Part shown: positions 1-64,000 of the stretch, piece by piece
How the letters are laid out: each line of letters starts with the position of its first letter
Numbering within the stretch: the first letter of the stretch is position 1
Sequence record: PZ534534.1
Direction: 5' to 3' (one strand)
DNA length: 64,000 nucleotides
From: a phage
The notes under the pieces: model-generated
Databases searched by the model: none
What the model saw: only the letters and a program-made list of their open reading frames with translations
Told to the model about the DNA's origin: nothing
Position numbers and translations under genes: made by a program

Positions 1-554
1 AAAAGATTGCAAAACGTTATCAGAATGAAGAACAGATGGAGAAAACTTTCAAGTGGAAGCCAGGTTTCCAGCGTAATCATTCTAACGCTCGTGATCGTAA
101 GCATCCGGATAAGTGGTTAACACCGCCAAATGATGGCATTCAGGTTGGTGATGAGAAGGAGCTGTCACCTGGAAAAGATGGCAACTACATTCGAACTAAG
201 GAAGCAGGTCCAAAGGATGACAGCTATCTTGTAGATAAGGTTCTTGACGGTGTTGATGTAGGTGTTGACACTGCACGAAACCTTTTTCTTGGTTGGTATC
301 GCACAGGGTTTTTCGACATCAAGGCTATTCGTCGTGTTTGTGATATTAAAAAGTCTGCCTACGATGATGATTCCCTACATCGCACTCTGAGACAATACTC
401 AGAGAGATACGGTCATCCAGTTATCACTCTTGACGATATTAACGAAGTGATGTATCATGTAGAGGTTGTTGCAGGCAGGTTCGGTGATGCATATCTCGGT
501 ATTCTTTCTGCAAAGGATGAGGTAATGTTAAATAAGATTTACTATGAACGCTGA
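1..554 (+). CDS. hypothetical protein, possibly 5'-partial
   Basis: ORF track 36..554; the reading frame stays open back to window position 3, so the true start may lie upstream of the window. Confidence 0.35.
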   Translation, partial: KIAKRYQNEEQMEKTFKWKPGFQRNHSNARDRKHPDKWLTPPNDGIQVGDEKELSPGKDGNYIRTKEAGPKDDSYLVDKVLDGVDVGVDTARNLFLGWYRTGFFDIKAIRRVCDIKKSAYDDDSLHRTLRQYSERYGHPVITLDDINEVMYHVEVVAGRFGDAYLGILSAKDEVMLNKIYYER

Positions 555-753
555 GGGGCTATTAATGAATAATCCGGTAGCAAAGAACTGTAATAAATTC
601 AACAAGTCTGCGATTCACACTGACAGGAAAAAGAGTTGGTTTCCTGACATTGACGAGGAGCTTGAGAGTTACTTTGAAGATTTAGTCACCAATGCAGAGG
701 AGGTTGCGATTAAAGAATACGCAGACAGGCGAGATAAGGCCGGAATCTGTTGA
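544..753 (+). CDS. hypothetical small protein
   Basis: 69-aa ORF with GAGGGG Shine-Dalgarno about 8 nt upstream; overlaps the previous stop. Confidence 0.4.
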   Translation: MNAEGLLMNNPVAKNCNKFNKSAIHTDRKKSWFPDIDEELESYFEDLVTNAEEVAIKEYADRRDKAGIC

Positions 754-778
754 CAAAAATAATGTTACCTGATAAGAT
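750..778 (+). promoter_or_regulatory. sigma70-like promoter (TTGACA-17-TAAGAT)
   Basis: Consensus -35 with 17-nt spacer, read directly from sequence. Confidence 0.5.
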
Positions 779-829
779 CTGCAATATGATGTGATACAAT
801 TTTAACTTACGAGGTCTACAGGTAATGCT

Positions 830-1072
830 ATGTTTAAGGTTAAGCTCGTTTTTCGTTCCATGAATGAGGATTATTTAGAAGATGAAGGTGAATTTCGTGC
901 ACTGGATGATGCAATAGATTTTGCCAACGACTTAGCTTGTATGAATACGGGTTATGGGCTATGCTGTTGGGATGGTGGTGTTCAGATCGGTGATAGCAAG
1001 ATCTTCTACTTCTACCCTGAGCCTGATAACAAACAAATTAAGTATGTTTTATTTATTTGTGCTTTACAATGA
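830..1072 (+). CDS. hypothetical small protein
   Basis: 80-aa ORF downstream of promoter at 750. Confidence 0.4.
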   Translation: MFKVKLVFRSMNEDYLEDEGEFRALDDAIDFANDLACMNTGYGLCCWDGGVQIGDSKIFYFYPEPDNKQIKYVLFICALQ

Positions 1073-1359
1073 GGTTGTTTTCGTGTATCATGATGAATAT
1101 CCAATTTAAAGATGAATTTGATGGCTTTATCTCCGGATGCTTTGAAACAGGGTTCGGAGAAGACTGAGTTCCCCTTAGAGGGCTTGATAGTGCACCACAC
1201 TTAAAATGGTAGGGGCAGCCAGCACATGACGATGTGACCCCAGCCAACCTGTAATAAGGTCGAGCCAAAGTGCGGTAATGGGCTCTGGTAACCCACTTGT
1301 TGGGTCTTGCTGGTCTAGGACGCTGGACAAGTCGCAGGGAATACCACCCTGCGGCGAAC

Positions 1360-1388
1360 TTGACAATCAGTATTTGCTATGATAAAAT
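1360..1388 (+). promoter_or_regulatory. sigma70-like promoter (TTGACA-17-TAAAAT)
   Basis: Perfect -35, 17-nt spacer, TAAAAT -10, about 28 nt upstream of the ATG at 1417. Confidence 0.6.
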
Positions 1389-1416
1389 CCACCTATCACG
1401 TGATAATGGAGGAAAC

Positions 1417-1755
1417 ATGGCGGATACAACTAAAAAGCGTCGCCGTAGAGGCAGACCTCTGAAAGAGGAGTCCAACGCCATTCAGCTAGAGAAGAACATC
1501 CTTGATATGAAGGAATCTTTTATAGCGATGGTTCCAGAAGCTCACAAAGTTTTAAGAGAGCTGATGTTGGACCCGAAAACCAAACAAAATATTCGTCAAA
1601 GCATTGCAGAGTATGTTCTTGATAAGGCAGACCGAATGCAGGAAGAATATGATGAGATGTTCGGTGAAGAGGAAGAGGTGGTAGTAGAAGAGGCTGAAAA
1701 ACCAGCACCTTTTATGCCATTTACCACAGAAATACAGCCTGTTGGCAATAGTTAA
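1417..1755 (+). CDS. hypothetical protein with basic N-terminus and acidic C-terminus
   Basis: ATG at 1417 preceded by GGAGGA; N-terminus KKRRRRGRP; the ORF-track start at 1297 lacks an RBS. Confidence 0.5.
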   Translation: MADTTKKRRRRGRPLKEESNAIQLEKNILDMKESFIAMVPEAHKVLRELMLDPKTKQNIRQSIAEYVLDKADRMQEEYDEMFGEEEEVVVEEAEKPAPFMPFTTEIQPVGNS

Positions 1756-1764
1756 AATATTTTC

Positions 1765-1793
1765 TTGACAAACTTTGCTTAACAGTGTAATAT
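1765..1793 (+). promoter_or_regulatory. sigma70-like promoter upstream of tRNA cluster (TTGACA-17-TAATAT)
   Basis: Consensus hexamers with 17-nt spacer about 60 nt before the first tRNA. Confidence 0.6.
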
Positions 1794-1851
1794 TGTAAAC
1801 ATGGTCTCCCACCTTTTCTGGCGGCTAAGGTGTAAAAGAAAGCCACCCAGT

Positions 1852-1926
1852 GCCCTGTTAGCTTAGTGGATAAAGCAGCGGCCTTCTAAGCCGTTGACAC
1901 TGGTTCGAGTCCAGTACGGGGTGCCA
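1852..1926 (+). tRNA. tRNA-Arg (anticodon TCT)
   Basis: Cloverleaf folded by hand: acceptor GCCCTGT/ACGGGGT, anticodon loop CTTCTAA, T-loop TTCGAGT, CCA encoded. Confidence 0.8.
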
Positions 1927-1930
1927 AATT

Positions 1931-2017
1931 GGGGAGTTATCCCGTAGAGGTAGCGGTGTAGACTGTAAATCTATTGTCATTGCGACTCGGGTGGTTCGAC
2001 TCCACCACTCCCCACCA
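1931..2017 (+). tRNA. tRNA-Tyr (anticodon GTA), long variable arm
   Basis: Acceptor GGGGAGT/ACTCCCC, anticodon loop CTGTAAA, variable arm and T-arm GGTGG-TTCGACT-CCACC; layout matches bacterial tRNA-Tyr. Confidence 0.8.
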
Positions 2018-2131
2018 AATTTACATTTTTAAATGCATAAATCATACAGATAATGGCATTGATATTTATCGTCGTTTATACTAGTCACTAACTGCTCGAA
2101 AATCAGTGTCATTATCAGTATTGTTTATAAA

Positions 2132-2222
2132 TGAGGGTAGGGAGCAATGGTGCTCAAGCGGTCTTGAAAACCGTCCCGTTGAGGATGACTCGATGATGGT
2201 TCGATTCCATTACCCTCAGCCA
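2132..2222 (+). tRNA. tRNA-Ser (anticodon TGA), long variable arm
   Basis: Acceptor TGAGGGT/ACCCTCA, anticodon loop CTTGAAA, long variable arm, T-loop TTCGATT, discriminator G plus CCA. Confidence 0.7.
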
Positions 2223-2320
2223 TATTGTTGACCTTGTAATTAAGCGAAAGCCGGAAGCAGAACCGGATTATCAAATGTTACAGTCGTCATCGCCGACTAG
2301 CAACATGGTCAACATACTGA

Positions 2321-2417
2321 GCTAGGTAAGCCCTTTGGCAAGGGCGAGGATTTTTAATCCTGAAAATAGACGAGGTAGTCGTTGAATACATAGGTGGTTC
2401 GATTCCATCACCTAGCA
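2321..2417 (+). tRNA. atypical tRNA-like gene, anticodon loop TTTTTAA (UUU, Lys-like) with about 30-nt variable region
   Basis: Perfect 7-bp acceptor GCTAGGT/ACCTAGC, D-arm GCCC-TTTGGCAA-GGGC, T-arm GGTGG-TTCGATT-CCATC; anticodon arm imperfect; CCA not encoded. Confidence 0.45.
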
Positions 2418-2424
2418 CCTTTTT

Positions 2425-2500
2425 GCTGATGTAGCACAATTGGTAGTGCAATTGATTTGTAATCAATAGGTTGCAGGTTCGAGTCCTGCTATCAGCACCA
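2425..2500 (+). tRNA. tRNA-Thr (anticodon TGT)
   Basis: Acceptor GCTGATG/TATCAGC, anticodon stem ATTGA/TCAAT, loop TTTGTAA, T-arm GCAGG-TTCGAGT-CCTGC, CCA encoded. Confidence 0.8.
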
Positions 2501-2501
2501 T

Positions 2502-2576
2502 GGCCCTGTAGCTGGAAGGTTCAAGCAAGCGACTCATAATCGCCAGACGGTGGTTCAATTCCACCCAGGGCCACCA
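2502..2576 (+). tRNA. tRNA with CAT anticodon (Met, fMet or Ile-lysidine)
   Basis: Acceptor GGCCCTG/CAGGGCC, anticodon loop CTCATAA, T-arm GGTGG-TTCAATT-CCACC, CCA encoded. Confidence 0.8.
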
Positions 2577-2587
2577 AATAATAAATA

Positions 2588-2664
2588 CTCCGCGTAGCTC
2601 AGCTTGGTAGAGCGCCTGATTTGGGATCAGGAGGTCGAGTGTTCGAATCACTCCGTGGAGACCA
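2588..2664 (+). tRNA. tRNA-Pro (anticodon TGG)
   Basis: Acceptor CTCCGCG/CGTGGAG, D-arm TAGCTCAGCTTGGTAGAGC, anticodon stem CCTGA/TCAGG, loop TTTGGGA, T-loop TTCGAAT, CCA encoded. Confidence 0.85.
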
Positions 2665-2710
2665 CTTTCAGTTATACTTTAAACATATACAAACAAAAGG
2701 AACCTTTAAA

Positions 2711-2980
2711 ATGTATACACTTAAAATTGTAGAGCGTGTAAATCCAACCCATACTGTAGATTTTCGTGACGATTTCAATCCTCTGGCTGTAAATCTTCGA
2801 GAGTCATATCATGAACTCAGCTGCGATGCAGTGGTGGTCTTTTTTGAAGACAACTCTGAAGGGGCAGTAGCTTGTGTTGTTGATAGTGAGCAGAAGTTTT
2901 ATATTTACAGAGATGTAGATGCATACTTGATGAATGAAAATGCAGTTACTGTTAGAATCATCCACCGAGTGCCTCGATAA
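2711..2980 (+). CDS. hypothetical protein
   Basis: ORF track 2621..2980 overlaps tRNA-Pro; internal ATG at 2711 with AAAGGA RBS taken as start. Confidence 0.45.
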   Translation: MYTLKIVERVNPTHTVDFRDDFNPLAVNLRESYHELSCDAVVVFFEDNSEGAVACVVDSEQKFYIYRDVDAYLMNENAVTVRIIHRVPR

Positions 2981-3032
2981 GTATTAGTCTCCTTTTAGTT
3001 AGTTTCGATCTATTTAGGTTACTCAATTTTAA

Positions 3033-3067
3033 CCCGCCCCGTTAGCTGCATAGCTGCGGGGTTTTTT
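3033..3067 (+). terminator. rho-independent terminator
   Basis: GC-rich hairpin (CCCGCCCC...GCGGGG) followed by TTTTTT. Confidence 0.55.
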
Positions 3068-3085
3068 CGTTTCTGGAGCCTTAAA

Positions 3086-3484
3086 ATGATTTCAGTTTTA
3101 ACATGGCTGAGTAGGTATAAAGGGATCATAAAAGGTTTAGTTTTTGCAGCTGCGATAGGTACAGCTTATCTTGGGGCCGTGTATTGGTTTAACTCCAAGC
3201 TTAATGATGCCTACCAGGAGGGTGTGTCAGCAACAGAGTTAAAGTGGGAACGGATCCTTGATCAGCAACAAAAGCAGGCCGACAAGATTAAAATGGGCCA
3301 CGCAGAGGAGGTTAAAAACCTTGAAAAATCTCTTTCTGATCTGCAGGATAAATTAAATATAGCTGAGAGGGCAGGTAAAGAAAAGCAGATTATTTACCTC
3401 CAATCACCTGAGGGTAAGAAGTCAACACTCCCTGATCAGCTTATAGATATTTATAATGAGAGTATTAATCAGGAGGGTCGATGA
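3086..3484 (+). CDS. inner-membrane spanin (i-spanin, Rz-like)
   Basis: N-terminal TM helix (GLVFAAAIGTAYLGAVYWF) followed by charged coiled-coil region; overlaps the lipoprotein gene by 4 nt. Confidence 0.65.
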   Translation: MISVLTWLSRYKGIIKGLVFAAAIGTAYLGAVYWFNSKLNDAYQEGVSATELKWERILDQQQKQADKIKMGHAEEVKNLEKSLSDLQDKLNIAERAGKEKQIIYLQSPEGKKSTLPDQLIDIYNESINQEGR

Positions 3485-3768
3485 GAGTTGCTGCACTGTT
3501 TATTGTGTGCTTGTTATTATGTGGGTGTGCAACCAGCGTTGAGAGAGAATACAAGATTGACCCTCCTGATGTAGGAAGGTTGATTGTTAAACCCCCGGAA
3601 GGTGCCATGAAACCACCTGCTAAAGCTATGCCTTTGAAGAAAGGTGCGCCAGATGCAGTGAATTCTGGCATTATGAGGGATAATAATCTGTCTTGTAGCA
3701 ATGATAGAGCTAAATTGATCATTTTGCAAGACTATATTAGAACACTGTTTCCAAAGGAGAGAGGTTAA
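3481..3768 (+). CDS. outer-membrane lipoprotein spanin (o-spanin, Rz1-like)
   Basis: Signal peptide with lipobox-like LLLCGC, Pro-rich 95-aa product; classic spanin gene pair arrangement. Confidence 0.65.
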   Translation: MRVAALFIVCLLLCGCATSVEREYKIDPPDVGRLIVKPPEGAMKPPAKAMPLKKGAPDAVNSGIMRDNNLSCSNDRAKLIILQDYIRTLFPKERG

Positions 3769-4193
3769 TGTCTAAGATTTACGGACCGTGTTCTGAAAAG
3801 CAGAAGATGATCCTTGAAAACGATGCAGATATTTTGGTAATCGGCGGTGCCGCAGGGTCTGGCAAGTCGTTCCTCTTGCAATTGATGCCACTTAAAATTA
3901 TTGATGACCCCCACAGCTCTGTGGTTATGTTCCGAAGAACAACCCCACAGTTGGAAGGTGAGGGTGGACTATGGCCTAAAGCAGTAGCTATTTATAGTGA
4001 TCTGCCTGAAAACATTAAGCCAAAGTTCAGAGAGAAGGATCATAAGTTCATTTTTCCACGGTTTGATCCGAACACCGGCAAGTGGGATAGAAGCAAAAAG
4101 GGAGCTGTTGTAAAATACTGCCACATGGAGTATGTACAAGATAAGCTTAACCATCAAGGGCTTGAGTATACCATGGTTTGCTTCGATGAGGGT
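3768..4193 (+). CDS. terL: terminase large subunit, exon 1 (ATPase Walker A GGAAGSGKS, Walker B MVCFDE)
   Basis: Walker A/B motifs typical of terminase ATPase domain; ORF ends with in-frame stop immediately after the predicted 5' splice site (GAGGGT|TAATT). Confidence 0.8.
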
Positions 4194-5076
4194 TAATTTG
4201 TAGCTCTCGTAAAACCTCCCTAATTGCGGGGAAATCTTTATTATTGACACCACCAACCTGTCATGGTAACATGATAGAGGCTTCGAAGAGAGATCGAAGG
4301 TATGGTAACAGTGTGTTAATTTAGATAATCCGCAGCGAAGCATCCGAGAGGATGAACGTTCAACGACTAGTCGAAAGACGTAGAATCAAGCGATTCGAAA
4401 CGGGAGGGTGAATGTGTAATACTAAAAAATGTATGGATTGCCAAAGAGTTCTACCTATTGATGATTTCTTTTTATCATCTAAGAGCAAGGATGGATACTC
4501 AGGTACATGCAAGGAATGCTATATGTACTACAGGAAGGGTGGATCTCGTAAAAACAAAAATATGGTTAAGAGAGATGACGCAGCATTGTTTATTCAAGAC
4601 TTGCTGAAGAAAGGTGAACTTTTTGAATGCAAATCTTGTCATGAAAGTATGCTCGCTGATAGTTTTTACACAAAACGTGACTATGGTAAAGTATATCTGG
4701 TTACGAACAGGTGTAAGATGTGTGAAAAGTTTTATCAGATTGAGAAGAAATTTCACATAACAAAAGATGAATACTATCGTCTACTCTCAGATCAAGATCA
4801 TAAGTGTGCCATTTGTAGAATATCCCTTGATGAGTATAGGACGCAAGGGTATAGAGATTTCTTTTGTGTTGATCATGACCATAAAACTGGTGCTGTAAGA
4901 GGGTTGCTTTGTGATAAATGCAACAGAGCTTTAGGTTTCTTCCAAGAGGATGAGGAAACTATTCTTAGAGCGGCAGAGTATTTACACATTCATAAGATAT
5001 AGTCTGGTCTGCATGGAGACATGCAGCTGCCTGAAAATGGCGGGGCAAGACTAGCGACCTTGCCCGAACATAAACG
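4194..5076 (+). mobile_element. group I intron 1 (td-like) in terminase gene, carrying an HNH endonuclease ORF
   Basis: Begins TAATTT after exon-terminal U; 3' core CTGCATGGAGACATGCAGCTG...GGCGGGGCAAGACTAGCGACCTTGCCCGAACATAAACG closely parallels the T4 td intron core as recalled from memory; exon reading frames are restored across it. Confidence 0.7.
4412..5002 (+). CDS. intron-encoded homing endonuclease, endonuclease VII-like HNH zinc-finger type
   Basis: Motif CAIC...VDHDHKTGAVRGLLCDKCNRALG matches the recombination endonuclease VII / HNH pattern; several CxxC pairs; own RBS GGGAGGG. Confidence 0.8.
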   Translation: MCNTKKCMDCQRVLPIDDFFLSSKSKDGYSGTCKECYMYYRKGGSRKNKNMVKRDDAALFIQDLLKKGELFECKSCHESMLADSFYTKRDYGKVYLVTNRCKMCEKFYQIEKKFHITKDEYYRLLSDQDHKCAICRISLDEYRTQGYRDFFCVDHDHKTGAVRGLLCDKCNRALGFFQEDEETILRAAEYLHIHKI

Positions 5077-5393
5077 ACACAATTCGAATGGGAGCAGATA
5101 GACTATCTGATGTCTCGTCTGCGATCTCAGTCAAAGTATCCATCAAGAATGGTTATCAGCTGTAACCCCGATTCAGAACACATGCTTGCCAAACTGGTTA
5201 GATGGTGGTTGGACGATGAAGGGTATCCAGATCCGGAGAAATGCGGTAAGAAAAGATATTTTATCCGACGCGACGGTGAATTTATCTGGGGAGACTCTAA
5301 AGAAGAGTTGATAGAGAAATACACCACGGTTAACGGACTGGGTGTTGAGATCAAGCCAAGACCGTTGTCATTCTCGTTTATAGGCGCAACCAT
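5077..5393 (+). CDS. terL: terminase large subunit, exon 2
   Basis: In-frame continuation (TQFEWEQIDYLMSRL...SFSFIGATI) with no RBS at the internal ATG (5110); boundaries inferred from frame conservation and td-like intron ends. Confidence 0.65.
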
Positions 5394-6372
5394 TAAATGA
5401 TAGTGGCTTCGTGCAGAAATGCACGTCGAATAACTTCGTTAATTGCTGGGAAATCCGATTGCTAAACGGACAATCAGCAGCTATAATTACCCTTCCGAAC
5501 CTGTAGTAGGGAGATGTTTGAAATGAAAAATTTAGGCTTTTTAGGCTACAATCATTATTGTGCTACATACGATGGCAGAATTTACAGTCTGTATTCTAAT
5601 AAATTCCTCCATCCTAATGTGCAGAAAAAGACTGGCTATGCTATGGTAACTTTGTGCGAGGACGGTAAAAAGTTCCAAGTGCTCGTTCACAGAGTGATTG
5701 CTATGACTTTTGTTGATAATGACAATCCCAGCGTGAAAACTCAAGTAAACCACCTAGATGGTAATAAGTTGAATAACGCCGCATGGAACCTTGAGTGGAC
5801 AACGCCTGAGGAAAACACACATCACGCTCATGAAATGGGACTTAAAAAGGACTATGTCAATAAATACAGGTCCCTGGATGATGCCACTGCTCTTGAAATA
5901 TGTAGGCTGTTAGAACAAGGCGCAAGGGTAAAAGACATTTGTGAAATGTTCGGTGTCAATCAACCACTTGTAAGTGGTATAAAGAATGGCTCAGTATACC
6001 CAGATATTTCTAAAGAGTTTAACTTTAGAAAAGTGCCAACCTCTAATCGGATAAGTGAGCACAAGATAATAGGTATCTGCGAGGATCTTAGTGATAAGGT
6101 CTTGTGTGTCAATAAAATAGCTAAGAAGTGGGGAGTAAGTTTTAGTGTTGTTAAAGGAATAAAAGACCGTAAGACTTACACCTATATTTCAAACAATTAC
6201 GATTGGTAATGTAGTTCAACGACTATCCCGAGAGGGAGTAGGGCGCAAGCTTATGGCGCTCGAAAAGCGAAGCACCCTGAAATGGGTGGTGATATAGTCT
6301 ACTCTGCATGGTAACATGCAGCAGCACGTAAAGGTGCGGAAGGTGGTGTTGCGACCACCTTTGAATATAAGG
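5394..6372 (+). mobile_element. group I intron 2 (td-like) in terminase gene, carrying an HNH endonuclease ORF
   Basis: 3' core ACGACTATCCC...GGGAGTAGGG...GATATAGTCTACTCTGCATGGTAACATGCAGCAG plus P9-like hairpin AAGGTGGTgttgcgACCACCTT; the exon-3 frame opens only 2 nt before the predicted 3' splice site. Confidence 0.7.
5514..6209 (+). CDS. intron-encoded HNH homing endonuclease with C-terminal HTH
   Basis: Motifs VHRVIAMTFV...VNHLDGNKLNN...NLEWTTPEEN are the canonical HNH endonuclease signature seen in phage homing endonucleases. Confidence 0.85.
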   Translation: MFEMKNLGFLGYNHYCATYDGRIYSLYSNKFLHPNVQKKTGYAMVTLCEDGKKFQVLVHRVIAMTFVDNDNPSVKTQVNHLDGNKLNNAAWNLEWTTPEENTHHAHEMGLKKDYVNKYRSLDDATALEICRLLEQGARVKDICEMFGVNQPLVSGIKNGSVYPDISKEFNFRKVPTSNRISEHKIIGICEDLSDKVLCVNKIAKKWGVSFSVVKGIKDRKTYTYISNNYDW

Positions 6373-7177
6373 ATTCGATAATCCTGTCTGCCTGAGAGAT
6401 AACCCAGAATACCTTGCTTTCCTTGAAGGTCTACCAGAGCTGGAAAAAGCTCAGCTTCTCCATGGTAACTGGTTTGCAAAGCCTGAGGGTGCAAACTATT
6501 TTCAAAGATCTTTCCTTCGTGATGCCGATAGAGTACCTCTTGGGTCAGTATCTTGCAGGGCATGGGATAAGGCAGGAACCGAGAGAACTTCCGGTAATAA
6601 ATTTCCTGACTTTACTGCCAGTATTAAGGTAAGTAAAGATAGCGACGGCTTTTATTACCTGTCCGGTGATTATTGTCCTGAGAACGTGGATGACGGGAGG
6701 TATTCCACAGGTCTGGAAGGCAAGTTCTGTAAAAAGGCTGGTGAACGAGATGTGATCATCAGGAAACAGGCGCAGTTCGATGGTGATGATTGCATAATCG
6801 TCTTCTCTGTGGACCCAGGGCAGGCAGGTAAGAGTGAGTTCTTAACCTCCTCCAGATCCTTGCTTGCCGAAGGGTTCAGGGTTGAAGAAGACCCAATGCC
6901 TTCCAACAAGTCTAAACTGACAAGGTTCTCACCTTTTGCCAATCTTGCCCAACAAGGAATGGTGAGGATTGTAAAATCCAGTTTCCATCCTGATACTCTG
7001 GAAGCATTTCTGACTGAACTTGAAAAATTCAACGGGGAAAGATCAACATTTAACAGAAAAGACGACTGGGCCGACTGCGTAGCTTCTGCGATTAATTTCC
7101 TGGAGAAAGAGGAGGTAGCACTTCCTTGTGTGATTCCATCAATCTCATCACCTTCTATGTTCAAGCGTTTTATCTAA
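6373..7177 (+). CDS. terL: terminase large subunit, exon 3 (nuclease domain)
   Basis: DNPEYLAFLEG...LHGNWF... motif block typical of the terminase C-terminal nuclease domain; frame matches exons 1+2 for a total of about 515 aa. Confidence 0.75.
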
Positions 7178-7180
7178 GTG

Positions 7181-7209
7181 TTGCCAATCTTAATTAGATG
7201 TGGTACAAT
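7181..7209 (+). promoter_or_regulatory. sigma70-like promoter (TTGCCA-17-TACAAT)
   Basis: Hexamers with 17-nt spacer upstream of the portal gene. Confidence 0.5.
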
Positions 7210-7277
7210 AAAGTAATTGGAGATACTAGCCCTCTGACGAGGGCTATTTTGTTATACTGTTTTGAGGGGTAAAGCTT

Positions 7278-8834
7278 GTGTCCAAAAAGAACCGCAGGAA
7301 ACACAACGCCACAGCCAAAACTGTGAATAAATCTGGGAACGCAGGCGCACCAACTCATAATGTTCGTATGAGTGAGATCGGTTCTGGCGCACTTTCCCAA
7401 ATTATGGCAGAATCGCAATCTATGATGGTTGAGGAATTGCGTTGGCCTCAGCTGATTGCCACAGTGGAGACTATGAAATGTGATTCCACAGTTGCTACTG
7501 CCTTAGATACAAAATATGTTTTCATCACGAAAGCATTCAATGATTTTAAGATCCTTTATAATGTTAAAAGTGAAGACTCTAAGAAAGCTGCCGAGCTTAT
7601 AGAGTATTCTTTGCGTAATTTGGCAAACCAACAAACTCTTCGAGATATTGCAAGAAGCGCAGCTACCTTTAACGAGTATGGTTTTTCACTGTTTGAGAAA
7701 GTATACCGCAGAGAGAAAGAAGGTAAATATGCCGGGATGCTTCTTATTGATAAAATTGCATTCCGACCTCAGGCCAGCCTGTCCAGATCAGAGCCGTTTG
7801 TTTTTGACAAGAATAGTAGAACACTGACAGGTATTTATCAGTCACCTAATGCATTTCTAAACACTCAGAATGCACGCTGGGCTGGACCTCTTGCTGCAAT
7901 GCCTTCAAAAGGCTTTAATGAGCCTGAAATTTTCATCCCTGCTAAAAAGCTTATGCTCATGACCCTGTCAGGAACAGAATCTAACCCTGCAGGTGTGTCA
8001 CCGATGATAGGTTGCTACAGATCTTTCCGTGAGAAAGTTCTGATTGAAAACCTTGAGGTTGTTGGCTGTTCCAAAGACCTTGGTGGCGTGCTTGAGCTGA
8101 AAATTCCTTCCAATATTTTGAACAAGGCCAGCATTGACCCGAATTCAATGGAAGGGAGAATGGTTGCAGACCTTATGCTTGACGCAGCAAACGCCCATAG
8201 TGGTGAGCAAAGTTTCTTTATACTTCCGTCTGATAGAGATAAGTCTGGTAAAGAGCTTTACTCCATGACCCTGAAGGGGGTTGATGGTATGGGTAAGCAG
8301 TATTCGACTAAAGATTTGATTGATGCCCGTAAGAAGGCGATTCTTGACCGTTTCGGTGCTGGCTTTATTAACCTCGGTAACGATAACGTTGGATCCTTCT
8401 CTCTGTCTGAGTCAAAACAGTCTATCCATGGTCATTTTGTTCAGCGTGATATAGATATTATCACTGAAGCCTTCAATAAGGATCTTATTCCACAGCTTCT
8501 GGCATTGAATGGTATCATCCTTGAAGATGATGATATGCCTAAACTGAAACCTGGTCTGATTGAAGAGGTGGACATGGAGAGCTTCTCCAAATTTGTCCAG
8601 AGGATCGGTGCTGTAGGTTACTTGCCAAAAACTCCTGCAGTAATTAATAAGATTCTTGAAGTAGGCGGGTTTGATGAAAGATTTGACGAGGACATGGATC
8701 AGGAAGAGCTGATGAAGCTCTTGGGCCAGGACATCAGTAGGGCTGGTGATGGAATGGCTGCAGGATCCACTGGTAACGGCACTTCTAAGATGTCATCAAC
8801 CAGAGATAATTCCATATCCAACATGGAAAATTAA
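7278..8834 (+). CDS. portal protein (putative)
   Basis: 518-aa protein immediately downstream of the terminase, conserved portal position and size; GTG start with GAGGGG RBS. Confidence 0.65.
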   Translation: MSKKNRRKHNATAKTVNKSGNAGAPTHNVRMSEIGSGALSQIMAESQSMMVEELRWPQLIATVETMKCDSTVATALDTKYVFITKAFNDFKILYNVKSEDSKKAAELIEYSLRNLANQQTLRDIARSAATFNEYGFSLFEKVYRREKEGKYAGMLLIDKIAFRPQASLSRSEPFVFDKNSRTLTGIYQSPNAFLNTQNARWAGPLAAMPSKGFNEPEIFIPAKKLMLMTLSGTESNPAGVSPMIGCYRSFREKVLIENLEVVGCSKDLGGVLELKIPSNILNKASIDPNSMEGRMVADLMLDAANAHSGEQSFFILPSDRDKSGKELYSMTLKGVDGMGKQYSTKDLIDARKKAILDRFGAGFINLGNDNVGSFSLSESKQSIHGHFVQRDIDIITEAFNKDLIPQLLALNGIILEDDDMPKLKPGLIEEVDMESFSKFVQRIGAVGYLPKTPAVINKILEVGGFDERFDEDMDQEELMKLLGQDISRAGDGMAAGSTGNGTSKMSSTRDNSISNMEN

Positions 8835-8901
8835 AAATTATCAACACAGGGGGTTGCAAAACCTCCTTTGGCGTGATAAAATAATCCACATGGGGAATAA
8901 G

Positions 8902-9321
8902 ATGCCACAGGAAGAAATGATTTCCTACGAAATCATCTACGAGCCTGACACTAAAGATGCTCACGGTGAGTGGATGAGTAAAGACACCATCAAAAAGGCT
9001 AAAGATAACTGGGACGCAGCATACGCCGCAGGCCTAGTTTCTGAAAACCTTTTTCACTTGACCTCTACAGATGCTTTCACTATTGAAAAGACGTGGATTC
9101 AAGAAGAGTTTGATGTTGTAGTAATTGGCACTGAGCAGGTCATCAAGGCTGGCTCTTGGGTTGCTAAAGTTAAATACAATAATCCTGAACTATGGGAAGC
9201 TAAGAAGGCTGGCATTGTTGGTGGCCTAAGCATTCAGGCAACAGGTAATGTTGATGAAGAAACTGGTGAAATTACCAACGTAAACTTCGGAATCAGTGTT
9301 GTAGAAGAGGGCAATGAATAA
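8902..9321 (+). CDS. hypothetical head morphogenesis protein
   Basis: About 139-aa ORF between portal and scaffold; start codon uncertain (ORF track 8746). Confidence 0.35.
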   Translation: MPQEEMISYEIIYEPDTKDAHGEWMSKDTIKKAKDNWDAAYAAGLVSENLFHLTSTDAFTIEKTWIQEEFDVVVIGTEQVIKAGSWVAKVKYNNPELWEAKKAGIVGGLSIQATGNVDEETGEITNVNFGISVVEEGNE

Positions 9322-10298
9322 TGTCTGAAAAAACGATTACTATTAAAGAGAAGGGGATTGCCCTGTGCCATAAGGCGCAAGGCTATAGCGCTAACAACAG
9401 ACCTGTATCTCTTTTAATGAAGAGTGATCTTAAGCCTGAGCAGTTAACAGACGACATTGTTAAGGCACTTCGCCAAGTTACTGTGGAGCTTAGTTTTGAA
9501 GAATACCTGCGTCGTTTCTTCGATATGTGGTATGATGATGCTAAAGCACTTGCACACATGCTTGGTTTTGAGATTGAAGAGGAGGCTTGGGCTAAAGAGC
9601 ATCCTGATTGGGAATGGGCGCAAGCTGACGCAGAGTCTTGTATTGCATGGCTGGAAGAGCGTTGTGATAACGTGACCATTCATAAAGCTGCAAAAGAAGG
9701 CAAGCAGCTTAGTGTGGTAGATCAATACAGCCTGTTAAAAACACAACAGATTTTTGAACAAGTAACCGCTGATCTCTTCGATAAAGAAGGGAACCTGATC
9801 AAGGCGGTACAGGAACCTGCTGAGGTGGATAAAACTACCGAGGTGGATGATGTTGCAAAATCCGCAAATACCGAGGAGAATCCGGTGGACGTAACCAAAA
9901 CTAAAGAGTATCTGGATCTGCTGAAGCAAGTAGAAGAGCTGAAAGCAACCCAGAGTAAAGCTGAAGAAATCATCAAGGCCCAGGTTGAAGTTGAAAAAGC
10001 TAAAATGCTGACTAAGGCTCAAGCTTTAAGCTTTGTTGGTGAAGAAGATCACGCAACCCTGGTTAACTTCATGCTGGAAAAAGCTAACGAACCTATCGTA
10101 GCTATGCTGGAGAAAGCTCAAGCAAAAATTGAAGAGCTGGAAGCAGAGGTGCATAAAACTAAAGAAGAGTTTGCCACCACTGAACATGGTAATGATGGCG
10201 AACCTGTTGTGGATGATATTGCGAAATCCGCAGAAGAAATTCTTGCTGAAAACGTTGCAAAAGCACTTGCTCGTGCACGTGCAGAATCTAACAAATAA
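9321..10298 (+). CDS. scaffolding protein (putative)
   Basis: 325 aa, highly acidic, Ala/Glu/Lys-rich predicted coiled coil, located just upstream of decoration/capsid genes. Confidence 0.5.
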   Translation: MSEKTITIKEKGIALCHKAQGYSANNRPVSLLMKSDLKPEQLTDDIVKALRQVTVELSFEEYLRRFFDMWYDDAKALAHMLGFEIEEEAWAKEHPDWEWAQADAESCIAWLEERCDNVTIHKAAKEGKQLSVVDQYSLLKTQQIFEQVTADLFDKEGNLIKAVQEPAEVDKTTEVDDVAKSANTEENPVDVTKTKEYLDLLKQVEELKATQSKAEEIIKAQVEVEKAKMLTKAQALSFVGEEDHATLVNFMLEKANEPIVAMLEKAQAKIEELEAEVHKTKEEFATTEHGNDGEPVVDDIAKSAEEILAENVAKALARARAESNK

Positions 10299-10318
10299 GA
10301 CATTAACGGGGGAAATAA

Positions 10319-10708
10319 ATGATTACCGCTCAATATTCTGATATCGTGCTCGGCAAAGTTGATTCTAGCGATGCTGGCTACAATTTTAAAGAGATGGAAA
10401 TTACACTGACAGAGCACCACCATGCGGGTACTGTTGTAACAAAAACTGGCACTATCGCTAACGATGATGGCTCAGACGTTTATGGTGTTCTTGTAGACCG
10501 AGCTTTGGTAAAAGATGCAGGAAAAGTTCATCTTGCTGAGCCTCTGCAAACAGGTCAGAAATATAAACTGGTTGTTGCAGTTCACGGTGTTACCTTTGCA
10601 AAAGATAAGCTGCTGGGGTCTAACGGTGAAGCAGCTAAGCAGGCTGTTCTTGAAAAGCTGGAAGCTCTGGGTAACAAAGTTCACGTCCAGACTCTTGGTG
10701 AAGAGTAA
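10319..10708 (+). CDS. head decoration-like protein (putative)
   Basis: 129-aa protein directly before the major capsid gene, lambda D-like position; strong RBS. Confidence 0.35.
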   Translation: MITAQYSDIVLGKVDSSDAGYNFKEMEITLTEHHHAGTVVTKTGTIANDDGSDVYGVLVDRALVKDAGKVHLAEPLQTGQKYKLVVAVHGVTFAKDKLLGSNGEAAKQAVLEKLEALGNKVHVQTLGEE

Positions 10709-10756
10709 GTCCTAAATTGTTCGGGAAAATATTTAAGTTTTACTTTGGAGAAATAA

Positions 10757-11767
10757 ATGATTACTCGTAAAGATGAATTTGGCATTGTTGATTTAGGTGC
10801 TACTCTGGACCTTGTTCCACGTCAATTCCGCCTGATTACTGGTATGGATCTGTTCGAAACCCGTCTCGGCACCTCAACAATTGCTCAGATTGAGCGTGTT
10901 GATGAAGTTGTAACCGACATTCCGGCACGCCGTCGTGGTGGTGAGCGTAACTACGTTGGTAGTGAACGTGCTCAGGTTAAAAACCTGAACATCCCGTTCT
11001 TCCCTCTGGACAAAGGCATCACCGCAGCAGATGTTCAGAACTTCCGTCGTTACTTCACCCCTGATGCTCCGAAAACTGTTCAGGACGTAGTAACCCGCGT
11101 TGTTCGCCGTATCCGTGTTTCTCATGAAGCACTGCGTGAGAAAGCGCTGTTCCAGGCTATTCTGGGTAAATCCTATGCACCTGGTGACACAACCTGTCAG
11201 TATGACTACTACACTCTGTGGGGCGTAGATCAGAAATCTGTAGAAATCGATCCAGCAAAAGCAGATCAGGACCCGATGGAAGTTCTGGAAGACGCTCGTC
11301 TGCATATCGCCCTGCAAGCTGGTGACAACGCTGCTGGCTACCGTATCGTGGCTCTGTGCTCTCCTGAGTTCTTCAGTGCAATCACTCACCACCCTCTGGT
11401 AGAGCTGGCATACACCTACTACGGCTCTGCTCAGGAACCTCTGCGTCGTCGTCTGGGTGCTGGCGGTCAGGACAGCGTTTATCGTGTGTTCGAACATAAA
11501 GGTATCACCTTTATCGAAGATATCTCTGGCAATATTCCTAAGAAAGAAGCTCGCATTCTGCCGATGGGTATTGATCAGATGTTCCAGCTGCACTTTGCTC
11601 CGGCAGACGATGTTAACGAAGCAAATACTCCAGCACAGGAACTGTATATGTGGTATAAACACTCTGCATACCTGCGTGAAGAGAAGATTGAATCTGAAAC
11701 TTCTATGCTGGCAGTTAACACCCGTCCGGAGCTGGTTGTTAAAGTAACTCTGAAAAACGGTGGCTAA
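10757..11767 (+). CDS. major capsid protein (putative, lambda E-like position)
   Basis: 336 aa; gene order portal-scaffold-decoration-capsid; strongly biased high-expression codon usage; followed by a strong terminator. Confidence 0.7.
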   Translation: MITRKDEFGIVDLGATLDLVPRQFRLITGMDLFETRLGTSTIAQIERVDEVVTDIPARRRGGERNYVGSERAQVKNLNIPFFPLDKGITAADVQNFRRYFTPDAPKTVQDVVTRVVRRIRVSHEALREKALFQAILGKSYAPGDTTCQYDYYTLWGVDQKSVEIDPAKADQDPMEVLEDARLHIALQAGDNAAGYRIVALCSPEFFSAITHHPLVELAYTYYGSAQEPLRRRLGAGGQDSVYRVFEHKGITFIEDISGNIPKKEARILPMGIDQMFQLHFAPADDVNEANTPAQELYMWYKHSAYLREEKIESETSMLAVNTRPELVVKVTLKNGG

Positions 11768-11791
11768 TCACTAAGGTGATTCATCCCATAC

Positions 11792-11821
11792 GGGGAGGGG
11801 GTTCTCCCCTCCCCTTTTTAT
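11792..11821 (+). terminator. rho-independent terminator
   Basis: Perfect hairpin GGGGAGGGGgttcTCCCCTCCCC followed by TTTTTATTT. Confidence 0.75.
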
Positions 11822-11847
11822 TTATTAGGGTTTAACAGGAGTGTCCC

Positions 11848-12675
11848 GTGAAGAGAGCCGTATATCCAGTTGAGTATGATCCTCTATTAAGAGTTTTCAA
11901 CAATCAGTTAAGTTTTTATCAATTTTTAGCACAATACAATCCAGAAATCAATGTTGGTTTATCAGCTCTTCTGCCACCAACAGAATTCGTTATTGGCAGT
12001 GTTCACTATCCATGCAGAACGATTGTAGACTTCTTCCAGAAGATTGCAAAACACACAGGCCTGCCAATTGATACTGGTATTTCAACTATCCGTATGGGTG
12101 TTATTCTTCTGTTCTTCACAGAGAACCTTGATGAAAGCACTTTAACACTGCAAAGCGGGGATGTCAATATCACACTAACTCCTTCAGTGTTTAAAGAGGT
12201 AGATGCTGCTTTCCAAGTTTCCGTGGCAGAGGGCCATCTATGGGACCCTGTAGGGATGCCTAAAAAAGTGACCATAAACGATGAGCAATGCAACATTGTT
12301 TATGAAGAAGATACCCAAACTTTCACCATTGAGTGGCCTAAGAAACGTTCTCAGGTTGTAAATCTTGGACTGGTCTCTACGATAGCTCCACCGCCTGAAC
12401 CAGAGCCGGAGCCGCCTGTAGGTCCTACTGAACCTGGTGGTGACGGTGAAGTTACTGTAGCAGATCCGCAAGATGTGACTGTATCCTCTTCCTCATTTGT
12501 AGCCATTGAGAATAAGGATGAAATCCTTAAACAGGCCGCAGCTCTTAACAACGAAGATGACAAAAGTGGTTCAAAAGATGCACTTCAAGCCTTCGCTAAA
12601 GAGTACGGTGTTACCTTAAGTAAGGCAAAAACTTTCCAAAATATGATGAAAGATTTTGAGGCTGCACTGGCATAA
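11848..12675 (+). CDS. hypothetical head/neck structural protein with Pro-rich linker
   Basis: 275 aa, GTG start with AGGAG RBS; PPPEPEPEPP linker. Confidence 0.4.
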   Translation: MKRAVYPVEYDPLLRVFNNQLSFYQFLAQYNPEINVGLSALLPPTEFVIGSVHYPCRTIVDFFQKIAKHTGLPIDTGISTIRMGVILLFFTENLDESTLTLQSGDVNITLTPSVFKEVDAAFQVSVAEGHLWDPVGMPKKVTINDEQCNIVYEEDTQTFTIEWPKKRSQVVNLGLVSTIAPPPEPEPEPPVGPTEPGGDGEVTVADPQDVTVSSSSFVAIENKDEILKQAAALNNEDDKSGSKDALQAFAKEYGVTLSKAKTFQNMMKDFEAALA

Positions 12676-12683
12676 TTTTGTTA

Positions 12684-12718
12684 AGGCCCCTTCCAAATCA
12701 GGAATGGGGCTTTATTTT
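12684..12718 (+). terminator. putative terminator
   Basis: Imperfect hairpin GGCCCCTTCC...GGAATGGGGC followed by TTTATTTTT. Confidence 0.4.
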
Positions 12719-12734
12719 TACGAGGTATTTTCAA

Positions 12735-13355
12735 ATGGCATGGTATGAAGATGAAGAGATTATCCCGTCACCGCCTAACCATGATGGTGTAGTCGATACC
12801 CCAGAAGAACCACCAAAAGAAGATCCTGTACCTCCGGAACCTGATCCAGACCAACCTCTTATTAATATTATGAGGTTGTTACTTGGCAATGTTGATGAGG
12901 AAACCCTCCCTGATGAGGTAATTAAAACATTCCTTGACATGGAGAAGTTGAAACTAAATTATCCGGCAGATCCTGATAAGCTGCCCCTGCTTAAGTACAA
13001 TGTGCTTGTGCAGCTTGTGCGGTGGCTGATGATGCAGGAAGTGTCCAGTGGTAATGCAAGTATAACTTCCCGTCTGGAAAAAATAGGTGATGAGACCATA
13101 GAGATTCGTGGTGGATCTTCCTACGCCCAATGGAAGGATTTCCTTGATTGGCTGCTGGCACACCCAGACTATGTAGATTCTGAGCTAGATGCTTACAGCA
13201 GAATGATTATCATTGGTGGTGTTCGTGTAGACGAAGGAATTCGGGTTAAATTTAATGAAAACAGCAACGGACCGTTCGATGTCCAGGGGATTACACCTAT
13301 CAGTGGTCTAAATAACCAACCTCCTCGCCACCCAAGACGCAAACGCAGTTTTTAA
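12735..13355 (+). CDS. hypothetical structural protein (neck/head completion candidate)
   Basis: ATG at 12735 with GAGG RBS; acidic Pro-rich N-terminus. Confidence 0.4.
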   Translation: MAWYEDEEIIPSPPNHDGVVDTPEEPPKEDPVPPEPDPDQPLINIMRLLLGNVDEETLPDEVIKTFLDMEKLKLNYPADPDKLPLLKYNVLVQLVRWLMMQEVSSGNASITSRLEKIGDETIEIRGGSSYAQWKDFLDWLLAHPDYVDSELDAYSRMIIIGGVRVDEGIRVKFNENSNGPFDVQGITPISGLNNQPPRHPRRKRSF

Positions 13356-13361
13356 AAATTG

Positions 13362-13390
13362 TTGCTTTTGATGTATCTTTGTGGTAAAAT
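13362..13390 (+). promoter_or_regulatory. sigma70-like promoter (TTGCTT-17-TAAAAT, TGGTAAAATA family)
   Basis: -10 TAAAAT preceded by TGG; 17-nt spacer. Confidence 0.45.
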
Positions 13391-13408
13391 ACATTAGTGA
13401 GGGATATA

Positions 13409-13867
13409 ATGCTAAAGGTTAAATGTCAAACAAGGTTCAACCTAAAGCGTTTAGATCGCTTCTACAAAGAACTTGTGAGACTTGAAAGTAAAACAATAAC
13501 CTACGGCTTTTATGACGAACCTCACCCGTCAGGCTTAAATATGGCAACATTGGCAGCCATTCACAACTTCGGTTGGAACGGGCTGCCTGTTCGCAATTTC
13601 ATGGAGACAGCCTTTGCATTTCATAGTACTCAACTACAGACCTTGACAGAAAAATTGTTGAGAGCTATGGCTAGAGGATCAAGTGCAGAGGCTATTCTTA
13701 AGCAGATGGGGGACACAGGGGCCAAAGCTATCCAGTTTGTTATTGAGGCTGGGCAGTTTAGTAATCCTACTGTTAGTGAGCAGTGGGCACAAGAAAAGGG
13801 CTTCAACGAGGCTATGCGGCATTACGATGTGCTGCTTGAATCTGCAACCTTTAAAATCGGACAGTAA
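13409..13867 (+). CDS. hypothetical structural protein
   Basis: ATG at 13409 with GAGGG RBS. Confidence 0.4.
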   Translation: MLKVKCQTRFNLKRLDRFYKELVRLESKTITYGFYDEPHPSGLNMATLAAIHNFGWNGLPVRNFMETAFAFHSTQLQTLTEKLLRAMARGSSAEAILKQMGDTGAKAIQFVIEAGQFSNPTVSEQWAQEKGFNEAMRHYDVLLESATFKIGQ

Positions 13868-13882
13868 AAATAAGGGGGTTGA

Positions 13883-14308
13883 GTGGCAGCAGGTTATAAG
13901 CTGATAGGAAAGAACAGACTAATACCTCGTAAAACATTCAAAGGTCGCCACAGAGTGTATAACAAAACAGTTGGTGGCCCTTTTGCCAACGAGGGGTTAG
14001 AACTTGAGTATGAAGAGTTTGATGTCTTAGAGTGTGTTGTGCAGCCGTTGACAGGAAGGGCAGCTAAAGATTACTCCTCTCAAATAAACCCTGAAGGTGA
14101 CAGACAGTACGAGGCTTTTACAGTTTACTCTTCAACCAAGTTGTATAGTCCGGATGAAGGGACATATGCAATGGCTGATCAAATTCAACTTCCTGACATT
14201 CGTGGTGACTTGAAATGGTTTACCGTTTTAAAATGCGATGCATATGTTACCTCTGGTGGTGGGAGATATAGATTTTTTGTAGTAGAAGAGCCTGAAGGAG
14301 AAAACTGA
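13883..14308 (+). CDS. hypothetical neck/tail completion protein
   Basis: 141 aa; GTG start with AAGGGGG RBS. Confidence 0.4.
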   Translation: MAAGYKLIGKNRLIPRKTFKGRHRVYNKTVGGPFANEGLELEYEEFDVLECVVQPLTGRAAKDYSSQINPEGDRQYEAFTVYSSTKLYSPDEGTYAMADQIQLPDIRGDLKWFTVLKCDAYVTSGGGRYRFFVVEEPEGEN

Positions 14309-14859
14309 TGGAAGCTTTCGAAAAAGTTTTTTCTGATCTTGAAACAACCATTGCTAAGCTCGTCAAGGTTGCCACAGGAAGAACTGTAGTTCTGGCAGAA
14401 AGCTCTACCATACCGAAGCCGGAAGGTGAGTTTGTACTTTTACAAACCTTGGCGATCAATCCCACAACTTGGGAAGATAATGAGTTTCAAGATGCAGAGG
14501 GTAATGCTTACGTCACCCACAGTTACACTGTTACTTATCTGTTAACAGCTTATCGTGGCAGAGCATATGCTGCACTTAGCAGAGTATTGCAAGCAATAAA
14601 CCTTCCAATGTTTTATGACAAGTATTTCCCTCTGGGATCGTGCTTTGCCTACTCTAACAATTCAACAATCTCACCTCAAAGAGTGCCGTTGAATAAGCAG
14701 ACGTATGAAAATAGAGCCACTGTGATGCTGACATTTAACGTAAGGTTTGTTGAAACAGACATTGGGGCTTTTGAGGATCTTCAGGGAATTAAGGCTGAAA
14801 TAACCACACACTTCCCTTCACCCAATTCTGGTAAAGCGGTTACAGACAGTGGTCAGTAA
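14308..14859 (+). CDS. hypothetical tail-associated protein
   Basis: 183 aa, start overlaps the previous stop. Confidence 0.4.
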   Translation: MEAFEKVFSDLETTIAKLVKVATGRTVVLAESSTIPKPEGEFVLLQTLAINPTTWEDNEFQDAEGNAYVTHSYTVTYLLTAYRGRAYAALSRVLQAINLPMFYDKYFPLGSCFAYSNNSTISPQRVPLNKQTYENRATVMLTFNVRFVETDIGAFEDLQGIKAEITTHFPSPNSGKAVTDSGQ

Positions 14860-14931
14860 TCGTTATAATTGTGTAGTGTAATGATTACACTGCGTGTTTG
14901 ATATCCGTGCACAGATATTAAGAGGAAACAA

Positions 14932-16308
14932 ATGCCATATTTAGATAAAGTGGTAGATGTTACAGTTAACCTCGGAACCCAGCCTATTGACACTGTAGGT
15001 TTCGAAACTCCGCTGTTCATCGCTATCCACAACAACTTTACTGAGCGAGCTCGTGTATATGCTGAGCTGGATCAGATGGTGGAAGACGGTTTCGCACAAG
15101 GCTCTGCAGCTTATGAGTTTGCAGCAAAAGCTTTCGGCGGTGTATTCCCTCCGCAGTATGTTATGATCGGCAGACAGGCAAAAGAAAAAACCACTGTAGA
15201 TTTTAAAGGTATTGCTGCCGCAGCTGATACCGATGTCGTAATGACTATTGCAAAAGGTGGCTACAATACTTCTCTGATAGTGCCTATCTCTGGTGGAACA
15301 GGTGCAACTCAGATTGCAGAGTCCATGAAGACTAAAATCGAAGCAGATGATAACTTGGACGATATCACTGTAGCGGCTGAAGACGGTGTTCTCACCATCA
15401 CGGGTGACTGTACTGTTGGTTATCATACTGGTAACTATACAATCAAAAATATCGCCAATGCTGAAAAACCTTCTACAGTAGTTGATAAGATCAATGCTGA
15501 GCGTGACAATTGGTACTTCCTGTGCCATGAAGACCACACCGACATTGAAGCATGTGCGAAGTGGGCTCAGGCTAACTACAAGCTGCATGTCTACTCTACT
15601 GCAGAAGATGTGACTGGCAAAGATAATAACATCGCCACCAAACTGATGGCTGCACAATATGACAGTGTTGGCATGTACGATCCTCGTGCAGATAAGGACT
15701 TCCCGGAGGGTGGTATCATAGGTGCTATGGCATCCAACGATCCGTCTTACGGCGACAGCTTGCACTTAAAACAGATGCCAGGTGTGATTGCACCGTCTCT
15801 GACTTTAACTCAGCGTATGGCTATTTGGGAAAACCACGTTAACTTCTACAGAATGATTAACGGTGTTGGCGCTTTCTGGGAAGGTAAGTGTGCTTCAGGT
15901 CAGTATGCAGACGCTATTCGTTTTGCACACTGGATCAAGTTCAGATCTGAAGAATCTATGTTTGGGTACATGCATCGTCGCTCCAACATGGGTTTAAGCA
16001 TGAAGATGTCTGATGATGATCTTCCGGTTATCAAGTCTGTCCTGATGAACAACCCAATCAACACTGGCATTAAGAATGGTGCGATCCTGACAGGTTTCGA
16101 CGAAGACAATAATGTATTCTACGACCCGATCATCACAGTTCCTAAACGTGCAGAAATCCCAACCAATCAGTTGGCTGCTCGTGTTCTGGAAGGTGTGAAA
16201 GTAGAACTGGTGTATAACAACGCCCTGCACTTCGTCCGTATCCGGATCAACGTCCTTCTGGACAAAGTTGGTTCTAAATCCACCAATGCTGTTGCAATGA
16301 CTGAATAA
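14932..16308 (+). CDS. major tail protein, tail sheath-like (putative)
   Basis: 458 aa, strong RBS, codon-biased; positioned before the tube-like gene, chaperones and tape measure. Confidence 0.5.
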   Translation: MPYLDKVVDVTVNLGTQPIDTVGFETPLFIAIHNNFTERARVYAELDQMVEDGFAQGSAAYEFAAKAFGGVFPPQYVMIGRQAKEKTTVDFKGIAAAADTDVVMTIAKGGYNTSLIVPISGGTGATQIAESMKTKIEADDNLDDITVAAEDGVLTITGDCTVGYHTGNYTIKNIANAEKPSTVVDKINAERDNWYFLCHEDHTDIEACAKWAQANYKLHVYSTAEDVTGKDNNIATKLMAAQYDSVGMYDPRADKDFPEGGIIGAMASNDPSYGDSLHLKQMPGVIAPSLTLTQRMAIWENHVNFYRMINGVGAFWEGKCASGQYADAIRFAHWIKFRSEESMFGYMHRRSNMGLSMKMSDDDLPVIKSVLMNNPINTGIKNGAILTGFDEDNNVFYDPIITVPKRAEIPTNQLAARVLEGVKVELVYNNALHFVRIRINVLLDKVGSKSTNAVAMTE

Positions 16309-16318
16309 GGAAGCCTAG

Positions 16319-16792
16319 ATGGAAACTCAAATTTTAACTCCTTATGCGTATGACCCTAAAAAGGTCAAACTGTATCTGATGCAGCAGCGTGTCACTGGCT
16401 TCGCTGCTGACACCAAGATTGTTGTTTCAAGAAACGAAGACAACATTTATCCTCACGTCGGTGTGGATGGTGAAATGTCTGCGGCTCTGTCCCGTAACCA
16501 ATCCGGTGTTATGACTGTATCTTTGCAGAACACTTCTGTATGGAACGCTTACCTTTCTGACTGGCAGAAACAGGCATCTATTACTGGCCTGGTATTCTTC
16601 CCGGTTCTGCTGGAAGGTAGCCAGGGCCCTGGTATTTCCACAATCGGTTGGATCCAGAAACAGCCTGACCTGACTTACGGAACCGAAGTAGGTCAACTGG
16701 ACTGGGATATCGGTATTCTGGATGCATGGCTCAACCGTGATAACATCACTGGTGCTCTTACTGGCCTCGCAGGTCTTGCAGGTATTATTTAA
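16319..16792 (+). CDS. tail tube-like protein (putative)
   Basis: 157 aa directly after the sheath-like gene and before chaperones; followed by a terminator. Confidence 0.45.
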   Translation: METQILTPYAYDPKKVKLYLMQQRVTGFAADTKIVVSRNEDNIYPHVGVDGEMSAALSRNQSGVMTVSLQNTSVWNAYLSDWQKQASITGLVFFPVLLEGSQGPGISTIGWIQKQPDLTYGTEVGQLDWDIGILDAWLNRDNITGALTGLAGLAGII

Positions 16793-16810
16793 GGGCACAC
16801 TTTAGCATAA

Positions 16811-16837
16811 GCCTCACCTTCGGGTGGGGCTTTTTGC
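16811..16837 (+). terminator. rho-independent terminator
   Basis: Hairpin CCTCACCttcgGGTGGGG followed by CTTTTTGCTTTT. Confidence 0.65.
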
Positions 16838-16882
16838 TTTTATGGTTTTGACACACGTTCTTGAATTGCTTGAAAGGTTAAA

Positions 16883-16911
16883 TTGACAATGCACCATAAT
16901 CATGGTAAAAT
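16883..16911 (+). promoter_or_regulatory. sigma70-like promoter (TTGACA-17-TAAAAT, TGGTAAAATA family)
   Basis: Consensus -35 and -10 with 17-nt spacer upstream of the chaperone gene. Confidence 0.6.
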
Positions 16912-16954
16912 ACACAAATATGGTGCACAACATGACTAATAAGGATGCTATAAA

Positions 16955-17428
16955 ATGGCTATAAACTTTAGACCTACAACAGAGATTGATTTAGCAGGGC
17001 ACAACTTTGTGATCACCCACTGGGGGCCGATGAAAGCAATGAAAAACATGCCTAAAATCGGTAAGATTGTGGCTGTCCCGCTAGGTGCTATCGGTGGATC
17101 TATTCTCTCAGGTGGTCAGAATATGGCAGAGGTCCTTCCTACAGCCCTGGCTTACCTGTTCCAAGAACTTGATGATAACTCCATTGAAGAGCTATTTAAA
17201 ATCTTGTTCGAAGATATTACCGTAGATGGTGTGGATAGGCTTAACCCGGATGTTGTGTTTGCAGGGCATCTGCTGGAGATGATTAAGCTGGCAGGTAAGG
17301 TTCTGGAGGTTAACTACGGCTGTTTTTTCACACAAGACGGTTTAGGAAGCCTTCTGGAGATGTTACAGCAGATGGGTATGATTCAGCAGGTGAACAATCT
17401 GGATCAGACTCCGGAAGAGCAGGAATAA
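16955..17428 (+). CDS. tail assembly chaperone (lambda G-like)
   Basis: 157-aa acidic protein directly upstream of the tape measure gene; contains a slippery heptamer near its 3' end. Confidence 0.6.
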   Translation: MAINFRPTTEIDLAGHNFVITHWGPMKAMKNMPKIGKIVAVPLGAIGGSILSGGQNMAEVLPTALAYLFQELDDNSIEELFKILFEDITVDGVDRLNPDVVFAGHLLEMIKLAGKVLEVNYGCFFTQDGLGSLLEMLQQMGMIQQVNNLDQTPEEQE

Positions 17429-17688
17429 GCAAGGTTGTTGTGAGGGCCAGTGAGTGGGCAGCCAAGAACAGTTCACTAAACTGGTTCGACTTTCTTTGGT
17501 GCAGGGTGCTCAAGAATTTCAAAGGGGAAAATTTTGAATCGCTAAATCTTGCAGATATGGCGTATTTCCTGAAGCTATGTGAGTATCTTGATATCGAAGA
17601 ATTCCTAGATACCGTCCAAAACAGGGAAATGGAGCGGGAGCAGAAGGCTGCCGCAGCTGCTGCGAAAGCTAAGCGCAGGAGAGGATAA
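16955..17688 (+). CDS. tail assembly chaperone frameshift fusion product (lambda GT-like)
   Basis: Downstream ORF (17440..17688) has no independent ATG or RBS, lies in the -1 frame and overlaps the upstream ORF, as in the lambda G/GT paradigm. Confidence 0.5.
17323..17329 (+). promoter_or_regulatory. programmed -1 ribosomal frameshift slippery site (T TTT TTC)
   Basis: X XXY YYZ heptamer in the zero frame of the chaperone gene; the -1 frame is open from 17314 to 17688. Confidence 0.55.
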
Positions 17689-17692
17689 TCTA

Positions 17693-17728
17693 AGGGCCGG
17701 ATTCCTTTTCTGGGATCTGGCCCTTTTT
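17693..17728 (+). terminator. rho-independent terminator
   Basis: Hairpin GGGCCGGAT...ATCTGGCCC followed by TTTTTATT. Confidence 0.6.
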
Positions 17729-17742
17729 ATTATGAGGAAACC

Positions 17743-20079
17743 ATGGCTACAAACAAAATAGTTGCCACAACAGTCAACAAGATTGGCTTTGAGATAGAGA
17801 ACTCCTCCTACAAAAAAGCTGTAGAGAAAATTCGCAGTATTGGGAGGGAGTTCAGGAAACTGGGCGAGGATTTTAACTCAGCCAACCCCATGAGTAGATG
17901 GCAGGCAGTGGCGGTTAAAACTCAGCAGACAATGCAACGTGTTGCCAGACAACAATCTCAAGCAAATGCTAAACTGCACAGGGAGAGCGTTGCTCAGGCT
18001 AAGAAAGAGGCTGCAGTAAAGGCTGCAATAGAGCGTAGGGAGAATGCAAGACGTAGGCAAGCTGTAGGCAATCTTACCGCCAAAAACCCAGAGATGGCTA
18101 GGATGCGTAAGTTCTACCAGCAGCAAGCTAAAGAGGCTAAAAAAGCTGCCAAATCTGCACCAGTATCCTATGGGGGTTATAAGGCACCTAAGGCAAGAGT
18201 TCTTGCTAACGCCAAGTCTTTCAGATATATTCCAGGCAACCCGAACATGGGTGGAGTGGCTTCAGATCCTAATCTTGTGAAAGCCCAGACCGCTGCCATG
18301 AATCGTTATCATAGACAGCTAAGAAGAGACAGTAAAGCTGGTATGGATAATAGGCTTATGTCGGATCGTGAGGCAAGGAGAACCCACCTCTACAACTCCG
18401 CGATAAGACTTTCTGCCAAGTATGGGGCCGGATTCCGTGGAAGCTTGCCAGGATACTCAGAGTTAGAGTCCAGGTTTGCTCGCGGGGAGATGAAGAAGTC
18501 AACCTTTAACGCCCACCTGTCAGCGCTGCAGTCTGGGTTTAAAAGCGCCACCAGCCAAACGCTTACACTAGGCGATGCCATGAGAGACTTACGTAGATCT
18601 GTTATTAATGCAACAGCTGCGTATACAGCTTTTTCTGGATTTGCTGCAGTTAATAGATCCGGTCACATGATGGAGGGGGCAAGTGCTGCTCTTACTGCTG
18701 TTACTGGAGATCCAAACAAAGCTAACAGTGAGGTTGCGTTTGTCCAGCAAGAGGCTATGCGTCTTGGTTTTGATCTCAAATCTGGTCTTCAAGGTTACGC
18801 CCAGATGTCGGTAAACGCCAAAAACCAGATGACAAATCAGGAAGTGCATGAGCTGTTTTCTGCATACTCCCAGTATGCTGCTGCTTATGGTGCCGATGAG
18901 GTAAAATACCAGCGCGGTATTATGGCAATCCAGCAAATGCTCGGTAAAGGGCAAGTAATGTCCGAAGAACTGAAGCAACAACTTGCTGAAGCATTGCCTG
19001 GTGCATACGAACCTTTTATCAAGGCCACCAAAGAGGCTTTTGGTCTTTCTGAACTCTCCATGGATCAGTTCATGGACATGATGAAGAAAGGTGAGGTTAA
19101 AACAGCCAAGATCATGAAGTATGTGGCTAAGTACATGAACGAGGCATCTGCAGCTGGTTATGAAAGAATGCAGAAGTCTAACGTGCTGGCAGAAAACAGA
19201 CTGAAAACCTTCATCGAACTGACTCGTCAGAAACTGTTCACCCGTTGGTCTGACGAACTAACAGAGTTCTATTATACACTGATCCGCACGGGTGAGACTC
19301 TGCAATTTGTGTGGGATGCCTCTGGTGATTTTGTTAGCGGGTTTGTGAGAGGCCTTAACTGGGTAGTTGGTGAACTAAACAACACTATAGTCAAGATCCG
19401 CATGTTTTTCCTTGAATGGGGGATTAAATGGGGGTTCATAACAGCCAAGACGAAGGAATATTCTGAAGAGCTTCATGACACCTTTAGCTATGCTAAATGG
19501 GCAGGGTTTGCTGCTGCCATCATGCTGGTCGTCAACGCCCTAACAAAAGGTTTTGTCATGGCATCTATGCTTGTAAAAACCTTTAAATTCCTTAACTCTC
19601 TAAGGGGTGCAGCTGGAGCAGCGGGTGCCGCTACTACAGAAGGATCTGGTGGTGGAGCTCCGGCAGGAAAAGGTGGAGGTGGCCTCAAGACACCTGGTGG
19701 CAAAGTTGGTCTGCTCGGTAAGCTGGGCATTATCGGTACAATACTAAGCGCCGGGGAATTATTTAATGACCGTTACAACCCACTAAGTGAAAGAAATCAG
19801 CAGCTGGATACTATCAGCGATATGATTCGCAAAGATATCATATCGGGAGGTAACGGGTTTGTTAATCCTTTGGACACCTTACCGGGCGGGACTCTTCCGT
19901 TGCCGGGTGGCCCTGGTTTTGCTTCTCAATTAAGAACTATGGAAATGCTACCTTTAGAGATCAGTGATGGGAAAATCACGATTTCAATAGATGAGGGTGA
20001 GTTTAACAAAATATTTGATGCAAAACTTGAGTGGGAGAACAATAAAGATATCAACTTCATGTCTACCGACCTTTGGTAA
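17743..20079 (+). CDS. tail tape measure protein
   Basis: 778 aa, basic Ala/Gln-rich coiled coil N-terminus, conserved tape-measure core block (QQMLGKGQVMSEELKQQLAEALPGAYEPF), Gly-rich C-terminal region. Confidence 0.85.
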   Translation: MATNKIVATTVNKIGFEIENSSYKKAVEKIRSIGREFRKLGEDFNSANPMSRWQAVAVKTQQTMQRVARQQSQANAKLHRESVAQAKKEAAVKAAIERRENARRRQAVGNLTAKNPEMARMRKFYQQQAKEAKKAAKSAPVSYGGYKAPKARVLANAKSFRYIPGNPNMGGVASDPNLVKAQTAAMNRYHRQLRRDSKAGMDNRLMSDREARRTHLYNSAIRLSAKYGAGFRGSLPGYSELESRFARGEMKKSTFNAHLSALQSGFKSATSQTLTLGDAMRDLRRSVINATAAYTAFSGFAAVNRSGHMMEGASAALTAVTGDPNKANSEVAFVQQEAMRLGFDLKSGLQGYAQMSVNAKNQMTNQEVHELFSAYSQYAAAYGADEVKYQRGIMAIQQMLGKGQVMSEELKQQLAEALPGAYEPFIKATKEAFGLSELSMDQFMDMMKKGEVKTAKIMKYVAKYMNEASAAGYERMQKSNVLAENRLKTFIELTRQKLFTRWSDELTEFYYTLIRTGETLQFVWDASGDFVSGFVRGLNWVVGELNNTIVKIRMFFLEWGIKWGFITAKTKEYSEELHDTFSYAKWAGFAAAIMLVVNALTKGFVMASMLVKTFKFLNSLRGAAGAAGAATTEGSGGGAPAGKGGGGLKTPGGKVGLLGKLGIIGTILSAGELFNDRYNPLSERNQQLDTISDMIRKDIISGGNGFVNPLDTLPGGTLPLPGGPGFASQLRTMEMLPLEISDGKITISIDEGEFNKIFDAKLEWENNKDINFMSTDLW

Positions 20080-20087
20080 TAAACTGT

Positions 20088-20112
20088 GCAGGGGGGGCTC
20101 CGGCCCCCTTTA
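20088..20112 (+). terminator. rho-independent terminator
   Basis: Hairpin GGGGGgctccggCCCCC followed by TTTATTTTAT. Confidence 0.6.
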
Positions 20113-20123
20113 TTTTATCGGTG

Positions 20124-20152
20124 TTGTAAAAACGGCTATTTTATGATACAAT
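20124..20152 (+). promoter_or_regulatory. sigma70-like promoter (TTGTAA-17-TACAAT)
   Basis: Hexamers with 17-nt spacer upstream of the first post-tape-measure gene. Confidence 0.45.
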
Positions 20153-20185
20153 ATCTAGATGGTATCGGAGTGTCCTGGAGAGGTT

Positions 20186-21070
20186 ATGCCAAGCAATATA
20201 GTTGATGAAAAAGACCTGTACAAGCCTCAAGAGGTTAAATCTCCAAAGGCTGAAAAGGCAGAGCAGCAAACTGAAAGCGATGTAAAGTACACTATGTTTG
20301 TCAGCGGTCTTAACTATGGTGGTCGCAATACGGAGATGAAGGGTAAAAACTTTACTAACGATCTTGCCATTATCTTCGACCAGGTTGAGAACTATTCTTT
20401 CAAACATTCTGTTGATAAAACTAGTTTTGCAGTGGAAGATAAGTCTACCCTGTCAGACCACGCTGTAATTAAAGATGGTGTATTTTCTTTTACTGGTAGG
20501 GTAAATACATCACCACATATAATCTATGAGCAAAACTACATTGACAGGAATACTGACTCTAAAAACCCTGCAGCATCTATGCGACCGGGCGCTGCACTGG
20601 AGGCTTTGACTGAGATCATTAATAAGCGCCAATTGGTTTCTTTGGTTACCGAGGAAAGACTCCTTGAGAACTACATTATAACCAGCCTTTCTGCCAGCAA
20701 GTCTGTTGGTGAAGGTGCTGCAATGGTTTTTGATGTAGAACTTACAGAGTTCCGCACATTCTACTTGAACAAGGTTGTTAATGCAACTGTATACAGCAAT
20801 CCTAAGAAAGTAGGCAAGACCCAACAAAAAGGTGCTGTCAACGACTGTAAGAATGGTAGTAACGTAGGTAACAAGAGGGACACAGGAGCATTCGCAGACA
20901 CTGCATCCACAAATGCTGCAGAGGAGTGGCAGCCATACAAATCCATGATGTGGACAGATGAAAACGGTGTTACCCAATCGGCTGCGGATTGGTATTATCA
21001 GGAATATGGAAGACCTTCTACCATAGTCCCATCTGAGCAGGGGAACTACAACAAAGTTAACGGGAAATAA
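20186..21070 (+). CDS. hypothetical baseplate/distal tail protein
   Basis: ATG at 20186 with GGAGAGG RBS (ORF track start 20159); first gene after the tape measure. Confidence 0.4.
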   Translation: MPSNIVDEKDLYKPQEVKSPKAEKAEQQTESDVKYTMFVSGLNYGGRNTEMKGKNFTNDLAIIFDQVENYSFKHSVDKTSFAVEDKSTLSDHAVIKDGVFSFTGRVNTSPHIIYEQNYIDRNTDSKNPAASMRPGAALEALTEIINKRQLVSLVTEERLLENYIITSLSASKSVGEGAAMVFDVELTEFRTFYLNKVVNATVYSNPKKVGKTQQKGAVNDCKNGSNVGNKRDTGAFADTASTNAAEEWQPYKSMMWTDENGVTQSAADWYYQEYGRPSTIVPSEQGNYNKVNGK

Positions 21071-21082
21071 GGGGAGCGTATA

Positions 21083-21463
21083 ATGGAGCTTAAAGATTGG
21101 TGCATAATCACCTTTGTGTGGGACATTGACGGCTTTCCTGATCAAACCATGCGTGTTGTTTTAGACAACGAAACGTATGAAATGCGTATGCAATGGAATG
21201 AGAGGGATGAGTCCTGGTGGTTATCTCTTGGTCCGGTAGGTGACAGCCCTTTAGTAACCAGAAAAGTAACAGCTTGTCAAGATATTTTAGACGGACTGCA
21301 TTACCGAGATGATTTACCGAAAGGTAGACTGATGGCGCTGTCGTTTAAAGACGATCAATATTGGGGCAGGGTTGGAAGATATAACCTTGGGGCGAGATCT
21401 GAGCTACAACTTGTATACGGCACCCCGGTTGATCTTTACAAGGAACAGCAAGGGTTAGAATAA
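21083..21463 (+). CDS. hypothetical baseplate protein
   Basis: 126 aa, tightly packed with flanking baseplate genes. Confidence 0.4.
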   Translation: MELKDWCIITFVWDIDGFPDQTMRVVLDNETYEMRMQWNERDESWWLSLGPVGDSPLVTRKVTACQDILDGLHYRDDLPKGRLMALSFKDDQYWGRVGRYNLGARSELQLVYGTPVDLYKEQQGLE

Positions 21464-22467
21464 TGGCGGAGTACAGACGTAGAACATGGCGATTATTGTT
21501 TGGTCGTCCTGTAGAACATGGCGGTAAATCAAAAACCAATATCCCAAAATCTGTTGAAAAGAAAGGGGAGAGTGATTCCGGAGTTTATGAAGTTAGCTCT
21601 GACACTGGTGCTGCCAATATAGAGTTTGACATACAAAAGGATAATACCAAAGAGCCAAACAAAGGTTATGTGACAGTTTACAACCTGTCTGACGATACAG
21701 TTAACTATCTGGATATGCATCAGGCTGATGCCCTTGCAGTTATGTTTGAAGCTGGATATGATGATGAGAACCAGTTAATATTCTCCGGAACTGTAGAGTT
21801 TGTTGAAGACAGATGGGAAGGTCCGACCAGAAAAACTAAGTTCATCTTTGGAGATGGTACTGAGAACATTATTAAGTGCCAAAGCACAAGATCTTATCAG
21901 AAAGGTACACCTCTGAACTCTGTGCTTAATGACCTGCTGAAGGATATGAACTTGCCAAAAGGTAGGGTTGTGGGTTTTGGAAACCAGACTTTGCAATACT
22001 CTATGGCTTTCTCTGGAAACACTGCAGAGAACCTCCGCAGGTTTGCAAGGCTGACCAACTCCACATTTAGCGTTCAGGATGGAGCTTTGTATTGGACCAA
22101 GGTTGGAAAAAGGTTCAAAGACTCTGTGTTTGAAATAAGTGCAGAGTCTGGGATGCACGGATCGCCTACCCCTAAAAACCCAGAACCTGCTAAAAAACGA
22201 AAAGCTAAAGCTGCTGCCAAAGGCGGTTCGACATCTAAAAAGAAAAAGAAAAACCCGAGAGAGGATGTTGGCCTTACTGTAACCACATGCCTTAACGGAG
22301 CTATCCTCCCAGAGTCCACTATTTATCTTAAAAGCAAGCAATATACAGGATTCTATAAGGTGATCACGGTGCATCATAAGGGCACCATAGAAGGAGGTGA
22401 TTACACTACAGAGCTTGGCCTTGGGGAAACAGTGGGTGGAGTTGTTGACAAAACTGAGGAGGTATAA
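21463..22467 (+). CDS. baseplate hub-like protein (putative)
   Basis: 334 aa, position upstream of the spike gene; Lys-rich internal linker. Confidence 0.35.
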   Translation: MAEYRRRTWRLLFGRPVEHGGKSKTNIPKSVEKKGESDSGVYEVSSDTGAANIEFDIQKDNTKEPNKGYVTVYNLSDDTVNYLDMHQADALAVMFEAGYDDENQLIFSGTVEFVEDRWEGPTRKTKFIFGDGTENIIKCQSTRSYQKGTPLNSVLNDLLKDMNLPKGRVVGFGNQTLQYSMAFSGNTAENLRRFARLTNSTFSVQDGALYWTKVGKRFKDSVFEISAESGMHGSPTPKNPEPAKKRKAKAAAKGGSTSKKKKKNPREDVGLTVTTCLNGAILPESTIYLKSKQYTGFYKVITVHHKGTIEGGDYTTELGLGETVGGVVDKTEEV

Positions 22468-23144
22468 TGGCAATAAATAGGAAAGATGCTGCTGTAAGAT
22501 CCTTCATAGAAAAAATAATGAGGGACTACCACACCAGTATCAGGGCCAGAGTTGTCAGTGTAGACTACAGTATCCCTTCTGCATCTGTGCAGCCAATAGC
22601 TGAAACCACGTTTGATGACGGAGATGTGGAGAGATACCCCCTTATCTATGACGTTCCAATTCAGGTGATGTCTGCAAACAGCGGAAAGGCAAGGTTAACA
22701 CTTCCTATTAAGGCCGGAGATGTTGTAGGATTGCAGTTTTCAGAGAGGAATGAAAACAATAACGACGATCAACAAACTCACGGCCTGTTTCCAGGGTGGG
22801 CAATCACCTCCGTTCATTCAGACTCAAACGCTTTACAGATCGATCCTGATAACGTAGAGTTATGGAATGATAGGGTTTATTTTAAACTGACACCTTCTGG
22901 CGATTTTGAGCTTCAGACACCGGGTGGAACATTACGGTGCGACAGCAGCGGGGAGTTTTCTTTCACTAACGGTGCTGCCAATTTGCGAGCTGCTGTGGAT
23001 GGAAATATCAGAATGAATGGTGCCACAATAGACCCATCTGGTAGAATTATAACTGCTGCTGGCGTGGATTTGGATTCATTCTATGCAGAATATAAAGGTC
23101 ATACCCACTCTTGCCCTGATGGCGAGACAAGTGGACCGCACTAA
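22467..23144 (+). CDS. baseplate central spike protein (P2 gpV / Mu gp45-like, putative)
   Basis: 225 aa; beta-rich spike-like sequence ending in a His/Cys-rich apex motif (YKGHTHSCPDGETSGPH). Confidence 0.5.
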   Translation: MAINRKDAAVRSFIEKIMRDYHTSIRARVVSVDYSIPSASVQPIAETTFDDGDVERYPLIYDVPIQVMSANSGKARLTLPIKAGDVVGLQFSERNENNNDDQQTHGLFPGWAITSVHSDSNALQIDPDNVELWNDRVYFKLTPSGDFELQTPGGTLRCDSSGEFSFTNGAANLRAAVDGNIRMNGATIDPSGRIITAAGVDLDSFYAEYKGHTHSCPDGETSGPH

Positions 23145-23156
23145 TAGAGGGCTTTC

Positions 23157-23873
23157 ATGGCTACGCTTTATAGTGATATATTGATGGACCCACAGACAGG
23201 CGATTTGGCGATAGACAAAGGTCTTGAGTTGATAGATTCAAACCAGGTAAGTCTGCGCCAGCGCTTGTGGATGAGATTTAATACGTGGAAGGGGAGCTGG
23301 TACTTTGACGAGCTGTTTGGCTTCCCTTATATGGACTTTCTCAGCAAGAAGGTCATGAAGACTGTTCTTGATAACAAGATTATGGAAGTGGCAAGACAAG
23401 AGCCGGATGTGCTAAACATCATAAACTTCCAATCCACCATGGATAGAAGATCGAGAACATACCAAGCGTTCTTTGAGGTTGTTACCAAAGAGAACGAGAT
23501 TGTAAGGCTGGCTTTTGTAGGTCTTGATCAGTTCACCTACCCACAGCCTGATTCTGGGACAACCTCCCTCTGTGATGATGAGGGTTGGATTAAGTGGGCT
23601 AATAAACTGTACTATCTGATCAACTTCAGATTGCCTAGAACCGGAGATGCCACATGGTGGAACCAGTATGCTGGTCCTGAGATGGAAAACCCGATCCCTG
23701 TAGGCTCTCTGTTGACTCAGGATAAAGATCTGCTGATGACTGAGGCAGAACAAACCATTAACCGCAATACCTGGACGCTTGCTCCAGATGAGCGCGAATA
23801 CTCTGGTGTTATTGCTACCTCCAATGATGAGGCTATTGCCAACCAGTCTGGTCGTGCTATTGATGTTAACTAA
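23157..23873 (+). CDS. hypothetical baseplate protein
   Basis: 238 aa in baseplate gene run. Confidence 0.35.
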   Translation: MATLYSDILMDPQTGDLAIDKGLELIDSNQVSLRQRLWMRFNTWKGSWYFDELFGFPYMDFLSKKVMKTVLDNKIMEVARQEPDVLNIINFQSTMDRRSRTYQAFFEVVTKENEIVRLAFVGLDQFTYPQPDSGTTSLCDDEGWIKWANKLYYLINFRLPRTGDATWWNQYAGPEMENPIPVGSLLTQDKDLLMTEAEQTINRNTWTLAPDEREYSGVIATSNDEAIANQSGRAIDVN

Positions 23874-23882
23874 GGAGAAATC

Positions 23883-24551
23883 ATGGCTGTAGCTTATCCT
23901 ACAATACCAATTCCAGATCTTGAAGATGCAGAAACAGTCCTGAGTGATGACTTCTTGGTTGTCAACCAGACTGATGGGACAAGAAAGGCTAAGATTGACG
24001 ATGTTGTCAACGATCTTAGCATCACTAAGATAGTCTATTTCACAGAGGGTGGTTATCTTAAGAGCAAGAAGGACTTTGCTTATGATCCAGAAACTAAGCG
24101 CTACTACACGTGGAACGGGGATTATCCTAAAATAATCCTCCCAGACTCCACTGTAGAGGGTGCTGGGGGTGTGTCTGCAAATGCCTGGTCTGTTTTTGGT
24201 GAGCTTGCTGCAACTTCTTCTGGCAGAATAGTTGATTACGGATCTATCGGTGGTCAGCTTGATATGGATCTTGAAGTTGCGGATACCTTTAAGGTTCGAC
24301 TAACTTCAAATACCACAATCTCTTTTGAAAATCAAACAGAAGGTCTTGAAGGGGTGGCGAGGACTATAACCGTATGCATTACTCAGACCTCTGGCGGCAA
24401 CAAAGTCTATTGGCCTGGTAATGTTAAATGGTCCTACGGAAGAGATCCTATCCTAACATTTACAGCTGGTGCAACAGATATTTTCAAGTTGGAAACCTAC
24501 GACAACGGGTTAACTTGGTACGGGGCACTGATTATCGCAGGAGCTATCTAA
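23883..24551 (+). CDS. receptor-binding protein with conserved N-terminal particle-anchor domain
   Basis: N-terminal 100 aa share a recognisable pattern with the N-terminus of the 27186 fibre (F.EGG.L....DFAY.......Y.W.G..P...P). Confidence 0.5.
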   Translation: MAVAYPTIPIPDLEDAETVLSDDFLVVNQTDGTRKAKIDDVVNDLSITKIVYFTEGGYLKSKKDFAYDPETKRYYTWNGDYPKIILPDSTVEGAGGVSANAWSVFGELAATSSGRIVDYGSIGGQLDMDLEVADTFKVRLTSNTTISFENQTEGLEGVARTITVCITQTSGGNKVYWPGNVKWSYGRDPILTFTAGATDIFKLETYDNGLTWYGALIIAGAI

Positions 24552-24552
24552 G

Positions 24553-27150
24553 ATGCGTATTCAACACAACATTGATAACGTATTTCAGATGATTGAGGGG
24601 CACAGGAAGTGCCTCGATAACAACACAGGTATTACCAACACACCTACACAAAATAAGCTAGTAAACCCTGATGGTCTTATAGCTGCAGGGTGGGCAGGTA
24701 ATAAGATAAATAACGATTGGGCAATGCATGAGTCCCAAGCTGTGTTGATTCTGGGATACATTGAAGCATACAGGGCATCGAAAAGCGATTTCTATCTGGA
24801 TAGGGCAAAAGATGCTTGGGAAGCTTACAATAGTCATCTTCTGGGTGCATATGCCGTAGAAAGTAAAATGCAAAGATTGTCCCACTACCCTCTATCCACA
24901 GATGGGGTTCCATCACACGGTGGGTTTAAAGATGTGGTGGTGTCTTTTACCAACGGTAGAGGAAAAATCCCAGCTGGATCTCCGACATGGGGGGAATACC
25001 TGGACAAGGCATTCCAAGCGTATAACGGTGTGTTAGGAAGAAACACTGTAGACTCTGATGTTTACGGTGGCACAGATGCTAACCCAGATTGGACAACATC
25101 CGGATTAAGTTGGTGGGTTGAGTGGTACATAGCATGGGATGGTAACCGCTATTGGGCTAACGGTAGCATAGCCGACAGTGGTCATACGTCTGTAGAGTTC
25201 GGCACAATCCAATTACAAGATAAGGGTGTTACAGGCAGCCACAAGGTGACCTATTGTGTAAGATTACCTCAGGAGCAGGGTGGATCGGTGATACCTGCAG
25301 GATCCCCTGTAATTGTAAATCCTATAAACGTGGTTGCAGATAATCAGGCCCCAGAGTTGGACGGGGAAGAAATGTGGTGTGACGCTTGTTATCAACTCTA
25401 CACCTTGACAGGTGAGGAAAAGTATTACACCGCGTTTGAACAGTCTTACAACAAACTGCTTAATTTCAGTGATATAAACGCCTACGACAAATTGTTTAGA
25501 AAGACCACGTTGATTAAGGCACCGTTTACAGATGGTACTTGTCTTGTTGCAGGAACAGTTCCTGTCATGAGCAGGGACAGTGACGGGTATATCAATTTTA
25601 GAATGAACGCACGCCAGCCTTGCGAAATAATCCAAAAAGGGACTACATACAAAATAGGCAGAGATGCTGAAATTGTTATGAATTTCGGAGGAGAGGGGGT
25701 TCTGTTCCAGCCACATTTCATCCTTAATGATGGCAACAATAACAAAAAACAGTACAGGATAGGGGTTCCTTTTGGAAGGGCAGAGGTAACAGAAATAGTT
25801 GCCAAGGTTACCGATTTCGTAGAGGTGGTTGGTAAAGACGGTAATCCGTATCTCTTACCTAAAGAGGAAAACATTGCCGTAAGCGGTGGTGCTAGTGTTA
25901 GTATGCAGTATGATACCGACATTTACAACCACTCTGACAACTTCACCCGTTGTAATATAGCAAGAGGTAAAGTAACTTTCAATTTTGGAAGAGAGATTTC
26001 TTTAAACTCAGTAACTTATCGATCAGATGATGAGATGGTAAGGGTCAAATTTCTTGACAAAGACAGGTGGTTATGGTATGCTGATCTATATGCCACCAAT
26101 GGACAATGGATAACAGAAACTCTTACTCTAGGAGATTTCAAACTAGATCCGACACAACCTCATCACACCGAAGAAGAGATTAAACCTTTCTTTGCTAATC
26201 CTAAGGGACTAACCTCTGTAGATTTCAGTCTAAGCGACAGGCAGATAGGTAATGGCTTGTTTGATCTGTATTGCGTCAACACGCTGCCGCAATTCTATAT
26301 TGCAGATAGGGATGCTTATCTAATCTGGTTTAGCGTGTGGATGGCAAGCAAGACAGAATCAACCGCTAAGGTTGGCGATTGCTATGTCAGAAACTACAAG
26401 CAAGGTGCATACAGGCACACACCGGGTGTGTTCCCTGCCGGAAAGGTGATAGATAAGGAAAACTATCTCTTAGAGGAAAAGCCAAATTGGCCCTACCCTG
26501 GCATGCAATACCCAGCAGTCTACTGCATGGGTGCAGAAAACATAGATCGCCATAGATTGTCAAATACAATAGGCTTTCTGTATGACGCTCAAGTCTGGTA
26601 TAATAATACATTTAGGACAGAGGGTCCAGTTGCCTCACGTTATGTATGGCAGAGAGGCAATGAAGGGTTGACTGGTTGGTGGGAGATGGTAGATAACTCT
26701 AAGCTCCAGTCAAGATCTTTTGTTGCTGCGTGCCGCACAATATATGAGCTCAAGAAACATAAAGAACCTGTTGATGAAAGACTGTTCCTGTTCTGCCAGA
26801 AATGGGCATGGTTCCTCAACAGATTCCAGTCATCTCATTCAGGAAATCTGCCTACAGACTTTAACACCTCTGGGGGATACTCTTATCAAGACAGAGGGGA
26901 CAGGATGTGGGTGGTAGGTGAATGGCTTGCAGGTTGCTGCTGGCTAGGTCTGTGCGGGTATTCAGAGACAATACCTCAAATAGATATTGTTGTAGAAGCC
27001 TGTGTGAAGCTACTGCAAAAGCACCACTTCATTAATGGGGATAATATTTTAAACGGCTGCTGGGCAGTTTCTGATCCGGTTGGCTATCACTCTGGCGAAA
27101 TCCTTCGCGGTCTGGGTCTTTATGCTCAATACCGTGGATTGTACCTTTAA
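24553..27150 (+). CDS. large tail-associated protein, putative polysaccharide depolymerase (tailspike-like)
   Basis: 865 aa immediately following the anchor-domain protein; Trp/Tyr-rich sequence suggestive of a carbohydrate-active fold; function inferred, not demonstrated. Confidence 0.4.
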   Translation: MRIQHNIDNVFQMIEGHRKCLDNNTGITNTPTQNKLVNPDGLIAAGWAGNKINNDWAMHESQAVLILGYIEAYRASKSDFYLDRAKDAWEAYNSHLLGAYAVESKMQRLSHYPLSTDGVPSHGGFKDVVVSFTNGRGKIPAGSPTWGEYLDKAFQAYNGVLGRNTVDSDVYGGTDANPDWTTSGLSWWVEWYIAWDGNRYWANGSIADSGHTSVEFGTIQLQDKGVTGSHKVTYCVRLPQEQGGSVIPAGSPVIVNPINVVADNQAPELDGEEMWCDACYQLYTLTGEEKYYTAFEQSYNKLLNFSDINAYDKLFRKTTLIKAPFTDGTCLVAGTVPVMSRDSDGYINFRMNARQPCEIIQKGTTYKIGRDAEIVMNFGGEGVLFQPHFILNDGNNNKKQYRIGVPFGRAEVTEIVAKVTDFVEVVGKDGNPYLLPKEENIAVSGGASVSMQYDTDIYNHSDNFTRCNIARGKVTFNFGREISLNSVTYRSDDEMVRVKFLDKDRWLWYADLYATNGQWITETLTLGDFKLDPTQPHHTEEEIKPFFANPKGLTSVDFSLSDRQIGNGLFDLYCVNTLPQFYIADRDAYLIWFSVWMASKTESTAKVGDCYVRNYKQGAYRHTPGVFPAGKVIDKENYLLEEKPNWPYPGMQYPAVYCMGAENIDRHRLSNTIGFLYDAQVWYNNTFRTEGPVASRYVWQRGNEGLTGWWEMVDNSKLQSRSFVAACRTIYELKKHKEPVDERLFLFCQKWAWFLNRFQSSHSGNLPTDFNTSGGYSYQDRGDRMWVVGEWLAGCCWLGLCGYSETIPQIDIVVEACVKLLQKHHFINGDNILNGCWAVSDPVGYHSGEILRGLGLYAQYRGLYL

Positions 27151-27154
27151 CATA

Positions 27155-27175
27155 GGGGGCTGTTTGCCCCCTTTC
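27155..27175 (+). terminator. rho-independent terminator
   Basis: Hairpin GGGGGCtgtttGCCCCC followed by TTT. Confidence 0.55.
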
Positions 27176-27185
27176 AGGAGAAAGA

Positions 27186-30100
27186 ATGGCTGATATTAAA
27201 GTTGTCAGAATTGAATCTCTTCCTGCCACTACCGCAGTGACAGAGGATGATTACCTGGTTGTTCAACAACCAGACCTGACTCGTCGTGTAAAAATTGGCG
27301 ATGTTGTCCATGTGGATGGGACTGTTTCTCATGTAATCTCCTTTAAGGAAGGTGGTAAGTTAAACGGCCCAATGGATTTTGCCTACTTCGAAGAGGAAGA
27401 CCTCTACCTGCGTTGGAAAGGCGAATTTCCACACACTGTTCCTGCACTGTCTTCACCGTACGCTGATGGTGGGATTACTGACGCTGCATGGATGGTATAT
27501 ACTGACCCGTCCCTAAGGGAGGAGCTGGAATCTACCATTGGCGCATCTATGATCATGACAGCCGAAGGGCAGTCTGTCCAGGATGTAATGGATGTTACTG
27601 TTCAGACAGCTAACGATGCTAAAGCACTTGCACAGCGTGTAGATTTTGGTACAGTGCACACTGTAGGCGATGTTATTCACCTTGATAACTTTGTTGGCCC
27701 TGCAGTTATTGAAGAGGGAAGAACTACCAACTACCCTTCTGTAGCAGCTGGTGAAAAATTTCTGAACGGTGTGGTATCTCGTCGTGATACTACAACTGTT
27801 GATGGTATTTTCCGTGGCGCTACCACCGGAGCTATGTACACCATTGCAGTAACCAACGGTGTAGCAACAACAAAAAGAATAGCACTTCGTGATGAATTTA
27901 AACGCCTAGAGACAAATAACCCAACAAGAACAGTTATCCGTGCTGGAGATGATTTAAATACGGCAGGGTACTTGCAGCTTGATGCAACAGGCCGTTGGGG
28001 TATGTGGAACCAACAAACAGCTTCGTGGCAACCTCTTGCTATAGAGCAAGGCGGCACAGGGGCTAGAGATGCCGCTGGAGTCCGTATCAATATCGGTGCT
28101 TTCTATAAGCAGCGTGCTGCGCTTGATGCAAATTTCAATATCAATAATTTGACTGGTAATCAGGATGGTATATACTACCAGCCGATGACTGCTAATGCAA
28201 CTGAGGCAAATGGTTACCCTGCAGGTTCTGGTGCTGGTCACTTGATTGTTTGGCAGAACAATGCTAACGGCGGTACAGGGTGTCGTCAGGAATACTATCC
28301 ATTCTCTAACGTAGATGTTTGGTATTTGAGAACCTATCAGGCCAACACAAATCAGTGGACTGCATGGCAGCCGATGGTCAGACCTCGTAACGATGATACC
28401 TTCAGATCTCATATTGGCCTTGGTAAAAACAACTCGCCAGCCTTCGGGCACCTTTACTTAGCTCAATACTCGGGAGATGTTAAATCGGCCTCAGGTATTC
28501 TCCATGGAGATAAATATAATACTGACGGTGTCCTTGAGCATGGATATAGGATCTATTCTGAGGTAAGAAACGACAATAAGGCTTGGTTGACAATCCACCT
28601 GCACAAAGGTGCAAAAGGATCTGAAACTCATAGATATTTAGGTTTACGCGAAGACGGCGTGTTAGACTGCCCTAAATACATGCAGGTTGGGGATCTTACT
28701 GGTCAGCTGACAAACTGGGGACTTGGAGAGTGGATTCGTAGTTCAGGAGCAGAAAGAGGCTTCTGGGGGTCCAAGAAAGCCGCCAAGATGGTCGTCTGGG
28801 ATGGTGGGATGGATGAGTCCGGTAACGGCACTCTGGAATGGGGTGTTTATAACAACCGGAAGGCCAAGTGGGAACCTTTATCTCACGCCGCAGGTGGCAC
28901 TGGGGCTACAACCCTGGCAGATGCTCAGAATCTGTTCAAAGTTCCTATAGCTGCGGGTGTCAAAGATTTCTTAACACTGCCAAGAACTGCAGGGATGGAA
29001 GATGGGAAATACTACCCAATCATCGTTAGAACAGATCCGTACTATGCTCCAGCAACTGGTACTGATATTACCATAGTTACCAGATCGTCATCCGGCAGTG
29101 ACCCTATGAACTGCGCTACTCTGCAGTGCCATTACAGAACTGGGGGCTGGACAGACAGAGGAGACTCTTTCTACGGGGTAGTAAATTTCTACCAGAATGA
29201 AAAAGCACTTCTTGGGATGGTTGCTCCAACAAGGGGTAAACAAGAGTATGTTGCTTTCTATGTAGAGGCTCGTGCTTTCCCTGTCAGCGTATACGCAAGT
29301 AGAAATGTTGTAGAAGTGTTTACCAGAGAGCAAGATTACCAGGTCGGAGCTGTAACAGACAATCAGGACGGTGTTAAGTTTGTTGCGCCTCTCCAGTCAG
29401 CAGATTTGAATCTTGCTGTTCTTGGAGATAACAATACCAACACCAGACCTATTGTTGACTTCAAAGGTACCTCTGGGTTCTACACTGGCGGCGGCACACA
29501 GTGGCACTATATAGGCACTGCTGAACGCTATGCGGTGATGAGCAAAATGAACATGCCTAAAGTCGAACTATGGGCTGACGGTATTGACTATTTGTGCTAT
29601 GGCAGCCCTAGAAAGGCGTTATTCTCTAATGCAGGATTCCAGTGTGCATCAGATGGAACAGAGGATCTAACTAACGGTACGTTTACCTCTAAATGCGGTA
29701 ATGGTGCTGGCCTCAAAGGTCAGGCAGAGTTCAGATCTACCCCAGAAGCTGGTCAAGTTATTGTTCGCGATGTTGTGGGCACAGCTCACAGATTCTACAA
29801 TTTCAACAAAGACGGTACTTTCTCGGCCCCTGGTGGTTTTGTATGTCATACTGGTGGAGACTGGAACAACCAGTTTGGGTCTAATAACCCGTCAAAAATA
29901 ATGGCGGGTAATGTTAACGGACCAGAAGGCTCGATGGTTGTTGGTGGACTGTCTGTGGCGTTCTCTGGAAACTATGCTTTCCAAATGGCTGGACGCCTTG
30001 ATCAGTTATACACCAGATCTATCGAGGGTGGTAACCATAGAGCGTGGAACAAGGTCATACAACACAGAGGGCAAGGTCTGGGGATTAATGACCTTAACGA

Positions 30101-30986
30101 CTACAAAGGGGATAGGGAAGGTTTTTATCATCAGGAGGCCAATGCTCAAGCCACACCTGATAGAAACTACCCATGCTCCCGGGCAGGTACGCTTATCGTG
30201 TACAGGAACTACGCCAATGTTCCAGAGAGTTGCGTACAGGAGTATATATCATATCTTGGGGAAAAATTCCTGCGTTATGGAACAACAATAGGTAGTGTTT
30301 TCACATGGGGACCTTGGCAGCAGCTTGGTGGTAAGGGAATTACTCTTAAAACCGCAGGTTCCAATCTTGACCCAGAGTTCATGATACATACAGGTGGTGG
30401 GACCGATGTTACCAACACTTCCAACATGCCTTCTAATACAGGCAGAATGTACTACTGGGGTAATGGCGCAGACAGGAAGAACGTGCTTGAGTTTCAGATA
30501 AACGACAACGCTACATCTGCCAGTTGGGTATGGCATTGTGGTGCTAAGACAGATGAGGCCAAGTCAAGGTACTTTGCTGTCAACGGCGTAGTAGAGTGCA
30601 CCGCTGTCAGCCAGAGCTCTGACCGTGACCTGAAGGATAACATAGAGGTTATTCCTAACGCGTTGGAAGCTATCCGTAAGATGAAAGGCTATACCTACAC
30701 TCTAAAAGAGAATGGTATGCCTCACGCGGGGGTAATTGCTCAAGAGGTTATGGAAGCATTGCCTGAAGCGGTTGGTTCTTTCGTGAAAAGGAAAGAGGTT
30801 CCTGGTCCTACTCAAGATGGTATTCCTCTGATGACCGAGGAAAGATTCTATAATGTTGACTATGCGGCTGTAACAGGATTGCTTGTTCAGGTTTGCAGAG
30901 AACAAGATGATAAAATAACCGCCCTTGAGGAGCAGGTTAAAAAATTGACAGAGGTTGTTACTGGGTTGCAAGAGAAACTGAAGTAA
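27186..30986 (+). CDS. long tail fibre with C-terminal intramolecular chaperone (peptidase S74) domain
   Basis: C-terminal block SDRDLKDNIEV...GYTYTLK...GVIAQEV is the hallmark of the self-cleaving chaperone domain of endosialidases and T5 L-shaped fibres; N-terminal anchor domain shared with the 23883 protein. Confidence 0.8.
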   Translation: MADIKVVRIESLPATTAVTEDDYLVVQQPDLTRRVKIGDVVHVDGTVSHVISFKEGGKLNGPMDFAYFEEEDLYLRWKGEFPHTVPALSSPYADGGITDAAWMVYTDPSLREELESTIGASMIMTAEGQSVQDVMDVTVQTANDAKALAQRVDFGTVHTVGDVIHLDNFVGPAVIEEGRTTNYPSVAAGEKFLNGVVSRRDTTTVDGIFRGATTGAMYTIAVTNGVATTKRIALRDEFKRLETNNPTRTVIRAGDDLNTAGYLQLDATGRWGMWNQQTASWQPLAIEQGGTGARDAAGVRINIGAFYKQRAALDANFNINNLTGNQDGIYYQPMTANATEANGYPAGSGAGHLIVWQNNANGGTGCRQEYYPFSNVDVWYLRTYQANTNQWTAWQPMVRPRNDDTFRSHIGLGKNNSPAFGHLYLAQYSGDVKSASGILHGDKYNTDGVLEHGYRIYSEVRNDNKAWLTIHLHKGAKGSETHRYLGLREDGVLDCPKYMQVGDLTGQLTNWGLGEWIRSSGAERGFWGSKKAAKMVVWDGGMDESGNGTLEWGVYNNRKAKWEPLSHAAGGTGATTLADAQNLFKVPIAAGVKDFLTLPRTAGMEDGKYYPIIVRTDPYYAPATGTDITIVTRSSSGSDPMNCATLQCHYRTGGWTDRGDSFYGVVNFYQNEKALLGMVAPTRGKQEYVAFYVEARAFPVSVYASRNVVEVFTREQDYQVGAVTDNQDGVKFVAPLQSADLNLAVLGDNNTNTRPIVDFKGTSGFYTGGGTQWHYIGTAERYAVMSKMNMPKVELWADGIDYLCYGSPRKALFSNAGFQCASDGTEDLTNGTFTSKCGNGAGLKGQAEFRSTPEAGQVIVRDVVGTAHRFYNFNKDGTFSAPGGFVCHTGGDWNNQFGSNNPSKIMAGNVNGPEGSMVVGGLSVAFSGNYAFQMAGRLDQLYTRSIEGGNHRAWNKVIQHRGQGLGINDLNDYKGDREGFYHQEANAQATPDRNYPCSRAGTLIVYRNYANVPESCVQEYISYLGEKFLRYGTTIGSVFTWGPWQQLGGKGITLKTAGSNLDPEFMIHTGGGTDVTNTSNMPSNTGRMYYWGNGADRKNVLEFQINDNATSASWVWHCGAKTDEAKSRYFAVNGVVECTAVSQSSDRDLKDNIEVIPNALEAIRKMKGYTYTLKENGMPHAGVIAQEVMEALPEAVGSFVKRKEVPGPTQDGIPLMTEERFYNVDYAAVTGLLVQVCREQDDKITALEEQVKKLTEVVTGLQEKLK

Positions 30987-30993
30987 CTGTTTT

Positions 30994-31019
30994 GCCCTCG
31001 CTTCGGCGGGGGCTTTTTG
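30994..31019 (+). terminator. rho-independent terminator (CGCTTCGGCG family)
   Basis: Hairpin CCCTCGCttcgGCGGGGG with UUCG-type loop followed by CTTTTTGTTTG. Confidence 0.65.
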
Positions 31020-31025
31020 TTTGTA

Positions 31026-31054
31026 TTGCGTATTAACTTAAAATCTGGTAAAAT
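31026..31054 (+). promoter_or_regulatory. sigma70-like promoter (TTGCGT-17-TAAAAT, TGGTAAAATA family)
   Basis: -10 TAAAAT preceded by TGG; -35 weaker. Confidence 0.4.
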
Positions 31055-31085
31055 AGCTATCATGATTGTTTAACCCGGAGGCACA

Positions 31086-31676
31086 ATGTTTTTATGGGAA
31101 AGGCCTAGATATCTTCCAGATATTAGATTGGAGCTGCTGGCAGATATTGTTACGTTTAAAAGTCCATTTACAGGTAAAACGCAAAAAGTAACCTATGCCA
31201 CACCTAACTGGAAAGGCACTTTGACGGTCTCCAATATCAGCGAGTCACAGTTGCTAGAGCTTAAGAGCTTTGTTGATCAGGTGTATAAAGATGGAAACAT
31301 CTTTCTTATTAAAACTTACGGTCACTCAGTAACAACTAATGAGCCAATCGCCCTTGGGCCTACTGGTAACGACGATTTTTTGAAGACGGTCGGATGGGAG
31401 CCAAACAGAGACATAGCTAGAGCTGGGGATAAAATATCTGTCAATGATGAATTGAAAGTGGTAACAGCTCCAGTGCGTAGTGATGGTGTTGGGTCTGCTG
31501 TTATAGGCATATCTCCAAGACTTAGAAAGCCTATTGCCGCAGGGGACACCATGAAGATAATAACTCAATCTCCGAAGGGTAGGTTTCATATCAGAGATAT
31601 TTATAAAATTAAGCAAAAAGTCGATGCTATGCAAAAAGGTGATAATATAGTTATCAACTTCTTTGAGGATTTCTAA
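31086..31676 (+). CDS. minor tail protein (tail-tip complex, first gene of J-type module)
   Basis: 196 aa, first of three small genes preceding the J-like gene. Confidence 0.45.
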   Translation: MFLWERPRYLPDIRLELLADIVTFKSPFTGKTQKVTYATPNWKGTLTVSNISESQLLELKSFVDQVYKDGNIFLIKTYGHSVTTNEPIALGPTGNDDFLKTVGWEPNRDIARAGDKISVNDELKVVTAPVRSDGVGSAVIGISPRLRKPIAAGDTMKIITQSPKGRFHIRDIYKIKQKVDAMQKGDNIVINFFEDF

Positions 31677-31677
31677 G

Positions 31678-32229
31678 ATGATCAGAGCGCCATTAGATAA
31701 TTTATTTCTTGAAAAGCTGGAGCTTGATGGTGTTGAGATCTTAATTGCTGCAAAGCTGGAGCTACCGACAGGAACTGTCAGGGTGTGCTCAGGCACTGGT
31801 GTTGTAGTAATTGAGGGGCAACATTTTATAGGGATAGGTGGATCAGCAACGTTAACTGCTGTGTCTGAGAAAGATGCCACCAACTTCGGATCTGTGGTAG
31901 CGACATTGAACGGGTTTGATCCTAAGTATGTGGGTGATCTGCTGAAGACGGAGTATTCTGGTTGTCGTGCCACGTTGTACATTACCGCTATGGAGAATGG
32001 TCTGCCTGTTACAACTAATGGCTTGTTTGACGGCCTTATAACAGATATGGCTATTCAGACAGGCGAGAATAGTGCTTTGTCCATATCCATCTCCTCCATC
32101 TTCAACAGCTGGTTAAGAGGTTTTCCTTATCGGTACACGGAGGAAAGCCACAGCTCAAGAAACGATAACGACAGATTTTTTAAATATGTGGATCAGGTGG
32201 CGAGCCGCCCGATCATTTGGGAGGTTTAA
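31678..32229 (+). CDS. minor tail protein (lambda L-like position)
   Basis: ATG at 31678 with GAGGAT RBS (ORF-track TTG start at 31663). Confidence 0.45.
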   Translation: MIRAPLDNLFLEKLELDGVEILIAAKLELPTGTVRVCSGTGVVVIEGQHFIGIGGSATLTAVSEKDATNFGSVVATLNGFDPKYVGDLLKTEYSGCRATLYITAMENGLPVTTNGLFDGLITDMAIQTGENSALSISISSIFNSWLRGFPYRYTEESHSSRNDNDRFFKYVDQVASRPIIWEV

Positions 32230-32654
32230 TGAGCACACATCCTCGTTTAGTGGATTGGCAAGAAAGATTGTGGAAAGTGTTTGACGAAGAGGCCACCATA
32301 CCTTTTGAATGGGGATTCCACGATTGTTGCACCTTTGCGGCTAAGTGTGTTGATGCCCAATACGGAACAGATTTTCTTTCTAACTTTGAAGGAACGTATA
32401 AAACAGAGTTGGAAAGCAAAAGATGGTGCATGCTTCGTTTCAAAACCACACACCTGCCTACTATTTTTGATCTCTTTATGACTCGGCTGGATACTCCTAA
32501 ACAGGCTCAGCGTGGAGATATTGTCATTTTCGAAGGTCTGAACGGGCTCACCGCTGGTGTGTTCTGGAACAACCAGATTTGGGCTAAAGGTGATAAAGGG
32601 GTCTTTATGTTCGACATGAAAGATTCTATCGTTGTTGATGTCTGGAGGTATTAA
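32229..32654 (+). CDS. minor tail protein, putative NlpC/P60-like (lambda K-like position)
   Basis: ATG at 32229 with GGGAGG RBS; conserved Cys/His (FHDCCTFAAKC) consistent with a papain-like peptidase domain. Confidence 0.45.
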   Translation: MSTHPRLVDWQERLWKVFDEEATIPFEWGFHDCCTFAAKCVDAQYGTDFLSNFEGTYKTELESKRWCMLRFKTTHLPTIFDLFMTRLDTPKQAQRGDIVIFEGLNGLTAGVFWNNQIWAKGDKGVFMFDMKDSIVVDVWRY

Positions 32655-35600
32655 TGCCAATTGCAATGATTGATAACATCGTTGCTTCTGCAAGATCTTC
32701 AAGTTATGACTGGAACGCATCCAAGGCAGCTCTGGCTGACAGCCTGAACACTGTTACCACCAGAACTCTGGATAAGATTTTCGAGGGAAACAAATCTTAC
32801 AGAAGTCAGCAAGATAGACAAAAGCTTCTCAGATCTTCTGCTGCACCTTGCTCTGTAGTGTATGGGAAGACACGTACATCTGGATTGCTTGCGTTTTTGG
32901 AGCAGGACAGGGACAGAACCCTTCATTGTGCTATTGTTCTTGCCAATCACCCTCTGGAAGGTATAGAAGATATACTTATCGACGGTAATCCTATTTCTTC
33001 GTATGGGGATTTGGTATCGTGGGAGCTACATAACGATAGAAAAACCTCTGATCCTTTCATGGGCACACACTGCCCATCGTGGTCACCGGACATGATAGGT
33101 AGAGGGATCAGTTGGCTACGGGTCAGCTTTAGGTTTGACCCTAACAAGTTTCCTTTTGGGTTGCCAAACGTCACACTCGTCAAGGTTGGTAAAAAATGCT
33201 ATGATCCTCGCACTAGTAAAGAGGTGTATACCAATAACGCTGCCTTGGTGATTCTGGACTATTTAAGAACGTACCTTAAATGTCCTGACGAAACCATCAA
33301 CTGGGAGTCCTTCAAGGAGGCTGCCAACATATGCGACGAGGCTGTAAGAAACGCAGACGGAACCAGCGAGCGTCGTTACACAATTAATGGCGAGTTCGAT
33401 ATGGATGAGGCCCCAGCAAGTATTATGGCAGAAATGCTGAAAGCTTGTGGCGCAGATCTCAGCTATGTAGCTGGTAAGTATGGTTTGCTGGTTGGTGCAT
33501 ACTATGGCCCGGCAACAATGACACTGAGTGAGGATTGTGTCTGTGGTGAGGTCAAGATCTACCCGGAAGCCTCATTTGACAAAAGATCCAACACAATAAC
33601 CGGCAGATTCACTAGTCCGACCAAAGGGTATTCTGAAACAGATTTTCCATCAGTGTTTGTCCCAGAGTGGATAGAGAAGGATGGAGAAAGAAAGATAATC
33701 GATATAGACTATCGCTTTGTTACCAGCCCTTATCAAGCTCAGCGTGTTTCTGCAATCTTCTTAAGACGCGCGAGAGCTGGCAGGATTATTGAAGTCACCT
33801 GCAATATGCGAGGTTTTAAATTTAAACCTGGTCGTTACGTTACAATGAACCTTCCAAGTATAGGTATAGTGGGCCAAGAAATGAGGGTTCTTGAATGGGA
33901 GTTTACCAAAAAGGGTGGTGTCAAGGTAAAACTTCGTCAAGATGCTAAAGAGTGGAATGATGCCACAGGGCAACTTCCGGATTCTGGCAATGTAGATATT
34001 CCGATATCTCCATCTGGTGTAGCTCAACCGCAAAACTTCAGATACTCCGTTCTCCAAGCTGGGGAAGTAACTCACGGTGTTTTGGCTTGGGACAACGTTG
34101 GGACTTACGCTCAAAATATTGTGCAGGTAAGAAAGAACGGAGAGATTGTTTGGACAGCACAGACAGTTGAGCAGTTTGTCAGAGTAGAAGGTTTGACCAA
34201 AGGGTCATACACAGCAACCGTGGTTGCAACATCTTATAAAGGTGGTGTATCTCCAGAAGCGTATTGTGAGTTTAACATTCAGGCACCTGAAGCTCCGGTT
34301 TCTGTAGAGGTTAAGCAAGGATACTTTGCTATCACCTTGATTCCGCATAGTAGGGATTTAGCAAGTGTTAGCACCCAGTATGACTTTTGGACATCCGGTA
34401 TGACAAGGTTGCCAGACACCAGTGATGCAACCGTTACTTCAAACGCCACCCGTATGGGTGTTGGTTCAACTTGGACATCTGAAGGTCTGCAGAACGATAA
34501 GGTTTATTATTGGTATATTCGAACCACAAACGCTTTTGGTAGTTCTCAGTTTGTAGAATGCGCTGCACGCTGCTACACCTCTATTGAGGATTTGATGCCT
34601 CAGATAGATGCTGAATTCAAAAAGACAGAAACTTATAAAGAGTTGATGAGCACTTTGGATTCCTCTATTGAAGAGGTTGAAAATCGTGTCACAGAACTTA
34701 ACAGGTACATGGATGGTAGGGTAGATGAAGCGTTCCAGCAACTTGGGGACAGAATAGGTGCGGTAGTTACAGAAACAACTCAGAAGTTTGAAGATGTCAA
34801 TGGTAACATTACAGCGCTGGATAGGAAACTTGTTGCTGCACAGAACAAATTCACCAACGATCTGAACACTGAAAGTGGCAGACTGGCATCTCTAATCGAG
34901 ACAACCAATAAAGCAACTACTGATCTTCTGAACAAAAAGACAGAGGCTTTAGATGAGAAATTGGTTGCCGCCAAAGGTGAGCTGGTAGAGCAGATAGGGG
35001 GAGTTGAGAGCGGGTATTTAGCCGGAGATAAAACTCTGGATGGTAAGATCAATACTCAGAGAACAGAACTTGACGCAAGCATCTTGAGCACTAACCAAGC
35101 CACTGTAGATCTTTTGAACAGGACATCTGAAACTCTGGATCAAAAGATTAGTCAGACAAACGCGACGGTATCTAAAAACTATACCACCCTTGACGGCAAG
35201 ATAACTACCGCAAAAACTGACCTCAACACCTTGATTGCCAATACCAACAAGGCCACCACTGACTTGTTGAATCAGAAAACATCTGCACTGTCAGAGCAAA
35301 TAACTTCTGCACGTGGGGAGATCTCTACCAACAAGCAAGCGATTGATGCTTTGGATGGAAAACTGACCTCCACAAAAACAGCGCTGGATGCTACAATTTC
35401 CGATACCAACAAAGCCACTGTGGACCTTATCAACGGCACAGCGTCAGCTATTCGTCAAGAACTTGCTGTCGCTAAGCAGGAGATCATCAATGATGTTGGG
35501 GATGTATCTGAGCTTAGGGCTGCAGTAGCTACAACATCTAAGGCTGTAACCGACTTAGAGGGTAAAGTAAATGCTCAATGGGGCACAAAAATACAGGTAG

Positions 35601-36493
35601 ACTCCGCAGGGAATAAATATGTTGCAGGTATCCAGTTGGGGATGGAAGGGTCTGGGGGCCAAGTTCAATCCTACTTCATGGTTAGTGCAAACAACTTTGC
35701 GGTATACAACCCCGGAAATGGAACAGCAACCCTTGCTTTCGCAATCAAGAACAACCAAGCGTTCTTGAAAGACGCTTTTATAGAGAATGGCACGATCTCT
35801 TCTGCCAAGATCGCACAAGAAATTTCGTCAAACAACTACGATGGCAACGGGTACCATAAATACGGTTGGTATATTAACAAGAACGGGCACGCCCAATTTA
35901 TGGATGTATGGGTGAAAGGCAACATCAACGCCAGTTCTGGTAACTTCACAGGGGCAGTTAACGCCACCAGTGGTACCTTCCGTGGGGATGTTTATGCCAA
36001 TAACGGTAGCTTTAGGGGCACCATAGATGCAACCGGAGGTACCTTCCGTGGGCGTGTAGAGGCTTCTGTTATTCGTGCTAACCAGTTCGAAGGTGCAATA
36101 GTTGCACACAAGACCTACGGTGACTGTCCTCCAGTATACAACTCTCAGCAGCAGGTTTGCCGTTGGAGATGGAGATACGTGGATAACGTTCAAGGACAAG
36201 GTAAGAACGTAACATTCTTCTTTAAGCTTAACGGAACTCTAGGAGGCTCCCAGTTGAATGTGTGGATAGCGGGGCACCAGTTGCTCGCTGGCAAGAAGTA
36301 TGGTAACGACAACGATGGTATGTGTGCAGTCGGGATAACAGGGCTGGGTGAACAGACCATAGACATTATTGTTGAAATTTACACACGCTGGTCCACCTCA
36401 GCTATAACAGGTGTTACAATATCCTGTCCTACTGTGATAGTAAGTCGTTCAAACTCTAGCTTCCAGGGACCTTGGAACGAGTCTCACGACTAA
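32654..36493 (+). CDS. host specificity / central tail fibre protein (lambda J-like)
   Basis: 1279 aa; blocks GYFAITLIPH, YYWYIRTTNAFGSSQFVE and WGTKIQVDSAGNKYVAGIQLGMEG...SANNFAVYNP match lambda J blocks recalled from memory; long heptad-like repeat region. Confidence 0.8.
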   Translation: MPIAMIDNIVASARSSSYDWNASKAALADSLNTVTTRTLDKIFEGNKSYRSQQDRQKLLRSSAAPCSVVYGKTRTSGLLAFLEQDRDRTLHCAIVLANHPLEGIEDILIDGNPISSYGDLVSWELHNDRKTSDPFMGTHCPSWSPDMIGRGISWLRVSFRFDPNKFPFGLPNVTLVKVGKKCYDPRTSKEVYTNNAALVILDYLRTYLKCPDETINWESFKEAANICDEAVRNADGTSERRYTINGEFDMDEAPASIMAEMLKACGADLSYVAGKYGLLVGAYYGPATMTLSEDCVCGEVKIYPEASFDKRSNTITGRFTSPTKGYSETDFPSVFVPEWIEKDGERKIIDIDYRFVTSPYQAQRVSAIFLRRARAGRIIEVTCNMRGFKFKPGRYVTMNLPSIGIVGQEMRVLEWEFTKKGGVKVKLRQDAKEWNDATGQLPDSGNVDIPISPSGVAQPQNFRYSVLQAGEVTHGVLAWDNVGTYAQNIVQVRKNGEIVWTAQTVEQFVRVEGLTKGSYTATVVATSYKGGVSPEAYCEFNIQAPEAPVSVEVKQGYFAITLIPHSRDLASVSTQYDFWTSGMTRLPDTSDATVTSNATRMGVGSTWTSEGLQNDKVYYWYIRTTNAFGSSQFVECAARCYTSIEDLMPQIDAEFKKTETYKELMSTLDSSIEEVENRVTELNRYMDGRVDEAFQQLGDRIGAVVTETTQKFEDVNGNITALDRKLVAAQNKFTNDLNTESGRLASLIETTNKATTDLLNKKTEALDEKLVAAKGELVEQIGGVESGYLAGDKTLDGKINTQRTELDASILSTNQATVDLLNRTSETLDQKISQTNATVSKNYTTLDGKITTAKTDLNTLIANTNKATTDLLNQKTSALSEQITSARGEISTNKQAIDALDGKLTSTKTALDATISDTNKATVDLINGTASAIRQELAVAKQEIINDVGDVSELRAAVATTSKAVTDLEGKVNAQWGTKIQVDSAGNKYVAGIQLGMEGSGGQVQSYFMVSANNFAVYNPGNGTATLAFAIKNNQAFLKDAFIENGTISSAKIAQEISSNNYDGNGYHKYGWYINKNGHAQFMDVWVKGNINASSGNFTGAVNATSGTFRGDVYANNGSFRGTIDATGGTFRGRVEASVIRANQFEGAIVAHKTYGDCPPVYNSQQQVCRWRWRYVDNVQGQGKNVTFFFKLNGTLGGSQLNVWIAGHQLLAGKKYGNDNDGMCAVGITGLGEQTIDIIVEIYTRWSTSAITGVTISCPTVIVSRSNSSFQGPWNESHD

Positions 36494-36502
36494 CCTTTAA
36501 AG

Positions 36503-36528
36503 CCCCGCTTCGGCGGGGTTTATTTTTA
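36503..36528 (+). terminator. rho-independent terminator (CGCTTCGGCG family)
   Basis: Perfect hairpin CCCCGCttcgGCGGGG followed by TTTATTTTTAT. Confidence 0.75.
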
Positions 36529-36536
36529 TGCTCAGA

Positions 36537-36565
36537 TTGACTATTGTTACAAAATTTGGTAAAAT
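36537..36565 (+). promoter_or_regulatory. sigma70-like promoter (TTGACT-17-TAAAAT, TGGTAAAATA family)
   Basis: Near-consensus hexamers, 17-nt spacer. Confidence 0.55.
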
Positions 36566-36598
36566 ACCTTGTAGAGATTTTCATACCGGAGGAGTGAC

Positions 36599-38089
36599 GT
36601 GGCTAAGTATGGATTGACAGAGGCTGGTTTCGTTATACCAACCCTAAATGACCTAATCGTTGAAACTAAGCAAAGCCTGATCCGTGCTTTTGGCGAAAAC
36701 TTCAACGTACAGAGTAACTCCGTTGCAGATAAGCTGACCACTATCTTCAACGAGCGAGAGTATCAACTTATTCTTATGGCAGCATCTGTATACGCATCAC
36801 AGACGCTGTATGGGGCAGAAGGTATTTACCTAGATGAGCTTCTTGGAAGACAAGGTATTTACCGAAGAGGCCGTTCTAAATCATCAGGTACCTGCCAGTT
36901 GACAATCAACACAACTGTGCCGTACAATATGATTTATGATTCCAAAACTTATACGCTGGACAGTGGCAACTTTGTTCTTAGCAACGATGTGCAAGTAGCA
37001 GGGAATCTTATTGCTCACAGAATAAATGCCCCAGACCTAAGGATTGGTAAATACAACTTTCAAATTACCAACCAGACAGATGGAAGTATCAAAACAAAAA
37101 GTCTGGTTTTAACAGATAAGTCTCTGGACTCTTCTGATCTGCCAAGCTTTTACGGAGAGATTAAGCAGTTCATTGTCGATAATACAACCCTGTTGAACGA
37201 CGATTTGATTCAGATAGATATGTTGACAGGAACGTTGTGGATAGGGTACAATTCGAATCTTGATCAAGTTGGACTTAATAGTAGAGTAGATTTCAGAGTA
37301 TCCCCGATTGTAGGGGAAAGAACTATCACACTGGATGTTATCGCTAACGAGGCGGGTGAGTTGTCAAGAGAGGCAGAAACCGTGACAACAATGTCACCTA
37401 CTCCCAGTGGATTTATCAAGCTTACCAACCGAGAAAGATTCAATGAGGGCAGGGATGTTGAGAAAGACTCAGAGTATCGCTTAAGAGCTTCCAGCACAAA
37501 ACAGTTAACATCTAAGGCTACCCGTCCTGCAATCCTTAGCGCTGTAAGCGAGGTGAAAGGTGTTGAGAAAGTGAGAGTGTTCTCCAATAACACCGATAAA
37601 ACTGATGCTAAAGGTATACCCCCTTACAAGTTCCAAGTGGTTGTGTTTGGTGGTGCAACGGAAGACATTTGCCAAGCACTTTACCAAACTATAGCCTGTA
37701 CGAACAGGACTTATGGTAATATTTTCTACGATGTCACTACATCTGACGGTCAAACTGAAAGAATTTATTACTCCAAGGCAAACACCTACCGCCTAGATGT
37801 AAGAATTACCTACTCCGGTGCTGCGCTTTCTACAACCGAAAAAGATGCCATTATAGAGGCTCTTTTGCAGGTTGTTAACGGACTGGATGTTGCAGATACG
37901 TTGTATAATATCCAATTGGTAGGTGCTGCATCTGCTGCTGTGTCAATAGGCAGATTTAATAGGCTGGTAATTCAAGTTAAATCCGTAGGAGCTTCTGATG
38001 AAGCTTACACTACAAACGATATTGTTGCGAACATGACCGAGGTGTTTGACCTCGACGAAAGTAATATAACTTTCCAACAAACTATTTAA
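36599..38089 (+). CDS. baseplate J-like protein (Mu gp47 / P2 gpJ family, putative)
   Basis: 496 aa; N-terminal block ...LYGAEGIYLDELLGRQGIYRRGRSKSSG... resembles the conserved baseplate-J signature; GTG start with GGAGGAG RBS. Confidence 0.6.
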   Translation: MAKYGLTEAGFVIPTLNDLIVETKQSLIRAFGENFNVQSNSVADKLTTIFNEREYQLILMAASVYASQTLYGAEGIYLDELLGRQGIYRRGRSKSSGTCQLTINTTVPYNMIYDSKTYTLDSGNFVLSNDVQVAGNLIAHRINAPDLRIGKYNFQITNQTDGSIKTKSLVLTDKSLDSSDLPSFYGEIKQFIVDNTTLLNDDLIQIDMLTGTLWIGYNSNLDQVGLNSRVDFRVSPIVGERTITLDVIANEAGELSREAETVTTMSPTPSGFIKLTNRERFNEGRDVEKDSEYRLRASSTKQLTSKATRPAILSAVSEVKGVEKVRVFSNNTDKTDAKGIPPYKFQVVVFGGATEDICQALYQTIACTNRTYGNIFYDVTTSDGQTERIYYSKANTYRLDVRITYSGAALSTTEKDAIIEALLQVVNGLDVADTLYNIQLVGAASAAVSIGRFNRLVIQVKSVGASDEAYTTNDIVANMTEVFDLDESNITFQQTI

Positions 38090-38100
38090 GGCGGCGAGAT

Positions 38101-38787
38101 ATGGCAGAGATTAAGTCGGATGTTAACCACATCCACACTCTGCCAGATTTTGTTCAGGGAGGTCTTGACTACCTGCCTGGAGATTTTCTGGCTGAGAAGG
38201 TTAATTTAGTCACATTCTTAACCGTATACCTTAAAAGGTTGGAGGATGTTGATAAGATGCTGGTAGGTTTGGCTGAAGGAAGATTGCTTAACAATGCCAG
38301 CGGAAGATACCTTGACGAAGTTGGTAATCAACTTGGTATTCTTAGGAATGGACTTTCAGATGCTGATTTTCGTGCCACACTAATTATTCAGCAGGCCGCA
38401 GCATCAAGGGGCGGGACTCGCGAAGATGTCATCTCCACCTTGCGACAATTGTTCGGAAGAGACAATTTCGATACGTGGAAAGGAGACAACTTCAGGTTTG
38501 ACATAAATATTAGAAAAACTTGCTTTGACATATTGCAGTCTATCGATCAGATCTTAGATATGCTACCATTACCTTGTCATTTGCGTCTTACAGAATCGCA
38601 AGGGCAAGCTTTTGGTTTTGAAGGGGACTCTACAGCTCTTGGCTTCGGATCAGTGTGGGAAGAAAACCAATTCGGAGTTGGTGGGCTGGCTACTTTGCTG
38701 TATGTTCCTGACGTAAGACCTGATTGGGACACCACAACCATTTATTGTGAAAGTATTACAGTAAACGCAACTAGACAGGAGGGTTAA
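38101..38787 (+). CDS. baseplate wedge protein (P2 gpI / Mu gp48-like, putative)
   Basis: 228 aa immediately after baseplate J-like gene, conserved gene order. Confidence 0.45.
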   Translation: MAEIKSDVNHIHTLPDFVQGGLDYLPGDFLAEKVNLVTFLTVYLKRLEDVDKMLVGLAEGRLLNNASGRYLDEVGNQLGILRNGLSDADFRATLIIQQAAASRGGTREDVISTLRQLFGRDNFDTWKGDNFRFDINIRKTCFDILQSIDQILDMLPLPCHLRLTESQGQAFGFEGDSTALGFGSVWEENQFGVGGLATLLYVPDVRPDWDTTTIYCESITVNATRQEG

Positions 38788-40859
38788 TGGCAACAGCTAT
38801 TTTTAAACCTTACCGTGATTACTCTACAATGGCTGCACGGTTTCATTACCGCACAGTTCAGGATACTGCCGTTCCTGGTAGGGATTATAATCATGTTGAG
38901 GGTGATGTAACTATCCCAATTGGGGCAACCAGTATTGAGATCCCAGTGGAAATTGTTGACAAATTACCCAACAGGTTGCCAAGAAGCTTCTTTATGGAGT
39001 TTTCATCAAAATCTCAAGGGGTGATGATTGGAACACAAAGGGCGAAATGTACAATAGTTTCAGATGAGAATCTTGACAGGATATCTTGGGATACTGTTGA
39101 GGAGAGAATGTTTCACCCAAGGTATTGGGTTACAACTACTCAGCAGACTGAAAGTACCTGTATTGTTGCAGATAACAACTGTTGTATTAACCGTTTAGTG
39201 TCAAGAACATATGGAGGTATGGCTGGGTGCATTTGGGAAACAGTTGACAAGTATGACCATTTCGGTATTGGGTTTGATGATCACTATGAGATGAGAAACA
39301 CCAAGCTTTGGTTCAGAATGTCAATAACCAATGCCAGCAACTTCTCCACCCCTGAAAAGATGATTATGACTGTAGACCTTGTTGATGGCACAATCATCTA
39401 TGTTCCTTTAGCTCAATATGCTGTCAGCATCTCAGAGGATAAGAATGTTGCAGAGATTCATATTGATTTCGAGGACTGCGTCGGGATGGATCAGAACAAC
39501 AACATGATGGGTGTTGATCCTCGACAGGTGAGAAGGATTTTAATACCGCTTATGCCTAAAGACTGGGTAAGTAATAGCACAGACCCGAGAACGGAAAATG
39601 TAGAGTGTGAGTTGCGCCTAGATCTGCTCCAGCCAGACACAGGCTGGAAAATGATGCAACTTAACAATATTCAGGTTAAAGAGCACGACGTTGGGATCTG
39701 CACCGCATATGACGATATGTGGAACGTATCTCCTTTAAGGGTGTTGAACAATATCAAGCGTCTGGGCTATACCGGAACCATAAACCATTATGTTGGTATG
39801 AGTCATTATTATGACTACACATGGTCAGGAACCCAATGGTCTATAAACAGAACAGGGGCGCTAAACGCTGCAGCTTATAAATGGCATGATGATTTTATGT
39901 ACAATGCCAAACGACATAACTTCGACGTTATGCAATCTGTAAGTTTTGAGCTTTTCAGCGATGCCTGCCCGTTGGAATGGACCCAAAGAGACTGGAACGA
40001 TAACTACGCTAAAACAGGGTATACACCCTGTAGCTACCTCCTGTCTCCAACCATTGAAGAGGGTATGAATTTCCTTACTGCAGTATTTAAGAATTTTGCA
40101 TCAGCCGCTATGAGAAACAACCTGCCAGTGATTATGCAGGTTGGTGAACCGTGGTGGTGGTACAATACCGATACTCGTAGACCTTGTATTTATGATTACC
40201 CTACAAAGCAGGCGTTTTATGATGAGACAGGTGAGTATGCATTAGATATTGGGACTATTGACGATCCTAAAACTGGCGGTGTTTACGACAAGTATGTAGC
40301 ATTTTGTCGTGGTAAGCTTGGCGCTCGTATTGCGGCCATTTCAAAGGCAATAAAGGCACACGCTGCATCAGCTCAGATGACAGCTCTGCTGTTTTTCCCA
40401 ACCATTATGGAAACAGAGCTTACGCAAAAGCTGAACCTTGCTGACCAATATAAAAAAGAAGCAGGTGCTCTTGATTTCTTCTGCACCGAGTGCTACGATT
40501 GGGTGATGCAGGGAGGTATTGAAAAGGCAAAAGAGTCTGTAAACATACCTATCGTTAAGTTAGGTTGGCAACCGTCTGAAATACAATACCTTGCAGGGTT
40601 CGTTCCTAGTAAAGAGCTTGCTCCGGTATATGGCTACGACCCAACCAGGAATTACCAAGAATTTTTATGGAGATGTATCTGCGGAAACATGGCAACCATA
40701 GAGTATAGATACCCTGAGGTAAAACAGTATGTGTGGGCATACCCGCAAGTAATGTCTGACAGCATCACTGTTACAGCCAGAGATTCTACCGTGCTTCATA
40801 TGGGGCAGGTTGCTCTGAAAGGGTATGTAGAAGATGTTGTCCCTCCAGACTTCTCATAA
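38787..40859 (+). CDS. tail fibre/spike protein with N-terminal Calx-beta-like domain and putative glycosidase-like C-terminal domain
   Basis: N-terminal pattern DYNHVEGDVTIPIGATSIEIPVEIVDKLPN resembles Calx-beta; Trp-rich C-terminal region (QVGEPWWWYNTD). Confidence 0.4.
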   Translation: MATAIFKPYRDYSTMAARFHYRTVQDTAVPGRDYNHVEGDVTIPIGATSIEIPVEIVDKLPNRLPRSFFMEFSSKSQGVMIGTQRAKCTIVSDENLDRISWDTVEERMFHPRYWVTTTQQTESTCIVADNNCCINRLVSRTYGGMAGCIWETVDKYDHFGIGFDDHYEMRNTKLWFRMSITNASNFSTPEKMIMTVDLVDGTIIYVPLAQYAVSISEDKNVAEIHIDFEDCVGMDQNNNMMGVDPRQVRRILIPLMPKDWVSNSTDPRTENVECELRLDLLQPDTGWKMMQLNNIQVKEHDVGICTAYDDMWNVSPLRVLNNIKRLGYTGTINHYVGMSHYYDYTWSGTQWSINRTGALNAAAYKWHDDFMYNAKRHNFDVMQSVSFELFSDACPLEWTQRDWNDNYAKTGYTPCSYLLSPTIEEGMNFLTAVFKNFASAAMRNNLPVIMQVGEPWWWYNTDTRRPCIYDYPTKQAFYDETGEYALDIGTIDDPKTGGVYDKYVAFCRGKLGARIAAISKAIKAHAASAQMTALLFFPTIMETELTQKLNLADQYKKEAGALDFFCTECYDWVMQGGIEKAKESVNIPIVKLGWQPSEIQYLAGFVPSKELAPVYGYDPTRNYQEFLWRCICGNMATIEYRYPEVKQYVWAYPQVMSDSITVTARDSTVLHMGQVALKGYVEDVVPPDFS

Positions 40860-40871
40860 TCAGGAGATAAA

Positions 40872-41912
40872 ATGTCAAAACCTAGTTTTCCATTAGAGAT
40901 TTGGGCAGAGGAGGATCAGGTTCTGCCTAACACCCACAGACAGAACAGGCTACGCCCGATTGATGATTTGTGGAGAAAAGGTTGGGATCTTGGTCAAAAG
41001 CCATCCTGTGAAGAACTTAACTATATTTTCAATATGCTCGGAACTTGGGCAAAATACATTGCTGACGAGCAGATCCCCGCTCAAGAAGGCCGTTATCTGG
41101 TACGTGATAATAACTTGAGCGATCTTTTGAACATCCCTGTTGCCCGTAGAAACCTTGGGATTATCACTAAGGAAGAGGCAGACGCCAGGTATGTAAAAGT
41201 TACAGGTGATACAATGACAGGCCCCTTGGGGTTGCAACGTATCAACTTTAAAGCTGCCGAGACAGATAAGGCTTGGATAGAGACAACTATTGGCCCAGAT
41301 AAGACAACTCTCGACTTTGGGTTAAGTGATAATACCGGGTCGTTTGATGATGGTGGTACATCTACAGTAGATGCGTTTCGTTGGAGATTCCAGCCAACTC
41401 AGCCGGATATTAATCCAGAGTTCACTTTGATGTACCTTAACGCGATCACGGCTAATCGTGCGCTGTTGAAAGTGGTAGGCAATGTTGAAGTTGTCGATAA
41501 CATGAGGTGCAATAACCTTACTATCAGCAATACAGCAACATTCACCAACTGTAATGTGGCTAGTCAGTTGACGGCTGGGTCAGTATATGTTAATGGTGGT
41601 GCAAGTTGTGACAGTATGGTTGTAAGAAGCCAGCACTGTGTTGTCGGTAACAGAAATGTGGTGCGCTCCGTGAATGGAGTGACGGCTAACGGTAACGGTG
41701 ATGTAACGATCACTATCCCGCAGACAGGTGTGCAAGACATCAGAATCGGTGCAAGACTTGTGGACGGCGTTTCTGAATCTCCAATCCGCAACGGCTACGT
41801 TGTCACAGGCTGGCATTTCGGTGACAAAAAAGAGATGCGTGGTTCAACCTACTGGGCAGGACCTTTACAAAAACTTGTAAATGGTCAATGGATCACTGTT
41901 AATTATGCATAG
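40872..41912 (+). CDS. tail fibre protein (paralogue A)
   Basis: 346 aa; paralogous to 42927..43970 (same N-terminal PLEIWA.EDQVL and C-terminal QKLVNGQWIT..YA ends); followed by a Tfa chaperone gene. Confidence 0.6.
   Translation: MSKPSFPLEIWAEEDQVLPNTHRQNRLRPIDDLWRKGWDLGQKPSCEELNYIFNMLGTWAKYIADEQIPAQEGRYLVRDNNLSDLLNIPVARRNLGIITKEEADARYVKVTGDTMTGPLGLQRINFKAAETDKAWIETTIGPDKTTLDFGLSDNTGSFDDGGTSTVDAFRWRFQPTQPDINPEFTLMYLNAITANRALLKVVGNVEVVDNMRCNNLTISNTATFTNCNVASQLTAGSVYVNGGASCDSMVVRSQHCVVGNRNVVRSVNGVTANGNGDVTITIPQTGVQDIRIGARLVDGVSESPIRNGYVVTGWHFGDKKEMRGSTYWAGPLQKLVNGQWITVNYA
41868..41897 (+). repeat. 30-bp direct repeat copy 1 (3' end of fibre paralogue A)
   Basis: CAAAAACTTGTAAATGGTCAATGGATCACT identical to 43926..43955. 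Confidence 0.9.
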
Positions 41913-41926
41913 ATCGGAGGACTAGC

Positions 41927-42511
41927 ATGAAAATACTTCAAGAGTTTAAACTTTACCAACCGGGATCTGGCGAATACTACTCCAACAAGGAAACCAAGGA
42001 GCTGACCCCTCAAGAGGTCGAGGATTACACCGCATACACTGGGTATTTTTTACGTAATGATGATGGTGATTGGTATGTGCAGTCACGAACATTACGACAA
42101 GAAAATCCAGGGTGTATCTTCCTACTTGTTGACGAGAAGGGAATTCTTAAGACATCTACAGAAGAACCTGATGCCTTATGGCCTGCTCCAGGTCTTCGTG
42201 TGGTTATCGCCAAAAAAGAAGAGGTACCAGAAAACATTATGCTTCACCACGACGCTTTGCGTTTAGTTGGTGATGAATTTGTCACAGACAATGAATTCTT
42301 TGTTCAACAGGCAGAGGGTGTCATAGAGACAGAACTTGCTTGGGCTACTGCTAGAATTGGTGCCTATCAAGACATGATTGACCTTGAATATGATCTTACT
42401 GATGACCAGAAACGTAACATCAGAGATTTGAAAATGTACAGGGTAAAACTTCTTGAAATAGATACATCTAAAGCCCCTGACATTTTCTTCCCGGAGCGAC
42501 CTACCCTCTAA
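41927..42511 (+). CDS. tail fibre assembly protein (Tfa chaperone)
   Basis: C-terminal block DQKRNIRDLKMYRVKLLEIDTSKAPDIFFPERP matches the conserved Tfa C-terminal signature (W..YR..L..vD.s.AP.I.WP..P). Confidence 0.7.
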   Translation: MKILQEFKLYQPGSGEYYSNKETKELTPQEVEDYTAYTGYFLRNDDGDWYVQSRTLRQENPGCIFLLVDEKGILKTSTEEPDALWPAPGLRVVIAKKEEVPENIMLHHDALRLVGDEFVTDNEFFVQQAEGVIETELAWATARIGAYQDMIDLEYDLTDDQKRNIRDLKMYRVKLLEIDTSKAPDIFFPERPTL

Positions 42512-42522
42512 GAGGAGGTGTT

Positions 42523-42837
42523 GTGGAGTTGGATTTGGCGGCATTGTACGGTATCTGCATGGGTACCGTTGTCCCGATCTGTGTATGGGCTTTCAACCAG
42601 TGGCACACCAAATGGAAAGGCATTTCCAAGAGGTTGGATGAGCTGGAGAAAGACCTCATCTTAGTGAAAAACAGTATGGTTACAAAAGATAGACTTGATT
42701 CCGTTATCGAGACTCGGTTAAGCAAGCTAGAGGCCGATATTAACGACCTTAAGCAGGATGTCAGGACAGATGTCTCCGGCATCCGAGCTGATGTACAAAA
42801 GATTTTGCACATGCTCGTAGAGCATAGTAAAAGGTAA
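42523..42837 (+). CDS. small membrane protein (single TM helix plus coiled coil) embedded in the fibre locus
   Basis: GTG start with AAGAGGAGG RBS; TM segment LAALYGICMGTVVPICVWAF; own terminator downstream. Confidence 0.5.
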   Translation: MELDLAALYGICMGTVVPICVWAFNQWHTKWKGISKRLDELEKDLILVKNSMVTKDRLDSVIETRLSKLEADINDLKQDVRTDVSGIRADVQKILHMLVEHSKR

Positions 42838-42846
42838 ACAAAGGTC

Positions 42847-42880
42847 AGAACGGAAAGGACTCCGTTCTTGCATTTTGTTC
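42847..42880 (+). terminator. rho-independent terminator
   Basis: Hairpin AGAACGGAaaggacTCCGTTCT followed by TGCATTTTGTTC. Confidence 0.55.
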
Positions 42881-42896
42881 TCTAAAGTGTTAAAAT
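42868..42896 (+). promoter_or_regulatory. sigma70-like promoter (TTGCAT-17-TAAAAT) for the second fibre cassette
   Basis: Hexamers with 17-nt spacer; overlaps the terminator tail. Confidence 0.45.
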
Positions 42897-42926
42897 AGTC
42901 CTAAGGAATTTTCTCAGGAGAACGTG

Positions 42927-43970
42927 ATGACTAAACCAGTTATCCCTCTTGATATTTGGGCCAATCAGGATGTTGTGCTTGAAAATACGGGAGAGTTGAA
43001 TAAATCTCAACCAAAAAAAGAAGAGAGATTGAAAGGTTGGGATATGACACAAAGAATGGCATGTGAAGTTGTTAACTTTGAACTTCACATGCTTTCTGCG
43101 TGGTTGAAGCATTTAACAGAAGATGTTGTCCCAGGATGGGATAATAGATTCTTAAGGGTCACTAATAATCTAGCAGACGTTCCAGACAAAGCTGCTGCAC
43201 GTCAAGTTCTCAATGTATACTCACCTGAAGAAATGGACGATCTATATGTTGACAAGTCTGGAGACATAATGACTCAGACTCAAACTTTAGGTCTTCAAAG
43301 AATCGAGTTTGCATCTGCGTCAACAGACAGTGCGGCAATATATACCACCATAACTCCAGACAAGACGACGATGGATTTCTGGATTATGGACAACATCGGT
43401 GGTGCTGACGGCACAGACCTTGATGATCCTTCTCACCAAATAGATGGGTTCCGTTGGAGATTTCAACCTTCTGGTGGGCAGCCTGTGTTTTCAGCTATGA
43501 AGCTCAATGCTATAACTGCCAACCGTGCAAGACTGGCTATCCAAGGAAATCTTGAATGCAACGATGCAAAAAGTTCCTCTGCAAATGCCAATGCGGTCAC
43601 GATACCAAGAGCCACTGTTAATGGACAACAATCCTGCGGAAGCGCTCAAATAGGTGGAAGAGTTGATTGTAACGATGAAACCGTCAGGGGCCAATATGCA
43701 ACAGTTGGTGGAAGAAACGTGGTCCGCAGGGTAAATGGTAACGGCGCAGACAGTAGCGGTAACCTTACTATCCCTATGCCTAGCAGAGGGGTTGATGATG
43801 TAAGGATAGCAAACCGTTTTAAAACCACCTACAGAGAGTCAAGAGTCTACCCTGGACATGTGATGTGCTCTGGTAACTACGCTTATAAACACCCTTATCA
43901 AGGTGATTACTGGACAGGTGCTATCCAAAAACTTGTAAATGGTCAATGGATCACTATATCTTATGCTTAA
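42927..43970 (+). CDS. tail fibre protein (paralogue B)
   Basis: 348 aa; ATG at 42927 with AGGAGAA RBS; paralogous to 40872..41912. Confidence 0.6.
   Translation: MTKPVIPLDIWANQDVVLENTGELNKSQPKKEERLKGWDMTQRMACEVVNFELHMLSAWLKHLTEDVVPGWDNRFLRVTNNLADVPDKAAARQVLNVYSPEEMDDLYVDKSGDIMTQTQTLGLQRIEFASASTDSAAIYTTITPDKTTMDFWIMDNIGGADGTDLDDPSHQIDGFRWRFQPSGGQPVFSAMKLNAITANRARLAIQGNLECNDAKSSSANANAVTIPRATVNGQQSCGSAQIGGRVDCNDETVRGQYATVGGRNVVRRVNGNGADSSGNLTIPMPSRGVDDVRIANRFKTTYRESRVYPGHVMCSGNYAYKHPYQGDYWTGAIQKLVNGQWITISYA
43926..43955 (+). repeat. 30-bp direct repeat copy 2 (3' end of fibre paralogue B)
   Basis: Identical to 41868..41897. Confidence 0.9.
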
Positions 43971-43981
43971 AAAGAGGGTAA

Positions 43982-44248
43982 ATGAAACTAACTCAGTTTT
44001 TATGGGGACTGGTTGCGGCATCTGATGACCCTACGAAAGTGTCCCAATCTAAGCTATGGTCGAACATAGGCATGGCGGTGATGACTGGGGGGTTTATTCA
44101 TATGGGGGATAATGATACGCTTCCTGAATGGTATGCGTGGATATACGCGCCTTCAGTAGCTTGCCCCCAGCTTATTAGCAAATTCATCTCGCTCCGGTGG
44201 GGTTGCCAGCACCCTGACCACGTTAAAAACGAAGAGCAAAAAGCTTAA
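43982..44248 (+). CDS. hypothetical small protein downstream of fibre paralogue B
   Basis: 88 aa with hydrophobic N-terminal segment; occupies the position where a fibre chaperone would be expected but lacks the Tfa signature. Confidence 0.35.
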   Translation: MKLTQFLWGLVAASDDPTKVSQSKLWSNIGMAVMTGGFIHMGDNDTLPEWYAWIYAPSVACPQLISKFISLRWGCQHPDHVKNEEQKA

Positions 44249-44257
44249 GGAGAAATC

Positions 44258-46003
44258 ATGGCGCAAGACATGACAAGCTTTGAGCAGGCGGTAGATCAAG
44301 TAATTGTTGATTCTGAACGTTTGCACCTGATTGTCAACGGTAACGCTGTGGATGAAGTTGTCGTAGAGGATGGGACCACCATCCCTACGGTACGAAAAGC
44401 CATGCTTGACACCCTTTATTTTAAAACGCCACCGATCCCTTGGGCGTATGGTGCATCCACAACAGTTTTTAACCAGCTGTACGAGTTTAAAGGGGACACA
44501 GGCCCTCAGTGGTGGTACGCTCCCGCAGCATCAAAATCTAACCCGGTTAGAATGCCAGCAGATCCTTCACAATCTCCAAACTGGAGATTATATACCGATT
44601 CTGCAGTAATGGCAAAATACTACGCAAAACTTAACAGTCCGAGGTTCGAAGGTGACCCGCGAGTACCTACGCCTCCAATGGACGACAAATCCGAGTCTAT
44701 AGCAAACACAGAGTTTGTTGTTGACTATGTGGATAGCATATTTGAAGCCATGGAGGGAATGAAAGTTACTGTAGGATCTTTGGTGGTAAAAGGTCTTACA
44801 GAACTTGCTAACACTATAGTTGGTGGCACACTCACCTTACATGGGCCTGTTAATGGAGCAGATTCTACTGCACGCTTCAGGAACCTAATCCTCACGGCAA
44901 ATACTTCTACACTTACTTTTGCGTGGAGTGATCCTAAGCATGCAGACTGGAGAAGCACAGAGCTGCAACCTCATGAAGTGTCCACCCACAGGGTTATAGC
45001 TGACACTATAACTTCTGGGAAACCAGTGGCTAATAATAACGATGTGCATTTTGATGGTCTAGGTAATAACTTTTTTGACTACGTGTACATTCGTGGTAAT
45101 GCCATGAAGGCAGCAACCGAACCGACATTGCAGGTAGATGGAACCACCAGGGTTAAGAACCTTGAGGTGACAGGCACTGTTACAGGGATAACCTACTCTG
45201 TCGATGGCACCATGATTTACCCTAGCTATATTGAAAGCACGGGGGACGCATTAATAAATGGTGATTTAGAAGTTGGCGGATCTGTAGTTATTCGAGGTAC
45301 AGCCTCTATCCAAAACATAGCTCTGAATACCCTAAGAGTCAATGAGCGTGCAACTTTTGAAGGGGAAGGGCTTACAGCCAACAAAGGTGTAATTACCGAG
45401 CTGACAACCACTACTTTAACTGCAACAACTGCAAACTCTGAAAACTGCAACGTTACCAGAAACTTGCAGGTAAATGGAGATGTTAGTTTAAACGCAGCAG
45501 GGACGGGCACCACCTACCTTCACAACCTTGAAATATCCGGCACAGTGACTGGGTGGCTGCCAGACTTCTCTAATGTCAACTTTGTTTGTAATGGCATTAA
45601 CTCCAGTGGCAAGATAACCACCTCTCAAGAAATTGAGGCGGGTAAAACCATTACTGCCCCTACTTTCCACGCAGGAAAGGTAGATTTTGATTTAGAGGAG
45701 GTTGACGCGTCCAGTGGGACATGGACACCTAACGGGCAGGCCAGTATGTATGTTGTCCACGCGAAAGGGGATTTTACAATAGGACAATGGCCTGGTACAT
45801 CAGCGGAAGATAAACCTTATCCATTCACTGCGGTTATCTATGTCATTCAGGATGCTGTAGGTCACAACGTGACTTTGCACGATAAGTATGCTATCCTGTC
45901 GGCAACGCCTGTTATTAATAACAAGGCTAATAGTGTTACCTTGCTGCAATTAACATATTGTGGTGTTGGTGATATCGTAGACGTAGTAATTGCACAACGT
46001 TAA
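44258..46003 (+). CDS. tail fibre/tailspike protein
   Basis: 581 aa, Thr/Gly/Asn-rich beta-rich sequence with repeated ...TG.V.G... segments typical of fibre shafts. Confidence 0.5.
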   Translation: MAQDMTSFEQAVDQVIVDSERLHLIVNGNAVDEVVVEDGTTIPTVRKAMLDTLYFKTPPIPWAYGASTTVFNQLYEFKGDTGPQWWYAPAASKSNPVRMPADPSQSPNWRLYTDSAVMAKYYAKLNSPRFEGDPRVPTPPMDDKSESIANTEFVVDYVDSIFEAMEGMKVTVGSLVVKGLTELANTIVGGTLTLHGPVNGADSTARFRNLILTANTSTLTFAWSDPKHADWRSTELQPHEVSTHRVIADTITSGKPVANNNDVHFDGLGNNFFDYVYIRGNAMKAATEPTLQVDGTTRVKNLEVTGTVTGITYSVDGTMIYPSYIESTGDALINGDLEVGGSVVIRGTASIQNIALNTLRVNERATFEGEGLTANKGVITELTTTTLTATTANSENCNVTRNLQVNGDVSLNAAGTGTTYLHNLEISGTVTGWLPDFSNVNFVCNGINSSGKITTSQEIEAGKTITAPTFHAGKVDFDLEEVDASSGTWTPNGQASMYVVHAKGDFTIGQWPGTSAEDKPYPFTAVIYVIQDAVGHNVTLHDKYAILSATPVINNKANSVTLLQLTYCGVGDIVDVVIAQR

Positions 46004-46012
46004 TATATATCT

Positions 46013-46040
46013 AACCGCTCCTGACGGGGCGGTTTTCTTA
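46013..46040 (+). terminator. putative terminator
   Basis: Hairpin AACCGCtcctgacgggGCGGTT followed by TTCTTATCT. Confidence 0.4.
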
Positions 46041-46053
46041 TCTGGAGAACACA

Positions 46054-49000
46054 ATGCTTCCAATCCCTTTGCTAAAACTTGGTCGTCATTTCCTCGATAA
46101 GAGGGGTGGAATTAAGGAACTTGCTGTTCTGTCATACCCAATAGACAACAGTGATGGTACAAGCAACACAGTATCCTATGTAAATAGCTTAGCTATACTT
46201 TTTGATGATGGTCAGCTTAATATTACTGGCTATAATAGGTTCGGAGAGTGTCGGACTGGAGATCTTGATACAATAAACTATCCTAATGAGGCAGCTTGGA
46301 ACGTAGACCATGTTTGGAGAGCTGACCGTGCATTTGTAATCCGCACATTCGATAATAAATTTTTCTATATTGGTTGCACAGCTGGTCTTATCGGATCGGA
46401 GGCAGCAGGTGGAAACGATGTTTGTGTCAGAGAGTGGACACCTTTGCCGGAACAGATCGTAACAGGGTTGCATTTGGACACCCATCCTGAGAGACTTGTT
46501 GAAGTAATGGGTGGCGTAAACAATACCGTGTGGGTAATTGCTGCACCAGAGGCTGATGGTATGCTTCACCTGTACGGCTCTGGCAATAATACTTACGGCT
46601 CTCTTCATGTTGACAAAAGTCAACACGCTACTCCAGTTAAGATCGGTGAAACATCTGAAAGTCCAGAGACAGGTCCTTGGAAAAATCCAAGAATTAATTG
46701 TGAAGTTCATGACAACTCGGTTATTTTTGGTGGTCCTAACGGATTCTGGATTGCAGGTTACGACTTTCTGAGAAATAACAGTAGAAACGACCTTGTTTGG
46801 CCTCCTGTGCAGATTACTCGTAACGATTTGAGGGGCATTCCTGCAGATGAGGAGTGGAAAGGGTTTATGTGTGGTCCTAACGGGGCAGTAATTGCTACAC
46901 AGAGGATGCATAGACCCGATGACCAGCAGCTTGTTAACGTATTTTATGGTCAAAACATTTGGGGAGATGATACATGGCGGGAACTGAATATCACCTACAC
47001 CCATGAGGTAATGATGGCTCGTGGGTACGGCACAAGTGGCATTTTCTTCAATAATGGCACTAAGCAGTATCGTGGGTTCTCTCGCAACTTATGTAATGAT
47101 ATTGGTGCACAATCTGCAAACAATAGTCCTAGGGCCGATTTTATCCACTATCAAGCTCTTGCTACAGCTAAATATGTTGAGCAACGCCTGCCAGTCAGCT
47201 GGACAGAGAGTGTTTATTTCCAAGGCATCCACAGAGAAGGTTTCTTAGGTACCTTTACTGTTGTTAATGGTAAACTTTGGTGGTCAGGTATCCCAAGGGG
47301 AAGTTTTACAGGATCTAATAACCTCTTTGGCGGCAGACTTAACAGCCAAGGGTTCACAGAGATTCCGGAGAATTGGTATAAAAATGTCCCGGTAGACAGT
47401 TGGGGTGTTGAGGATATTTTCGACGTTAACGGTGTTAGCAGCGTTAGCAATATTTACATTGGTGACACGGTCAAGATGAAATTGAAGCCTCAGCCAGAGG
47501 GGGCTACGTTCATTATTGACAAGATTGAACTGGTAAATGCTGCAGGCACGGTTGTTACAGATGCAAATTACCAATTCTCCACCAACTGGAACCACGGAGG
47601 GGCCAATGAAGTTGTTGTCACCCAGTATAACAGAAATGTTAACAGACGTGGCCTGTACTCTGTAAAAATAACCTATCATGACAAGCATGGCACAGGCAGA
47701 ACCCATACGACAAGGACTTTGAACTGGAACACCATAGTTCCTGCGTACCCGTCTGATGGTAAATGGCATACTGTCGGTAGAAACAAACAGTTCCATGTTA
47801 ATGATACTGTATACTTTGGGCTGAATGGGACCCAGCCTGCAGTAGAAGGGGATACATCGTATATGGTCAGACTCCACAGAATGGATGCTGGATCAGTCAC
47901 TTATGATGTGACCCAAGAGATCTACGATCAAAGACGCGCCACGTATGACAATATTGTGAAAACACAAGCCTTGTGGGAGTTCAATCCTAATGGCAAGGGT
48001 GGTAAAATGTTGCAGGTTAATGAGCAGAACGGAACGTCGTTGACTGTTCACGAACACCCAGACCCTTGGCCTGATCCTGGAAAACCTCACCCAGGAGCTC
48101 GTACACTGAAAATTGTCAGCCATGATGCAGGGTATTTCGGAATACGCTGGGAAGCTACAGTAAGATATGTCGACGGGACAACAAACAACATAGGGATTAC
48201 ACTTGGCGGCACTAGTGAAGATAACTCGCTGAAAATTGCCTACACGCCCAGAGGTATCTCTATTGATAATATGGATGTTGTTCGCAATGGTTACGGCGAT
48301 GTGAATGTCAAAGTTACTCTTGGCGAACATCTTGGTGGGGAAAGGATCATCATGTATGCCTTTGATCATGATCCACGCACCAATGGAACTTATGCAAATC
48401 AGGCATGGAGTTACCTGATAAATGCACCTGAGCCGAATACTAAAGAGTTCTACTATGGTATGAAGCGAGATGTGTGCAAGAAAACAGGAACACATGACTG
48501 GATTGCTATCTGCGTTAAAGATGAGCGCACAGCTTGGGATGAGCCTGTTAACAGATGGTTCATAGGTATTCCTACCAGAAGTGATAAGTATGTCGCAGAA
48601 TATATTGTATGCATGGGCGGTACCAACCTAAACATGTGTTGGAACGAAGATGTAAACAAATACTCTGATTATGACTATATGAGGGATTACTCTTGTAATT
48701 TGTGGTTTAACCAAACTACAGGTTACCCTCCAAGACAGGCGAGAGTAAACCCTGCAATCTTCACAGACACGCAGGTTTTCTTGACAAAACAGGCCAACGA
48801 GGTCCAGACCTTCAAGAACAAATACGACCCTAATAAGTGGTTCTATAACTGCTATGGGGCATTTTTCTGGGGACCTGGAGAATTACCTGGTGGTGGCTCT
48901 TGTTTTGAGGCTGCAACTTACGCCAGTGACAGATTTATGGGCCAGGTCAAGAAATACAAGATAATTCCAGGGCCTGAAACTTTAGGCAACGCTGTCGACC

Positions 49001-51681
49001 CCTATATCATCATGAGTGATCTAAGATCGAACATGGATGGAACATCCATATCTATGCAAGTTCCGGTAACAAACGGATACAAGCGTGTTGTGATGATCAT
49101 TAAGTGCGATCTGATAGGTAAGCAAGTTCTTGCAGAGAACGGAACTTCCACCCACCTATTTGAGACTGCTCTGCACTATCAGTTTGCTGATTCACCTTTT
49201 GCAGGGGATAAGAGAATATCTGACACAGACGCTGTGCGATGCAAGAAATTTATGCTAGGTGGTGGGTGGTGGTGGTATGAATTTGACTTAACAGACAAAT
49301 TCACCGACACGTCTAAAGTAGTGACGGGGCTTCGTCTAGACCTTGGCGAAAACATGCACAAAAGTGTTTGTGATGGCACCTACGGTGACCCAACAATCTA
49401 CTTAAAGTATGTCTCTTTTGAGCACCCAGAGGATGTTGTTTATGGTCCAAAACTGAGACTGTTTGGCAATTGGATTGCTAAAGACAGGGTAGGTATGGGC
49501 AAGAAGGTAAGAGGCTTCTTAATAGATGCCGGTACAGAGGACATGCTAGTCAATGCAGTGTGGCCTGAATTACCTGGGACTCAGTGGAACAACTCAGCCA
49601 AATCTATAAACTGGTTCAATATCCACAGGGCTATGTGGACAACCAACTGTTACCTGTGGAAAGAGCTGAATGACGGCGCTTTCGGGTTCACAGGCGGCAG
49701 AAGAATGGCAATCATTTGCTGGACAACGTTGCAAAGATGTTATGACCATGACTACGAGATTGGAGGTAGGGCATGGAAAAATATTAGGGATAGAATCATA
49801 ACCAACTTTGCAGATCCTAACGGTGGTGGAGCGTATGGCTTCGACTGCAGCAGGCTCATCCATTTGAACGGATCCTCTGCCTACAAGAAAGAAGGTTACT
49901 CTGGGTCTATGATAGAATGGGGCCTGGTGAAAGATGCTCGCGTGCTGATGGGTCAACAACTTGCTGCTGCAATAGGTCCTAATGCAGTGCAATCTGTTAA
50001 ACCTGCGTGGTTTGATATCCCATTGTGGTCATCCGGTACACCAGGAACTGCTGCAATCAACCCTACCACGGGGGATCTGGAAATCTCTTGGGAGGACTTG
50101 AAGCAGGTTGGAGGCTGGGATAAAACAGGGTATCAGGTCCAGTGGTGGAGGGCTGATGGATCTTTAGCCGCTGATGAGTTTGTTAAGGACAATTTCTACA
50201 CCATGTCCTCTGCAAAAGCACAGGAATTGTTCGGTCAGGCAACTCCGTCAACGATCACCATGTCTATGTGCTGTAAAGACAACAGGACTGGAGCTTTGGG
50301 GCCAAGGGTTGCTAAAGTTTTCTCAGGTATTAAATGGAATCTACCTGTCCAAAGTATTTCATGGAAGCAAATAGGTGATAACAAGCTGCTGGTTACCCCT
50401 GCCTGTCAGTTCAACGCAACTCTTAACGTTGATCCTGCTGTTGCGGCAAACTCAGCTAAAGCTTCTGACTTCTCTGTGTCTAACACTGCTATGGCAGATG
50501 TGAGGAAGATTGACACGCTGAACGCCAGAATTACCTGTAAAAACACTTATGGCACATTCCAAATCATCAACAACTTCACAGATGCTGATTCTAAGGTAGT
50601 GAGGACAGCAAGCCAGACTCTGAGTTTAGGAACTCTGGCCTATGCGGCACTGATCACCGAACAGTCGGCAACACTCCAAGGAGGCGGTGTAGGCAAGTCC
50701 ATTGCAACACCTGTGTGGAAGCCAAATGAGTGGGTTGTGTTTGATTTGACTGTGGACTTCTCCAGCGATAATAACTGGACATGGGTAAGGAATTGTTTGT
50801 CACAGTTGATGGGCGGTCCAAGCTCCGTTAGTGATAGTCACGACTCTACTGACCCGAGTGTGTTCCAGGTAGGTAAAACTCACCCAGAGACTGGAGAAAC
50901 GTTGCCTGACAGGAAGTATGCGTTGGTTTGCATCTCTTACGGGAAGGCAGATGTCACATTCTCAGGGACACACACTTATAACGGAACTTACAACTTCTCA
51001 AGGAAGTATAGTCTCAAAGCAGGGAACATTATAGACGAGGTCGGTGTGCTGTATAATCCGGGCAACGGCATAGGGATTGTGGGCGGTAAACTGCAGATGC
51101 AGGAACCTTCTATCACCCCTTCCAACGTATCCGGGATTAGAAAGACTTGGGAAAGTAGTAATACCAACATTGCAACAGTGGATGCCACCACAGGGCTGGT
51201 AACATTTAAAGCTACTGGGAATGTCACCATAAAGTTTGTAGTTAGAGATGATGCAGGCCGCAAAACGTCTTCAACATCGTTTACTGTCAGACAGATGGCA
51301 CCTCAGTGGTTTATTTGGGAAGGAAATCCTCTTGACGGGGCTTACCCTAGACCTGCAGGAACGTCCAATATGAGGGTCTTTACCGGTCCGGTCATGAACA
51401 ATCCGACCACAACCACCAACCCTACATTTTTTGGTGCTTACATACCTGAAATTATTGGCCTACCAAGGAACCAGATACAACTGCTTTTCGGAGCAGGTGT
51501 TGATGGTCTAGCCACTTTTGGGTACAGTGACAACATTGATGCAGCCAGAAGCTCGGGTTGGATTGGATTTAAGTTTCAGTGGAACCCTGGTGGTAGAACA
51601 TTAGGTGTTGCAAGCATAGGTGTTATGCTACCTGGTAACCAGCAATACCATCTCGAAGCTTATACAAACTTCCCTAGTTAA
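46054..51681 (+). CDS. giant tail-associated protein (1875 aa) with RCC1-like repeats and Ig-like (Big_2-like) domain
   Basis: N-terminal repeats of GxNxxGxxG type (GYNRFGECRTGD, GSGNNTYGSLH); C-terminal segment NIATVDATTGLVTFKATGNVTIKFVV resembles bacterial Ig-like domain group 2. Confidence 0.55.
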   Translation: MLPIPLLKLGRHFLDKRGGIKELAVLSYPIDNSDGTSNTVSYVNSLAILFDDGQLNITGYNRFGECRTGDLDTINYPNEAAWNVDHVWRADRAFVIRTFDNKFFYIGCTAGLIGSEAAGGNDVCVREWTPLPEQIVTGLHLDTHPERLVEVMGGVNNTVWVIAAPEADGMLHLYGSGNNTYGSLHVDKSQHATPVKIGETSESPETGPWKNPRINCEVHDNSVIFGGPNGFWIAGYDFLRNNSRNDLVWPPVQITRNDLRGIPADEEWKGFMCGPNGAVIATQRMHRPDDQQLVNVFYGQNIWGDDTWRELNITYTHEVMMARGYGTSGIFFNNGTKQYRGFSRNLCNDIGAQSANNSPRADFIHYQALATAKYVEQRLPVSWTESVYFQGIHREGFLGTFTVVNGKLWWSGIPRGSFTGSNNLFGGRLNSQGFTEIPENWYKNVPVDSWGVEDIFDVNGVSSVSNIYIGDTVKMKLKPQPEGATFIIDKIELVNAAGTVVTDANYQFSTNWNHGGANEVVVTQYNRNVNRRGLYSVKITYHDKHGTGRTHTTRTLNWNTIVPAYPSDGKWHTVGRNKQFHVNDTVYFGLNGTQPAVEGDTSYMVRLHRMDAGSVTYDVTQEIYDQRRATYDNIVKTQALWEFNPNGKGGKMLQVNEQNGTSLTVHEHPDPWPDPGKPHPGARTLKIVSHDAGYFGIRWEATVRYVDGTTNNIGITLGGTSEDNSLKIAYTPRGISIDNMDVVRNGYGDVNVKVTLGEHLGGERIIMYAFDHDPRTNGTYANQAWSYLINAPEPNTKEFYYGMKRDVCKKTGTHDWIAICVKDERTAWDEPVNRWFIGIPTRSDKYVAEYIVCMGGTNLNMCWNEDVNKYSDYDYMRDYSCNLWFNQTTGYPPRQARVNPAIFTDTQVFLTKQANEVQTFKNKYDPNKWFYNCYGAFFWGPGELPGGGSCFEAATYASDRFMGQVKKYKIIPGPETLGNAVDPYIIMSDLRSNMDGTSISMQVPVTNGYKRVVMIIKCDLIGKQVLAENGTSTHLFETALHYQFADSPFAGDKRISDTDAVRCKKFMLGGGWWWYEFDLTDKFTDTSKVVTGLRLDLGENMHKSVCDGTYGDPTIYLKYVSFEHPEDVVYGPKLRLFGNWIAKDRVGMGKKVRGFLIDAGTEDMLVNAVWPELPGTQWNNSAKSINWFNIHRAMWTTNCYLWKELNDGAFGFTGGRRMAIICWTTLQRCYDHDYEIGGRAWKNIRDRIITNFADPNGGGAYGFDCSRLIHLNGSSAYKKEGYSGSMIEWGLVKDARVLMGQQLAAAIGPNAVQSVKPAWFDIPLWSSGTPGTAAINPTTGDLEISWEDLKQVGGWDKTGYQVQWWRADGSLAADEFVKDNFYTMSSAKAQELFGQATPSTITMSMCCKDNRTGALGPRVAKVFSGIKWNLPVQSISWKQIGDNKLLVTPACQFNATLNVDPAVAANSAKASDFSVSNTAMADVRKIDTLNARITCKNTYGTFQIINNFTDADSKVVRTASQTLSLGTLAYAALITEQSATLQGGGVGKSIATPVWKPNEWVVFDLTVDFSSDNNWTWVRNCLSQLMGGPSSVSDSHDSTDPSVFQVGKTHPETGETLPDRKYALVCISYGKADVTFSGTHTYNGTYNFSRKYSLKAGNIIDEVGVLYNPGNGIGIVGGKLQMQEPSITPSNVSGIRKTWESSNTNIATVDATTGLVTFKATGNVTIKFVVRDDAGRKTSSTSFTVRQMAPQWFIWEGNPLDGAYPRPAGTSNMRVFTGPVMNNPTTTTNPTFFGAYIPEIIGLPRNQIQLLFGAGVDGLATFGYSDNIDAARSSGWIGFKFQWNPGGRTLGVASIGVMLPGNQQYHLEAYTNFPS

Positions 51682-51691
51682 CAGGAGGCAA

Positions 51692-51726
51692 ATAAAAAGG
51701 GGCCAGACGGCCCCTTTCTTTTTATA
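51692..51726. terminator. bidirectional rho-independent terminator between convergent transcription units
   Basis: Perfect hairpin GGGGCCagacGGCCCC flanked by an A-run upstream and a T-run downstream. Confidence 0.75.
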
Positions 51727-51727
51727 A

Positions 51728-51928
51728 TTAGTAATATTCCCAACACGACCCATCTTCAGACGGCTGGACACGCTTACCTTCATGATCGACATAGGTGTAA
51801 CCACAGCCTTCACAGATAACAGGGGCCGCATAACCTTCCTTCCACTGGTCCTCTGTGATCAGTCCTTTCAGATCTCCGCAGTCACGACCAAACAACTCTT
51901 CAGAACAATCTTTGCAAAAATCAGCCAT
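51728..51928 (-). CDS. small Cys-rich zinc-ribbon protein
   Basis: 66 aa with two CxxC pairs (CKDC...CEGC). Confidence 0.45.
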   Translation of the reverse strand: MADFCKDCSEELFGRDCGDLKGLITEDQWKEGYAAPVICEGCGYTYVDHEGKRVQPSEDGSCWEYY

Positions 51929-51931
51929 TTC

Positions 51932-52378
51932 TCAGTCCTCGCATTTAACAAATTTTTCTACAGATCCACCAAGCACAGCTTGTTGTTTAATGGCACTTTC
52001 TTCATCATAGTGGATAGATTTATGTTCCGTACCTCCAAACTTACCTGTGTGGAAGGTGTGCACCCAAATCTCTTTAGGAAGGGATTTATTCTCTTCCTCC
52101 ACCAACTCCCACATACCCCACAAGTGATCTGCGATATCTCTGATGAAATATCCCTCACCGAGGTTTGTATTCACACTATAAGCTGATTCGTGATCTCCGC
52201 AAATATAACGGAAGGCAGTGTACTCTTTACCTGGTGTGAAGTGAGTGTCCATTAGTATAGCTGTTAAAGAATAAGGGTCTCGAAAGCCTAAGAACTTTAG
52301 TTTAACAATTTCGACATTTACATCCGCAAGATTATCCATGACGATCTCCTCTGTTCGGTTGGTGAGATAATCATACAT
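51932..52378 (-). CDS. hypothetical protein
   Basis: 148-aa ORF contiguous with neighbouring minus-strand genes. Confidence 0.45.
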   Translation of the reverse strand: MYDYLTNRTEEIVMDNLADVNVEIVKLKFLGFRDPYSLTAILMDTHFTPGKEYTAFRYICGDHESAYSVNTNLGEGYFIRDIADHLWGMWELVEEENKSLPKEIWVHTFHTGKFGGTEHKSIHYDEESAIKQQAVLGGSVEKFVKCED

Positions 52379-52503
52379 AGATCTGGTGTTGGTGTCAAGT
52401 TTAATTTTAAGCGATTCTGGGGGGGTATTTTGTTCAGGAGGGTAATCACACAGGGTAGGGCAATTTATGAAGGCACAGGCCTCGTTTGAGGCCTTAAAAT
52501 AGG

Positions 52504-52884
52504 TTATGACGCTTTGACGTAGCGCTCTGACAAAGCTGGGAAGCCAAAAGCAGTACCTATACTACCGTATGCTACCCACCATTGAAGTTCATCGTGACAC
52601 CATTTTCCGATCAGGAAGGTGCTGGGGTAGCGGGTCAGTATTTTGGCATAAGCTTTAGGGTCTGCATCCTCTGGGATAATGATACTTGGAACATCTTTGT
52701 TATGACCACAGCAGCAGTTTAGAGTTTTCAATCCTGCCGCCCATAGACTCATGATAGGCTTAGCCATGCACTTATCAAGGCACACACGTTTTTTGCCGTC
52801 ACGGAGCTTTTTAGGCACATCAACGATAACATTTTGATGCTTGGCACCTTTCACTTTCCAATTATAGGATTTACACTTGCACAT
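52504..52884 (-). CDS. hypothetical Cys-rich protein
   Basis: 126 aa, multiple Cys clusters (CKCK, CCCGHN). Confidence 0.45.
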   Translation of the reverse strand: MCKCKSYNWKVKGAKHQNVIVDVPKKLRDGKKRVCLDKCMAKPIMSLWAAGLKTLNCCCGHNKDVPSIIIPEDADPKAYAKILTRYPSTFLIGKWCHDELQWWVAYGSIGTAFGFPALSERYVKAS

Positions 52885-52914
52885 TTAATCAGTCTCCATC
52901 TAGAAAGCAATACT

Positions 52915-53061
52915 TTACTTAAAATCTTTGTCACCTATTACGATTGCACGAATCCACTCATTGTGATGTTCAATGGCGGTAAGGTGTAACATAATGCAGT
53001 GATTGTCATTACCAAACACGGTGCGGTAAGCTTTAGCAGCACCATGATATAACTTCCACAT
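52915..53061 (-). CDS. small hypothetical ORF (48 aa), not in supplied ORF track
   Basis: Hand-translated from the minus strand in a 197-nt gap between same-strand genes. Confidence 0.25.
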   Translation of the reverse strand: MWKLYHGAAKAYRTVFGNDNHCIMLHLTAIEHHNEWIRAIVIGDKDFK

Positions 53062-53081
53062 CAGGTAATGATATCTTCGCC

Positions 53082-53561
53082 TCATGGCTCTTTCTCCGGT
53101 TCAGGATCTGGGTAATCTTCAATAATAAAGGGCCATCCGTTCCGCTTAGCCTCAGACTTGTACTCAATCTCCTTCATTGCAAACTCTAACTGATTCTTAG
53201 CCGGAATACATGCCGGAGAATCATCAATCCAGATATCTGGGTAGATATCAAACTGCGCCAAGTAGGCTGCCTTCTGCACACCGCCTGTGTAGAACACACC
53301 AACATCGAGCTCCTTGCGCCAATACTCAATGTCTACATTGTCTTGAGTAATGAATCGGAAAGTCACAAGGTAGACTGTCCACCCCTCCTTCTTCAGATCC
53401 CTGATCAGGCGGGAGAAGATGAAAGGGCTCGCATTAAACGTTCCATCAAAGTCGATGGCAATGATGTGTGTGCCGTGGCGAGTCTCGTATGGATTGCTTG
53501 TGGTAAGATTACTGTAGTTAAAAGGAACTTCTTCCCCGCAGTAGCTGTAGTCCATATTCAC
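53082..53561 (-). CDS. HAD-superfamily phosphatase-like protein (putative nucleotidase)
   Basis: Motif IAIDFDGTF matches HAD motif I (DxDGT). Confidence 0.5.
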   Translation of the reverse strand: MNMDYSYCGEEVPFNYSNLTTSNPYETRHGTHIIAIDFDGTFNASPFIFSRLIRDLKKEGWTVYLVTFRFITQDNVDIEYWRKELDVGVFYTGGVQKAAYLAQFDIYPDIWIDDSPACIPAKNQLEFAMKEIEYKSEAKRNGWPFIIEDYPDPEPEKEP

Positions 53562-53833
53562 ACCTTCTCGTTGATAAATTTACGGGCGGTTTGGTGGGTT
53601 GTTTCTGCTGTCTTCAGAATGATATTAATTTTATTGTCAAGATCATTCATCTCTGCAGTTAGTTCAGGAATCTCTCCGGCATGCATAGTGAAATCATACA
53701 TAGACATGCCCAGAATCTCATTGATGCGACGGTTGCATTCTGCAGCACGCTGGTTCATTTTCCAAGCTAACACCAAAGCCTCCTGCGTAGCCTCTAGTGC
53801 AAAATCTAATACGTCGGCCTCTTCTTTCGTCAT
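53558..53833 (-). CDS. hypothetical protein
   Basis: 91-aa ORF, 4-nt overlap with downstream gene. Confidence 0.4.
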   Translation of the reverse strand: MTKEEADVLDFALEATQEALVLAWKMNQRAAECNRRINEILGMSMYDFTMHAGEIPELTAEMNDLDNKINIILKTAETTHQTARKFINEKV

Positions 53834-53892
53834 CTCAGTCTCTCCTGTTGTATTGTTGTTGGTAGGTGCATGAATACCTTATAACTCACCTT

Positions 53893-54423
53893 TTATTCAA
53901 ACTGTAATAGCAAGTCCACTACCGCGCTAGGTCTGTCAACAAATTCCCCAGGTCCACATGCCCACAGAGGGTATCCGTCTACATACCGCCAAATCCAACC
54001 TGCGGTGTGGAGTTCGAGCAGGGCAGTGCCGTCCTTACTGTCAACCACTCTTTCCCACAGTGTCGGGCAGCGAAGCTTGAGGACCGGATCACCTCCCTTA
54101 TACCCGTCCATGTAGATACCCATTGCAAAGTTCAGCATCATCTTTTTGTGCACTGATCTCTTACTGAGGGTGCTCATCACTTCCTCTTTGTGAATGTTTG
54201 TAAGCTTCTCTTTGGCTACCCGCAGATCGTTGCAACCATTGTTCAGCAGATCTTCCAGACACTTGATCCGAAGGTCGTGAATGTCTTTGTCGTGTACCGT
54301 TGGCACAGGGTCGTAGCGGTATAGCACTGTTGATACAAGGTTGCTCGGGTGTGGGTCTGACAGCAACCCATACCCAATGTCTCTGTCAAGCTTTCCTGTG
54401 TTGTAAGCCACATTGACCGCCAT
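53893..54423 (-). CDS. hypothetical protein
   Basis: 176-aa ORF in minus-strand operon. Confidence 0.4.
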   Translation of the reverse strand: MAVNVAYNTGKLDRDIGYGLLSDPHPSNLVSTVLYRYDPVPTVHDKDIHDLRIKCLEDLLNNGCNDLRVAKEKLTNIHKEEVMSTLSKRSVHKKMMLNFAMGIYMDGYKGGDPVLKLRCPTLWERVVDSKDGTALLELHTAGWIWRYVDGYPLWACGPGEFVDRPSAVVDLLLQFE

Positions 54424-54425
54424 GA

Positions 54426-54671
54426 CTATAGCTCCACTAGCAAAGTGCTTTCAAAGTGCCGTTCATGCAGACCGTTGTAAGGGACCACTTCCACAACACC
54501 ATCACGGACATACGGGGCCATCATAGTGGTATAATCTCCAAACGGGTTGGTATTGTCACTAACCACAACCACCTTCTGCCCTTCCTTGGCAGAGTGCCAA
54601 ATAGATCTGCACTTCATCAGGTGTTCTAGAGCTCCAGGTAAAATTTTGTTACGTTCTTTACGGGTCTTCAT
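54426..54671 (-). CDS. hypothetical protein
   Basis: 81-aa ORF. Confidence 0.4.
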   Translation of the reverse strand: MKTRKERNKILPGALEHLMKCRSIWHSAKEGQKVVVVSDNTNPFGDYTTMMAPYVRDGVVEVVPYNGLHERHFESTLLVEL

Positions 54672-55117
54672 AACAGGTATAGCTCCTTATGAAAGTGGTC
54701 TTTTAATTTCTCACTGAGAAACTTCTTGATACCTTCCTCTAAAGTGTTTTCGATGTAGTCCAGCTTAACTGCTTCGATGGACATATCATAGATTGCCAGC
54801 TCTAAGCTGTCAAGTCCCATCATAGCATGAACCATAAGATTTTCATCTTCAGATACATTCAGGGGACTTCCTATAACATCTGTAGGTAGGATAGTTTCCC
54901 AATTATTCTGAGCGGTAGTTCTCCCGCCATCTACTTTACGGCGCAGTTCGAATGTGTTCTTAGTGTAGAACACTTCATAAGAAACGATACGACTGTCACT
55001 CTCATAATAGACGAAGTTCAGGTAGGATCCTAGCCGCAGTCGGCAAACTTCCACCCCAAACCATTGTTTCTTATAAGAATTCAGGCTAATGCTGTCGCAT
55101 TCACGTTTGCTCAACAC
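54668..55117 (-). CDS. hypothetical protein
   Basis: 149-aa ORF. Confidence 0.4.
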   Translation of the reverse strand: MLSKRECDSISLNSYKKQWFGVEVCRLRLGSYLNFVYYESDSRIVSYEVFYTKNTFELRRKVDGGRTTAQNNWETILPTDVIGSPLNVSEDENLMVHAMMGLDSLELAIYDMSIEAVKLDYIENTLEEGIKKFLSEKLKDHFHKELYLL

Positions 55118-55133
55118 GGTTATCTCCTTTTTG

Positions 55134-55367
55134 TTAATCTTCGTAAATCAGGATTTCTGCTTTAGGTTTTCGTGCTTTCAGGTCCAGCTCTATCCAGTGC
55201 ACCATAGCTGTTTCAAGAAAAACAGCCTGTATGCATCCGTCTTCAGCGTGCCCTACCAGCATAACAAGATCTTCACCTTCATCATCTGCATCACGAACAT
55301 ACAAAATCTCTCCAGATTCAAAGTCTTTCACAACCTGATTGCTGGATAATTTACGAATTTTTGCCAT
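55134..55367 (-). CDS. hypothetical acidic small protein
   Basis: 77-aa ORF. Confidence 0.4.
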   Translation of the reverse strand: MAKIRKLSSNQVVKDFESGEILYVRDADDEGEDLVMLVGHAEDGCIQAVFLETAMVHWIELDLKARKPKAEILIYED

Positions 55368-55368
55368 A

Positions 55369-55632
55369 TCAGAAACCCTCTAAAAAGCTCTTGTAGAAAA
55401 TAATCTCAGTATCCACACCAGTCACAATCTTGTCGTTCCTGATTTCATCTGTAAGATAGGTGTCAAAACGCAGCACCTGTGTGGTATTGTCACACATCCA
55501 CTCGGCTGTGACCATGGCAAAAATCTTAGCATCTTCATTATCCGGTGTGAATGTTACCACCTCACCGCATTTAAACTTTTCGATAGGTTGCGTGTTAGCT
55601 TTTGGTTCTGCAATAGTGATTTTTGTAGTCAT
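55369..55632 (-). CDS. hypothetical protein
   Basis: 87-aa ORF. Confidence 0.4.
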   Translation of the reverse strand: MTTKITIAEPKANTQPIEKFKCGEVVTFTPDNEDAKIFAMVTAEWMCDNTTQVLRFDTYLTDEIRNDKIVTGVDTEIIFYKSFLEGF

Positions 55633-55898
55633 TACTCTTCCTTCATAGTTTCACCAAATACTTCGATACGAGCGTCAAGCTCTGTTGCTTTCAGCTCCCC
55701 AACAAAATCTTTCAGTTCTTTCTCGTCAAGATCGTATGCCCACACACAAGATGAGCATGCAGATTTCACGATTAGCAGTGTAGATACACGGCCTGACTCT
55801 GTAATCATGCTCACAATGGTTCCTACAGGGAACGTGTTGATAGCTTTTTTAACTGGGCGTTCAGCTTTAATTACTACCTCTGTTGCCATAAATACCAT
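55632..55898 (-). CDS. hypothetical protein
   Basis: 88-aa ORF; the antisense + strand ORF 55588..55956 is Ser-rich and judged spurious. Confidence 0.4.
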   Translation of the reverse strand: MVFMATEVVIKAERPVKKAINTFPVGTIVSMITESGRVSTLLIVKSACSSCVWAYDLDEKELKDFVGELKATELDARIEVFGETMKEE

Positions 55899-55904
55899 CC
55901 TCTC

Positions 55905-57386
55905 TTACTTAGCGTACTCGATTAATTCCACAGTTTTCCCAAAGCTCGGGATATAATTTTTATTATACCCTTCGGTGAGAACCCATAAAGTATCGTACTT
56001 TTTCCACTTGTTGTCAACAGCCTTTTGTTCAAAGTTATGCTCAAAGTAGAGGTCGGTAAGGACGATGACATCTTTTGCATTCGGTATGTTAGCATCCAGA
56101 TACTCGAACACGCAGGCGGCTGTTGTGCCCCATGTTGAGTGGACCTCATAGTTAATCATCTCATCGATGTTACCGCGAGTGTATACTTTAACCTCTCCAA
56201 CCTCCGTTGACCAACAGAACATAGTAACCTTAAACTCTTTATACAAATTGCACAACCCGGTGATCTCATTGAACATTTTCTTTAAAGTTCTTTGTGAGAT
56301 CGACCCAGAAACGTCTAAAGCCACTACAATATCTATAGTGTTTTCCGGATTACGACCAGGAACAATAACGTGTTGATTCTTGTTTATAGCTCCAACTTTT
56401 CGCATTGTGGTGGTCAAAGACCCAGATCGGCGACCAGGTTTTCTGTAGGTTAACTCAGCCTTTCTTTTAGATAACATACGTTGCTTAATAATATCTATAT
56501 AATTGATTACAGGCTTGCCTCTGTTTTTGACAAACTCGCGCACCGCCTCGGGGCAACGACCTCCTGAAGCTTGCATTGCTGCTTCCAACATGTCACCAGA
56601 GTCCTGCATGGCCTGATCTTTGTCAGATTGACTGATTACTGGTTGCGGCTGATCATACCCCATAGCCTTTCCAAGATCATCACTAGTGCCACCGTTCCCG
56701 CTCATGTGATCATCGGTTTGTCGTTTATCTCCTTGGGAGTTCTCACCTTTACCGTTCTTACTTTTACCGCCATTCTGATCTCTTTGTTTATCAAGAACTG
56801 CATAGACGTTCTCAGCAATCCATCCATGAAACCTCATGTCGCAGTAGCAATTAGCTAAGAAGCCAAAAGGCTTACCTTTTACGAACTCAGTGCTTTTCCC
56901 CTTCGGGAAGAAAACACAAGGAGGCTTGCTAAAGTCAACCACAAGACCTGTGTTGATAACGTGATCACAAGCAATATTGAACAGTTCCGGCTCAAAGCTT
57001 TTACCACGGACCAGATGATCACAGATAATATGCCCCACCTCATGTGACAGAAGAAAGGCCACCTCTTTCACAGATTTTGGGGAATAGAAAACCTCAGCCA
57101 TCTCAAACTGCTTGTCAGTCAGAGATGCTTTAAGAATGGTTTTACGCTCATCCGCCAACCCCATAATGAACTCAGGGCTGTAGTAGATGCGTTTATGGTC
57201 GGTTGCCATGGTGGAGCACCATGTGTGGTTTTCTACGAACTGCAACCCTGACAGTAGTGTGCCATAAAACGGCAGCTTTTCAAGGAGATACATACGTGCA
57301 GCCTGCAACATTCTCAGGGCATCATCTTTCTGCGAGGCAATGATTTCTGAACTTCTGCTATCCATTAAAACTCCAGAAGGGGCCAT
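55905..57386 (-). CDS. vWA-domain protein with N-terminal HExxH metallopeptidase-like domain
   Basis: HEVGH zinc-binding motif followed later by a vWA MIDAS motif (VVALDVSGS); family normally partnered with MoxR-type AAA+ ATPases. Confidence 0.7.
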   Translation of the reverse strand: MAPSGVLMDSRSSEIIASQKDDALRMLQAARMYLLEKLPFYGTLLSGLQFVENHTWCSTMATDHKRIYYSPEFIMGLADERKTILKASLTDKQFEMAEVFYSPKSVKEVAFLLSHEVGHIICDHLVRGKSFEPELFNIACDHVINTGLVVDFSKPPCVFFPKGKSTEFVKGKPFGFLANCYCDMRFHGWIAENVYAVLDKQRDQNGGKSKNGKGENSQGDKRQTDDHMSGNGGTSDDLGKAMGYDQPQPVISQSDKDQAMQDSGDMLEAAMQASGGRCPEAVREFVKNRGKPVINYIDIIKQRMLSKRKAELTYRKPGRRSGSLTTTMRKVGAINKNQHVIVPGRNPENTIDIVVALDVSGSISQRTLKKMFNEITGLCNLYKEFKVTMFCWSTEVGEVKVYTRGNIDEMINYEVHSTWGTTAACVFEYLDANIPNAKDVIVLTDLYFEHNFEQKAVDNKWKKYDTLWVLTEGYNKNYIPSFGKTVELIEYAK

Positions 57387-57398
57387 TGGCCCCTGTCA

Positions 57399-58439
57399 TT
57401 ATTTAACGTGTTTGAAAATACCTGCCAACTCGGTCATTGTCATGCGGGTGGTCTTCATAAGATCTGTCATAGCTTTCTCCATAATTGGAGATACTACCAT
57501 AAAGTTTCCTTTAGTGAAACCTTTATTCCAGTCGGTCACCAACAGGGGTTTAAGTCCAGCTCCAAGACGTTCACCAGTTAAAGCACAGCATTTGCGAATA
57601 TACGAACTCTTAAATTGGCTGAATGACAGATCAACTTTCATACCTACATCGTAGAACGTTTGACAATAGAAAGTGTAAGCTTTGGCAATCTCAACATCAT
57701 CAGGTAGTGCAGGAACCTCTTCTGTAAGCTCCTCTTCGACCTCCTGAGTCTCTTTTTCCTCTTCATGCACCTGTTGCGTCATTTCTTCAATCTCTTCTGT
57801 GATAGGCTCGTTTACAATGTCGGAAATGTGCTTCTTGGGTGCACGATAAGTAACTTTAGACATCGGTAGCATATCTTCCTCCTCTTCTTCGTCAAAGAGT
57901 GCTAGTTTATCCTCTTCCGTTCCATATTGCAAGATGAAATCTTCAAAAGTATAATCACCTTTCAATTTCTCCATACGCTCTTCGCTCAGGTGGAGCATCA
58001 TCTGCTGGACAATTTTTCGATCAGTTTCGTCTTTAATCAAGACTGCAGTCTTTTTATCTACCAGACAGTCCTTTAGAGAGTTGCATCTCAATCCCACCAC
58101 ACAACAGTTATCAGCCGCATAAGGACCTTCATCATCTATCCGCTCCAGAGATGGGTAGAAAGGATTCCCCAGCCCGTTTTCATCTGTGTGCATGTCAAAA
58201 GGTATAAGGGTATAGTCGCATACTCCATCTCCTAAAAGTTTTTTACCAAATAGGAGGTATTCTTCCCATGACAGGTCGAACTCTATATCTCGTTTCCGTG
58301 CGTTATTCTGTTTGCGTCTATATTTTTTGAGCAAGCGCTCTAACTCTTCTGGTGTATAATATTTTTCAAGATTCATGAGTCGTCTCTCGTGCTCTGTAAG
58401 TGAAGAAATCGTATCAATTGTCTCAACAGATGTCAACAT
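57399..58439 (-). CDS. hypothetical protein with N-terminal His-Me finger (HNH-like) nuclease-like motif and acidic linker
   Basis: Pattern CDYT...SLERIDDEGPY..NC.....CN..K resembles an HNH nuclease core; poly-Glu linker; ATG at 58439 (ORF-track TTG at 58442). Confidence 0.45.
   Translation of the reverse strand: MLTSVETIDTISSLTEHERRLMNLEKYYTPEELERLLKKYRRKQNNARKRDIEFDLSWEEYLLFGKKLLGDGVCDYTLIPFDMHTDENGLGNPFYPSLERIDDEGPYAADNCCVVGLRCNSLKDCLVDKKTAVLIKDETDRKIVQQMMLHLSEERMEKLKGDYTFEDFILQYGTEEDKLALFDEEEEEDMLPMSKVTYRAPKKHISDIVNEPITEEIEEMTQQVHEEEKETQEVEEELTEEVPALPDDVEIAKAYTFYCQTFYDVGMKVDLSFSQFKSSYIRKCCALTGERLGAGLKPLLVTDWNKGFTKGNFMVVSPIMEKAMTDLMKTTRMTMTELAGIFKHVK
57840..57868. repeat. 29-bp inverted repeat, left arm (inside minus-strand gene)
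   Basis: Exact reverse complement of 59702..59730. Confidence 0.9.
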
Positions 58440-58450
58440 CAAAAACGTGT

Positions 58451-58479
58451 TGACTTTACTCTAACTCCACAATATAGTG
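58451..58479 (+). promoter_or_regulatory. sigma70-like promoter (TTGACT-17-TATAGT) in divergent intergenic region
   Basis: Hexamers with 17-nt spacer about 40 nt upstream of the ATG at 58519. Confidence 0.55.
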
Positions 58480-58518
58480 CACCCATTCGAAAGAAAACTA
58501 ACATAGGAGCACTTACTT

Positions 58519-59418
58519 ATGGCAAATCTTAACAGTTTTAGTACGCGGTGGAAACAGGACATAACAACCAATCTTTCAGCTGGGGACATCCTTTCTGCAA
58601 TTTACGAGGCTTTAGATGATAAAGCTACTTCAAAAGCGGTTTGTACCAACCCATTAATTCCTATAGTGATGAAGGTTATTGAGCGTAGATTGGTATCTGG
58701 GTCTGATAAGTGGACATATTTAGATAATGAAGGACACACCTATTCCAATGGGTATGTCGATATAAAAGTAGAATACGCGGTATCATACCGCCGGAGCGGT
58801 TCTGTAACTTTCAACTTCTCTGGAGGTTTTCGATCTCTGGCTACCTCACCTTTTGTTTCCTCAGAGGAGAAGTATGAGCTGCCATTTCTTTGGATGATGG
58901 CTAACGCGACAGGAAAAACCCCCGTTAGCATCCGAGTAAAATACAACTACAACGGATCTAGTAAGATCTATGCCGAAAGTGTCTCAGCAAGTTTTTATTT
59001 TGTGATGGGGGATGGAATCCTCAAACATATAAAGATGTGCGATATGCATGATGTTATAAATGAAGTGACTGATAAGAATGTTCTAGTGAAAGACCTCAAC
59101 AATTTTTATACACCTGGAGACTATTACGTCAGCCGTCCGCTGTGCATCTTTAATGCCGCACACCCTCTAGGTGAGTATTTGATCGCCAATAGCGATATTG
59201 CCAATAACCGCTTCGAGGTAGCAAGAGTTCAGAATGAGGTATTGACATCTTGCAAGAGCGGTGATAAGTTTACCGAAGAAGAGATGGGTGTTTTAGAAAT
59301 GATGGGATATAAGTGTAGCCTTTGGGTAGATGAGGTGTTTAATGATTGCATCTATGGACAGGATATTTACCCATTAAAGAAGTATACTGATACAAGTTTA
59401 ATTTATGCGAGGGTTTGA
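58519..59418 (+). CDS. hypothetical protein
   Basis: 299-aa ORF, first gene of + strand block. Confidence 0.45.
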   Translation: MANLNSFSTRWKQDITTNLSAGDILSAIYEALDDKATSKAVCTNPLIPIVMKVIERRLVSGSDKWTYLDNEGHTYSNGYVDIKVEYAVSYRRSGSVTFNFSGGFRSLATSPFVSSEEKYELPFLWMMANATGKTPVSIRVKYNYNGSSKIYAESVSASFYFVMGDGILKHIKMCDMHDVINEVTDKNVLVKDLNNFYTPGDYYVSRPLCIFNAAHPLGEYLIANSDIANNRFEVARVQNEVLTSCKSGDKFTEEEMGVLEMMGYKCSLWVDEVFNDCIYGQDIYPLKKYTDTSLIYARV

Positions 59419-59693
59419 CTATGATGAAGGCATGTGGTAATGTATATTACGTCGGTGAACATGTTCAGGCAGACAGTGTGTGGAAATCTATTAAGTCCAC
59501 CACTGACGATGCCTTTCTGAGTGGACTATGTTTCCCCAATCCGGGAGACATCCTCCCTCATCCTGGAGATTTTGTTGTCAACAAGATGGACGGTTATACC
59601 GTGTGCCTGATGGTTGAAAAAATCTTTTTAGACACTAGACACAATCACCGTCTTGTGTTAAAATTTCAAGAATGTAAAATGACAATTGCCTAA
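59415..59693 (+). CDS. hypothetical protein
   Basis: 92-aa ORF overlapping upstream stop by 4 nt. Confidence 0.4.
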   Translation: MTMMKACGNVYYVGEHVQADSVWKSIKSTTDDAFLSGLCFPNPGDILPHPGDFVVNKMDGYTVCLMVEKIFLDTRHNHRLVLKFQECKMTIA

Positions 59694-59701
59694 GGAGACC
59701 T

Positions 59702-59730
59702 TACCGATGTCTAAAGTTACTTATCGTGCA
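59702..59730. repeat. 29-bp inverted repeat, right arm (spans start codon of 59707 gene)
   Basis: TACCGATGTCTAAAGTTACTTATCGTGCA; exact reverse complement of 57840..57868. Confidence 0.9.
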
Positions 59731-60063
59731 GCTATTTACTGCAATGAACACCCAATCAATAATGATGGTCACTGCCTTTTTAAAGAAAATCAATTGGGCT
59801 GTATTGTCCTCCCTGATGAAGGGGAAGGTTATCTGATTGCATTGACAGGGTTTGAACCTAAGGCTCTGGAAGCCAATCTGGACTACCTGGTAGAAGAGGG
59901 TGCTGCAGACCTGGTTGCCAATGGCCTCTCCATAAGCCTTGACGAAGTAGAGCGCTTCATGGGCAATTACCGTGTAGTGCGTGAGTTTACTATCGAGGTG
60001 GAAACTCCCGAGTGGGGTAGCCATGAAACTAATGCCGAAGAAAAAGAAGAGGAGGTAGAATAA
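59707..60063 (+). CDS. hypothetical protein (N-terminus MSKVTYRA)
   Basis: ATG at 59707 preceded by AAGGAG RBS (ORF-track start 59686). Confidence 0.45.
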   Translation: MSKVTYRAAIYCNEHPINNDGHCLFKENQLGCIVLPDEGEGYLIALTGFEPKALEANLDYLVEEGAADLVANGLSISLDEVERFMGNYRVVREFTIEVETPEWGSHETNAEEKEEEVE

Positions 60064-60320
60064 TGAAAGTGCAGATCTTGACTAATGCCGAGAAGATGTT
60101 TATTGAAGATACACCTTTTGAAGCTGGTGAGCTACAGTTCGTTTATTTTGTTGACTTAGATAAGGTGTTTCCTGCACTGAATCTAGGTTTGGATGAAGTT
60201 CCTCATAAGGTTTTGTGCCAAGTTGTTCGTGCCTTAGCGGCAGAGGGGGAGTTCCACACCCTTCAAGATGTCCAGACCTACGGGTATCTTGAACTACAAC
60301 GAGAAGAAGAGGTGGACTGA
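60063..60320 (+). CDS. hypothetical protein
   Basis: 85-aa ORF. Confidence 0.4.
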   Translation: MKVQILTNAEKMFIEDTPFEAGELQFVYFVDLDKVFPALNLGLDEVPHKVLCQVVRALAAEGEFHTLQDVQTYGYLELQREEEVD

Positions 60321-60322
60321 TA

Positions 60323-60703
60323 ATGGCTCAGTGGAAGACAACAGTTGACCTTCATGATCAGTGGTTAGGACGCATCACTGAAGACGGGAAGCTAGTGGAG
60401 TGGGACAATAAGCATGTTAGCGAGTTGGCAAGTATTGTGGCTGGCAAGTTACGCTCCAAGTTCCCTGAACAACTGGATCCTGATAGTTCAAAGTTCGATC
60501 CTGAGTTAGAGGATGTTGTATACTACTTCGACACCGTTGATGACTACGACGCGTGGTTTGCAGCACGGGAGCTTTACCCACAAGGCTCTGCTATGCGCCA
60601 GATGGAAGAAGATTATCCTCCGTGTGAGCAATTCAATAGTGCAATGACTTGCCTCTATGATTGGGCAGATAAGAACCTTGTCTGGATTCGGACTGCATTT
60701 TAG
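60323..60703 (+). CDS. hypothetical protein
   Basis: 126-aa ORF. Confidence 0.4.
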   Translation: MAQWKTTVDLHDQWLGRITEDGKLVEWDNKHVSELASIVAGKLRSKFPEQLDPDSSKFDPELEDVVYYFDTVDDYDAWFAARELYPQGSAMRQMEEDYPPCEQFNSAMTCLYDWADKNLVWIRTAF

Positions 60704-60747
60704 TGGGCAGGAATGGCGGCAAGGATGCTGCTTAAGGAGTAGTAGAG

Positions 60748-61017
60748 ATGTTATACCAGCAATATGAACTTCGTGCAGAAAAAGAGTTAAATTTTGACAA
60801 AGATATTCACAGATATTATTATGGGAAAGTTAGAGGGCAAGCAAGAAAGTGTACTCCAACACTCTTTTATGCCAGCAGACGACTAGCGCCAGAAGAGGCA
60901 ACAGCAGAAAGGGTTGCGTACAACTGGAGAGTCACGTATGATATTGACAGATTCGATGTGATATCTGTTTTGGAAAACTTTGAAAACACTTACACACAAG
61001 TAGAGGACTTTTACTAA
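60748..61017 (+). CDS. hypothetical protein
   Basis: 89-aa ORF. Confidence 0.4.
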   Translation: MLYQQYELRAEKELNFDKDIHRYYYGKVRGQARKCTPTLFYASRRLAPEEATAERVAYNWRVTYDIDRFDVISVLENFENTYTQVEDFY

Positions 61018-62201
61018 TGTCAAGAAACGTATTCGAAAGTGGTCAAATCACTGTCCGTGAGTTGCCAGCTATTATTCAGTTTGCCCAACGTCATAGCCGA
61101 TCTGTCCTAATTTTGGGACCAATGGGTGTGGGTAAAAGCCAGGTGATGAAGCAGATCGCTGATAATATGTTCGGTGAGCGAGATGACAACCTTGTTGACG
61201 TGCGACTGTCAGATAAAGATCCTGCCGACTTATCTGGGCTACCTATCCCTGTAGAAGCGGATGGAACTACACGTACAGTGTTTGCAATTCCAGAATTTTG
61301 GCCTGCGGATCCTGACTGGAGCGGAATTATCTTTCTGGATGAGCTCACTCATGCAGATAACTACCTGCAAAAGGTTGCAATGCAAATTATGCTTGACCAC
61401 AAGTGCGGCACCTATGCATTCCCTAAAGGTTCTGTTTTTGTGGCTGCGGGTAACCGTTCTACAGATGGTGCGGTTCTTTCGGCGCTCGAAGCCCCTCTGG
61501 CTAACCGTTTTATCATTGTAGAGGTTACAAGCAATGCAGAGGTGTTTATTGAGGACTACGCATTCCTCAACGGGGTTCACTCCTCTGTAATTGGGTATCT
61601 GAAAAGAGTTCCATCAGCTATTGATAATTATGAGGCTATGGCTGAGATTAATTGTCCATCTTTTGCCACACCACGATCTTGGGTTGCTGCATCTGACATC
61701 TTGCACGATTTTGACAGCGGTATTATTTCTGACGCTATGGCCCGTGTTCTTCTACAAGGTGCTATTGGTCACACTGCAGCGGTAGAGATCTGGACTTACC
61801 ACACCAAGAAACGTAATTTACCGGAAATCGGTCGGATTATGGCAGGTGGCTGCAAAGAATACGTAGGTCCTAAGCAGCCAGACATTTTGTGGATTCTTGG
61901 ATCTGAAGGTTGTATCGCTATTCGCAATATGATGGAAAATGCAAGTATCTCAGACGAAGATCTTGTCAGCTGCGTGGCAAACTTCCTCGATTTCCTTTGG
62001 GAAAACTTCAAGGACGAGAACCGAGATTTTGTATTCTCAGTCTTTATGGCGATGATGAAACCTAATGCCTTAGGAAATGCCTTGCTTATCGGTAAAGGGC
62101 GTGACAAGATTGTTGCTCAGCTGATCAAAGCATACCCAAACCTGATGAAGATTGTAAAAGAGTTTGGTGAAGAGTTTAGCGCCATTTTGGCTAAAGCTTA
62201 A
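61017..62201 (+). CDS. AAA+ ATPase, MoxR-like
   Basis: Walker A GPMGVGKS and Walker B IIFLDEL with overall MoxR-type layout. Confidence 0.8.
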   Translation: MSRNVFESGQITVRELPAIIQFAQRHSRSVLILGPMGVGKSQVMKQIADNMFGERDDNLVDVRLSDKDPADLSGLPIPVEADGTTRTVFAIPEFWPADPDWSGIIFLDELTHADNYLQKVAMQIMLDHKCGTYAFPKGSVFVAAGNRSTDGAVLSALEAPLANRFIIVEVTSNAEVFIEDYAFLNGVHSSVIGYLKRVPSAIDNYEAMAEINCPSFATPRSWVAASDILHDFDSGIISDAMARVLLQGAIGHTAAVEIWTYHTKKRNLPEIGRIMAGGCKEYVGPKQPDILWILGSEGCIAIRNMMENASISDEDLVSCVANFLDFLWENFKDENRDFVFSVFMAMMKPNALGNALLIGKGRDKIVAQLIKAYPNLMKIVKEFGEEFSAILAKA

Positions 62202-62211
62202 GGGGGGTTGT

Positions 62212-62592
62212 ATGGCTAAAGTAGGTAAGCGGGGAAACTACCTGGTGGTATTGACCGAGGAGCCGGAGAAGGAGTACGAATGCAGCTCCACTTGCGTGAT
62301 CGATATCCGAGAAAAAGATGTAGATGAAGTCTGGTTTAAAATATTGGACGCTTGCGATAGCAGTGATTATTTCTTCATTTATGTCAACGATAAGGCTGGA
62401 TTCTTCCATGACGACGGAGAGTTGCCGTATGAAATCTATGAACTTGTAGAGGCTTGCCATCGTGGAGATGCGGAGTTGTTTGGCCTACGGCTGAAAAGCG
62501 GTAAATTCTTCTATCAAGATGAGTGCATGAATCTTCATAACTTTGTAGAGGGAACTTGCAACGATGGAGAGATTTTGGCACACTACGATTAA
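62212..62592 (+). CDS. hypothetical protein
   Basis: ATG at 62212 with GGGGGG RBS (ORF track 62164). Confidence 0.4.
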   Translation: MAKVGKRGNYLVVLTEEPEKEYECSSTCVIDIREKDVDEVWFKILDACDSSDYFFIYVNDKAGFFHDDGELPYEIYELVEACHRGDAELFGLRLKSGKFFYQDECMNLHNFVEGTCNDGEILAHYD

Positions 62593-62604
62593 TTTCTAAG
62601 ACCT

Positions 62605-62628
62605 CCCCCGCTTCGGCGGGGATTTTCT
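62605..62628 (+). terminator. rho-independent terminator (CGCTTCGGCG family)
   Basis: Hairpin CCCCCGCttcgGCGGGG followed by ATTTTCTATTT. Confidence 0.65.
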
Positions 62629-62641
62629 ATTTGGAGTCATT

Positions 62642-63142
62642 GTGAAAATTAAGATCTTTGCTATTATTTTGAGCGCACTTTTATCGCTGCCTGTTGTTGC
62701 AGCACCAAAACAAAAAGTATATCATACTTGCAAGCCATCAGATACTAAGGAAAACATTCTGGCATGCAATATCTACAGGGAAGCTAGAGGAGATGGCACG
62801 ATGGGTATGCTGGCATCTGGGTTTGCCACACTAAACAGGAAATCCCACCCTAAATACCCAGACACTATAAGAAAGATTGTCTACCAACCTAACCAGTTTT
62901 CGTGGACAAACCACGGCAAAACTTTTAAGGTGACAGAAAAAGATTCATGGGATCACGCTAAAAGTCTTGCAAAGATGCTTCTAAAGGTCTATAATAACAA
63001 CCATGTTGCATACATGGCTATGGACATAACAGGTGGAGCAACACACTACCATACAACCAAAGTACGACCGAAATGGGCAAAAAAGATGCAGAGGACAGCT
63101 CAATTCGGGAGCCATATCTACTACAAGGAGCGCAATAAATGA
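62642..63142 (+). CDS. secreted cell-wall hydrolase, SleB-like (putative endolysin)
   Basis: N-terminal signal peptide (MKIKIFAIILSALLSLPVVAAP); block CNIYREARGDG...ATLNRKSHPKYPDTIRKIVYQPNQFSW matches the SleB-type cell-wall hydrolase signature. Confidence 0.65.
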   Translation: MKIKIFAIILSALLSLPVVAAPKQKVYHTCKPSDTKENILACNIYREARGDGTMGMLASGFATLNRKSHPKYPDTIRKIVYQPNQFSWTNHGKTFKVTEKDSWDHAKSLAKMLLKVYNNNHVAYMAMDITGGATHYHTTKVRPKWAKKMQRTAQFGSHIYYKERNK

Positions 63143-64000
63143 TTGTAAACAGTAATGAAACTAAAGCGGTACTAACCGGGAATATGGAGGTCACCAGGGG
63201 CTCAATTTCTCTGAACAAAGAGACTTTTGGGCTAATCATTAAAGGGATTTACGAAGATAAGGTGCTGGCAAGCTGCCGTGAACCAATCTTCAATGCCGTG
63301 GACTCCCATGTTGAGTCTGGACGGGGTGATGTACCGATCATTATTCACTCTCCTACAGACCTTGAACCATACTTCTTTGTGCAGGACGTTGGATTGGGCA
63401 TGTCAGAAGAGATGGTCCGCAACACTTTCATGAATCTCGGGGAGTCAACCAAGCGCAACAGCAACGCTCTGGTAGGTAATAAAGGTGTTGGTTCAAAGGC
63501 TCCGTTCAGTATGGTGGACACTTTCGATGTTATCAGTGTGCACAATGGTGTTGAAAGCACATATCTATTGTTCTTGGATCAGGGTATCCCAAACGTTACC
63601 AAGATCCGTGAGCGGAAGACTGAAGAGCACAACGGGGTAAAAGTTCAGTTCCATGTTAAGAAAGAGCATGTCCTGAAATATCGCACTGCTATTGCGTCAT
63701 GCCTACGCTATGCAAAGTTTCCGTTTACCGTTACCGACCCTATGACCAGTAAGATGCTGGAAGGTGATAAGGTTGAGGCGCAGTATCACTACGAGAAGGA
63801 TGGTTGGAAAATGACCATCCTGAAAGGTTATACCAGCTCTGATGAGAGCCGTGTGGTGATGGGACACCAACCTTACCGCTCTAAGTTTCTGGAAACATTG
63901 ACAGACTACCCTGCAATCTGTGTAGAGATCCCTATCGGGGATTGCAATATTAACCCTGGGCGCGAATGGACCATAGAGGGGCACGACGATGGTGGATTCC
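63139..64000 (+). CDS. rIIA-like protein with GHKL-type ATPase motifs, 3'-partial (runs off window)
   Basis: Hand-translated ORF absent from ORF track (no stop in window); motifs EPIFNAVDS (N-box), DVGLGM (G1), GNKGVGSKAPF (G2). Confidence 0.5.
   Translation, partial: MIVNSNETKAVLTGNMEVTRGSISLNKETFGLIIKGIYEDKVLASCREPIFNAVDSHVESGRGDVPIIIHSPTDLEPYFFVQDVGLGMSEEMVRNTFMNLGESTKRNSNALVGNKGVGSKAPFSMVDTFDVISVHNGVESTYLLFLDQGIPNVTKIRERKTEEHNGVKVQFHVKKEHVLKYRTAIASCLRYAKFPFTVTDPMTSKMLEGDKVEAQYHYEKDGWKMTILKGYTSSDESRVVMGHQPYRSKFLETLTDYPAICVEIPIGDCNINPGREWTIEGHDDGGF

What the first reader, a model, noticed from the sequence alone, without database searches (positions are those of the whole stretch)
16955..17688. 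Programmed -1 frameshift predicted in the tail assembly chaperone pair
The ORF downstream of the chaperone gene has no ATG or RBS of its own, is in the -1 frame, and its frame is open from 17314, overlapping the chaperone 3' end. A canonical slippery heptamer T TTT TTC sits at 17323..17329 in the zero frame. This reproduces the conserved G/GT arrangement immediately upstream of the tape measure gene.
Basis: partly seen in the sequence, partly recalled or inferred. Interest (0 to 1): 0.5.

Follow-up and report, generated by a model that had tools for sequence, protein, structure and literature searches.

The report
Tail chaperone -1 frameshift, rV5-like phage
This is the usual "G/GT" trick of long-tailed phages: a few ribosomes slip back one base near the end of the tail assembly chaperone gene and make a longer second protein. 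It is an ordinary mechanism, but public records of this phage group do not annotate it.

Summary
The window is an rV5-like E. coli myovirus (Vequintavirus). The gene order is sheath, tube, tail assembly chaperone (TAC, 16955-17428), a -1-frame ORF open 17314-17688, then tape measure (17743-20079). T_TTT_TTC lies at 17323-17329 in the TAC zero frame.

Comparative evidence strongly supports a programmed -1 ribosomal frameshift giving a 244-aa GT-type fusion:
- In 46 of 46 distinct related loci (down to 28% identity) the -1 frame stays open from just before the site to 224-296 nt past the TAC stop, while the +1 frame closes quickly.
- A canonical heptamer sits at the same place in all 46: T_TTT_TTC in 43, C_CCT_TTT in 1, G_GGA_AAG/C in 2.
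- The codon before Phe-Phe changes amino acid (Cys, Ser, Pro) but always ends in T.
- The downstream ORF has no conserved start codon or ribosome-binding site.

No conserved downstream RNA structure exists. A GGAGG 13 nt upstream is only partly conserved.

This is a new member of a well-known kind, so it is of low surprise. Its value is annotation: sampled Vequintavirus records call the T part "hypothetical protein" or leave it blank. No experiment has confirmed the fusion protein.

The parts
16809..16832 (+). Intrinsic-terminator-like hairpin followed by a T run, after the tail tube gene
   Evidence: 10-bp stem, 6 G-C pairs.
16883..16911 (+). Sigma-70-type promoter upstream of the chaperone gene (TTGACA-17-TAAAAT with TG)
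   Evidence: 11 of 12 matches. Its position (72 bases upstream of the chaperone ATG) corresponds to promoter P51 annotated in rV5 records.
16955..17428 (+). Tail assembly chaperone, short zero-frame product (G-like, TAC-N): 157 aa, 17.3 kDa. AAGGA ribosome-binding site at 16941-16945.
   Evidence: PF21822, 84 bits; phrog_3840, E=1.5e-68.
17305..17309 (+). Internal Shine-Dalgarno-like GGAGG, 13 nt upstream of the heptamer. Candidate stimulator, unproven.
   Evidence: present as GAGG in about half of the diverged contexts and absent in Certrevirus, Klebsiella K54-type and Aeromonas-type loci. Spacing lies within the 6-17 nt stimulatory range cited in PMC4066793.
17311..17313 (+). TAA in the -1 frame, which opens immediately after it, 10 nt before the slip site
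17323..17329 (+). Slippery heptamer T_TTT_TTC in the zero frame (P site TTT, A site TTC; both tRNA-Phe re-pair on TTT TTT)
   Evidence: same heptamer at the homologous place in 43 of 46 distinct loci.
17329..17688 (+). -1-frame extension (T part, 119 aa): short basic motif HTRRFRKP, Gly/Ser/Asp-rich variable linker, then a conserved C-terminal domain of about 70 aa. The fusion is join(16955..17329,17329..17688), 244 aa, 27.1 kDa.
   Evidence: (phrog_10409).
17440..17688 (+). Alternative independently initiated 82-aa reading (GTG start, weak AAGG 5 nt upstream). Rival or additional product.
   Evidence: The start is not conserved in relatives.
17692..17725 (+). Intrinsic-terminator-like hairpin between the T part and the tape measure gene
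   Evidence: 14-bp stem. A terminator is annotated at the corresponding place, directly after the T ORF, in rV5.
17743..20079 (+). Tape measure protein gene (778 aa), the presumed client of the chaperone
   Evidence: PF20155 TMP_3; phrog_5255.

Best explanation
This is a lambda G/GT-type programmed -1 ribosomal frameshift in the tail assembly chaperone gene of an rV5-like myovirus.

How it most likely works. Most ribosomes translate 16955-17428 and release the 157-aa chaperone. A minority slip while two tRNA-Phe occupy TTT (P site) and TTC (A site) of T_TTT_TTC at 17323-17329. Both tRNAs re-pair one base back on TTT TTT, and the next codon read is CAC at 17329. These ribosomes continue to 17688 and make a 244-aa fusion: chaperone residues 1-125, a flexible Gly/Ser/Asp linker, and a conserved helical C-terminal domain.

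By analogy with lambda gpG/gpGT (inferred, not shown here), the shared N-terminal domain coats the tape measure protein. The C-terminal domain of the rare long form recruits the tube protein, so that tube and sheath polymerise to the measured length. Neither form ends up in the virion.

Shown by sequence and comparison: the layout, the heptamer, its conservation, and the lack of a conserved start codon. Inferred: that slippage actually occurs, how efficient it is, and what the T domain binds.
For: - Anatomy is exact.
- Gene order is sheath, tube, TAC, T, tape measure, with TAC passing Pfam's curated cut-off.
- 12 GenBank relatives at 28-54% TAC identity, plus IMG/VR loci, give 46 distinct loci. 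All keep the -1 frame open across the TAC stop (overlap 85-157 nt, extension 224-296 nt). The +1 frame ends 7-61 nt after the stop.
- A canonical heptamer lies at the same alignment position in all 46 loci. Barba-type phages carry G_GGA_AAG or G_GGA_AAC there.
- In 25 distinct sequence contexts the codon before Phe-Phe is TGT, TCT, AGT or CCT (Cys, Ser or Pro). It always ends in T, and the first Phe codon is always TTT. Local codon usage would give roughly 0.3 per lineage.
- No conserved start or Shine-Dalgarno sequence precedes the T part. In 12 of 33 distinct T sequences the first ATG/GTG/TTG lies downstream of the conserved LxW[FY]D core, for example codon 89 of 131 in Klebsiella K54_rec2.
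- Linker length varies between relatives, yet the frame stays continuous with the slip site.
- Gene callers rarely call the T ORF: 3 protein clusters, against 73 for TAC.
- H_HH.U_UU.Y heptamers are among the most efficient in E. coli (PMC4066793).
- The CB7 virion proteome lists sheath, tube and tape measure, but the part of its protein table seen jumps from CB7_18 to CB7_23, omitting the TAC and T ORFs.
- The same inference was published for the sister clades Vandenendeviridae and Andersonviridae (PMC12846349).
Against: - There is no direct protein evidence for a fusion in any Vequintavirinae phage.
- No significant or conserved downstream RNA structure was found: z = -0.72, and 0 consensus pairs across 13 diverged loci.
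- The upstream GGAGG is only partly conserved.
- In this genome a GTG with a weak AAGG lies 11 nt after the TAC stop. It could yield nearly the whole T domain on its own.
- No relative with an in-frame G-T fusion was found to serve as a "Rosetta stone".
- The Phe-Phe dipeptide is conserved as protein, so part of the heptamer conservation is protein-level.
Confidence: 0.88

Rival explanations
1. There is no frameshift. The downstream ORF is a separate small gene translated from GTG 17440, either by direct initiation or by termination-reinitiation coupling after the TAC stop 11 nt upstream. It would give an 82-aa, 9.7-kDa protein.
For: - GTG at 17440 has AAGG 5 nt upstream, and AGGA lies at 17421-17424.
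- Gene callers predict this 82-aa product: P0074 (29 member sequences) and phrog_10409 (an 82-position profile).
- Most sampled GenBank records annotate it as a separate hypothetical protein.
Against: - The start is not conserved. The first possible start ranges from codon 30 to codon 85 after the slip site, and in 12 of 33 distinct sequences it falls inside the conserved domain.
- No relative has a Shine-Dalgarno match longer than 4-5 nt at a useful distance.
- This reading does not explain why the 85-157 nt overlap is stop-free in 46 of 46 loci, given a -1-frame stop rate of 8.9% per codon nearby. It also does not explain why a heptamer is kept at synonymous sites.
Confidence: 0.07
2. The frame change happens during transcription. 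RNA polymerase stutters on the T6 run (17323-17328) and inserts one extra U into a fraction of the mRNAs, which then encode the fusion in a single frame.
For: The site contains a homopolymeric T6 run, T7 if the preceding T-ending codons are counted loosely. Transcriptional slippage is a documented route to such fusions (review PMC5009743). Runs of U7 are avoided in all frames in E. coli genes (PMC4066793).
Against: - Six T is shorter than the runs usually needed for appreciable slippage in E. coli (about 8-9 or more; this is my own knowledge).
- Homologous sites in Barba-type phages are G_GGA_AAG and G_GGA_AAC. KLEP7 has C_CCT_TTT. These are tandem-slippage heptamers rather than long homopolymers.
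- The strict zero-frame phase of the heptamer in all loci is a requirement for ribosomal slippage, not for transcriptional slippage.
Confidence: 0.04
3. The arrangement is a chance or relict overlap with no functional fusion. The T region would be a decaying or non-coding remnant.
For: No protein evidence exists, and the T part matches no Pfam family.
Against: The T domain is conserved as protein in the -1 frame across subfamilies (LxWFD...YLD motifs). The layout is kept in 46 of 46 loci.
Confidence: 0.01

Closest known systems
Bacteriophage lambda gpG / gpGT tail assembly chaperones (Levin, Hendrix & Casjens 1993; Xu, Hendrix & Duda 2004, 2013, 2014; summarised in PMC5009743)
   Same: - Two overlapping ORFs lie directly upstream of the tape measure gene.
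[quoted passage not shown]
- The expected products are an abundant short form and a rare long form.
- Barba-type relatives of this locus carry G_GGA_AAG at the homologous site (lambda's heptamer, from my own memory).
- No strong stimulatory structure is evident.
   Different: - This is a myovirus, so the gene upstream encodes a tube protein under a sheath.
- There is no detectable sequence similarity to lambda G or T. The TAC belongs to Pfam Phage_TAC_15, and the T part has no Pfam family.
- The heptamer here is T_TTT_TTC.
- The slip site lies 35 codons before the G stop, so the short form has a private, acidic 32-aa tail.
- The unit has its own promoter and is bracketed by terminators.
Phage P2 gpE / gpE+E' (myovirus tail chaperone frameshift; Christie et al. 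2002). Recalled from memory, not checked here, apart from the statement in PMC5009743 that P2-type efficiency is 2-3 times higher than lambda's.
   Same: It is a contractile-tailed phage with a -1 frameshift on a T-rich heptamer (T_TTT_TTG as I recall), located between the tube and tape measure genes.
   Different: No sequence homology was tested. P2 is a small temperate phage with a different tail gene order.
TAC-N / TAC-NC locus of Pakpunavirus Adele and other Vandenendeviridae, and of Andersonviridae (PMC12846349, December 2025)
   Same: - These are sister clades of Vequintavirinae with orthologous virion modules.
- The same mis-annotation occurs ("hypothetical protein" downstream of the TAC).
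- The -1 frame is always open, and a conserved GTTTTT-type motif lies near the 3' end of TAC-N.
- The frameshift is inferred by the same kind of comparative argument.
   Different: That paper aligned Vandenendeviridae and Andersonviridae loci, not Vequintavirinae or Stephanstirmvirinae. The case here extends the pattern to those groups and shows the full X_XXY_YYZ phase and the synonymous-site signal.
E. coli dnaX -1 frameshift (upstream SD plus downstream hairpin)
   Same: It uses a canonical heptamer in E. coli. Here an SD-like GGAGG lies 13 nt upstream, within the stimulatory window.
   Different: There is no downstream hairpin, and the SD-like element is not conserved among relatives. Here the product is longer than the zero-frame protein, whereas in dnaX it is shorter.

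Membership tests
G/GT-type tail assembly chaperone with conserved programmed frameshift (Xu, Hendrix & Duda 2004) | A pair of overlapping ORFs located between the major tail/tube gene and the tape measure gene | tested here: met
   Tube 16319-16792 (PF11681, phrog_280). TAC 16955-17428. -1 ORF runs to 17688. Tape measure 17743-20079 (PF20155, phrog_5255)..
G/GT-type tail assembly chaperone with conserved programmed frameshift (Xu, Hendrix & Duda 2004) | The second ORF is in an alternative frame, overlaps the 3' end of the first, and the arrangement is conserved in relatives | tested here: met
   -1 frame open 17314-17688. 46 of 46 distinct related loci keep it, and the +1 frame is closed.
G/GT-type tail assembly chaperone with conserved programmed frameshift (Xu, Hendrix & Duda 2004) | A slippery sequence in the zero frame within the overlap | tested here: met
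   T_TTT_TTC at 17323-17329. A canonical heptamer is present at the homologous site in all 46 loci, conserved at synonymous sites.
G/GT-type tail assembly chaperone with conserved programmed frameshift (Xu, Hendrix & Duda 2004) | The second ORF lacks its own conserved translation start | tested here: met
   No conserved start or SD. In 12 of 33 sequences the first start falls inside the conserved domain. In this genome alone a weak GTG site exists.
G/GT-type tail assembly chaperone with conserved programmed frameshift (Xu, Hendrix & Duda 2004) | The first ORF belongs to a recognised TAC protein family | tested here: met
   PF21822 Phage_TAC_15 at 84.1 bits against a cut-off of 22. phrog_3840 at E=1.5e-68.
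G/GT-type tail assembly chaperone with conserved programmed frameshift (Xu, Hendrix & Duda 2004) | Both a short and a frameshifted long protein are actually made, in a fixed ratio, and both are needed for tail assembly | not testable with these tools
   This needs proteomics, reporters or genetics. No publication on it for Vequintavirinae was found.
G/GT-type tail assembly chaperone with conserved programmed frameshift (Xu, Hendrix & Duda 2004) | The products are absent from the mature virion | tested here: inconclusive
   Indirect only. The part of the CB7 (Certrevirus) virion mass-spectrometry table that was seen lists CB7_17, CB7_18 and CB7_23 but not CB7_19 or CB7_20. The rV5 paper has no mention of these proteins.
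dnaX/IS-type stimulated -1 frameshift signal | A downstream stem-loop or pseudoknot 5-9 nt after the heptamer | tested here: not met
   The MFE of 17323-17430 is not better than shuffles (z = -0.72). RNAalifold on 13 diverged loci gives 0 pairs.
dnaX/IS-type stimulated -1 frameshift signal | An SD-like sequence 6-17 nt upstream of the heptamer | tested here: inconclusive
   GGAGG at 17305-17309 has a 13-nt spacer. It is encoded by the conserved Leu-Glu-Val. GAGG is kept in about half of the diverged contexts, close to the local GAG codon usage of 0.51.
Transcriptional slippage site | A long homopolymeric A or T run, with no requirement for codon phase | tested here: not met
   The run is only T6. 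Homologous sites in relatives are G_GGA_AAG, G_GGA_AAC and C_CCT_TTT, always in X_XXY_YYZ phase.

The most novel reading that the evidence does not exclude
The locus may make three products rather than two: G, the GT fusion, and a free 82-aa T domain started at GTG 17440 by reinitiation after the G stop. The slip rate would be tuned by the internal GGAGG 13 nt upstream. The whole unit would be transcriptionally insulated by its own promoter and flanking terminators, setting the chaperone-to-tape-measure stoichiometry. That would be a lineage-specific elaboration of the G/GT scheme in Vequintavirus.
Probability: 0.12. Interest if true: 0.35.

Novelty: new member of a known kind. Interest (0 to 1): 0.2.

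Why it matters
The main value is for annotation and phage engineering. rV5-like phages are widely isolated and used as therapy and biocontrol candidates.

- In a sample of 60 of the 118 matching records, none annotates the T part as a chaperone. It is called "hypothetical protein" or "Phage protein", or left blank.
- The rV5 reference record starts ORF50 at a CTG inside the slip site.

A joined CDS, join(16955..17329,17329..17688), would correct this across Vequintavirinae, Stephanstirmvirinae and related Aeromonas and Rheinheimera phages.

It also adds a clean example in E. coli of U_UUU_UUC used without an obvious RNA stimulator. Anyone recoding or synthesising these genomes should know that synonymous changes at 17321-17329 are not neutral. 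It does not change our understanding of frameshifting or tail assembly.

Tried and rejected
- Downstream stimulatory structure. Single-sequence folding and a consensus fold over 13 diverged loci found nothing. I rejected it as a conserved feature.
- "Rosetta-stone" in-frame G-T fusion proteins. Two database searches, one with the fusion and one with the T part, returned only TAC proteins of 149-159 aa and three T ORFs of 80-82 aa. No fusion was found.
- Structure of the fusion.
- Structure of the T part with 4 sequences. Mean pLDDT was 51, with a helical C-terminal half and a disordered first ~30 residues. This is too poor for a fold search, so none was run.
- PDB sequence search. For the TAC there was only a marginal hit to 5ir0_A "uncharacterized protein ORF19" (E=0.003). 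For the T part there was nothing.
- Pfam for the T part gave no family.
- Upstream GGAGG as a conserved stimulator. Its conservation is no better than codon usage predicts, so I kept it only as a candidate.
- A second frameshift candidate in the window (AAAGGGG at 30105) is a shadow ORF inside the 27186-30986 gene. I rejected it.
- Literature. Neither the rV5 genome/proteome paper nor the CB7 paper mentions a frameshift.

Full report
**What the window is.** The 2-kb stretch around the finding is 97% identical to Escherichia phages BP9 and rV5. In all, 123 phage records match this stretch, mostly Vequintavirus at 95-99% identity.

On the + strand the tail module runs as follows:
- Sheath, 14932-16308 (DUF3383, phrog_205).
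- Tube, 16319-16792 (PF11681, phrog_280).
- A 157-aa protein, 16955-17428. It passes Pfam's curated cut-off for Phage_TAC_15 (84.1 bits against 22) and matches phrog_3840 "tail assembly chaperone" at 1.5e-68.
- A small ORF ending at 17688.
- The tape measure protein, 17743-20079 (PF20155, phrog_5255).

**Checking the observation.** Every coordinate is right.
- The chaperone is in frame 2 and the downstream ORF in frame 1, which is the -1 frame.
- A TAA at 17311-17313 closes the -1 frame. It is then open from 17314 to the TAA at 17686-17688, a run of 124 sense codons.
- The zero-frame codons are TGT TTT TTC (Cys123 Phe124 Phe125). T_TTT_TTC at 17323-17329 is therefore in the X_XXY_YYZ phase needed for tandem slippage. 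tRNA-Phe in the P site (TTT) and A site (TTC) can both re-pair perfectly on TTT TTT.
- The predicted fusion is join(16955..17329,17329..17688): 244 aa and 27.1 kDa, against 17.3 kDa for the short form.

The downstream ORF does have a GTG at 17440 with a weak AAGG 5 nt upstream, and some gene callers predict the 82-aa product.

**Is it more than chance?**
- In ten neighbouring genes the -1 frame carries a stop at 8.9% of codons. The median open run is 7 codons and the longest is 60. The 35 stop-free codons of the overlap alone have a probability of about 0.04 per genome.
- Of 47 zero-frame heptamers in + strand ORFs of at least 100 aa, only this one lies in a real gene and also leads into a -1 frame running far past the stop. 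The other case, at 30105, is a shadow ORF nested in the 1266-aa gene 27186-30986.
- TTTTTTC is under-represented in the window: 8 found against 17.8 expected.

**Comparative test.** This is the core of the argument. A tblastn search with the chaperone found 491 phage records. I fetched 12 diverged ones with 28-54% identity:
- PVP-SE1, Av-05, Klebsiella K54_rec2, CB7, PBES02, KLEP7.
- phAPEC8, PhAER-3, Barba19A, 4L372D, Eryne, phi1_175008.

I added 41 IMG/VR loci found with the alignment. After removing duplicates there are 46 distinct loci. The results were:
- In all 46 the -1 frame is open from shortly before the homologous site to 224-296 nt past the chaperone stop. The overlap is 85-157 nt. 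The +1 frame ends 7-61 nt after the stop.
- All 46 have a canonical heptamer in zero-frame phase at the same alignment position, the NYGxFF motif. It is T_TTT_TTC in 43, C_CCT_TTT in KLEP7, and G_GGA_AAG or G_GGA_AAC in the two Barba-type loci.
- The conservation is at nucleotide level, not merely protein level. In 25 distinct sequence contexts the residue before Phe-Phe is Cys (TGT, 11), Pro (CCT, 9), Ser (AGT, 3) or Ser (TCT, 2). It always ends in T, and the first Phe is always TTT. Local codon usage gives T-ending codons about 0.4-0.5 and TTT 0.59.
- That is roughly 0.3 per independent lineage, over about a dozen lineages. They are phylogenetically related, so this is not an exact probability.

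**The T part.** Translated in the -1 frame it has three sections:
- A short conserved basic motif, FF-H/R/Q-x-R-F-R.
- A Gly/Ser/Asp/Thr-rich linker whose length varies between relatives while always staying in frame.
- A conserved C-terminal domain of about 70 aa (ISKVV-RA-EYA-KNSSL-WFD-L ... EYLDI-EF).

There is no conserved start codon or Shine-Dalgarno sequence for this domain. The first ATG/GTG/TTG after the slip site ranges from codon 30 to codon 85. In 12 of 33 distinct sequences it falls downstream of the LxW[FY]D core. In Klebsiella K54_rec2 the first start is codon 89 of 131 of the -1 ORF.

Gene callers consequently call the T ORF rarely and inconsistently. There are 3 protein clusters for it, against 73 for the chaperone. 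The conserved domain can be translated in all these phages only if ribosomes enter from the chaperone frame.

**Stimulators.**
- The 108 nt from the heptamer onward fold no better than shuffled sequence (z = -0.72).
- A consensus fold across 13 diverged loci predicts no pairs.
- A GGAGG at 17305-17309 lies 13 nt upstream, inside the 6-17 nt range in which SD-like elements are searched for and reported as stimulatory in E. coli (PMC4066793).
- That GGAGG is encoded by the conserved Leu-Glu-Val. The GAG codon is kept in only about half of the diverged contexts, close to the local GAG usage of 0.51. It remains a candidate only.
- The heptamer class H_HH.U_UU.Y is among the most efficient in E. 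coli, and U_UU.U_UU.C is listed as a motif used by IS elements.

**Mechanism and rivals.** The best explanation is a lambda-type G/GT frameshift. An abundant short chaperone and a rare long form share the N-terminal domain. In lambda that domain coats the tape measure protein, and the -1-encoded T domain recruits the tail tube subunit. Neither protein is in the virion (PMC5009743). For this phage those protein functions are inferred by analogy.

One piece of evidence is consistent with this but indirect. The part of the CB7 virion proteome table that I saw lists sheath, tube and tape measure. It jumps from CB7_18 to CB7_23, omitting the two chaperone ORFs.

The rivals are:
- Independent initiation or reinitiation at GTG 17440. 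This is possible in this genome, is not conserved, and leaves the stop-free overlap and the heptamer unexplained.
- Transcriptional slippage on T6. The run is short, and the relatives use non-homopolymeric heptamers in strict codon phase.
- A chance relic. This is excluded by protein-level conservation of the T domain.

**Comparison with what is known.** The phenomenon is the conserved tail-chaperone frameshift of Xu, Hendrix and Duda (2004).

A December 2025 paper inferred the same thing, by the same logic, for the sister clades Vandenendeviridae and Andersonviridae (PMC12846349). It noted a GTTTTT motif and the habitual mis-annotation of the downstream fragment as a hypothetical protein. It did not analyse Vequintavirinae.

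I found no paper describing the frameshift in rV5-like phages:
- The rV5 genome/proteome paper does not mention it.
- The CB7 paper does not mention it.
- Combined searches returned nothing else.

In GenBank, rV5 annotates ORF50 as a separate CDS beginning at a CTG inside the slip site. In a sample of 60 of the 118 matching records, the T region is "hypothetical protein", "Phage protein" or unannotated.

**Verdict.** This is an ordinary mechanism in a group where it has not been annotated: a new member of a known kind with low surprise. It is useful for annotation and for anyone recoding these therapeutic-candidate phages. My confidence that a GT-type fusion is made by -1 ribosomal slippage at 17323-17329 is about 0.88. 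The missing piece is direct protein evidence.

Noticed in passing
window 16809-16832, 16883-16911, 17692-17725: The chaperone pair is its own small transcription unit. A terminator-like hairpin follows the tube gene, a near-consensus extended -10 promoter precedes the chaperone, and a second terminator-like hairpin separates the T part from the tape measure gene. The promoter and the terminator after the T part are annotated in rV5. This may set the chaperone-to-tape-measure stoichiometry.
   Followed up: partly
L001/L002 2521-2889 (rV5 ORF50), equivalent to window 17320-17688: The rV5 reference records annotate the T part as a separate 122-aa CDS starting at a CTG codon that overlaps the slippery heptamer. 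That is not a plausible start. Many sister records give "hypothetical protein" or nothing here.
   Followed up: yes
(records MG0656xx): About 18-23 records named "Campylobacter phage" (host Campylobacter jejuni) are 96-99% identical to E. coli rV5-like phages over this region. The host label looks doubtful, or the phages were propagated on a contaminant.
   Followed up: no
window, whole: TTTTTTC occurs 8 times on both strands, against 17.8 +/- 4.0 expected from dinucleotide shuffles. This agrees with the general avoidance of shift-prone U-rich heptamers reported for E. coli genes.
   Followed up: no
window 29911-30291 (heptamer AAAGGGG at 30105): A naive scan for a heptamer plus a long -1 extension also flags this ORF. 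It is a shadow ORF nested in the -1 frame of the 1266-aa gene 27186-30986, so it is a false positive.
   Followed up: yes
L009, L013, L014, L039, L041-L054 (phAPEC8/Eryne-type loci): Stephanstirmvirinae-type relatives carry CCCTTTTTTC. It contains two overlapping in-phase heptamers (C_CCT_TTT and T_TTT_TTC), so it offers two adjacent slip positions that give the same frame.
   Followed up: no
L011 2120-2758 (- strand); L006 2312-3382: In Barba19A an HNH endonuclease gene on the opposite strand is inserted between the T part and the tape measure gene. CB7 has two extra ORFs there. The chaperone-tape measure adjacency is therefore not absolute in this clade.
   Followed up: no
(PDB 5ir0_A): The chaperone profile has a marginal match (E=0.003, residues 31-138 to 29-137) to a solved 161-aa "uncharacterized protein ORF19". 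It may be a structural homologue of this TAC family. Its origin was not checked.
   Followed up: no
L008 1333-1953 (KLEP7): The KLEP7 chaperone is annotated with an N-terminal extension of about 50 aa (206 aa in total) that all the other relatives lack. It may be a mis-called start or a real extra segment.
   Followed up: no

Follow-up and report, generated by a model that had tools for sequence, protein, structure and literature searches.

How does one phage come to encode, in a single tail operon, both the baseplate of a contractile tail and the tail tip of a non-contractile one? The window, a 64,000-nucleotide stretch of phage DNA (sequence record PZ534534.1), belongs to an rV5-like Vequintavirus with 97% DNA identity to rV5; all genes and sites described here lie on its plus strand, and gene products carry their rV5 numbers. 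One operon holds a contractile-tail baseplate gene set, at 20186-23873 and 36599-38787, and a complete siphovirus tail-tip module embedded between the two blocks, at 31086-36493. This co-occurrence, claimed in an earlier note on the same DNA, is borne out by profile, fold and synteny tests, and each gene for which that note gave coordinates proved to be real and of the kind it named. Because these tests agree, the module reading is supported, and because the arrangement recurs in more than 110 independent phage genomes, it is not an artefact. The co-occurrence itself is already on record, and its novelty is moderate: rV5 GenBank notes and papers had these gene similarities, a link between siphophage PY54 and ORFs 37-40 is drawn in the GenBank notes, and the RefSeq product names are 'central tail fiber J' for rV5 gp37 and 'distal tail protein' for gp40.

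The contractile baseplate and its fibre genes

The tail tape measure protein (gp49; 17743-20079) is annotated in rV5 and MaxBurger and is the myovirus's own; it is the sole one in the region, whose gene list holds no second tape measure beside the J module. In rV5 and MaxBurger, the corresponding positions carry annotated sheath and tube genes, whose Pfam matches in the window are weak (DUF3383, KPP10_Orf10). The baseplate genes then begin with the tube initiator (gp48; 20186-21070, with an alternative start at 20159; Pfam Dit_like, E 8e-23), whose role is drawn from the phi92 structure paper, gp135 being the phi92 equivalent. It is followed by the baseplate plug (gp47; 21083-21463; Pfam Pam3_gp18, E 3e-18) and the contractile-tail hub (gp46; 21463-22467; phrog_196 'baseplate hub', E 8e-84). 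The central spike (gp45, equivalent to the phi92 spike; 22467-23144) matches Pfam PF18352 (E 1e-9) and ends in GHTHSC (...GHTHSCPDGETSGPH), an HxH motif with one cysteine, in agreement with the His/Cys apex that had been read from the sequence. The sheath initiator (gp44; 23157-23873) was assigned through phrog_4233 and phrog_120, and its L008 homologue matches PF10934 Sheath_initiator. On the far side of the cassette lie baseplate wedge 2 (gp36, of the Baseplate_J / T4 gp6 class; 36599-38089) and wedge 1 (gp35; 38101-38787), which the earlier note had called baseplate J-like and gpI-like. Wedge 2 passes the Baseplate_J profile search that the note had proposed as a check (36.6 bits, cutoff 21.1) and matches PhiTE wedge 2 (E 1e-158) and phi92 gp145 (E 1e-55); wedge 1 matches PhiTE wedge 1 (E 6e-67) and phi92 gp146 (E 3e-23).

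The wedge pair, sheath initiator, hub and spike of a minimal contractile baseplate (classes T4 gp25/gp6/gp7/gp27/gp5; P2 W/J/I/D/V) are thus present together, and their genes follow those for the sheath, tube and tape measure. The seven baseplate genes, for the initiator, plug, hub, spike, sheath initiator and wedges 1 and 2, are orthologous to those of the phi92 and PhiTE baseplates (PDB 21vq, 9cuy, 9mjn) and stand in the same order. Of the Mu/P2-type layout suggested earlier, the contractile baseplate stands and the specific type does not: it is the simple type of phi92 and PhiTE (Vequintavirinae). The phi92 and PhiTE structures and the phi92 gene order differ from the window in lacking the set of Dit, hub-1 and J, and the slot between sheath initiator and wedge genes contains conventional fibre genes only in phi92 and is empty of fibre genes in W70.

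In the window, this slot also contains three fibre genes (gp43, gp42 and gp41; 23883-30986), with matches to Pfam Tail_spike_N and Peptidase_S74 and to PHROG tail fibre families; two of their products have TSP1/Gp66-type N-terminal adaptor domains, and gp41 has an S74 chaperone domain. Beyond the wedge genes, and outside the J module, lies gp34 (38787-40859), a protein of the fibre or enzyme kind that has N4 'non-contractile tail sheath' domains (Pfam TIM-barrel_NCTSP, E 4e-80; NCTSP_N; Calx-beta) and occurs also in phi92-like and phAPEC8-like phages.

The embedded tail-tip cassette

The cassette opens with gp40 (31086-31676), a siphovirus-type distal tail protein (Dit) of the T5 pb9 type, which has the two-domain Dit fold of a tube-like ring domain and an OB-type domain. 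The next protein, gp39 (31678-32229), is a hub-1 protein of the lambda gpL / DUF2163 class; it adopts the tandem tube-like beta-barrel fold of the pseudo-hexameric trimer ring class, and at the sequence level it has no Pfam match and no PDB sequence or profile match, its sole family match being phrog_2048. Both proteins keep their ring-forming folds. Of the residues that siphovirus homologues conserve at 80% or more, gp40 has lost 9 of 29 and gp39 has lost 16 of 37, and gp39 (183 aa) lacks the C-terminal tail that those homologues conserve, so the interfaces may have changed. The third protein, gp38 (32229-32654), belongs to DUF6950 (Pfam, E 5e-34). Its DCC..F and RGD motifs are invariant, a conserved histidine is missing at the position expected for NlpC/P60, and its only PDB match, MepS, is weak (E 0.3); gp38 is possibly an NlpC/P60-like fold that lacks the catalytic histidine. 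The three small minor tail genes described earlier are cassette members, but not literal sequence homologues of lambda M, L and K: no sequence-level similarity was found between the small cassette proteins and the small tip proteins of lambda.

The last and largest product, gp37, is the 1279-aa protein in which lambda J sequence blocks had been noticed, and profile searches agree that it is a J homologue. Its residues 1-490 (32654-34123) comprise siphovirus baseplate-hub domains, gp27-like in kind; a profile of residues 1-500 finds the T5 hub protein pb3 (E 2e-11), and the match to Pfam Phage-tail_3 falls below the cutoff (E 0.09). HHpred matches of gp37 to Mu-type hubs have been published (PMC3606486). 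Between hub and fibre, residues 493-652 (34130-34609) form J-family Ig/FN3-like domains that align to lambda J residues 666-838, with Pfam Ig_J_second above its cutoff (E 1.2e-30) and Ig_J below (24.8 bits, cutoff 29). A helical, coiled-coil-like shaft of allele-dependent length follows (residues ~653-956; 34610-35521), with weak matches to helical-repeat families; a coiled coil in gp37 had been noted before (PMC12143355). Residues 957-1279 (35522-36493) contain the tail-tip fibre domain, which matches Pfam Phage_Tail_Tip (PF09327; E 1.2e-38, 132 bits, cutoff 22), and a variable end of ~130 residues, the putative receptor-binding end. The C-terminal region matches lambda J C-terminal fragments in the PDB (E 6e-24), and whole gp37 matches lambda J there (E 1.5e-28).

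By sequence and fold, gp37 is a member of the J family. Its context is non-canonical: a canonical J gene would follow the tape measure and minor tail genes, and its product would close a non-contractile tube, whereas gp37 has minor tail genes upstream in a cassette that comes directly after a fibre gene; the tape measure at 17743-20079, the sole one, is that of the contractile tail. Compared with the lambda tip (gpM-gpL-gpK-gpI-gpJ; PDB 8iyk), the cassette is missing a gpI homologue, gp40 is a two-domain T5-type Dit in place of the 109-aa gpM, and, judging from the length and alignment of gp39, a gpL-type C-terminal Fe-S domain is not apparent. In the T5 tip (pb9 Dit, pb3 hub; PDB 4jmq, 7zhj), a single chain of 949 aa makes up the hub, with pb4 (fibre) and pb5 (receptor binder) as proteins of their own, whereas in the window gp39 and gp37 each supply part of the hub and gp37 also carries the fibre, as lambda J does.

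Two units, each a terminator followed by an extended -10 promoter-like site, flank the cassette. The upstream intrinsic terminator (30994-31013; 8-bp stem with seven GC pairs, T-run) has a core sequence in common with the one that closes the module (36500-36521; 9-bp stem, T-run); both are strong hairpins, and the second accounts for the terminator placed at 36503 by the earlier note. The promoter-like site that the note had placed at 31026 (31026-31054; TTGCGT-N17-TAAAAT with an upstream TG, extended -10 TGGTAAAAT) scores below the threshold of a generic promoter scan; it includes the exact motif TGGTAAAATA, which it shares with a site at 36557 and with the site corresponding to the annotated rV5 promoter P51. 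The exact motif occurs four times in the whole window, always on the plus strand, and 20 times, against 5.8 expected, when one mismatch is allowed. The corresponding site before the wedge genes (36537-36565; TTGACT-N17-TAAAAT with TG) agrees with 10 of 12 consensus positions.

Origin, distribution and maintenance

That the cassette was captured as a module from a lineage of non-contractile-tailed phages is well supported. Its four genes are collinear, at 31-55% identity, with the tail-tip cassette that directly follows the tape measure gene in Queuovirinae and other siphoviruses (HdK1, CAjan, PY54, Serbin and Vibrio phage K396). The HdK1 cassette has the same gene order and near-equal sizes (196, 194, 144 and 1,042 aa), and the identities to it are 31, 39 and 45% for gp40, gp39 and gp38 and 49% for gp37, in its hub part (residues 1-490); the N-terminal 500 residues of gp37 reach 55% identity with CAjan. 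At 1,279 aa, gp37 differs from HdK1 J in its far longer helical shaft. In the Queuovirinae (Nonagvirus HdK1, JenK1 and 9g; Seuratvirus CAjan) and in the PY54, Serbin and K396 types, the cassette is the sole tail tip and stands after the tape measure; in the window, by contrast, it stands after a fibre gene, lacks a tape measure and tube, and lies alongside a contractile hub and spike. Synteny was also sampled in IMG/VR, in which 70 of 77 non-Vequintavirus loci could be parsed: a Dit-size ORF lies immediately upstream in 68 of the 70, in 63 one of the nearest three upstream ORFs is 700 aa or longer, and the IMG/VR loci with contractile-baseplate homologues were three Vequintavirus loci only.

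Homologues of gp39 show a gap in identity: those in 118 genomes of 130-143 kb have at least 95%, and the next, in siphoviruses and prophage-size contigs, reach about 40% at most. Among contractile-tailed phages, the cassette was found in Vequintavirus only; it is absent from the relatives 4MG, ChuuTotoro, W70 and phi92, and the modelled PhiTE baseplate has no cassette-type component. The modular acquisition proposed in the earlier note is supported, in the comparison with relatives that it recommended, by four collinear siphovirus homologues that are missing from sister genera of the same subfamily.

The cassette is under strong purifying selection and is selectively maintained. All four reading frames are intact in more than 110 genomes, and a divergent lineage carries the cassette in the same place, with amino acid identities of 82, 87, 60 and 79%, dN of 0.08-0.37 and saturated dS, which resembles the flanking baseplate genes. 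Within the genus, the first 650 residues of gp37 are ~99% conserved between alleles, the coiled coil carries an indel of roughly 100 aa, and the last ~130 residues vary; BASEL lists the gene as one of three variable fibre genes.

A proposed accessory fibre complex

We favour, with a probability of roughly 0.6, the capture of a siphovirus cassette and its use as a peripheral accessory receptor-binding fibre complex. A Vequintavirus ancestor would have taken a Queuovirinae-like tail-tip cassette (Dit, hub-1, DUF6950 protein and the hub-2/central fibre J) as a single block, inserted between the sheath-initiator and wedge genes, where a contractile baseplate operon of the phi92/PhiTE type has its slot for fibre genes; tape measure, chaperones and tube would not have come with it. 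Because the cassette lies between two copies of the phage's own terminator and promoter unit, its expression probably coincides with that of the late structural genes. We infer the assembly stoichiometry, attachment site and receptor-binding role of its product as follows. The pb3-like hub domains of gp37 would mediate trimerisation, and gp37, gp39 and gp40, possibly with gp38 as an assembly factor, would build a tube-less tip complex that bears a long coiled-coil fibre whose distal end varies. Mounted at the periphery of the myovirus baseplate, this complex would serve as an additional receptor-binding fibre, and DNA delivery would stay with the phage's own hub, spike and sheath. A more tentative step, to which we give somewhat less than even odds, is that Dit, hub-1 and the J-like protein form a closed, free-standing tip complex, lacking tape measure and tube, that is attached to the contractile baseplate as a receptor-binding organelle.

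In favour of a virion role, mass spectrometry detected gp37 peptides in purified rV5 virions, one good tryptic peptide among them (PMC3606486). Normally, however, a siphovirus tip complex is built around the tape measure, and this cassette has none. This, and the residues lost from gp40 and gp39, we count against the accessory-fibre proposal, together with three published observations. First, the mass-spectrometry evidence for gp37 is thin (5 spectra, 4.2% coverage), and gp38, gp39 and gp40 are missing from the table. Second, cryo-EM of the Vequintaviruses Bas49 and Bas54 resolved only three of the nine fibres annotated, and the gp37 fibre was not located (PMC12143355). Third, genetic screens with the rV5 relative LL12 returned requirements in the LPS core only and found no protein receptor.

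The same data bear on the alternatives. It is conceivable, although we think it unlikely, that gp37 alone enters the virion, where it would be a normal trimeric side fibre, with gp40, gp39 and gp38 acting only as assembly initiators or chaperones or remaining in trace amounts. Lambda gpK offers an analogy, as it is needed for tip assembly and is not a major virion component. The absence of gp38, gp39 and gp40 from the table of 19 rV5 virion proteins that includes gp37 points the same way, as do the loss of the conserved hub-1 tail and the divergence of gp38, the fastest in the cassette (60% identity between lineages). However, the table also lacks undisputed baseplate proteins, so these absences carry little information, and gp40 and gp39 retain their ring folds and are 82-87% conserved between lineages with low dN, as structural baseplate proteins are.

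A tip complex on the tail axis, in which Dit and hub rings surround or cap the phage's own spike as they would a tape measure and a lambda-like central fibre has to open or drop before contraction, would agree with the axial position of all known homologues and with the lack of a recognisable fibre-adaptor domain (for example, Tail_spike_N) in the cassette. Complex and spike would both be trimeric and hence compatible in symmetry, and the spike might fit inside the rings. We nevertheless regard this arrangement as improbable, because inner wedge domains pack on the hub and spike in the solved phi92 and PhiTE baseplates and because the Bas49 and Bas54 baseplate reconstructions report no central fibre, when a rigid axial complex should be the easiest to resolve. 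More doubtful still is release of the complex at lysis as a soluble adhesin or decoy for a host surface structure, for which we know of no precedent; the cassette may encode a unit that assembles by itself, and an adaptor to the myovirus baseplate is not obvious in it, but a gp37 peptide is found in purified virions and the genes lie within the baseplate operon, where they share their flanking regulatory units with the wedge genes. Finally, sister genera do without the cassette and virion evidence is weak, but a passenger or decaying relic with no virion role is already strongly disfavoured by the intact frames, the low dN against saturated dS, the cassette's own promoter-like site and terminator, the gp37 peptides in virions, and variation focused on distal gp37, as expected of a receptor-binding protein.

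If the captured proteins do form such a free-standing tip complex and serve as a receptor-binding organelle on the contractile baseplate, a complete tail-tip machine, and not just a fibre domain, would for the first time be seen exapted as an accessory adhesin, and it might provide a myovirus with a second, lambda/T5-style receptor trigger.

Baseplate genes and regulatory flanks of the cassette

Across positions 31000-40900, the window shares 97% DNA identity with Escherichia phage rV5 and with over 100 further Vequintavirus genomes, and its + strand ORFs correspond one-to-one with rV5 gp53 to gp27, whose numbers are used here. The same layout is seen in more than 110 independent genomes as well as in metagenomic contigs, which rules out an assembly artefact or a chimeric contig, since this phage group is well sampled and sequenced. 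About 18 records labelled 'Campylobacter phage' (MG0656xx, host C. jejuni) are also 97% identical to this region, which points to wrong host labels or to coliphage contamination in that data set.

Downstream of the tape measure (17743-20079, + strand), a series of + strand baseplate genes begins with the tube initiator (Pfam Dit_like, E = 8e-23), followed by the plug (Pam3_gp18, E = 3e-18), then the hub (phrog_196, E = 8e-84) and, as the last of those upstream of the cassette, the sheath initiator (23157-23873). Beyond the cassette, also on the + strand, wedge 2 (gp36; 36599-38089) scores above the Pfam Baseplate_J cutoff, with matches to PhiTE wedge 2 (E = 1e-158) and phi92 gp145 (E = 1e-55), and wedge 1 (gp35; 38101-38787) matches PhiTE wedge 1 (E = 6e-67) and phi92 gp146. 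Identical roles are given to these genes in the published phi92 and PhiTE structures. An earlier note had described a contractile-tail-type baseplate with a Mu/P2-type layout; the Pfam, PHROG and PhiTE/phi92 matches, including those of both wedges, show the contractile assignment to be correct, but the nearest solved examples are phi92 and PhiTE, not Mu or P2 themselves.

The sheath initiator has 238 residues; its PHROG profile stops at residue 205, and the homologue in phage 4MG is 205 residues long. In PhiTE, the C-terminal helix of this protein joins the N-terminal bundle of a fibre, and by analogy the extra ~33 residues may therefore be a fibre-docking element.

Strong terminators at 30994-31013 and 36500-36521 bracket the cassette (31086-36493), and the exact motif TGGTAAAATA stands 3′ of each, at 31046 and 36557. 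The window holds four exact copies, all on the + strand (the other two at 13382 and 16903); allowing one mismatch raises the count to 20, where 5.8 are expected, with 18 on the + strand. The motif is also present at the site matching the annotated rV5 promoter P51, and it looks like an extended −10 element of this phage's structural-gene promoters. In at least three cases the site comes after a GC-rich terminator hairpin, and the pair makes up a reusable terminator-promoter unit; the two intergenic units flanking the cassette resemble one another and the unit upstream of the 4MG wedge gene. Because a generic sigma-70 scan returned 34 sites against 35.5 in shuffled sequence and missed the site at 31026, the promoter argument rests on the common TGGTAAAATA motif. 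As a sequence pattern, with terminators and motif on both flanks, the proposal that the cassette has its own promoter and terminator is supported.

Following the wedge genes, gp34 (38787-40859) carries TIM-barrel_NCTSP (E = 4e-80), NCTSP_N and Calx-beta domains. The NCTSP Pfam domains were defined on the 'non-contractile tail sheath' of podovirus N4, and gp34 is a second cross-morphotype piece of the same operon as the cassette. Its homologues in phAPEC8-like and phi92-like phages are about 43% identical, and none stands at this position in 4MG; a role for gp34 as a Vequintavirus-specific partner of the cassette was ruled out, since phi92-like and phAPEC8-like phages have gp34 without it. Two paralogous short tail fibre genes of ~346 aa each (40872-41912 and 42924-43970), whose products are 42% identical according to the rV5 paper (PMC3606486), lie on either side of a gene for a lambda gpK-type tail fibre assembly protein (Caudo_TAP, 41927-42511). 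At ~51000-58000, GC skew and AT skew switch sign, consistent with a block of − strand genes after the fibre operon.

Proteins of the cassette

The largest cassette protein, the gp37 equivalent (32654-36493, 1279 aa), scores above the Pfam cutoffs for Phage_Tail_Tip (E = 1e-38) and Ig_J_second (E = 1e-30), and a PDB search pairs it with lambda J (E = 1.5e-28), which bears out its initial recognition as a J-like protein. Because a profile of residues 1-500 also matches the T5 baseplate hub protein pb3 (E = 2e-11), these profile matches identify it as a full hub-plus-fibre protein, more than a fibre with J-like blocks.

Comparison of gp40, gp39 and gp38 with PDB sequences, using both single sequences and seven-sequence profiles, gave no significant match, and gp38 alone among the three has a Pfam match (DUF6950). 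Fold prediction was therefore used for gp40 and gp39. Queried by itself, gp39 yielded just three homologues, all near-identical; alignments with siphovirus homologues gave enough depth. At the level of the predicted fold, gp40 is Dit and gp39 is hub-1, a protein of the gpL class. At positions at least 80% conserved in siphoviruses, 9 of 29 are changed in the myovirus Dit and 16 of 37 in hub-1, and the conserved C-terminal tail of siphovirus hub-1 is lost in gp39. These changes would fit a shift in contacts once tape measure and tube had been lost, and do not in themselves prove new contacts.

gp38 (32229-32654) shares with its siphovirus homologues invariant F-x-W-G-x-x-D-C-C-x-F and RGD motifs, which recall NlpC/P60 peptidases. 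None of the seven aligned DUF6950 sequences has a histidine at the catalytic-His position, PDB searches found no significant structural match for gp38, and DUF6950 may represent a derivative that is non-catalytic or unusual. Literature searches on DUF6950 and for a Queuovirinae tail-tip structure returned nothing useful.

Origin and maintenance

The four genes are collinear with those right after the tape measure in five siphoviruses: Nonagvirus HdK1, whose cassette is 31, 39, 45 and 49% identical to the window genes at near-identical lengths, Seuratvirus CAjan, Yersinia phage PY54, Serratia phage Serbin and Vibrio phage K396. IMG/VR was scanned with the hub-1 alignment, yielding 80 loci. Three are Vequintavirus loci, at 99-100% identity; all others are at most 40% identical and lie on siphovirus- or prophage-size contigs. 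Homologues of gp38 and gp37 accompany hub-1 at 78 of the 80. Among the 70 parsable non-Vequintavirus loci, a Dit-size ORF stands directly upstream at 68, and an ORF of at least 700 aa lies within three ORFs upstream at 63. Within this set, homologues of the rV5 wedge, sheath-initiator, hub and spike proteins are confined to the three Vequintavirus loci. The phage database shows a gap in identity, with 118 genomes at 95% or more and the next highest at about 40%.

No cassette is found in Seunavirus 4MG, where three fibre genes are followed directly by the wedge genes; in ChuuTotoro (unclassified Vequintavirinae), where two other genes occupy the slot; in Septuagintavirus W70, where a wedge gene adjoins the sheath initiator; or in phi92, where conventional fibre genes alone fill the slot. 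Base composition was rejected as a marker of the cassette: its GC content of 0.447 is close to the 0.442 of the window and equal to that of candidate donor cassettes, so that composition is uninformative on the direction or age of transfer. The modular acquisition suggested in the earlier note is upheld by synteny, through the four-gene collinearity and the sister lineages without the cassette, and capture of a complete siphovirus tail-tip cassette is very nearly certain. On the simplest reading of these sequences, a common ancestor of Vequintavirus gained the cassette once, from a Queuovirinae-like coliphage lineage, in a slot that is a hot spot for fibre genes.

A divergent Vequintavirus-like lineage, represented by contig JZQG01000004.1 of the E. 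coli assembly GCA_002973135.1 and by contigs from read archives, has the cassette at the same place. Its structural proteins are about 80-90% identical to those of the window, and its J-like protein is shorter, at 1199 aa. Relative to the window, the four cassette proteins show 82, 87, 60 and 79% identity, with saturation at synonymous sites and dN values of 0.08-0.37, on a par with the baseplate genes on either side. Among gp37 alleles, the first 650 residues are about 99% conserved, an indel of ~100 aa falls in the helical shaft and the last ~130 residues are variable; the BASEL study independently counts the gp37 gene among three variable fibre genes of the genus. Judged by these comparisons, the cassette is maintained under selection and is probably in use.

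Proposed role and significance

We propose that the cassette product is probably an additional receptor-binding fibre complex, held off-axis on the baseplate, whose base would consist of the gp37 hub domains with gp39 and gp40. The full explanation, comprising capture, role and mounting, is given a probability of about 0.6. On virion proteomics, named in the earlier note as a check, rV5 mass spectrometry detected gp37 (5 spectra from 4 peptides, one of them a good tryptic peptide), but gp38-40 do not appear in its table, which at 19 proteins, several of them dubious, is too shallow to exclude them or to serve as a source of stoichiometry. Incorporation of gp37 alone would match that table as it stands, and is a possible but rather unlikely alternative. 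Less probable by far is a complex that caps the spike on the tail axis. Release of the complex at lysis, to be weighed against the detection of gp37 in virions, is more improbable still, and a relic, to be weighed against the selection acting on all four genes, is scarcely credible.

In the literature searched, no publication positions the tip complex on the virion. Cryo-EM of Bas49 and Bas54 resolved three of nine annotated fibres, and its authors liken one Vequintavirinae fibre to a Tempevirinae central fibre, saying no more on the point; genetic screens with the rV5 relative LL12 gave requirements for the LPS core only. Gene-level likeness has been public since the rV5 genome was deposited: its GenBank notes tie ORFs 37-40 to PY54, RefSeq names the genes 'distal tail protein', 'tail protein' and 'central tail fiber J', and the rV5 paper reports COG4733 and hub-like HHpred matches for gp37. 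What is new here is the fold-level identification of Dit and hub-1, together with the findings that the whole post-tape-measure cassette moved as a unit, that it is confined to one genus and that selection maintains it. The machine is of a known kind in an unusual setting, and its novelty rests on reading the cassette as complete and on the structural question this raises.

Tail-tip complexes (Dit, hub and J) and contractile baseplates are usually seen as alternative solutions to one job. Here, one virion lineage retains the genes for both, both under selection. Should the tip complex prove to be attached to the baseplate, a tape-measure-dependent assembly would be able to become autonomous, an entire multi-protein organelle, beyond a receptor-binding domain, would be movable between tail types, and one so far unassigned fibre of rV5-like phages would gain a concrete identity. 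rV5-like phages are used in biocontrol and therapy, and the cassette offers a natural test bed for grafting siphovirus receptor specificities, for example Queuovirinae J alleles, onto a broad-host-range myovirus.

Follow-up and report, generated by a model that had tools for sequence, protein, structure and literature searches.

A common N-terminal module on a short tail protein and a long tail fibre of a Vequintavirus, and the putative enzyme gene paired with the short protein

In the phage sequence PZ534534.1, of which a stretch of 64,000 nucleotides was analysed (the window), the gene of a 222-aa protein (23883-24551) and that of a 1266-aa long tail fibre (27186-30986) encode N-termini of the same pattern, and the gene of an 865-aa tail protein (24553-27150) lies between them; these and all features located below are on the plus strand. 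The question raised by this locus is whether, as a first-pass annotation had claimed, two different receptor-binding proteins are held by one adaptor domain on which enzymatic or fibre modules are interchangeable. Judged by its sequence, the window comes from a Vequintavirus, an rV5/FV3-like myophage of E. coli. Among the matches listed, FV3, HeinrichReichert and other Vequintavirus phages showed 92-96.5% nucleotide identity over 8 kb, the 222-aa gene being 95-96% identical to Vequintavirus genomes, and a synteny comparison revealed a gene order identical to that of Bas58 and Bas54. The open reading frame listing, PHROG and synteny identify the 222-aa protein as the orthologue of rV5 gp43 and of bas54_0025/bas58_0025, with a match to phrog_7760 'tail fiber protein' (E=8e-120). 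The 865-aa protein is the orthologue of rV5 gp42, phi92 gp141 and bas54_0026, and the fibre, which belongs to phrog_6578 'tail fiber protein', that of rV5 gp41 and bas54_0027. In rV5, gp41, gp42 and gp43 were all detected in virions, and the N-terminus of gp43 was noted as resembling that of the P22 tailspike (PMC3606486). The assignment of genes to fibres in rV5- and phi92-like phages has been called unresolved (BASEL 2021; RBPseg 2025; phi92 cryo-EM 2026).

The whole 222-aa and 1266-aa proteins, compared by BLASTP with composition-based statistics, gave one significant alignment, of residues 8-105 of the former with residues 7-105 of the latter, in which 38 of 99 positions are identical (38%) and 54 positive, with one gap and E=3e-18. 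Limited to the first 110 residues of both proteins, the comparison that the first-pass annotation had proposed as a check gave E=5e-22, and the homology of the two N-termini is thereby established. The motifs that it had quoted are also present, as YFTEGGYL and SFKEGGKL, as DFAY in both proteins, and as YYTWNGDYP and YLRWKGEFP. Its statement that the remainders differ holds as well, since all other alignments had E>4 and the remainders are unrelated at the sequence level. The second copy of the module occupies residues 1-105 of the fibre (27186-27500); a phmmer search with both N-termini as queries found no third copy among the 423 stop-to-stop open reading frames of the window, and in each of the Vequintavirus records listed tblastn hit two sites. 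The two modules are 38% identical within the window and 46% within GAP31, and the positional orthologues of the window and GAP31 are 51% and 35% identical, a pattern that does not support concerted evolution of the modules within a genome.

The alignments reveal that the anchor is a composite, in which a group-specific segment of about 45 aa is followed by the widespread and generic Tail_spike_N domain. The first segment, residues 1-45 of the 222-aa protein (23883-24017), was delimited by alignment of N-termini and has the consensus MAD..PTV.ISDLP.AT.V...D.LVVDQ.D.TRK. It has no Pfam match, and a profile of these 45 aa gave nothing significant against PDB sequences. It aligns with the N-termini of the 1266-aa fibre, of GAP31 gp221 and gp223, of phi92 gp140 and gp143 and of metagenomic proteins, and in all profile-search matches its position is the extreme N-terminus. 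We propose that this segment may be the true attachment element. The second segment, residues 46-105 (24018-24197), is the Tail_spike_N or TSP1/Gp66 N-terminal domain (PF18668, gathering score 25), which scored 41.0 bits at residues 51-105 of the 222-aa protein and 39.2 bits at residues 46-103 of the fibre. In the 222-aa protein this region matches PDB sequences of tailspikes (9occ_G, 8x8m and CBA120 TSP3, TSP4 and TSP1) at the equivalent region, and it was aligned by sequence to 4oj5, 5w6f, 5w6h and 9occ, the AF2 model of residues 1-112 having a pLDDT below 50. The word-indexed protein search returned 4-6 matches per query, so the alignments used for structure prediction were shallow.

The composite nature of the anchor bears on a reading in which the shared region would serve only for trimerisation or as a neck, as a generic module that takes no part in site-specific anchoring. 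Taken alone, profile positions 53-113 occur internally and behind other anchors in hundreds of other, unrelated tailspikes, the Tail_spike_N part of K1F gp17 being at about residues 138-224, and in CBA120 the contact with the partner is made by D1 and not by D2 (PMC8825819). Nevertheless, we consider this reading improbable, since the similarity extends to residues 8-45, outside the Pfam domain, since the 45-aa segment starts at residue 1 throughout, and since unrelated lineages (L002, L003) repeat the pattern with other N-terminal sequences. This segment is moreover the sole part common to phi92 gp140 and the endosialidase EndoN92 (gp143), which share only their first ~40 aa (39% identity over 38 aa, a score reached in 0 of 200 shuffles); phi92 gp140, unlike the 222-aa protein, lacks Tail_spike_N.

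Conserved N-terminal anchors that carry swappable distal modules are a textbook principle for phage receptor-binding proteins. Modular tail fibres as such are already known, and the two proteins described here are an ordinary example. The exchange of distal parts is shown for this module. A profile search with the N-terminal module against 1.84e9 representative proteins located it in full length at residues 1-113 of proteins that range from 214 to 1599 aa and whose distal parts are unrelated. They comprise beta-helix spikes, fibres bearing an S74 chaperone, LamG-like or HxH tips, and also short adaptors. In GAP31, which has the same gene order, the third gene encodes a 712-aa protein that carries the N-module and has a remainder unrelated to the 1266-aa fibre. 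The occurrence of the same module before very different distal parts in relatives supports exchangeable modules on one anchor. The fibre itself varies: its alleles of 617-1599 aa diverge distally and share an N-terminal part whose length, from about 330 aa to over 1000 aa, is not the same in each allele. At its C-terminus the 1266-aa protein has a Peptidase_S74 intramolecular chaperone domain of the endosialidase type (PF13884, residues 1145-1196, 30618-30773) with 60.8 bits over a cut-off of 22, and this domain probably assists the folding of the fibre. In ESCO8, ESCO9 and ESCO32, the slot of phi92 gp143 is empty or replaced (PMC10269720). The interchangeable modules of the first-pass annotation are thus backed by the homologous N-termini, by the unrelated distal parts behind the module in relatives and by a conserved pairing of the 222- and 865-aa genes; its single common adaptor domain has to be qualified, as the anchor is composite and residues 46-105 are generic.

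Behind the anchor and Tail_spike_N, the 222-aa protein ends in a predicted C-terminal beta-sandwich (residues 113-222, 24219-24548) that appears to resemble the XD1 domain of T4 gp9 and gp10. Pfam and the structure model revealed no XD2 or XD3 jelly-roll and no additional domain, and a profile of the C-domain gave nothing significant against PDB sequences. The 865-aa protein is modelled as an (alpha/alpha)6 toroid, the barrel fold of glycoside hydrolases of the GH8/GH48/GH88/GH105/GH76 type, with inserted beta-sandwich domains. Its description as a putative depolymerase is in keeping with this model; family membership by sequence does not add to it, as the protein matched no Pfam family at E<=0.01 and no PDB sequence at E<=1. 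The (alpha/alpha)6 fold is also that of epimerases and cyclases, and the enzymatic activity is a putative one; an alignment of 7 homologues has invariant Asp/Glu columns. No recognisable anchor was found on the homologues of the 865-aa protein.

The two genes form a conserved pair. Between the stop codon of the 222-aa gene (TAA, 24549-24551) and the ATG at 24553 lies one base, and not the 2 nt that had been reported; the reading frames of the two genes differ, and an AGGAG belonging to the 865-aa gene itself precedes its ATG by 9 nt. The pair abuts or overlaps by one base in the window, GAP31, phi92, L002, L003 and L010, and the gap in L004 is 12 nt. A single gene split by a sequencing error or joined by a frameshift was considered and rejected, as all lineages examined have two separate genes and the searches yielded no fused homologue. 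Taken together, the proposals that the N-terminal similarity is due to chance or low complexity and that the pair is a split gene are given practically no credence: the one-base gap and nothing else speaks for them, and the E-value with composition-based statistics, the separate genes and the AGGAG of the 865-aa gene speak against them. In L002, L003, L004, GAP31, phi92, L009, L010 and L011, each 865-type homologue is preceded by a gene whose product has the C-domain at its end. By tblastn, the C-domain had matches in 517 phage records and the 865-aa protein in 525, and the two sets break down by taxon in almost the same way; wherever a phage is listed in both tables, the two matches lie side by side. 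The range includes ~40-kb phages and a Burkholderia prophage region. In five lineages the adaptor has its N-terminus in common with a neighbouring fibre of the same genome (49% identity over 53 aa in L002, 31% over 153 aa in L003), and these N-terminal sequences differ between lineages. On the basis of these neighbourhoods, the 222-aa protein belongs to a widespread two-gene cassette of an adaptor and a predicted sugar-cutting enzyme.

The same data bear on the possibility that the 222-aa protein is a short receptor-binding fibre, whose knob would bind a host glycan while the 865-aa enzyme is attached independently and the genes are neighbours because binder and cutter are expressed together. 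The fold of the C-domain, with 226 BFVD matches, indeed often forms the C-terminal knob of small phage fibre proteins, collagen-like and 'tropism determinant' proteins among them, and PHROG families that contain the domain bear a tail fibre annotation. This possibility is nonetheless quite unlikely in our opinion, as the 865-aa homologues have no recognisable anchor, the genes abut or overlap as described, and the near 1:1 co-occurrence exceeds what is expected for independent parts. Essentiality on K-12 would also be unusual for an accessory glycan binder, and published transposon data of Bas54 call the orthologue of the 222-aa protein essential (7 of 47 TA sites hit). The orthologues of the enzyme (bas54_0026, 94 of 189) and of the long fibre (bas54_0027, 154 of 238) tolerate insertions. 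The per-site table of Bas54 represents the K-12 liquid competition and not the reference library, and with bas54_0027 covered at only 7 of 238 sites it is too sparse to reveal N-terminal intolerance. As the 222-aa orthologue is called essential while the enzyme and long fibre tolerate insertions, the 222-aa protein should be more than a passive adaptor, and carrying an insertion-tolerant enzyme cannot be its main role. Of the two receptor-binding proteins that had been claimed, the shared domain is therefore retained, and the 222-aa protein, with a predicted XD1-like end and an orthologue called essential in Bas54, is probably not a receptor binder but an adaptor or a baseplate component.

Taken further, the essentiality would make the 222-aa protein an integral baseplate component of the gp9/gp10 type, a socket for the long fibre or for another essential fibre, with N-modules that interact or lie next to each other and with enzyme carriage secondary or absent. 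The predicted fold, which is XD1-like as in T4 gp9 and gp10, agrees with this, as does the position of the gene directly behind that of a 238-aa sheath-initiator/baseplate protein (23157-23873), which is 70% identical to GAP31_220 and 25% to phi92 gp139, to which the cryo-EM model of phi92 assigns the role of sheath initiator (PMC13450770). In phi92, fibre II, whose protein is not identified, is joined to the base of fibre I (PMC13450770). We regard such a component as unlikely, because it leaves unexplained the co-occurrence of the C-domain with 865-type proteins in ~520 genomes with very different baseplates, the ~40-kb phages and the Burkholderia prophage region among them.

We favour, at about even chances, an explanation in which the shared module plugs both proteins into the baseplate, the 222-aa stub is an adaptor for the 865-aa enzyme, and the pair is a portable cassette. 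The 222-aa and 1266-aa proteins, which would probably be trimers, would be held by their N-module at the baseplate periphery, in sockets that are equivalent or paralogous to each other, and the distal functions would differ, one being a long, allelically variable fibre and the other a short stub with an XD1-like end. This stub would be the adaptor or socket of the 865-aa product, which has no anchor of its own and may form a complex with it. In unrelated phages, the C-domain and the enzyme are kept, and the N-terminus of the adaptor is replaced by one matching a resident fibre of the phage in question. By analogy with phi92, in which the C-terminal domain of gp145 holds fibres I and III (PMC13450770), a candidate docking platform is offered by two wedge proteins (36599-38787) of 496 aa and 228 aa, the first matching Pfam Baseplate_J and being 31% identical to phi92 gp145, the second 29% identical to gp146. 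A broader version is put forward as a tentative and rather doubtful proposal: an XD1-type adaptor and an (alpha/alpha)6 enzyme would travel as a cassette on very different tails, those of phages of ~40 kb as well as those of 350-kb jumbo phages, with an N-terminal anchor copied from a resident fibre, rV5 gp43+gp42 and phi92 gp140+gp141 would account for fibre density still to be assigned (in phi92 either 'fibre II' or the arm that fibre I has), and the adaptor would have turned into an essential baseplate socket. That exactly two proteins have one N-terminal anchor, the short one always together with a glycosidase-like protein, narrows the assignment of fibres and gives targets for density fitting in cryo-EM. 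A natural junction for engineering new fibres or enzymes onto these broad-host-range therapeutic phages lies near residue 105 (or near 45), where the module ends (or its first segment).

Several known systems resemble this arrangement. In Klebsiella podoviruses, the two-RBP 'anchor-branch' systems use a small adaptor as the link between the tail and an enzymatic spike, and phages exchange the enzymes. K1E, K1-5 and SP6 likewise join an enzymatic spike to the tail by a small, gp37-type adaptor, with enzymes swapped between phages, although no sequence relationship of the 222-aa adaptor to adaptors of this type was found. Unlike in all of these systems, the adaptor here has the same anchor as a long fibre of the same phage, and in Bas54 the orthologue of this adaptor is called essential. 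The phi92 authors liken their fibre I to the fibres of K1E and K1-5 (PMC13450770). As is proposed for the phage of the window, CBA120 (TSP1-4) and G7C (gp66/gp63.1) mount several receptor-binding or enzymatic proteins on one baseplate via N-terminal assembly domains, with T4 gp9/gp10-like XD and Tail_spike_N (head D2) domains and with distal modules swapped between phages (PMC8825819). In contrast to them, the 222-aa protein has a predicted XD1-like domain only, its first 45 aa have no counterpart by sequence in their structures, it is a separate adaptor, and its putative cargo, an (alpha/alpha)6 enzyme, has neither a beta-helix nor a head domain. Compared with T4 gp9 and gp10, the 222-aa protein is much shorter, has another N-terminal part and no detectable sequence similarity. 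The direct homologues of the window genes, in the same order, are phi92 gp140-gp141-gp143 and rV5 gp43-gp42-gp41; no mention of the N-terminal paralogy or of the pairing of adaptor and enzyme was found in the rV5 and phi92 papers covered, which do not include Schwarzer 2012. The 865-aa protein has 35% identity to phi92 gp141, the C-domain of the 222-aa protein 42% to that of gp140, and in phi92 the endosialidase takes the slot of the long fibre. As a minor observation, the remainder of the 712-aa protein of GAP31, judged by eye, looks like a beta-helix tailspike.

The 222-aa protein (23883-24551) and the 1266-aa long fibre (27186-30986) share their N-terminus, as claimed in the first-pass annotation. 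BLASTP of the whole proteins gave a single significant alignment, of residues 8-105 of the former with 7-105 of the latter (38/99 identical, one gap, E=3e-18), and no further significant alignment was obtained beyond the N-terminus (all others E>4). Alignment of the first 110 residues of each gave E=5e-22, and the motifs listed in that annotation are present in both proteins. Chance similarity as the source of the shared N-terminus is excluded. Tail_spike_N (PF18668) was found above the Pfam gathering score at residues 51-105 of the 222-aa protein and 46-103 of the fibre. The whole N-module (a ~45-aa N-terminal segment plus Tail_spike_N) has no third copy among the window's 423 ORFs, and the related genomes listed have two places for it each. 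The intervening gene, encoding an 865-aa protein (24553-27150), begins one base past the stop codon (TAA) of the 222-aa gene, and an AGGAG inside that gene precedes its ATG by 9 nt; an origin of the two as one split gene is excluded.

Over 23000-31000, the listed Escherichia phages, among them 241Ecol014PP, ECP2303, HeinrichReichert (Bas58) and FV3, show 92-96.5% nucleotide identity across the full length, at least 80% of the region is covered in 116 of the 124 matching records, and the gene order of the window is that of Bas58 and Bas54, two annotated Vequintavirus genomes. This identity and gene order indicate that the window is part of an rV5/FV3-like myophage. The rV5 orthologues are gp43 (222 aa), gp42 (865 aa) and gp41 (long fibre, 1272 aa), all detected by mass spectrometry of rV5 virions (PMC3606486). 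About 18-23 GenBank records labelled 'Campylobacter phage' (host C. jejuni) match this region of an E. coli Vequintavirus at 90-100% identity, which suggests mislabelled hosts or coliphage contamination of that dataset.

A profile of both N-termini, searched against 1.84 billion representative proteins, returned 790 hits at E<=1e-3. In the ~20 best, the whole profile (positions 1-114) aligns to residues 1-113 of targets of 214-1599 aa, whereas most others among the 150 listed match only positions ~53-113, internally (e.g. at 68-128, 95-155, 150-211 or 239-290), and in a few the match is confined to positions 4-49 (target residues 2-46). PDB sequence hits of the second half were the 'head' region of CBA120 TSP1, TSP3 and TSP4 and other tailspikes; in K1F gp17 this half lies at ~residues 138-224, behind the N-terminal ~137 residues, which we take to be the T7-type anchor. 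That the shared region is only a generic neck is an unlikely reading, though one that would suit its second half. The first half behaves otherwise: phi92 gp140 (157 aa), a homologue of the 222-aa protein without Tail_spike_N, is related over its first ~40 residues both to the window proteins and to the endosialidase gp143 (39% over 38 aa between gp140 and gp143, E=8e-6, a score reached in 0 of 200 shuffles). Judged from the profile positions and the sharing by gp140 and gp143, the lineage-specific element is the first ~45 residues, at the extreme N-terminus, followed by Tail_spike_N as a neck or head module of generic type. No Pfam family and, by sequence, no solved structure matched those first 45 residues. 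The BASEL label 'sialidase domain protein' on the 222-aa orthologue (bas58_0025, 14884-15552 of the Bas58 region) is probably an over-transfer; with endosialidases such as K1F gp17 (~138-224) the 222-aa protein has only the Tail_spike_N neck in common, and no catalytic domain.

Proteins with the full module continue very differently after it, which supports the earlier proposal that interchangeable modules are attached through one shared N-terminal domain. Among the long-fibre alleles, those of 617, 827, 988, 1481 and 1599 aa have an N-terminal region in common with the 1266-aa fibre; the 988-aa allele shares ~330 aa with it and the 1481-aa allele >1000 aa. These alleles (27186-30986 and comparison proteins P0017-P0022) diverge distally by block insertions or deletions of internal repeat units and by their tips, of which there are three kinds: S74 chaperone and, judged by eye, LamG-like and HxH gp37-like. 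Proteins of 518, 690, 704, 757 and 871 aa match up to ~residue 105 and are then unrelated, those of 690 and 704 aa having by eye the appearance of beta-helix spikes, while three of 220-224 aa are adaptors of the 222-aa type. Seunavirus GAP31 supports the same proposal, with the gene order of the window: the sheath initiator is followed by proteins of 223 aa (44% identity to the 222-aa protein), 929 aa (34% to the 865-aa protein) and 712 aa. The last of these has the N-module as its first 103 residues, and its remainder, which has the look of a beta-helix spike, is unrelated to the 1266-aa fibre. Further support comes from the gp143 slot of phi92-like phages, which can be empty or truncated or can house a different spike (PMC10269720; comparison locus L010).

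By gene content and order, the 222-aa and 865-aa genes make up a cassette that is conserved. The N-module is absent from all homologues of the 865-aa protein, which are 862-1157 aa long and 26-56% identical. In three distant settings, the gene directly upstream of the 865-type gene ends in a ~100-aa domain homologous to residues ~120-220 of the 222-aa protein, within its XD1-like C-domain, and the N-terminal parts differ: 153 aa at L002 (E=3e-20), 244 aa at L003 (E=1.5e-20), and 473 aa with a SPRY domain at L004 (E=8e-12), a Burkholderia vietnamiensis genome region adjoining a phage-type integrase gene. The C-domain gene also lies upstream in GAP31, phi92, L009, L010 and L011. Across 50,697 phage records (tblastn, E<=1e-5), the C-domain was found in 517 and the 865-aa protein in 525, with almost identical breakdowns by organism name: Escherichia 240 and 243, Salmonella 99 and 101, Vibrio 58 and 62, Erwinia 33 and 33, Campylobacter 23 and 23, Cronobacter 12 and 12, Aeromonas 7 and 7, Klebsiella 6 and 6. 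All nine phages listed in both tables (phAPEC8, ZCKP1, JohannJBalmer, UAB_1, KE22, Mt1B1_P17, Vibrio K483, SE131 and FFH2; Mt1B1_P17, SE131 and FFH2 under a different accession in each) have adjacent same-strand hits with the C-domain upstream. The carrier phages span sizes from roughly 40 kb to the 350 kb of jumbo phages. Five lineages have an adaptor whose N-terminus recurs on a second fibre gene in its own genome: the window (222 aa/1266 aa, 38% over 99 aa), GAP31 (gp221/gp223, 47% over 103 aa), phi92 (gp140/gp143, 39% over 38 aa), L002 (153 aa/1493 aa, 49% over 53 aa) and L003 (244 aa/502 aa, 31% over 153 aa), the sequences in the last two being unrelated to the window's. Separately, a ~150-185-aa beta-sandwich region of the 865-type enzymes (residues ~440-579, 25870-26289; phrog_23426) forms the C-terminal part of the separate 502-aa fibre (L003 5749-7257; 47% identity to comparison protein P0008); it may represent a carbohydrate-binding module that is passed between fibres and enzymes.

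We hypothesize that the first ~45 residues, backed by Tail_spike_N, would seat both proteins in sockets, equivalent or paralogous, at the baseplate periphery. From position, conservation and recurrence, such seating by the N-module is quite probable, the candidate platform being the wedge protein pair at 36599-38787, homologues of phi92 gp145 and gp146. The long fibre would serve variable receptor recognition. The short protein would be a stub, and the near-obligate gene pairing makes it plausible that the anchorless glycosidase-like protein is attached to its XD1-like end. The main evidence against a stub serving purely as enzyme adaptor is the HIDEN-SEQ transposon mapping of Bas54 (bioRxiv 10.1101/2025.11.20.689424, Extended Data Table 8), where the 222-aa orthologue bas54_0025 is Essential (7/47 TA sites hit), the enzyme bas54_0026 (94/189) and the long fibre bas54_0027 (154/238) are Intermediate, the lambda-like module bas54_0028-0031 is Non-essential or Intermediate (most sites hit), and the wedge and further fibre genes bas54_0032-0040 are Essential (few sites hit). 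Since insertions in 0026-0031 are tolerated, polarity is ruled out as the cause, and the 222-aa protein therefore has a structural role independent of its presumed cargo. The stub would then also supply an essential structural function. Less likely readings are that the stub serves chiefly as a socket on the baseplate for other fibres, which the essentiality would suit, or is itself a small receptor-binding fibre; the pairing with the 865-type gene speaks for the enzyme-holding stub. In K-12 liquid competition, Bas54 kept insertions at 7/238 TA sites of the long-fibre gene, though they were tolerated on plates.

The principle that N-terminal anchors are conserved and distal parts swapped is well known (e.g. 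introduction of PMC12143355), and both domains involved are already catalogued, so that the shared anchor as first described is an ordinary new example. What goes beyond it is the widespread adaptor-enzyme cassette and the two-part anchor, of which no description was found in the literature searched, a scope outside which the 2012 phi92 paper falls. In its working the arrangement would resemble the CBA120 and G7C branched tailspike complexes, as well as the K1-5 and K1E adaptor systems, but it lacks their defining features, with no XD2 or XD3, a different cargo and an adaptor-enzyme complex that is only predicted. The phi92 cryo-EM study (PMC13450770) was unable to assign fibre II and left gp141 out of consideration, and BASEL and RBPseg (PMC12143355) both describe gene-to-fibre assignment in Vequintavirinae as open.

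Between the long-fibre and wedge genes of this myovirus lies a siphovirus-type tail-tip module (31086-36493), encoding a 196-aa Dit-like protein (phrog_1302), proteins of 188 aa and 145 aa (DUF6950), and a protein of 1279 aa resembling lambda gpJ (Phage_Tail_Tip and Ig_J domains). GAP31 and phi92 lack this module at the corresponding position, and its Bas54 orthologues are 0028-0031, non-essential or intermediate. At 40872-43970, a gene for a Caudo_TAP chaperone of tail-fibre assembly (194 aa) is flanked by two short tail-fibre genes that are paralogues of each other (346 and 348 aa). The 581-aa protein at 44258-46003 is a mosaic, with residues 6-112 showing 44% identity to the N-terminus of phi92 colanidase gp150 and residues 486-581 showing 48% to the C-terminus of phi92 gp151; its counterpart bas54_0040, assigned from Bas58 synteny, is essential (1/123 TA sites), unlike most fibre genes. 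At ~52000-58000, GC skew and AT skew change sign and the large ORFs go to the minus strand, which indicates that the direction of transcription changes past the structural module.
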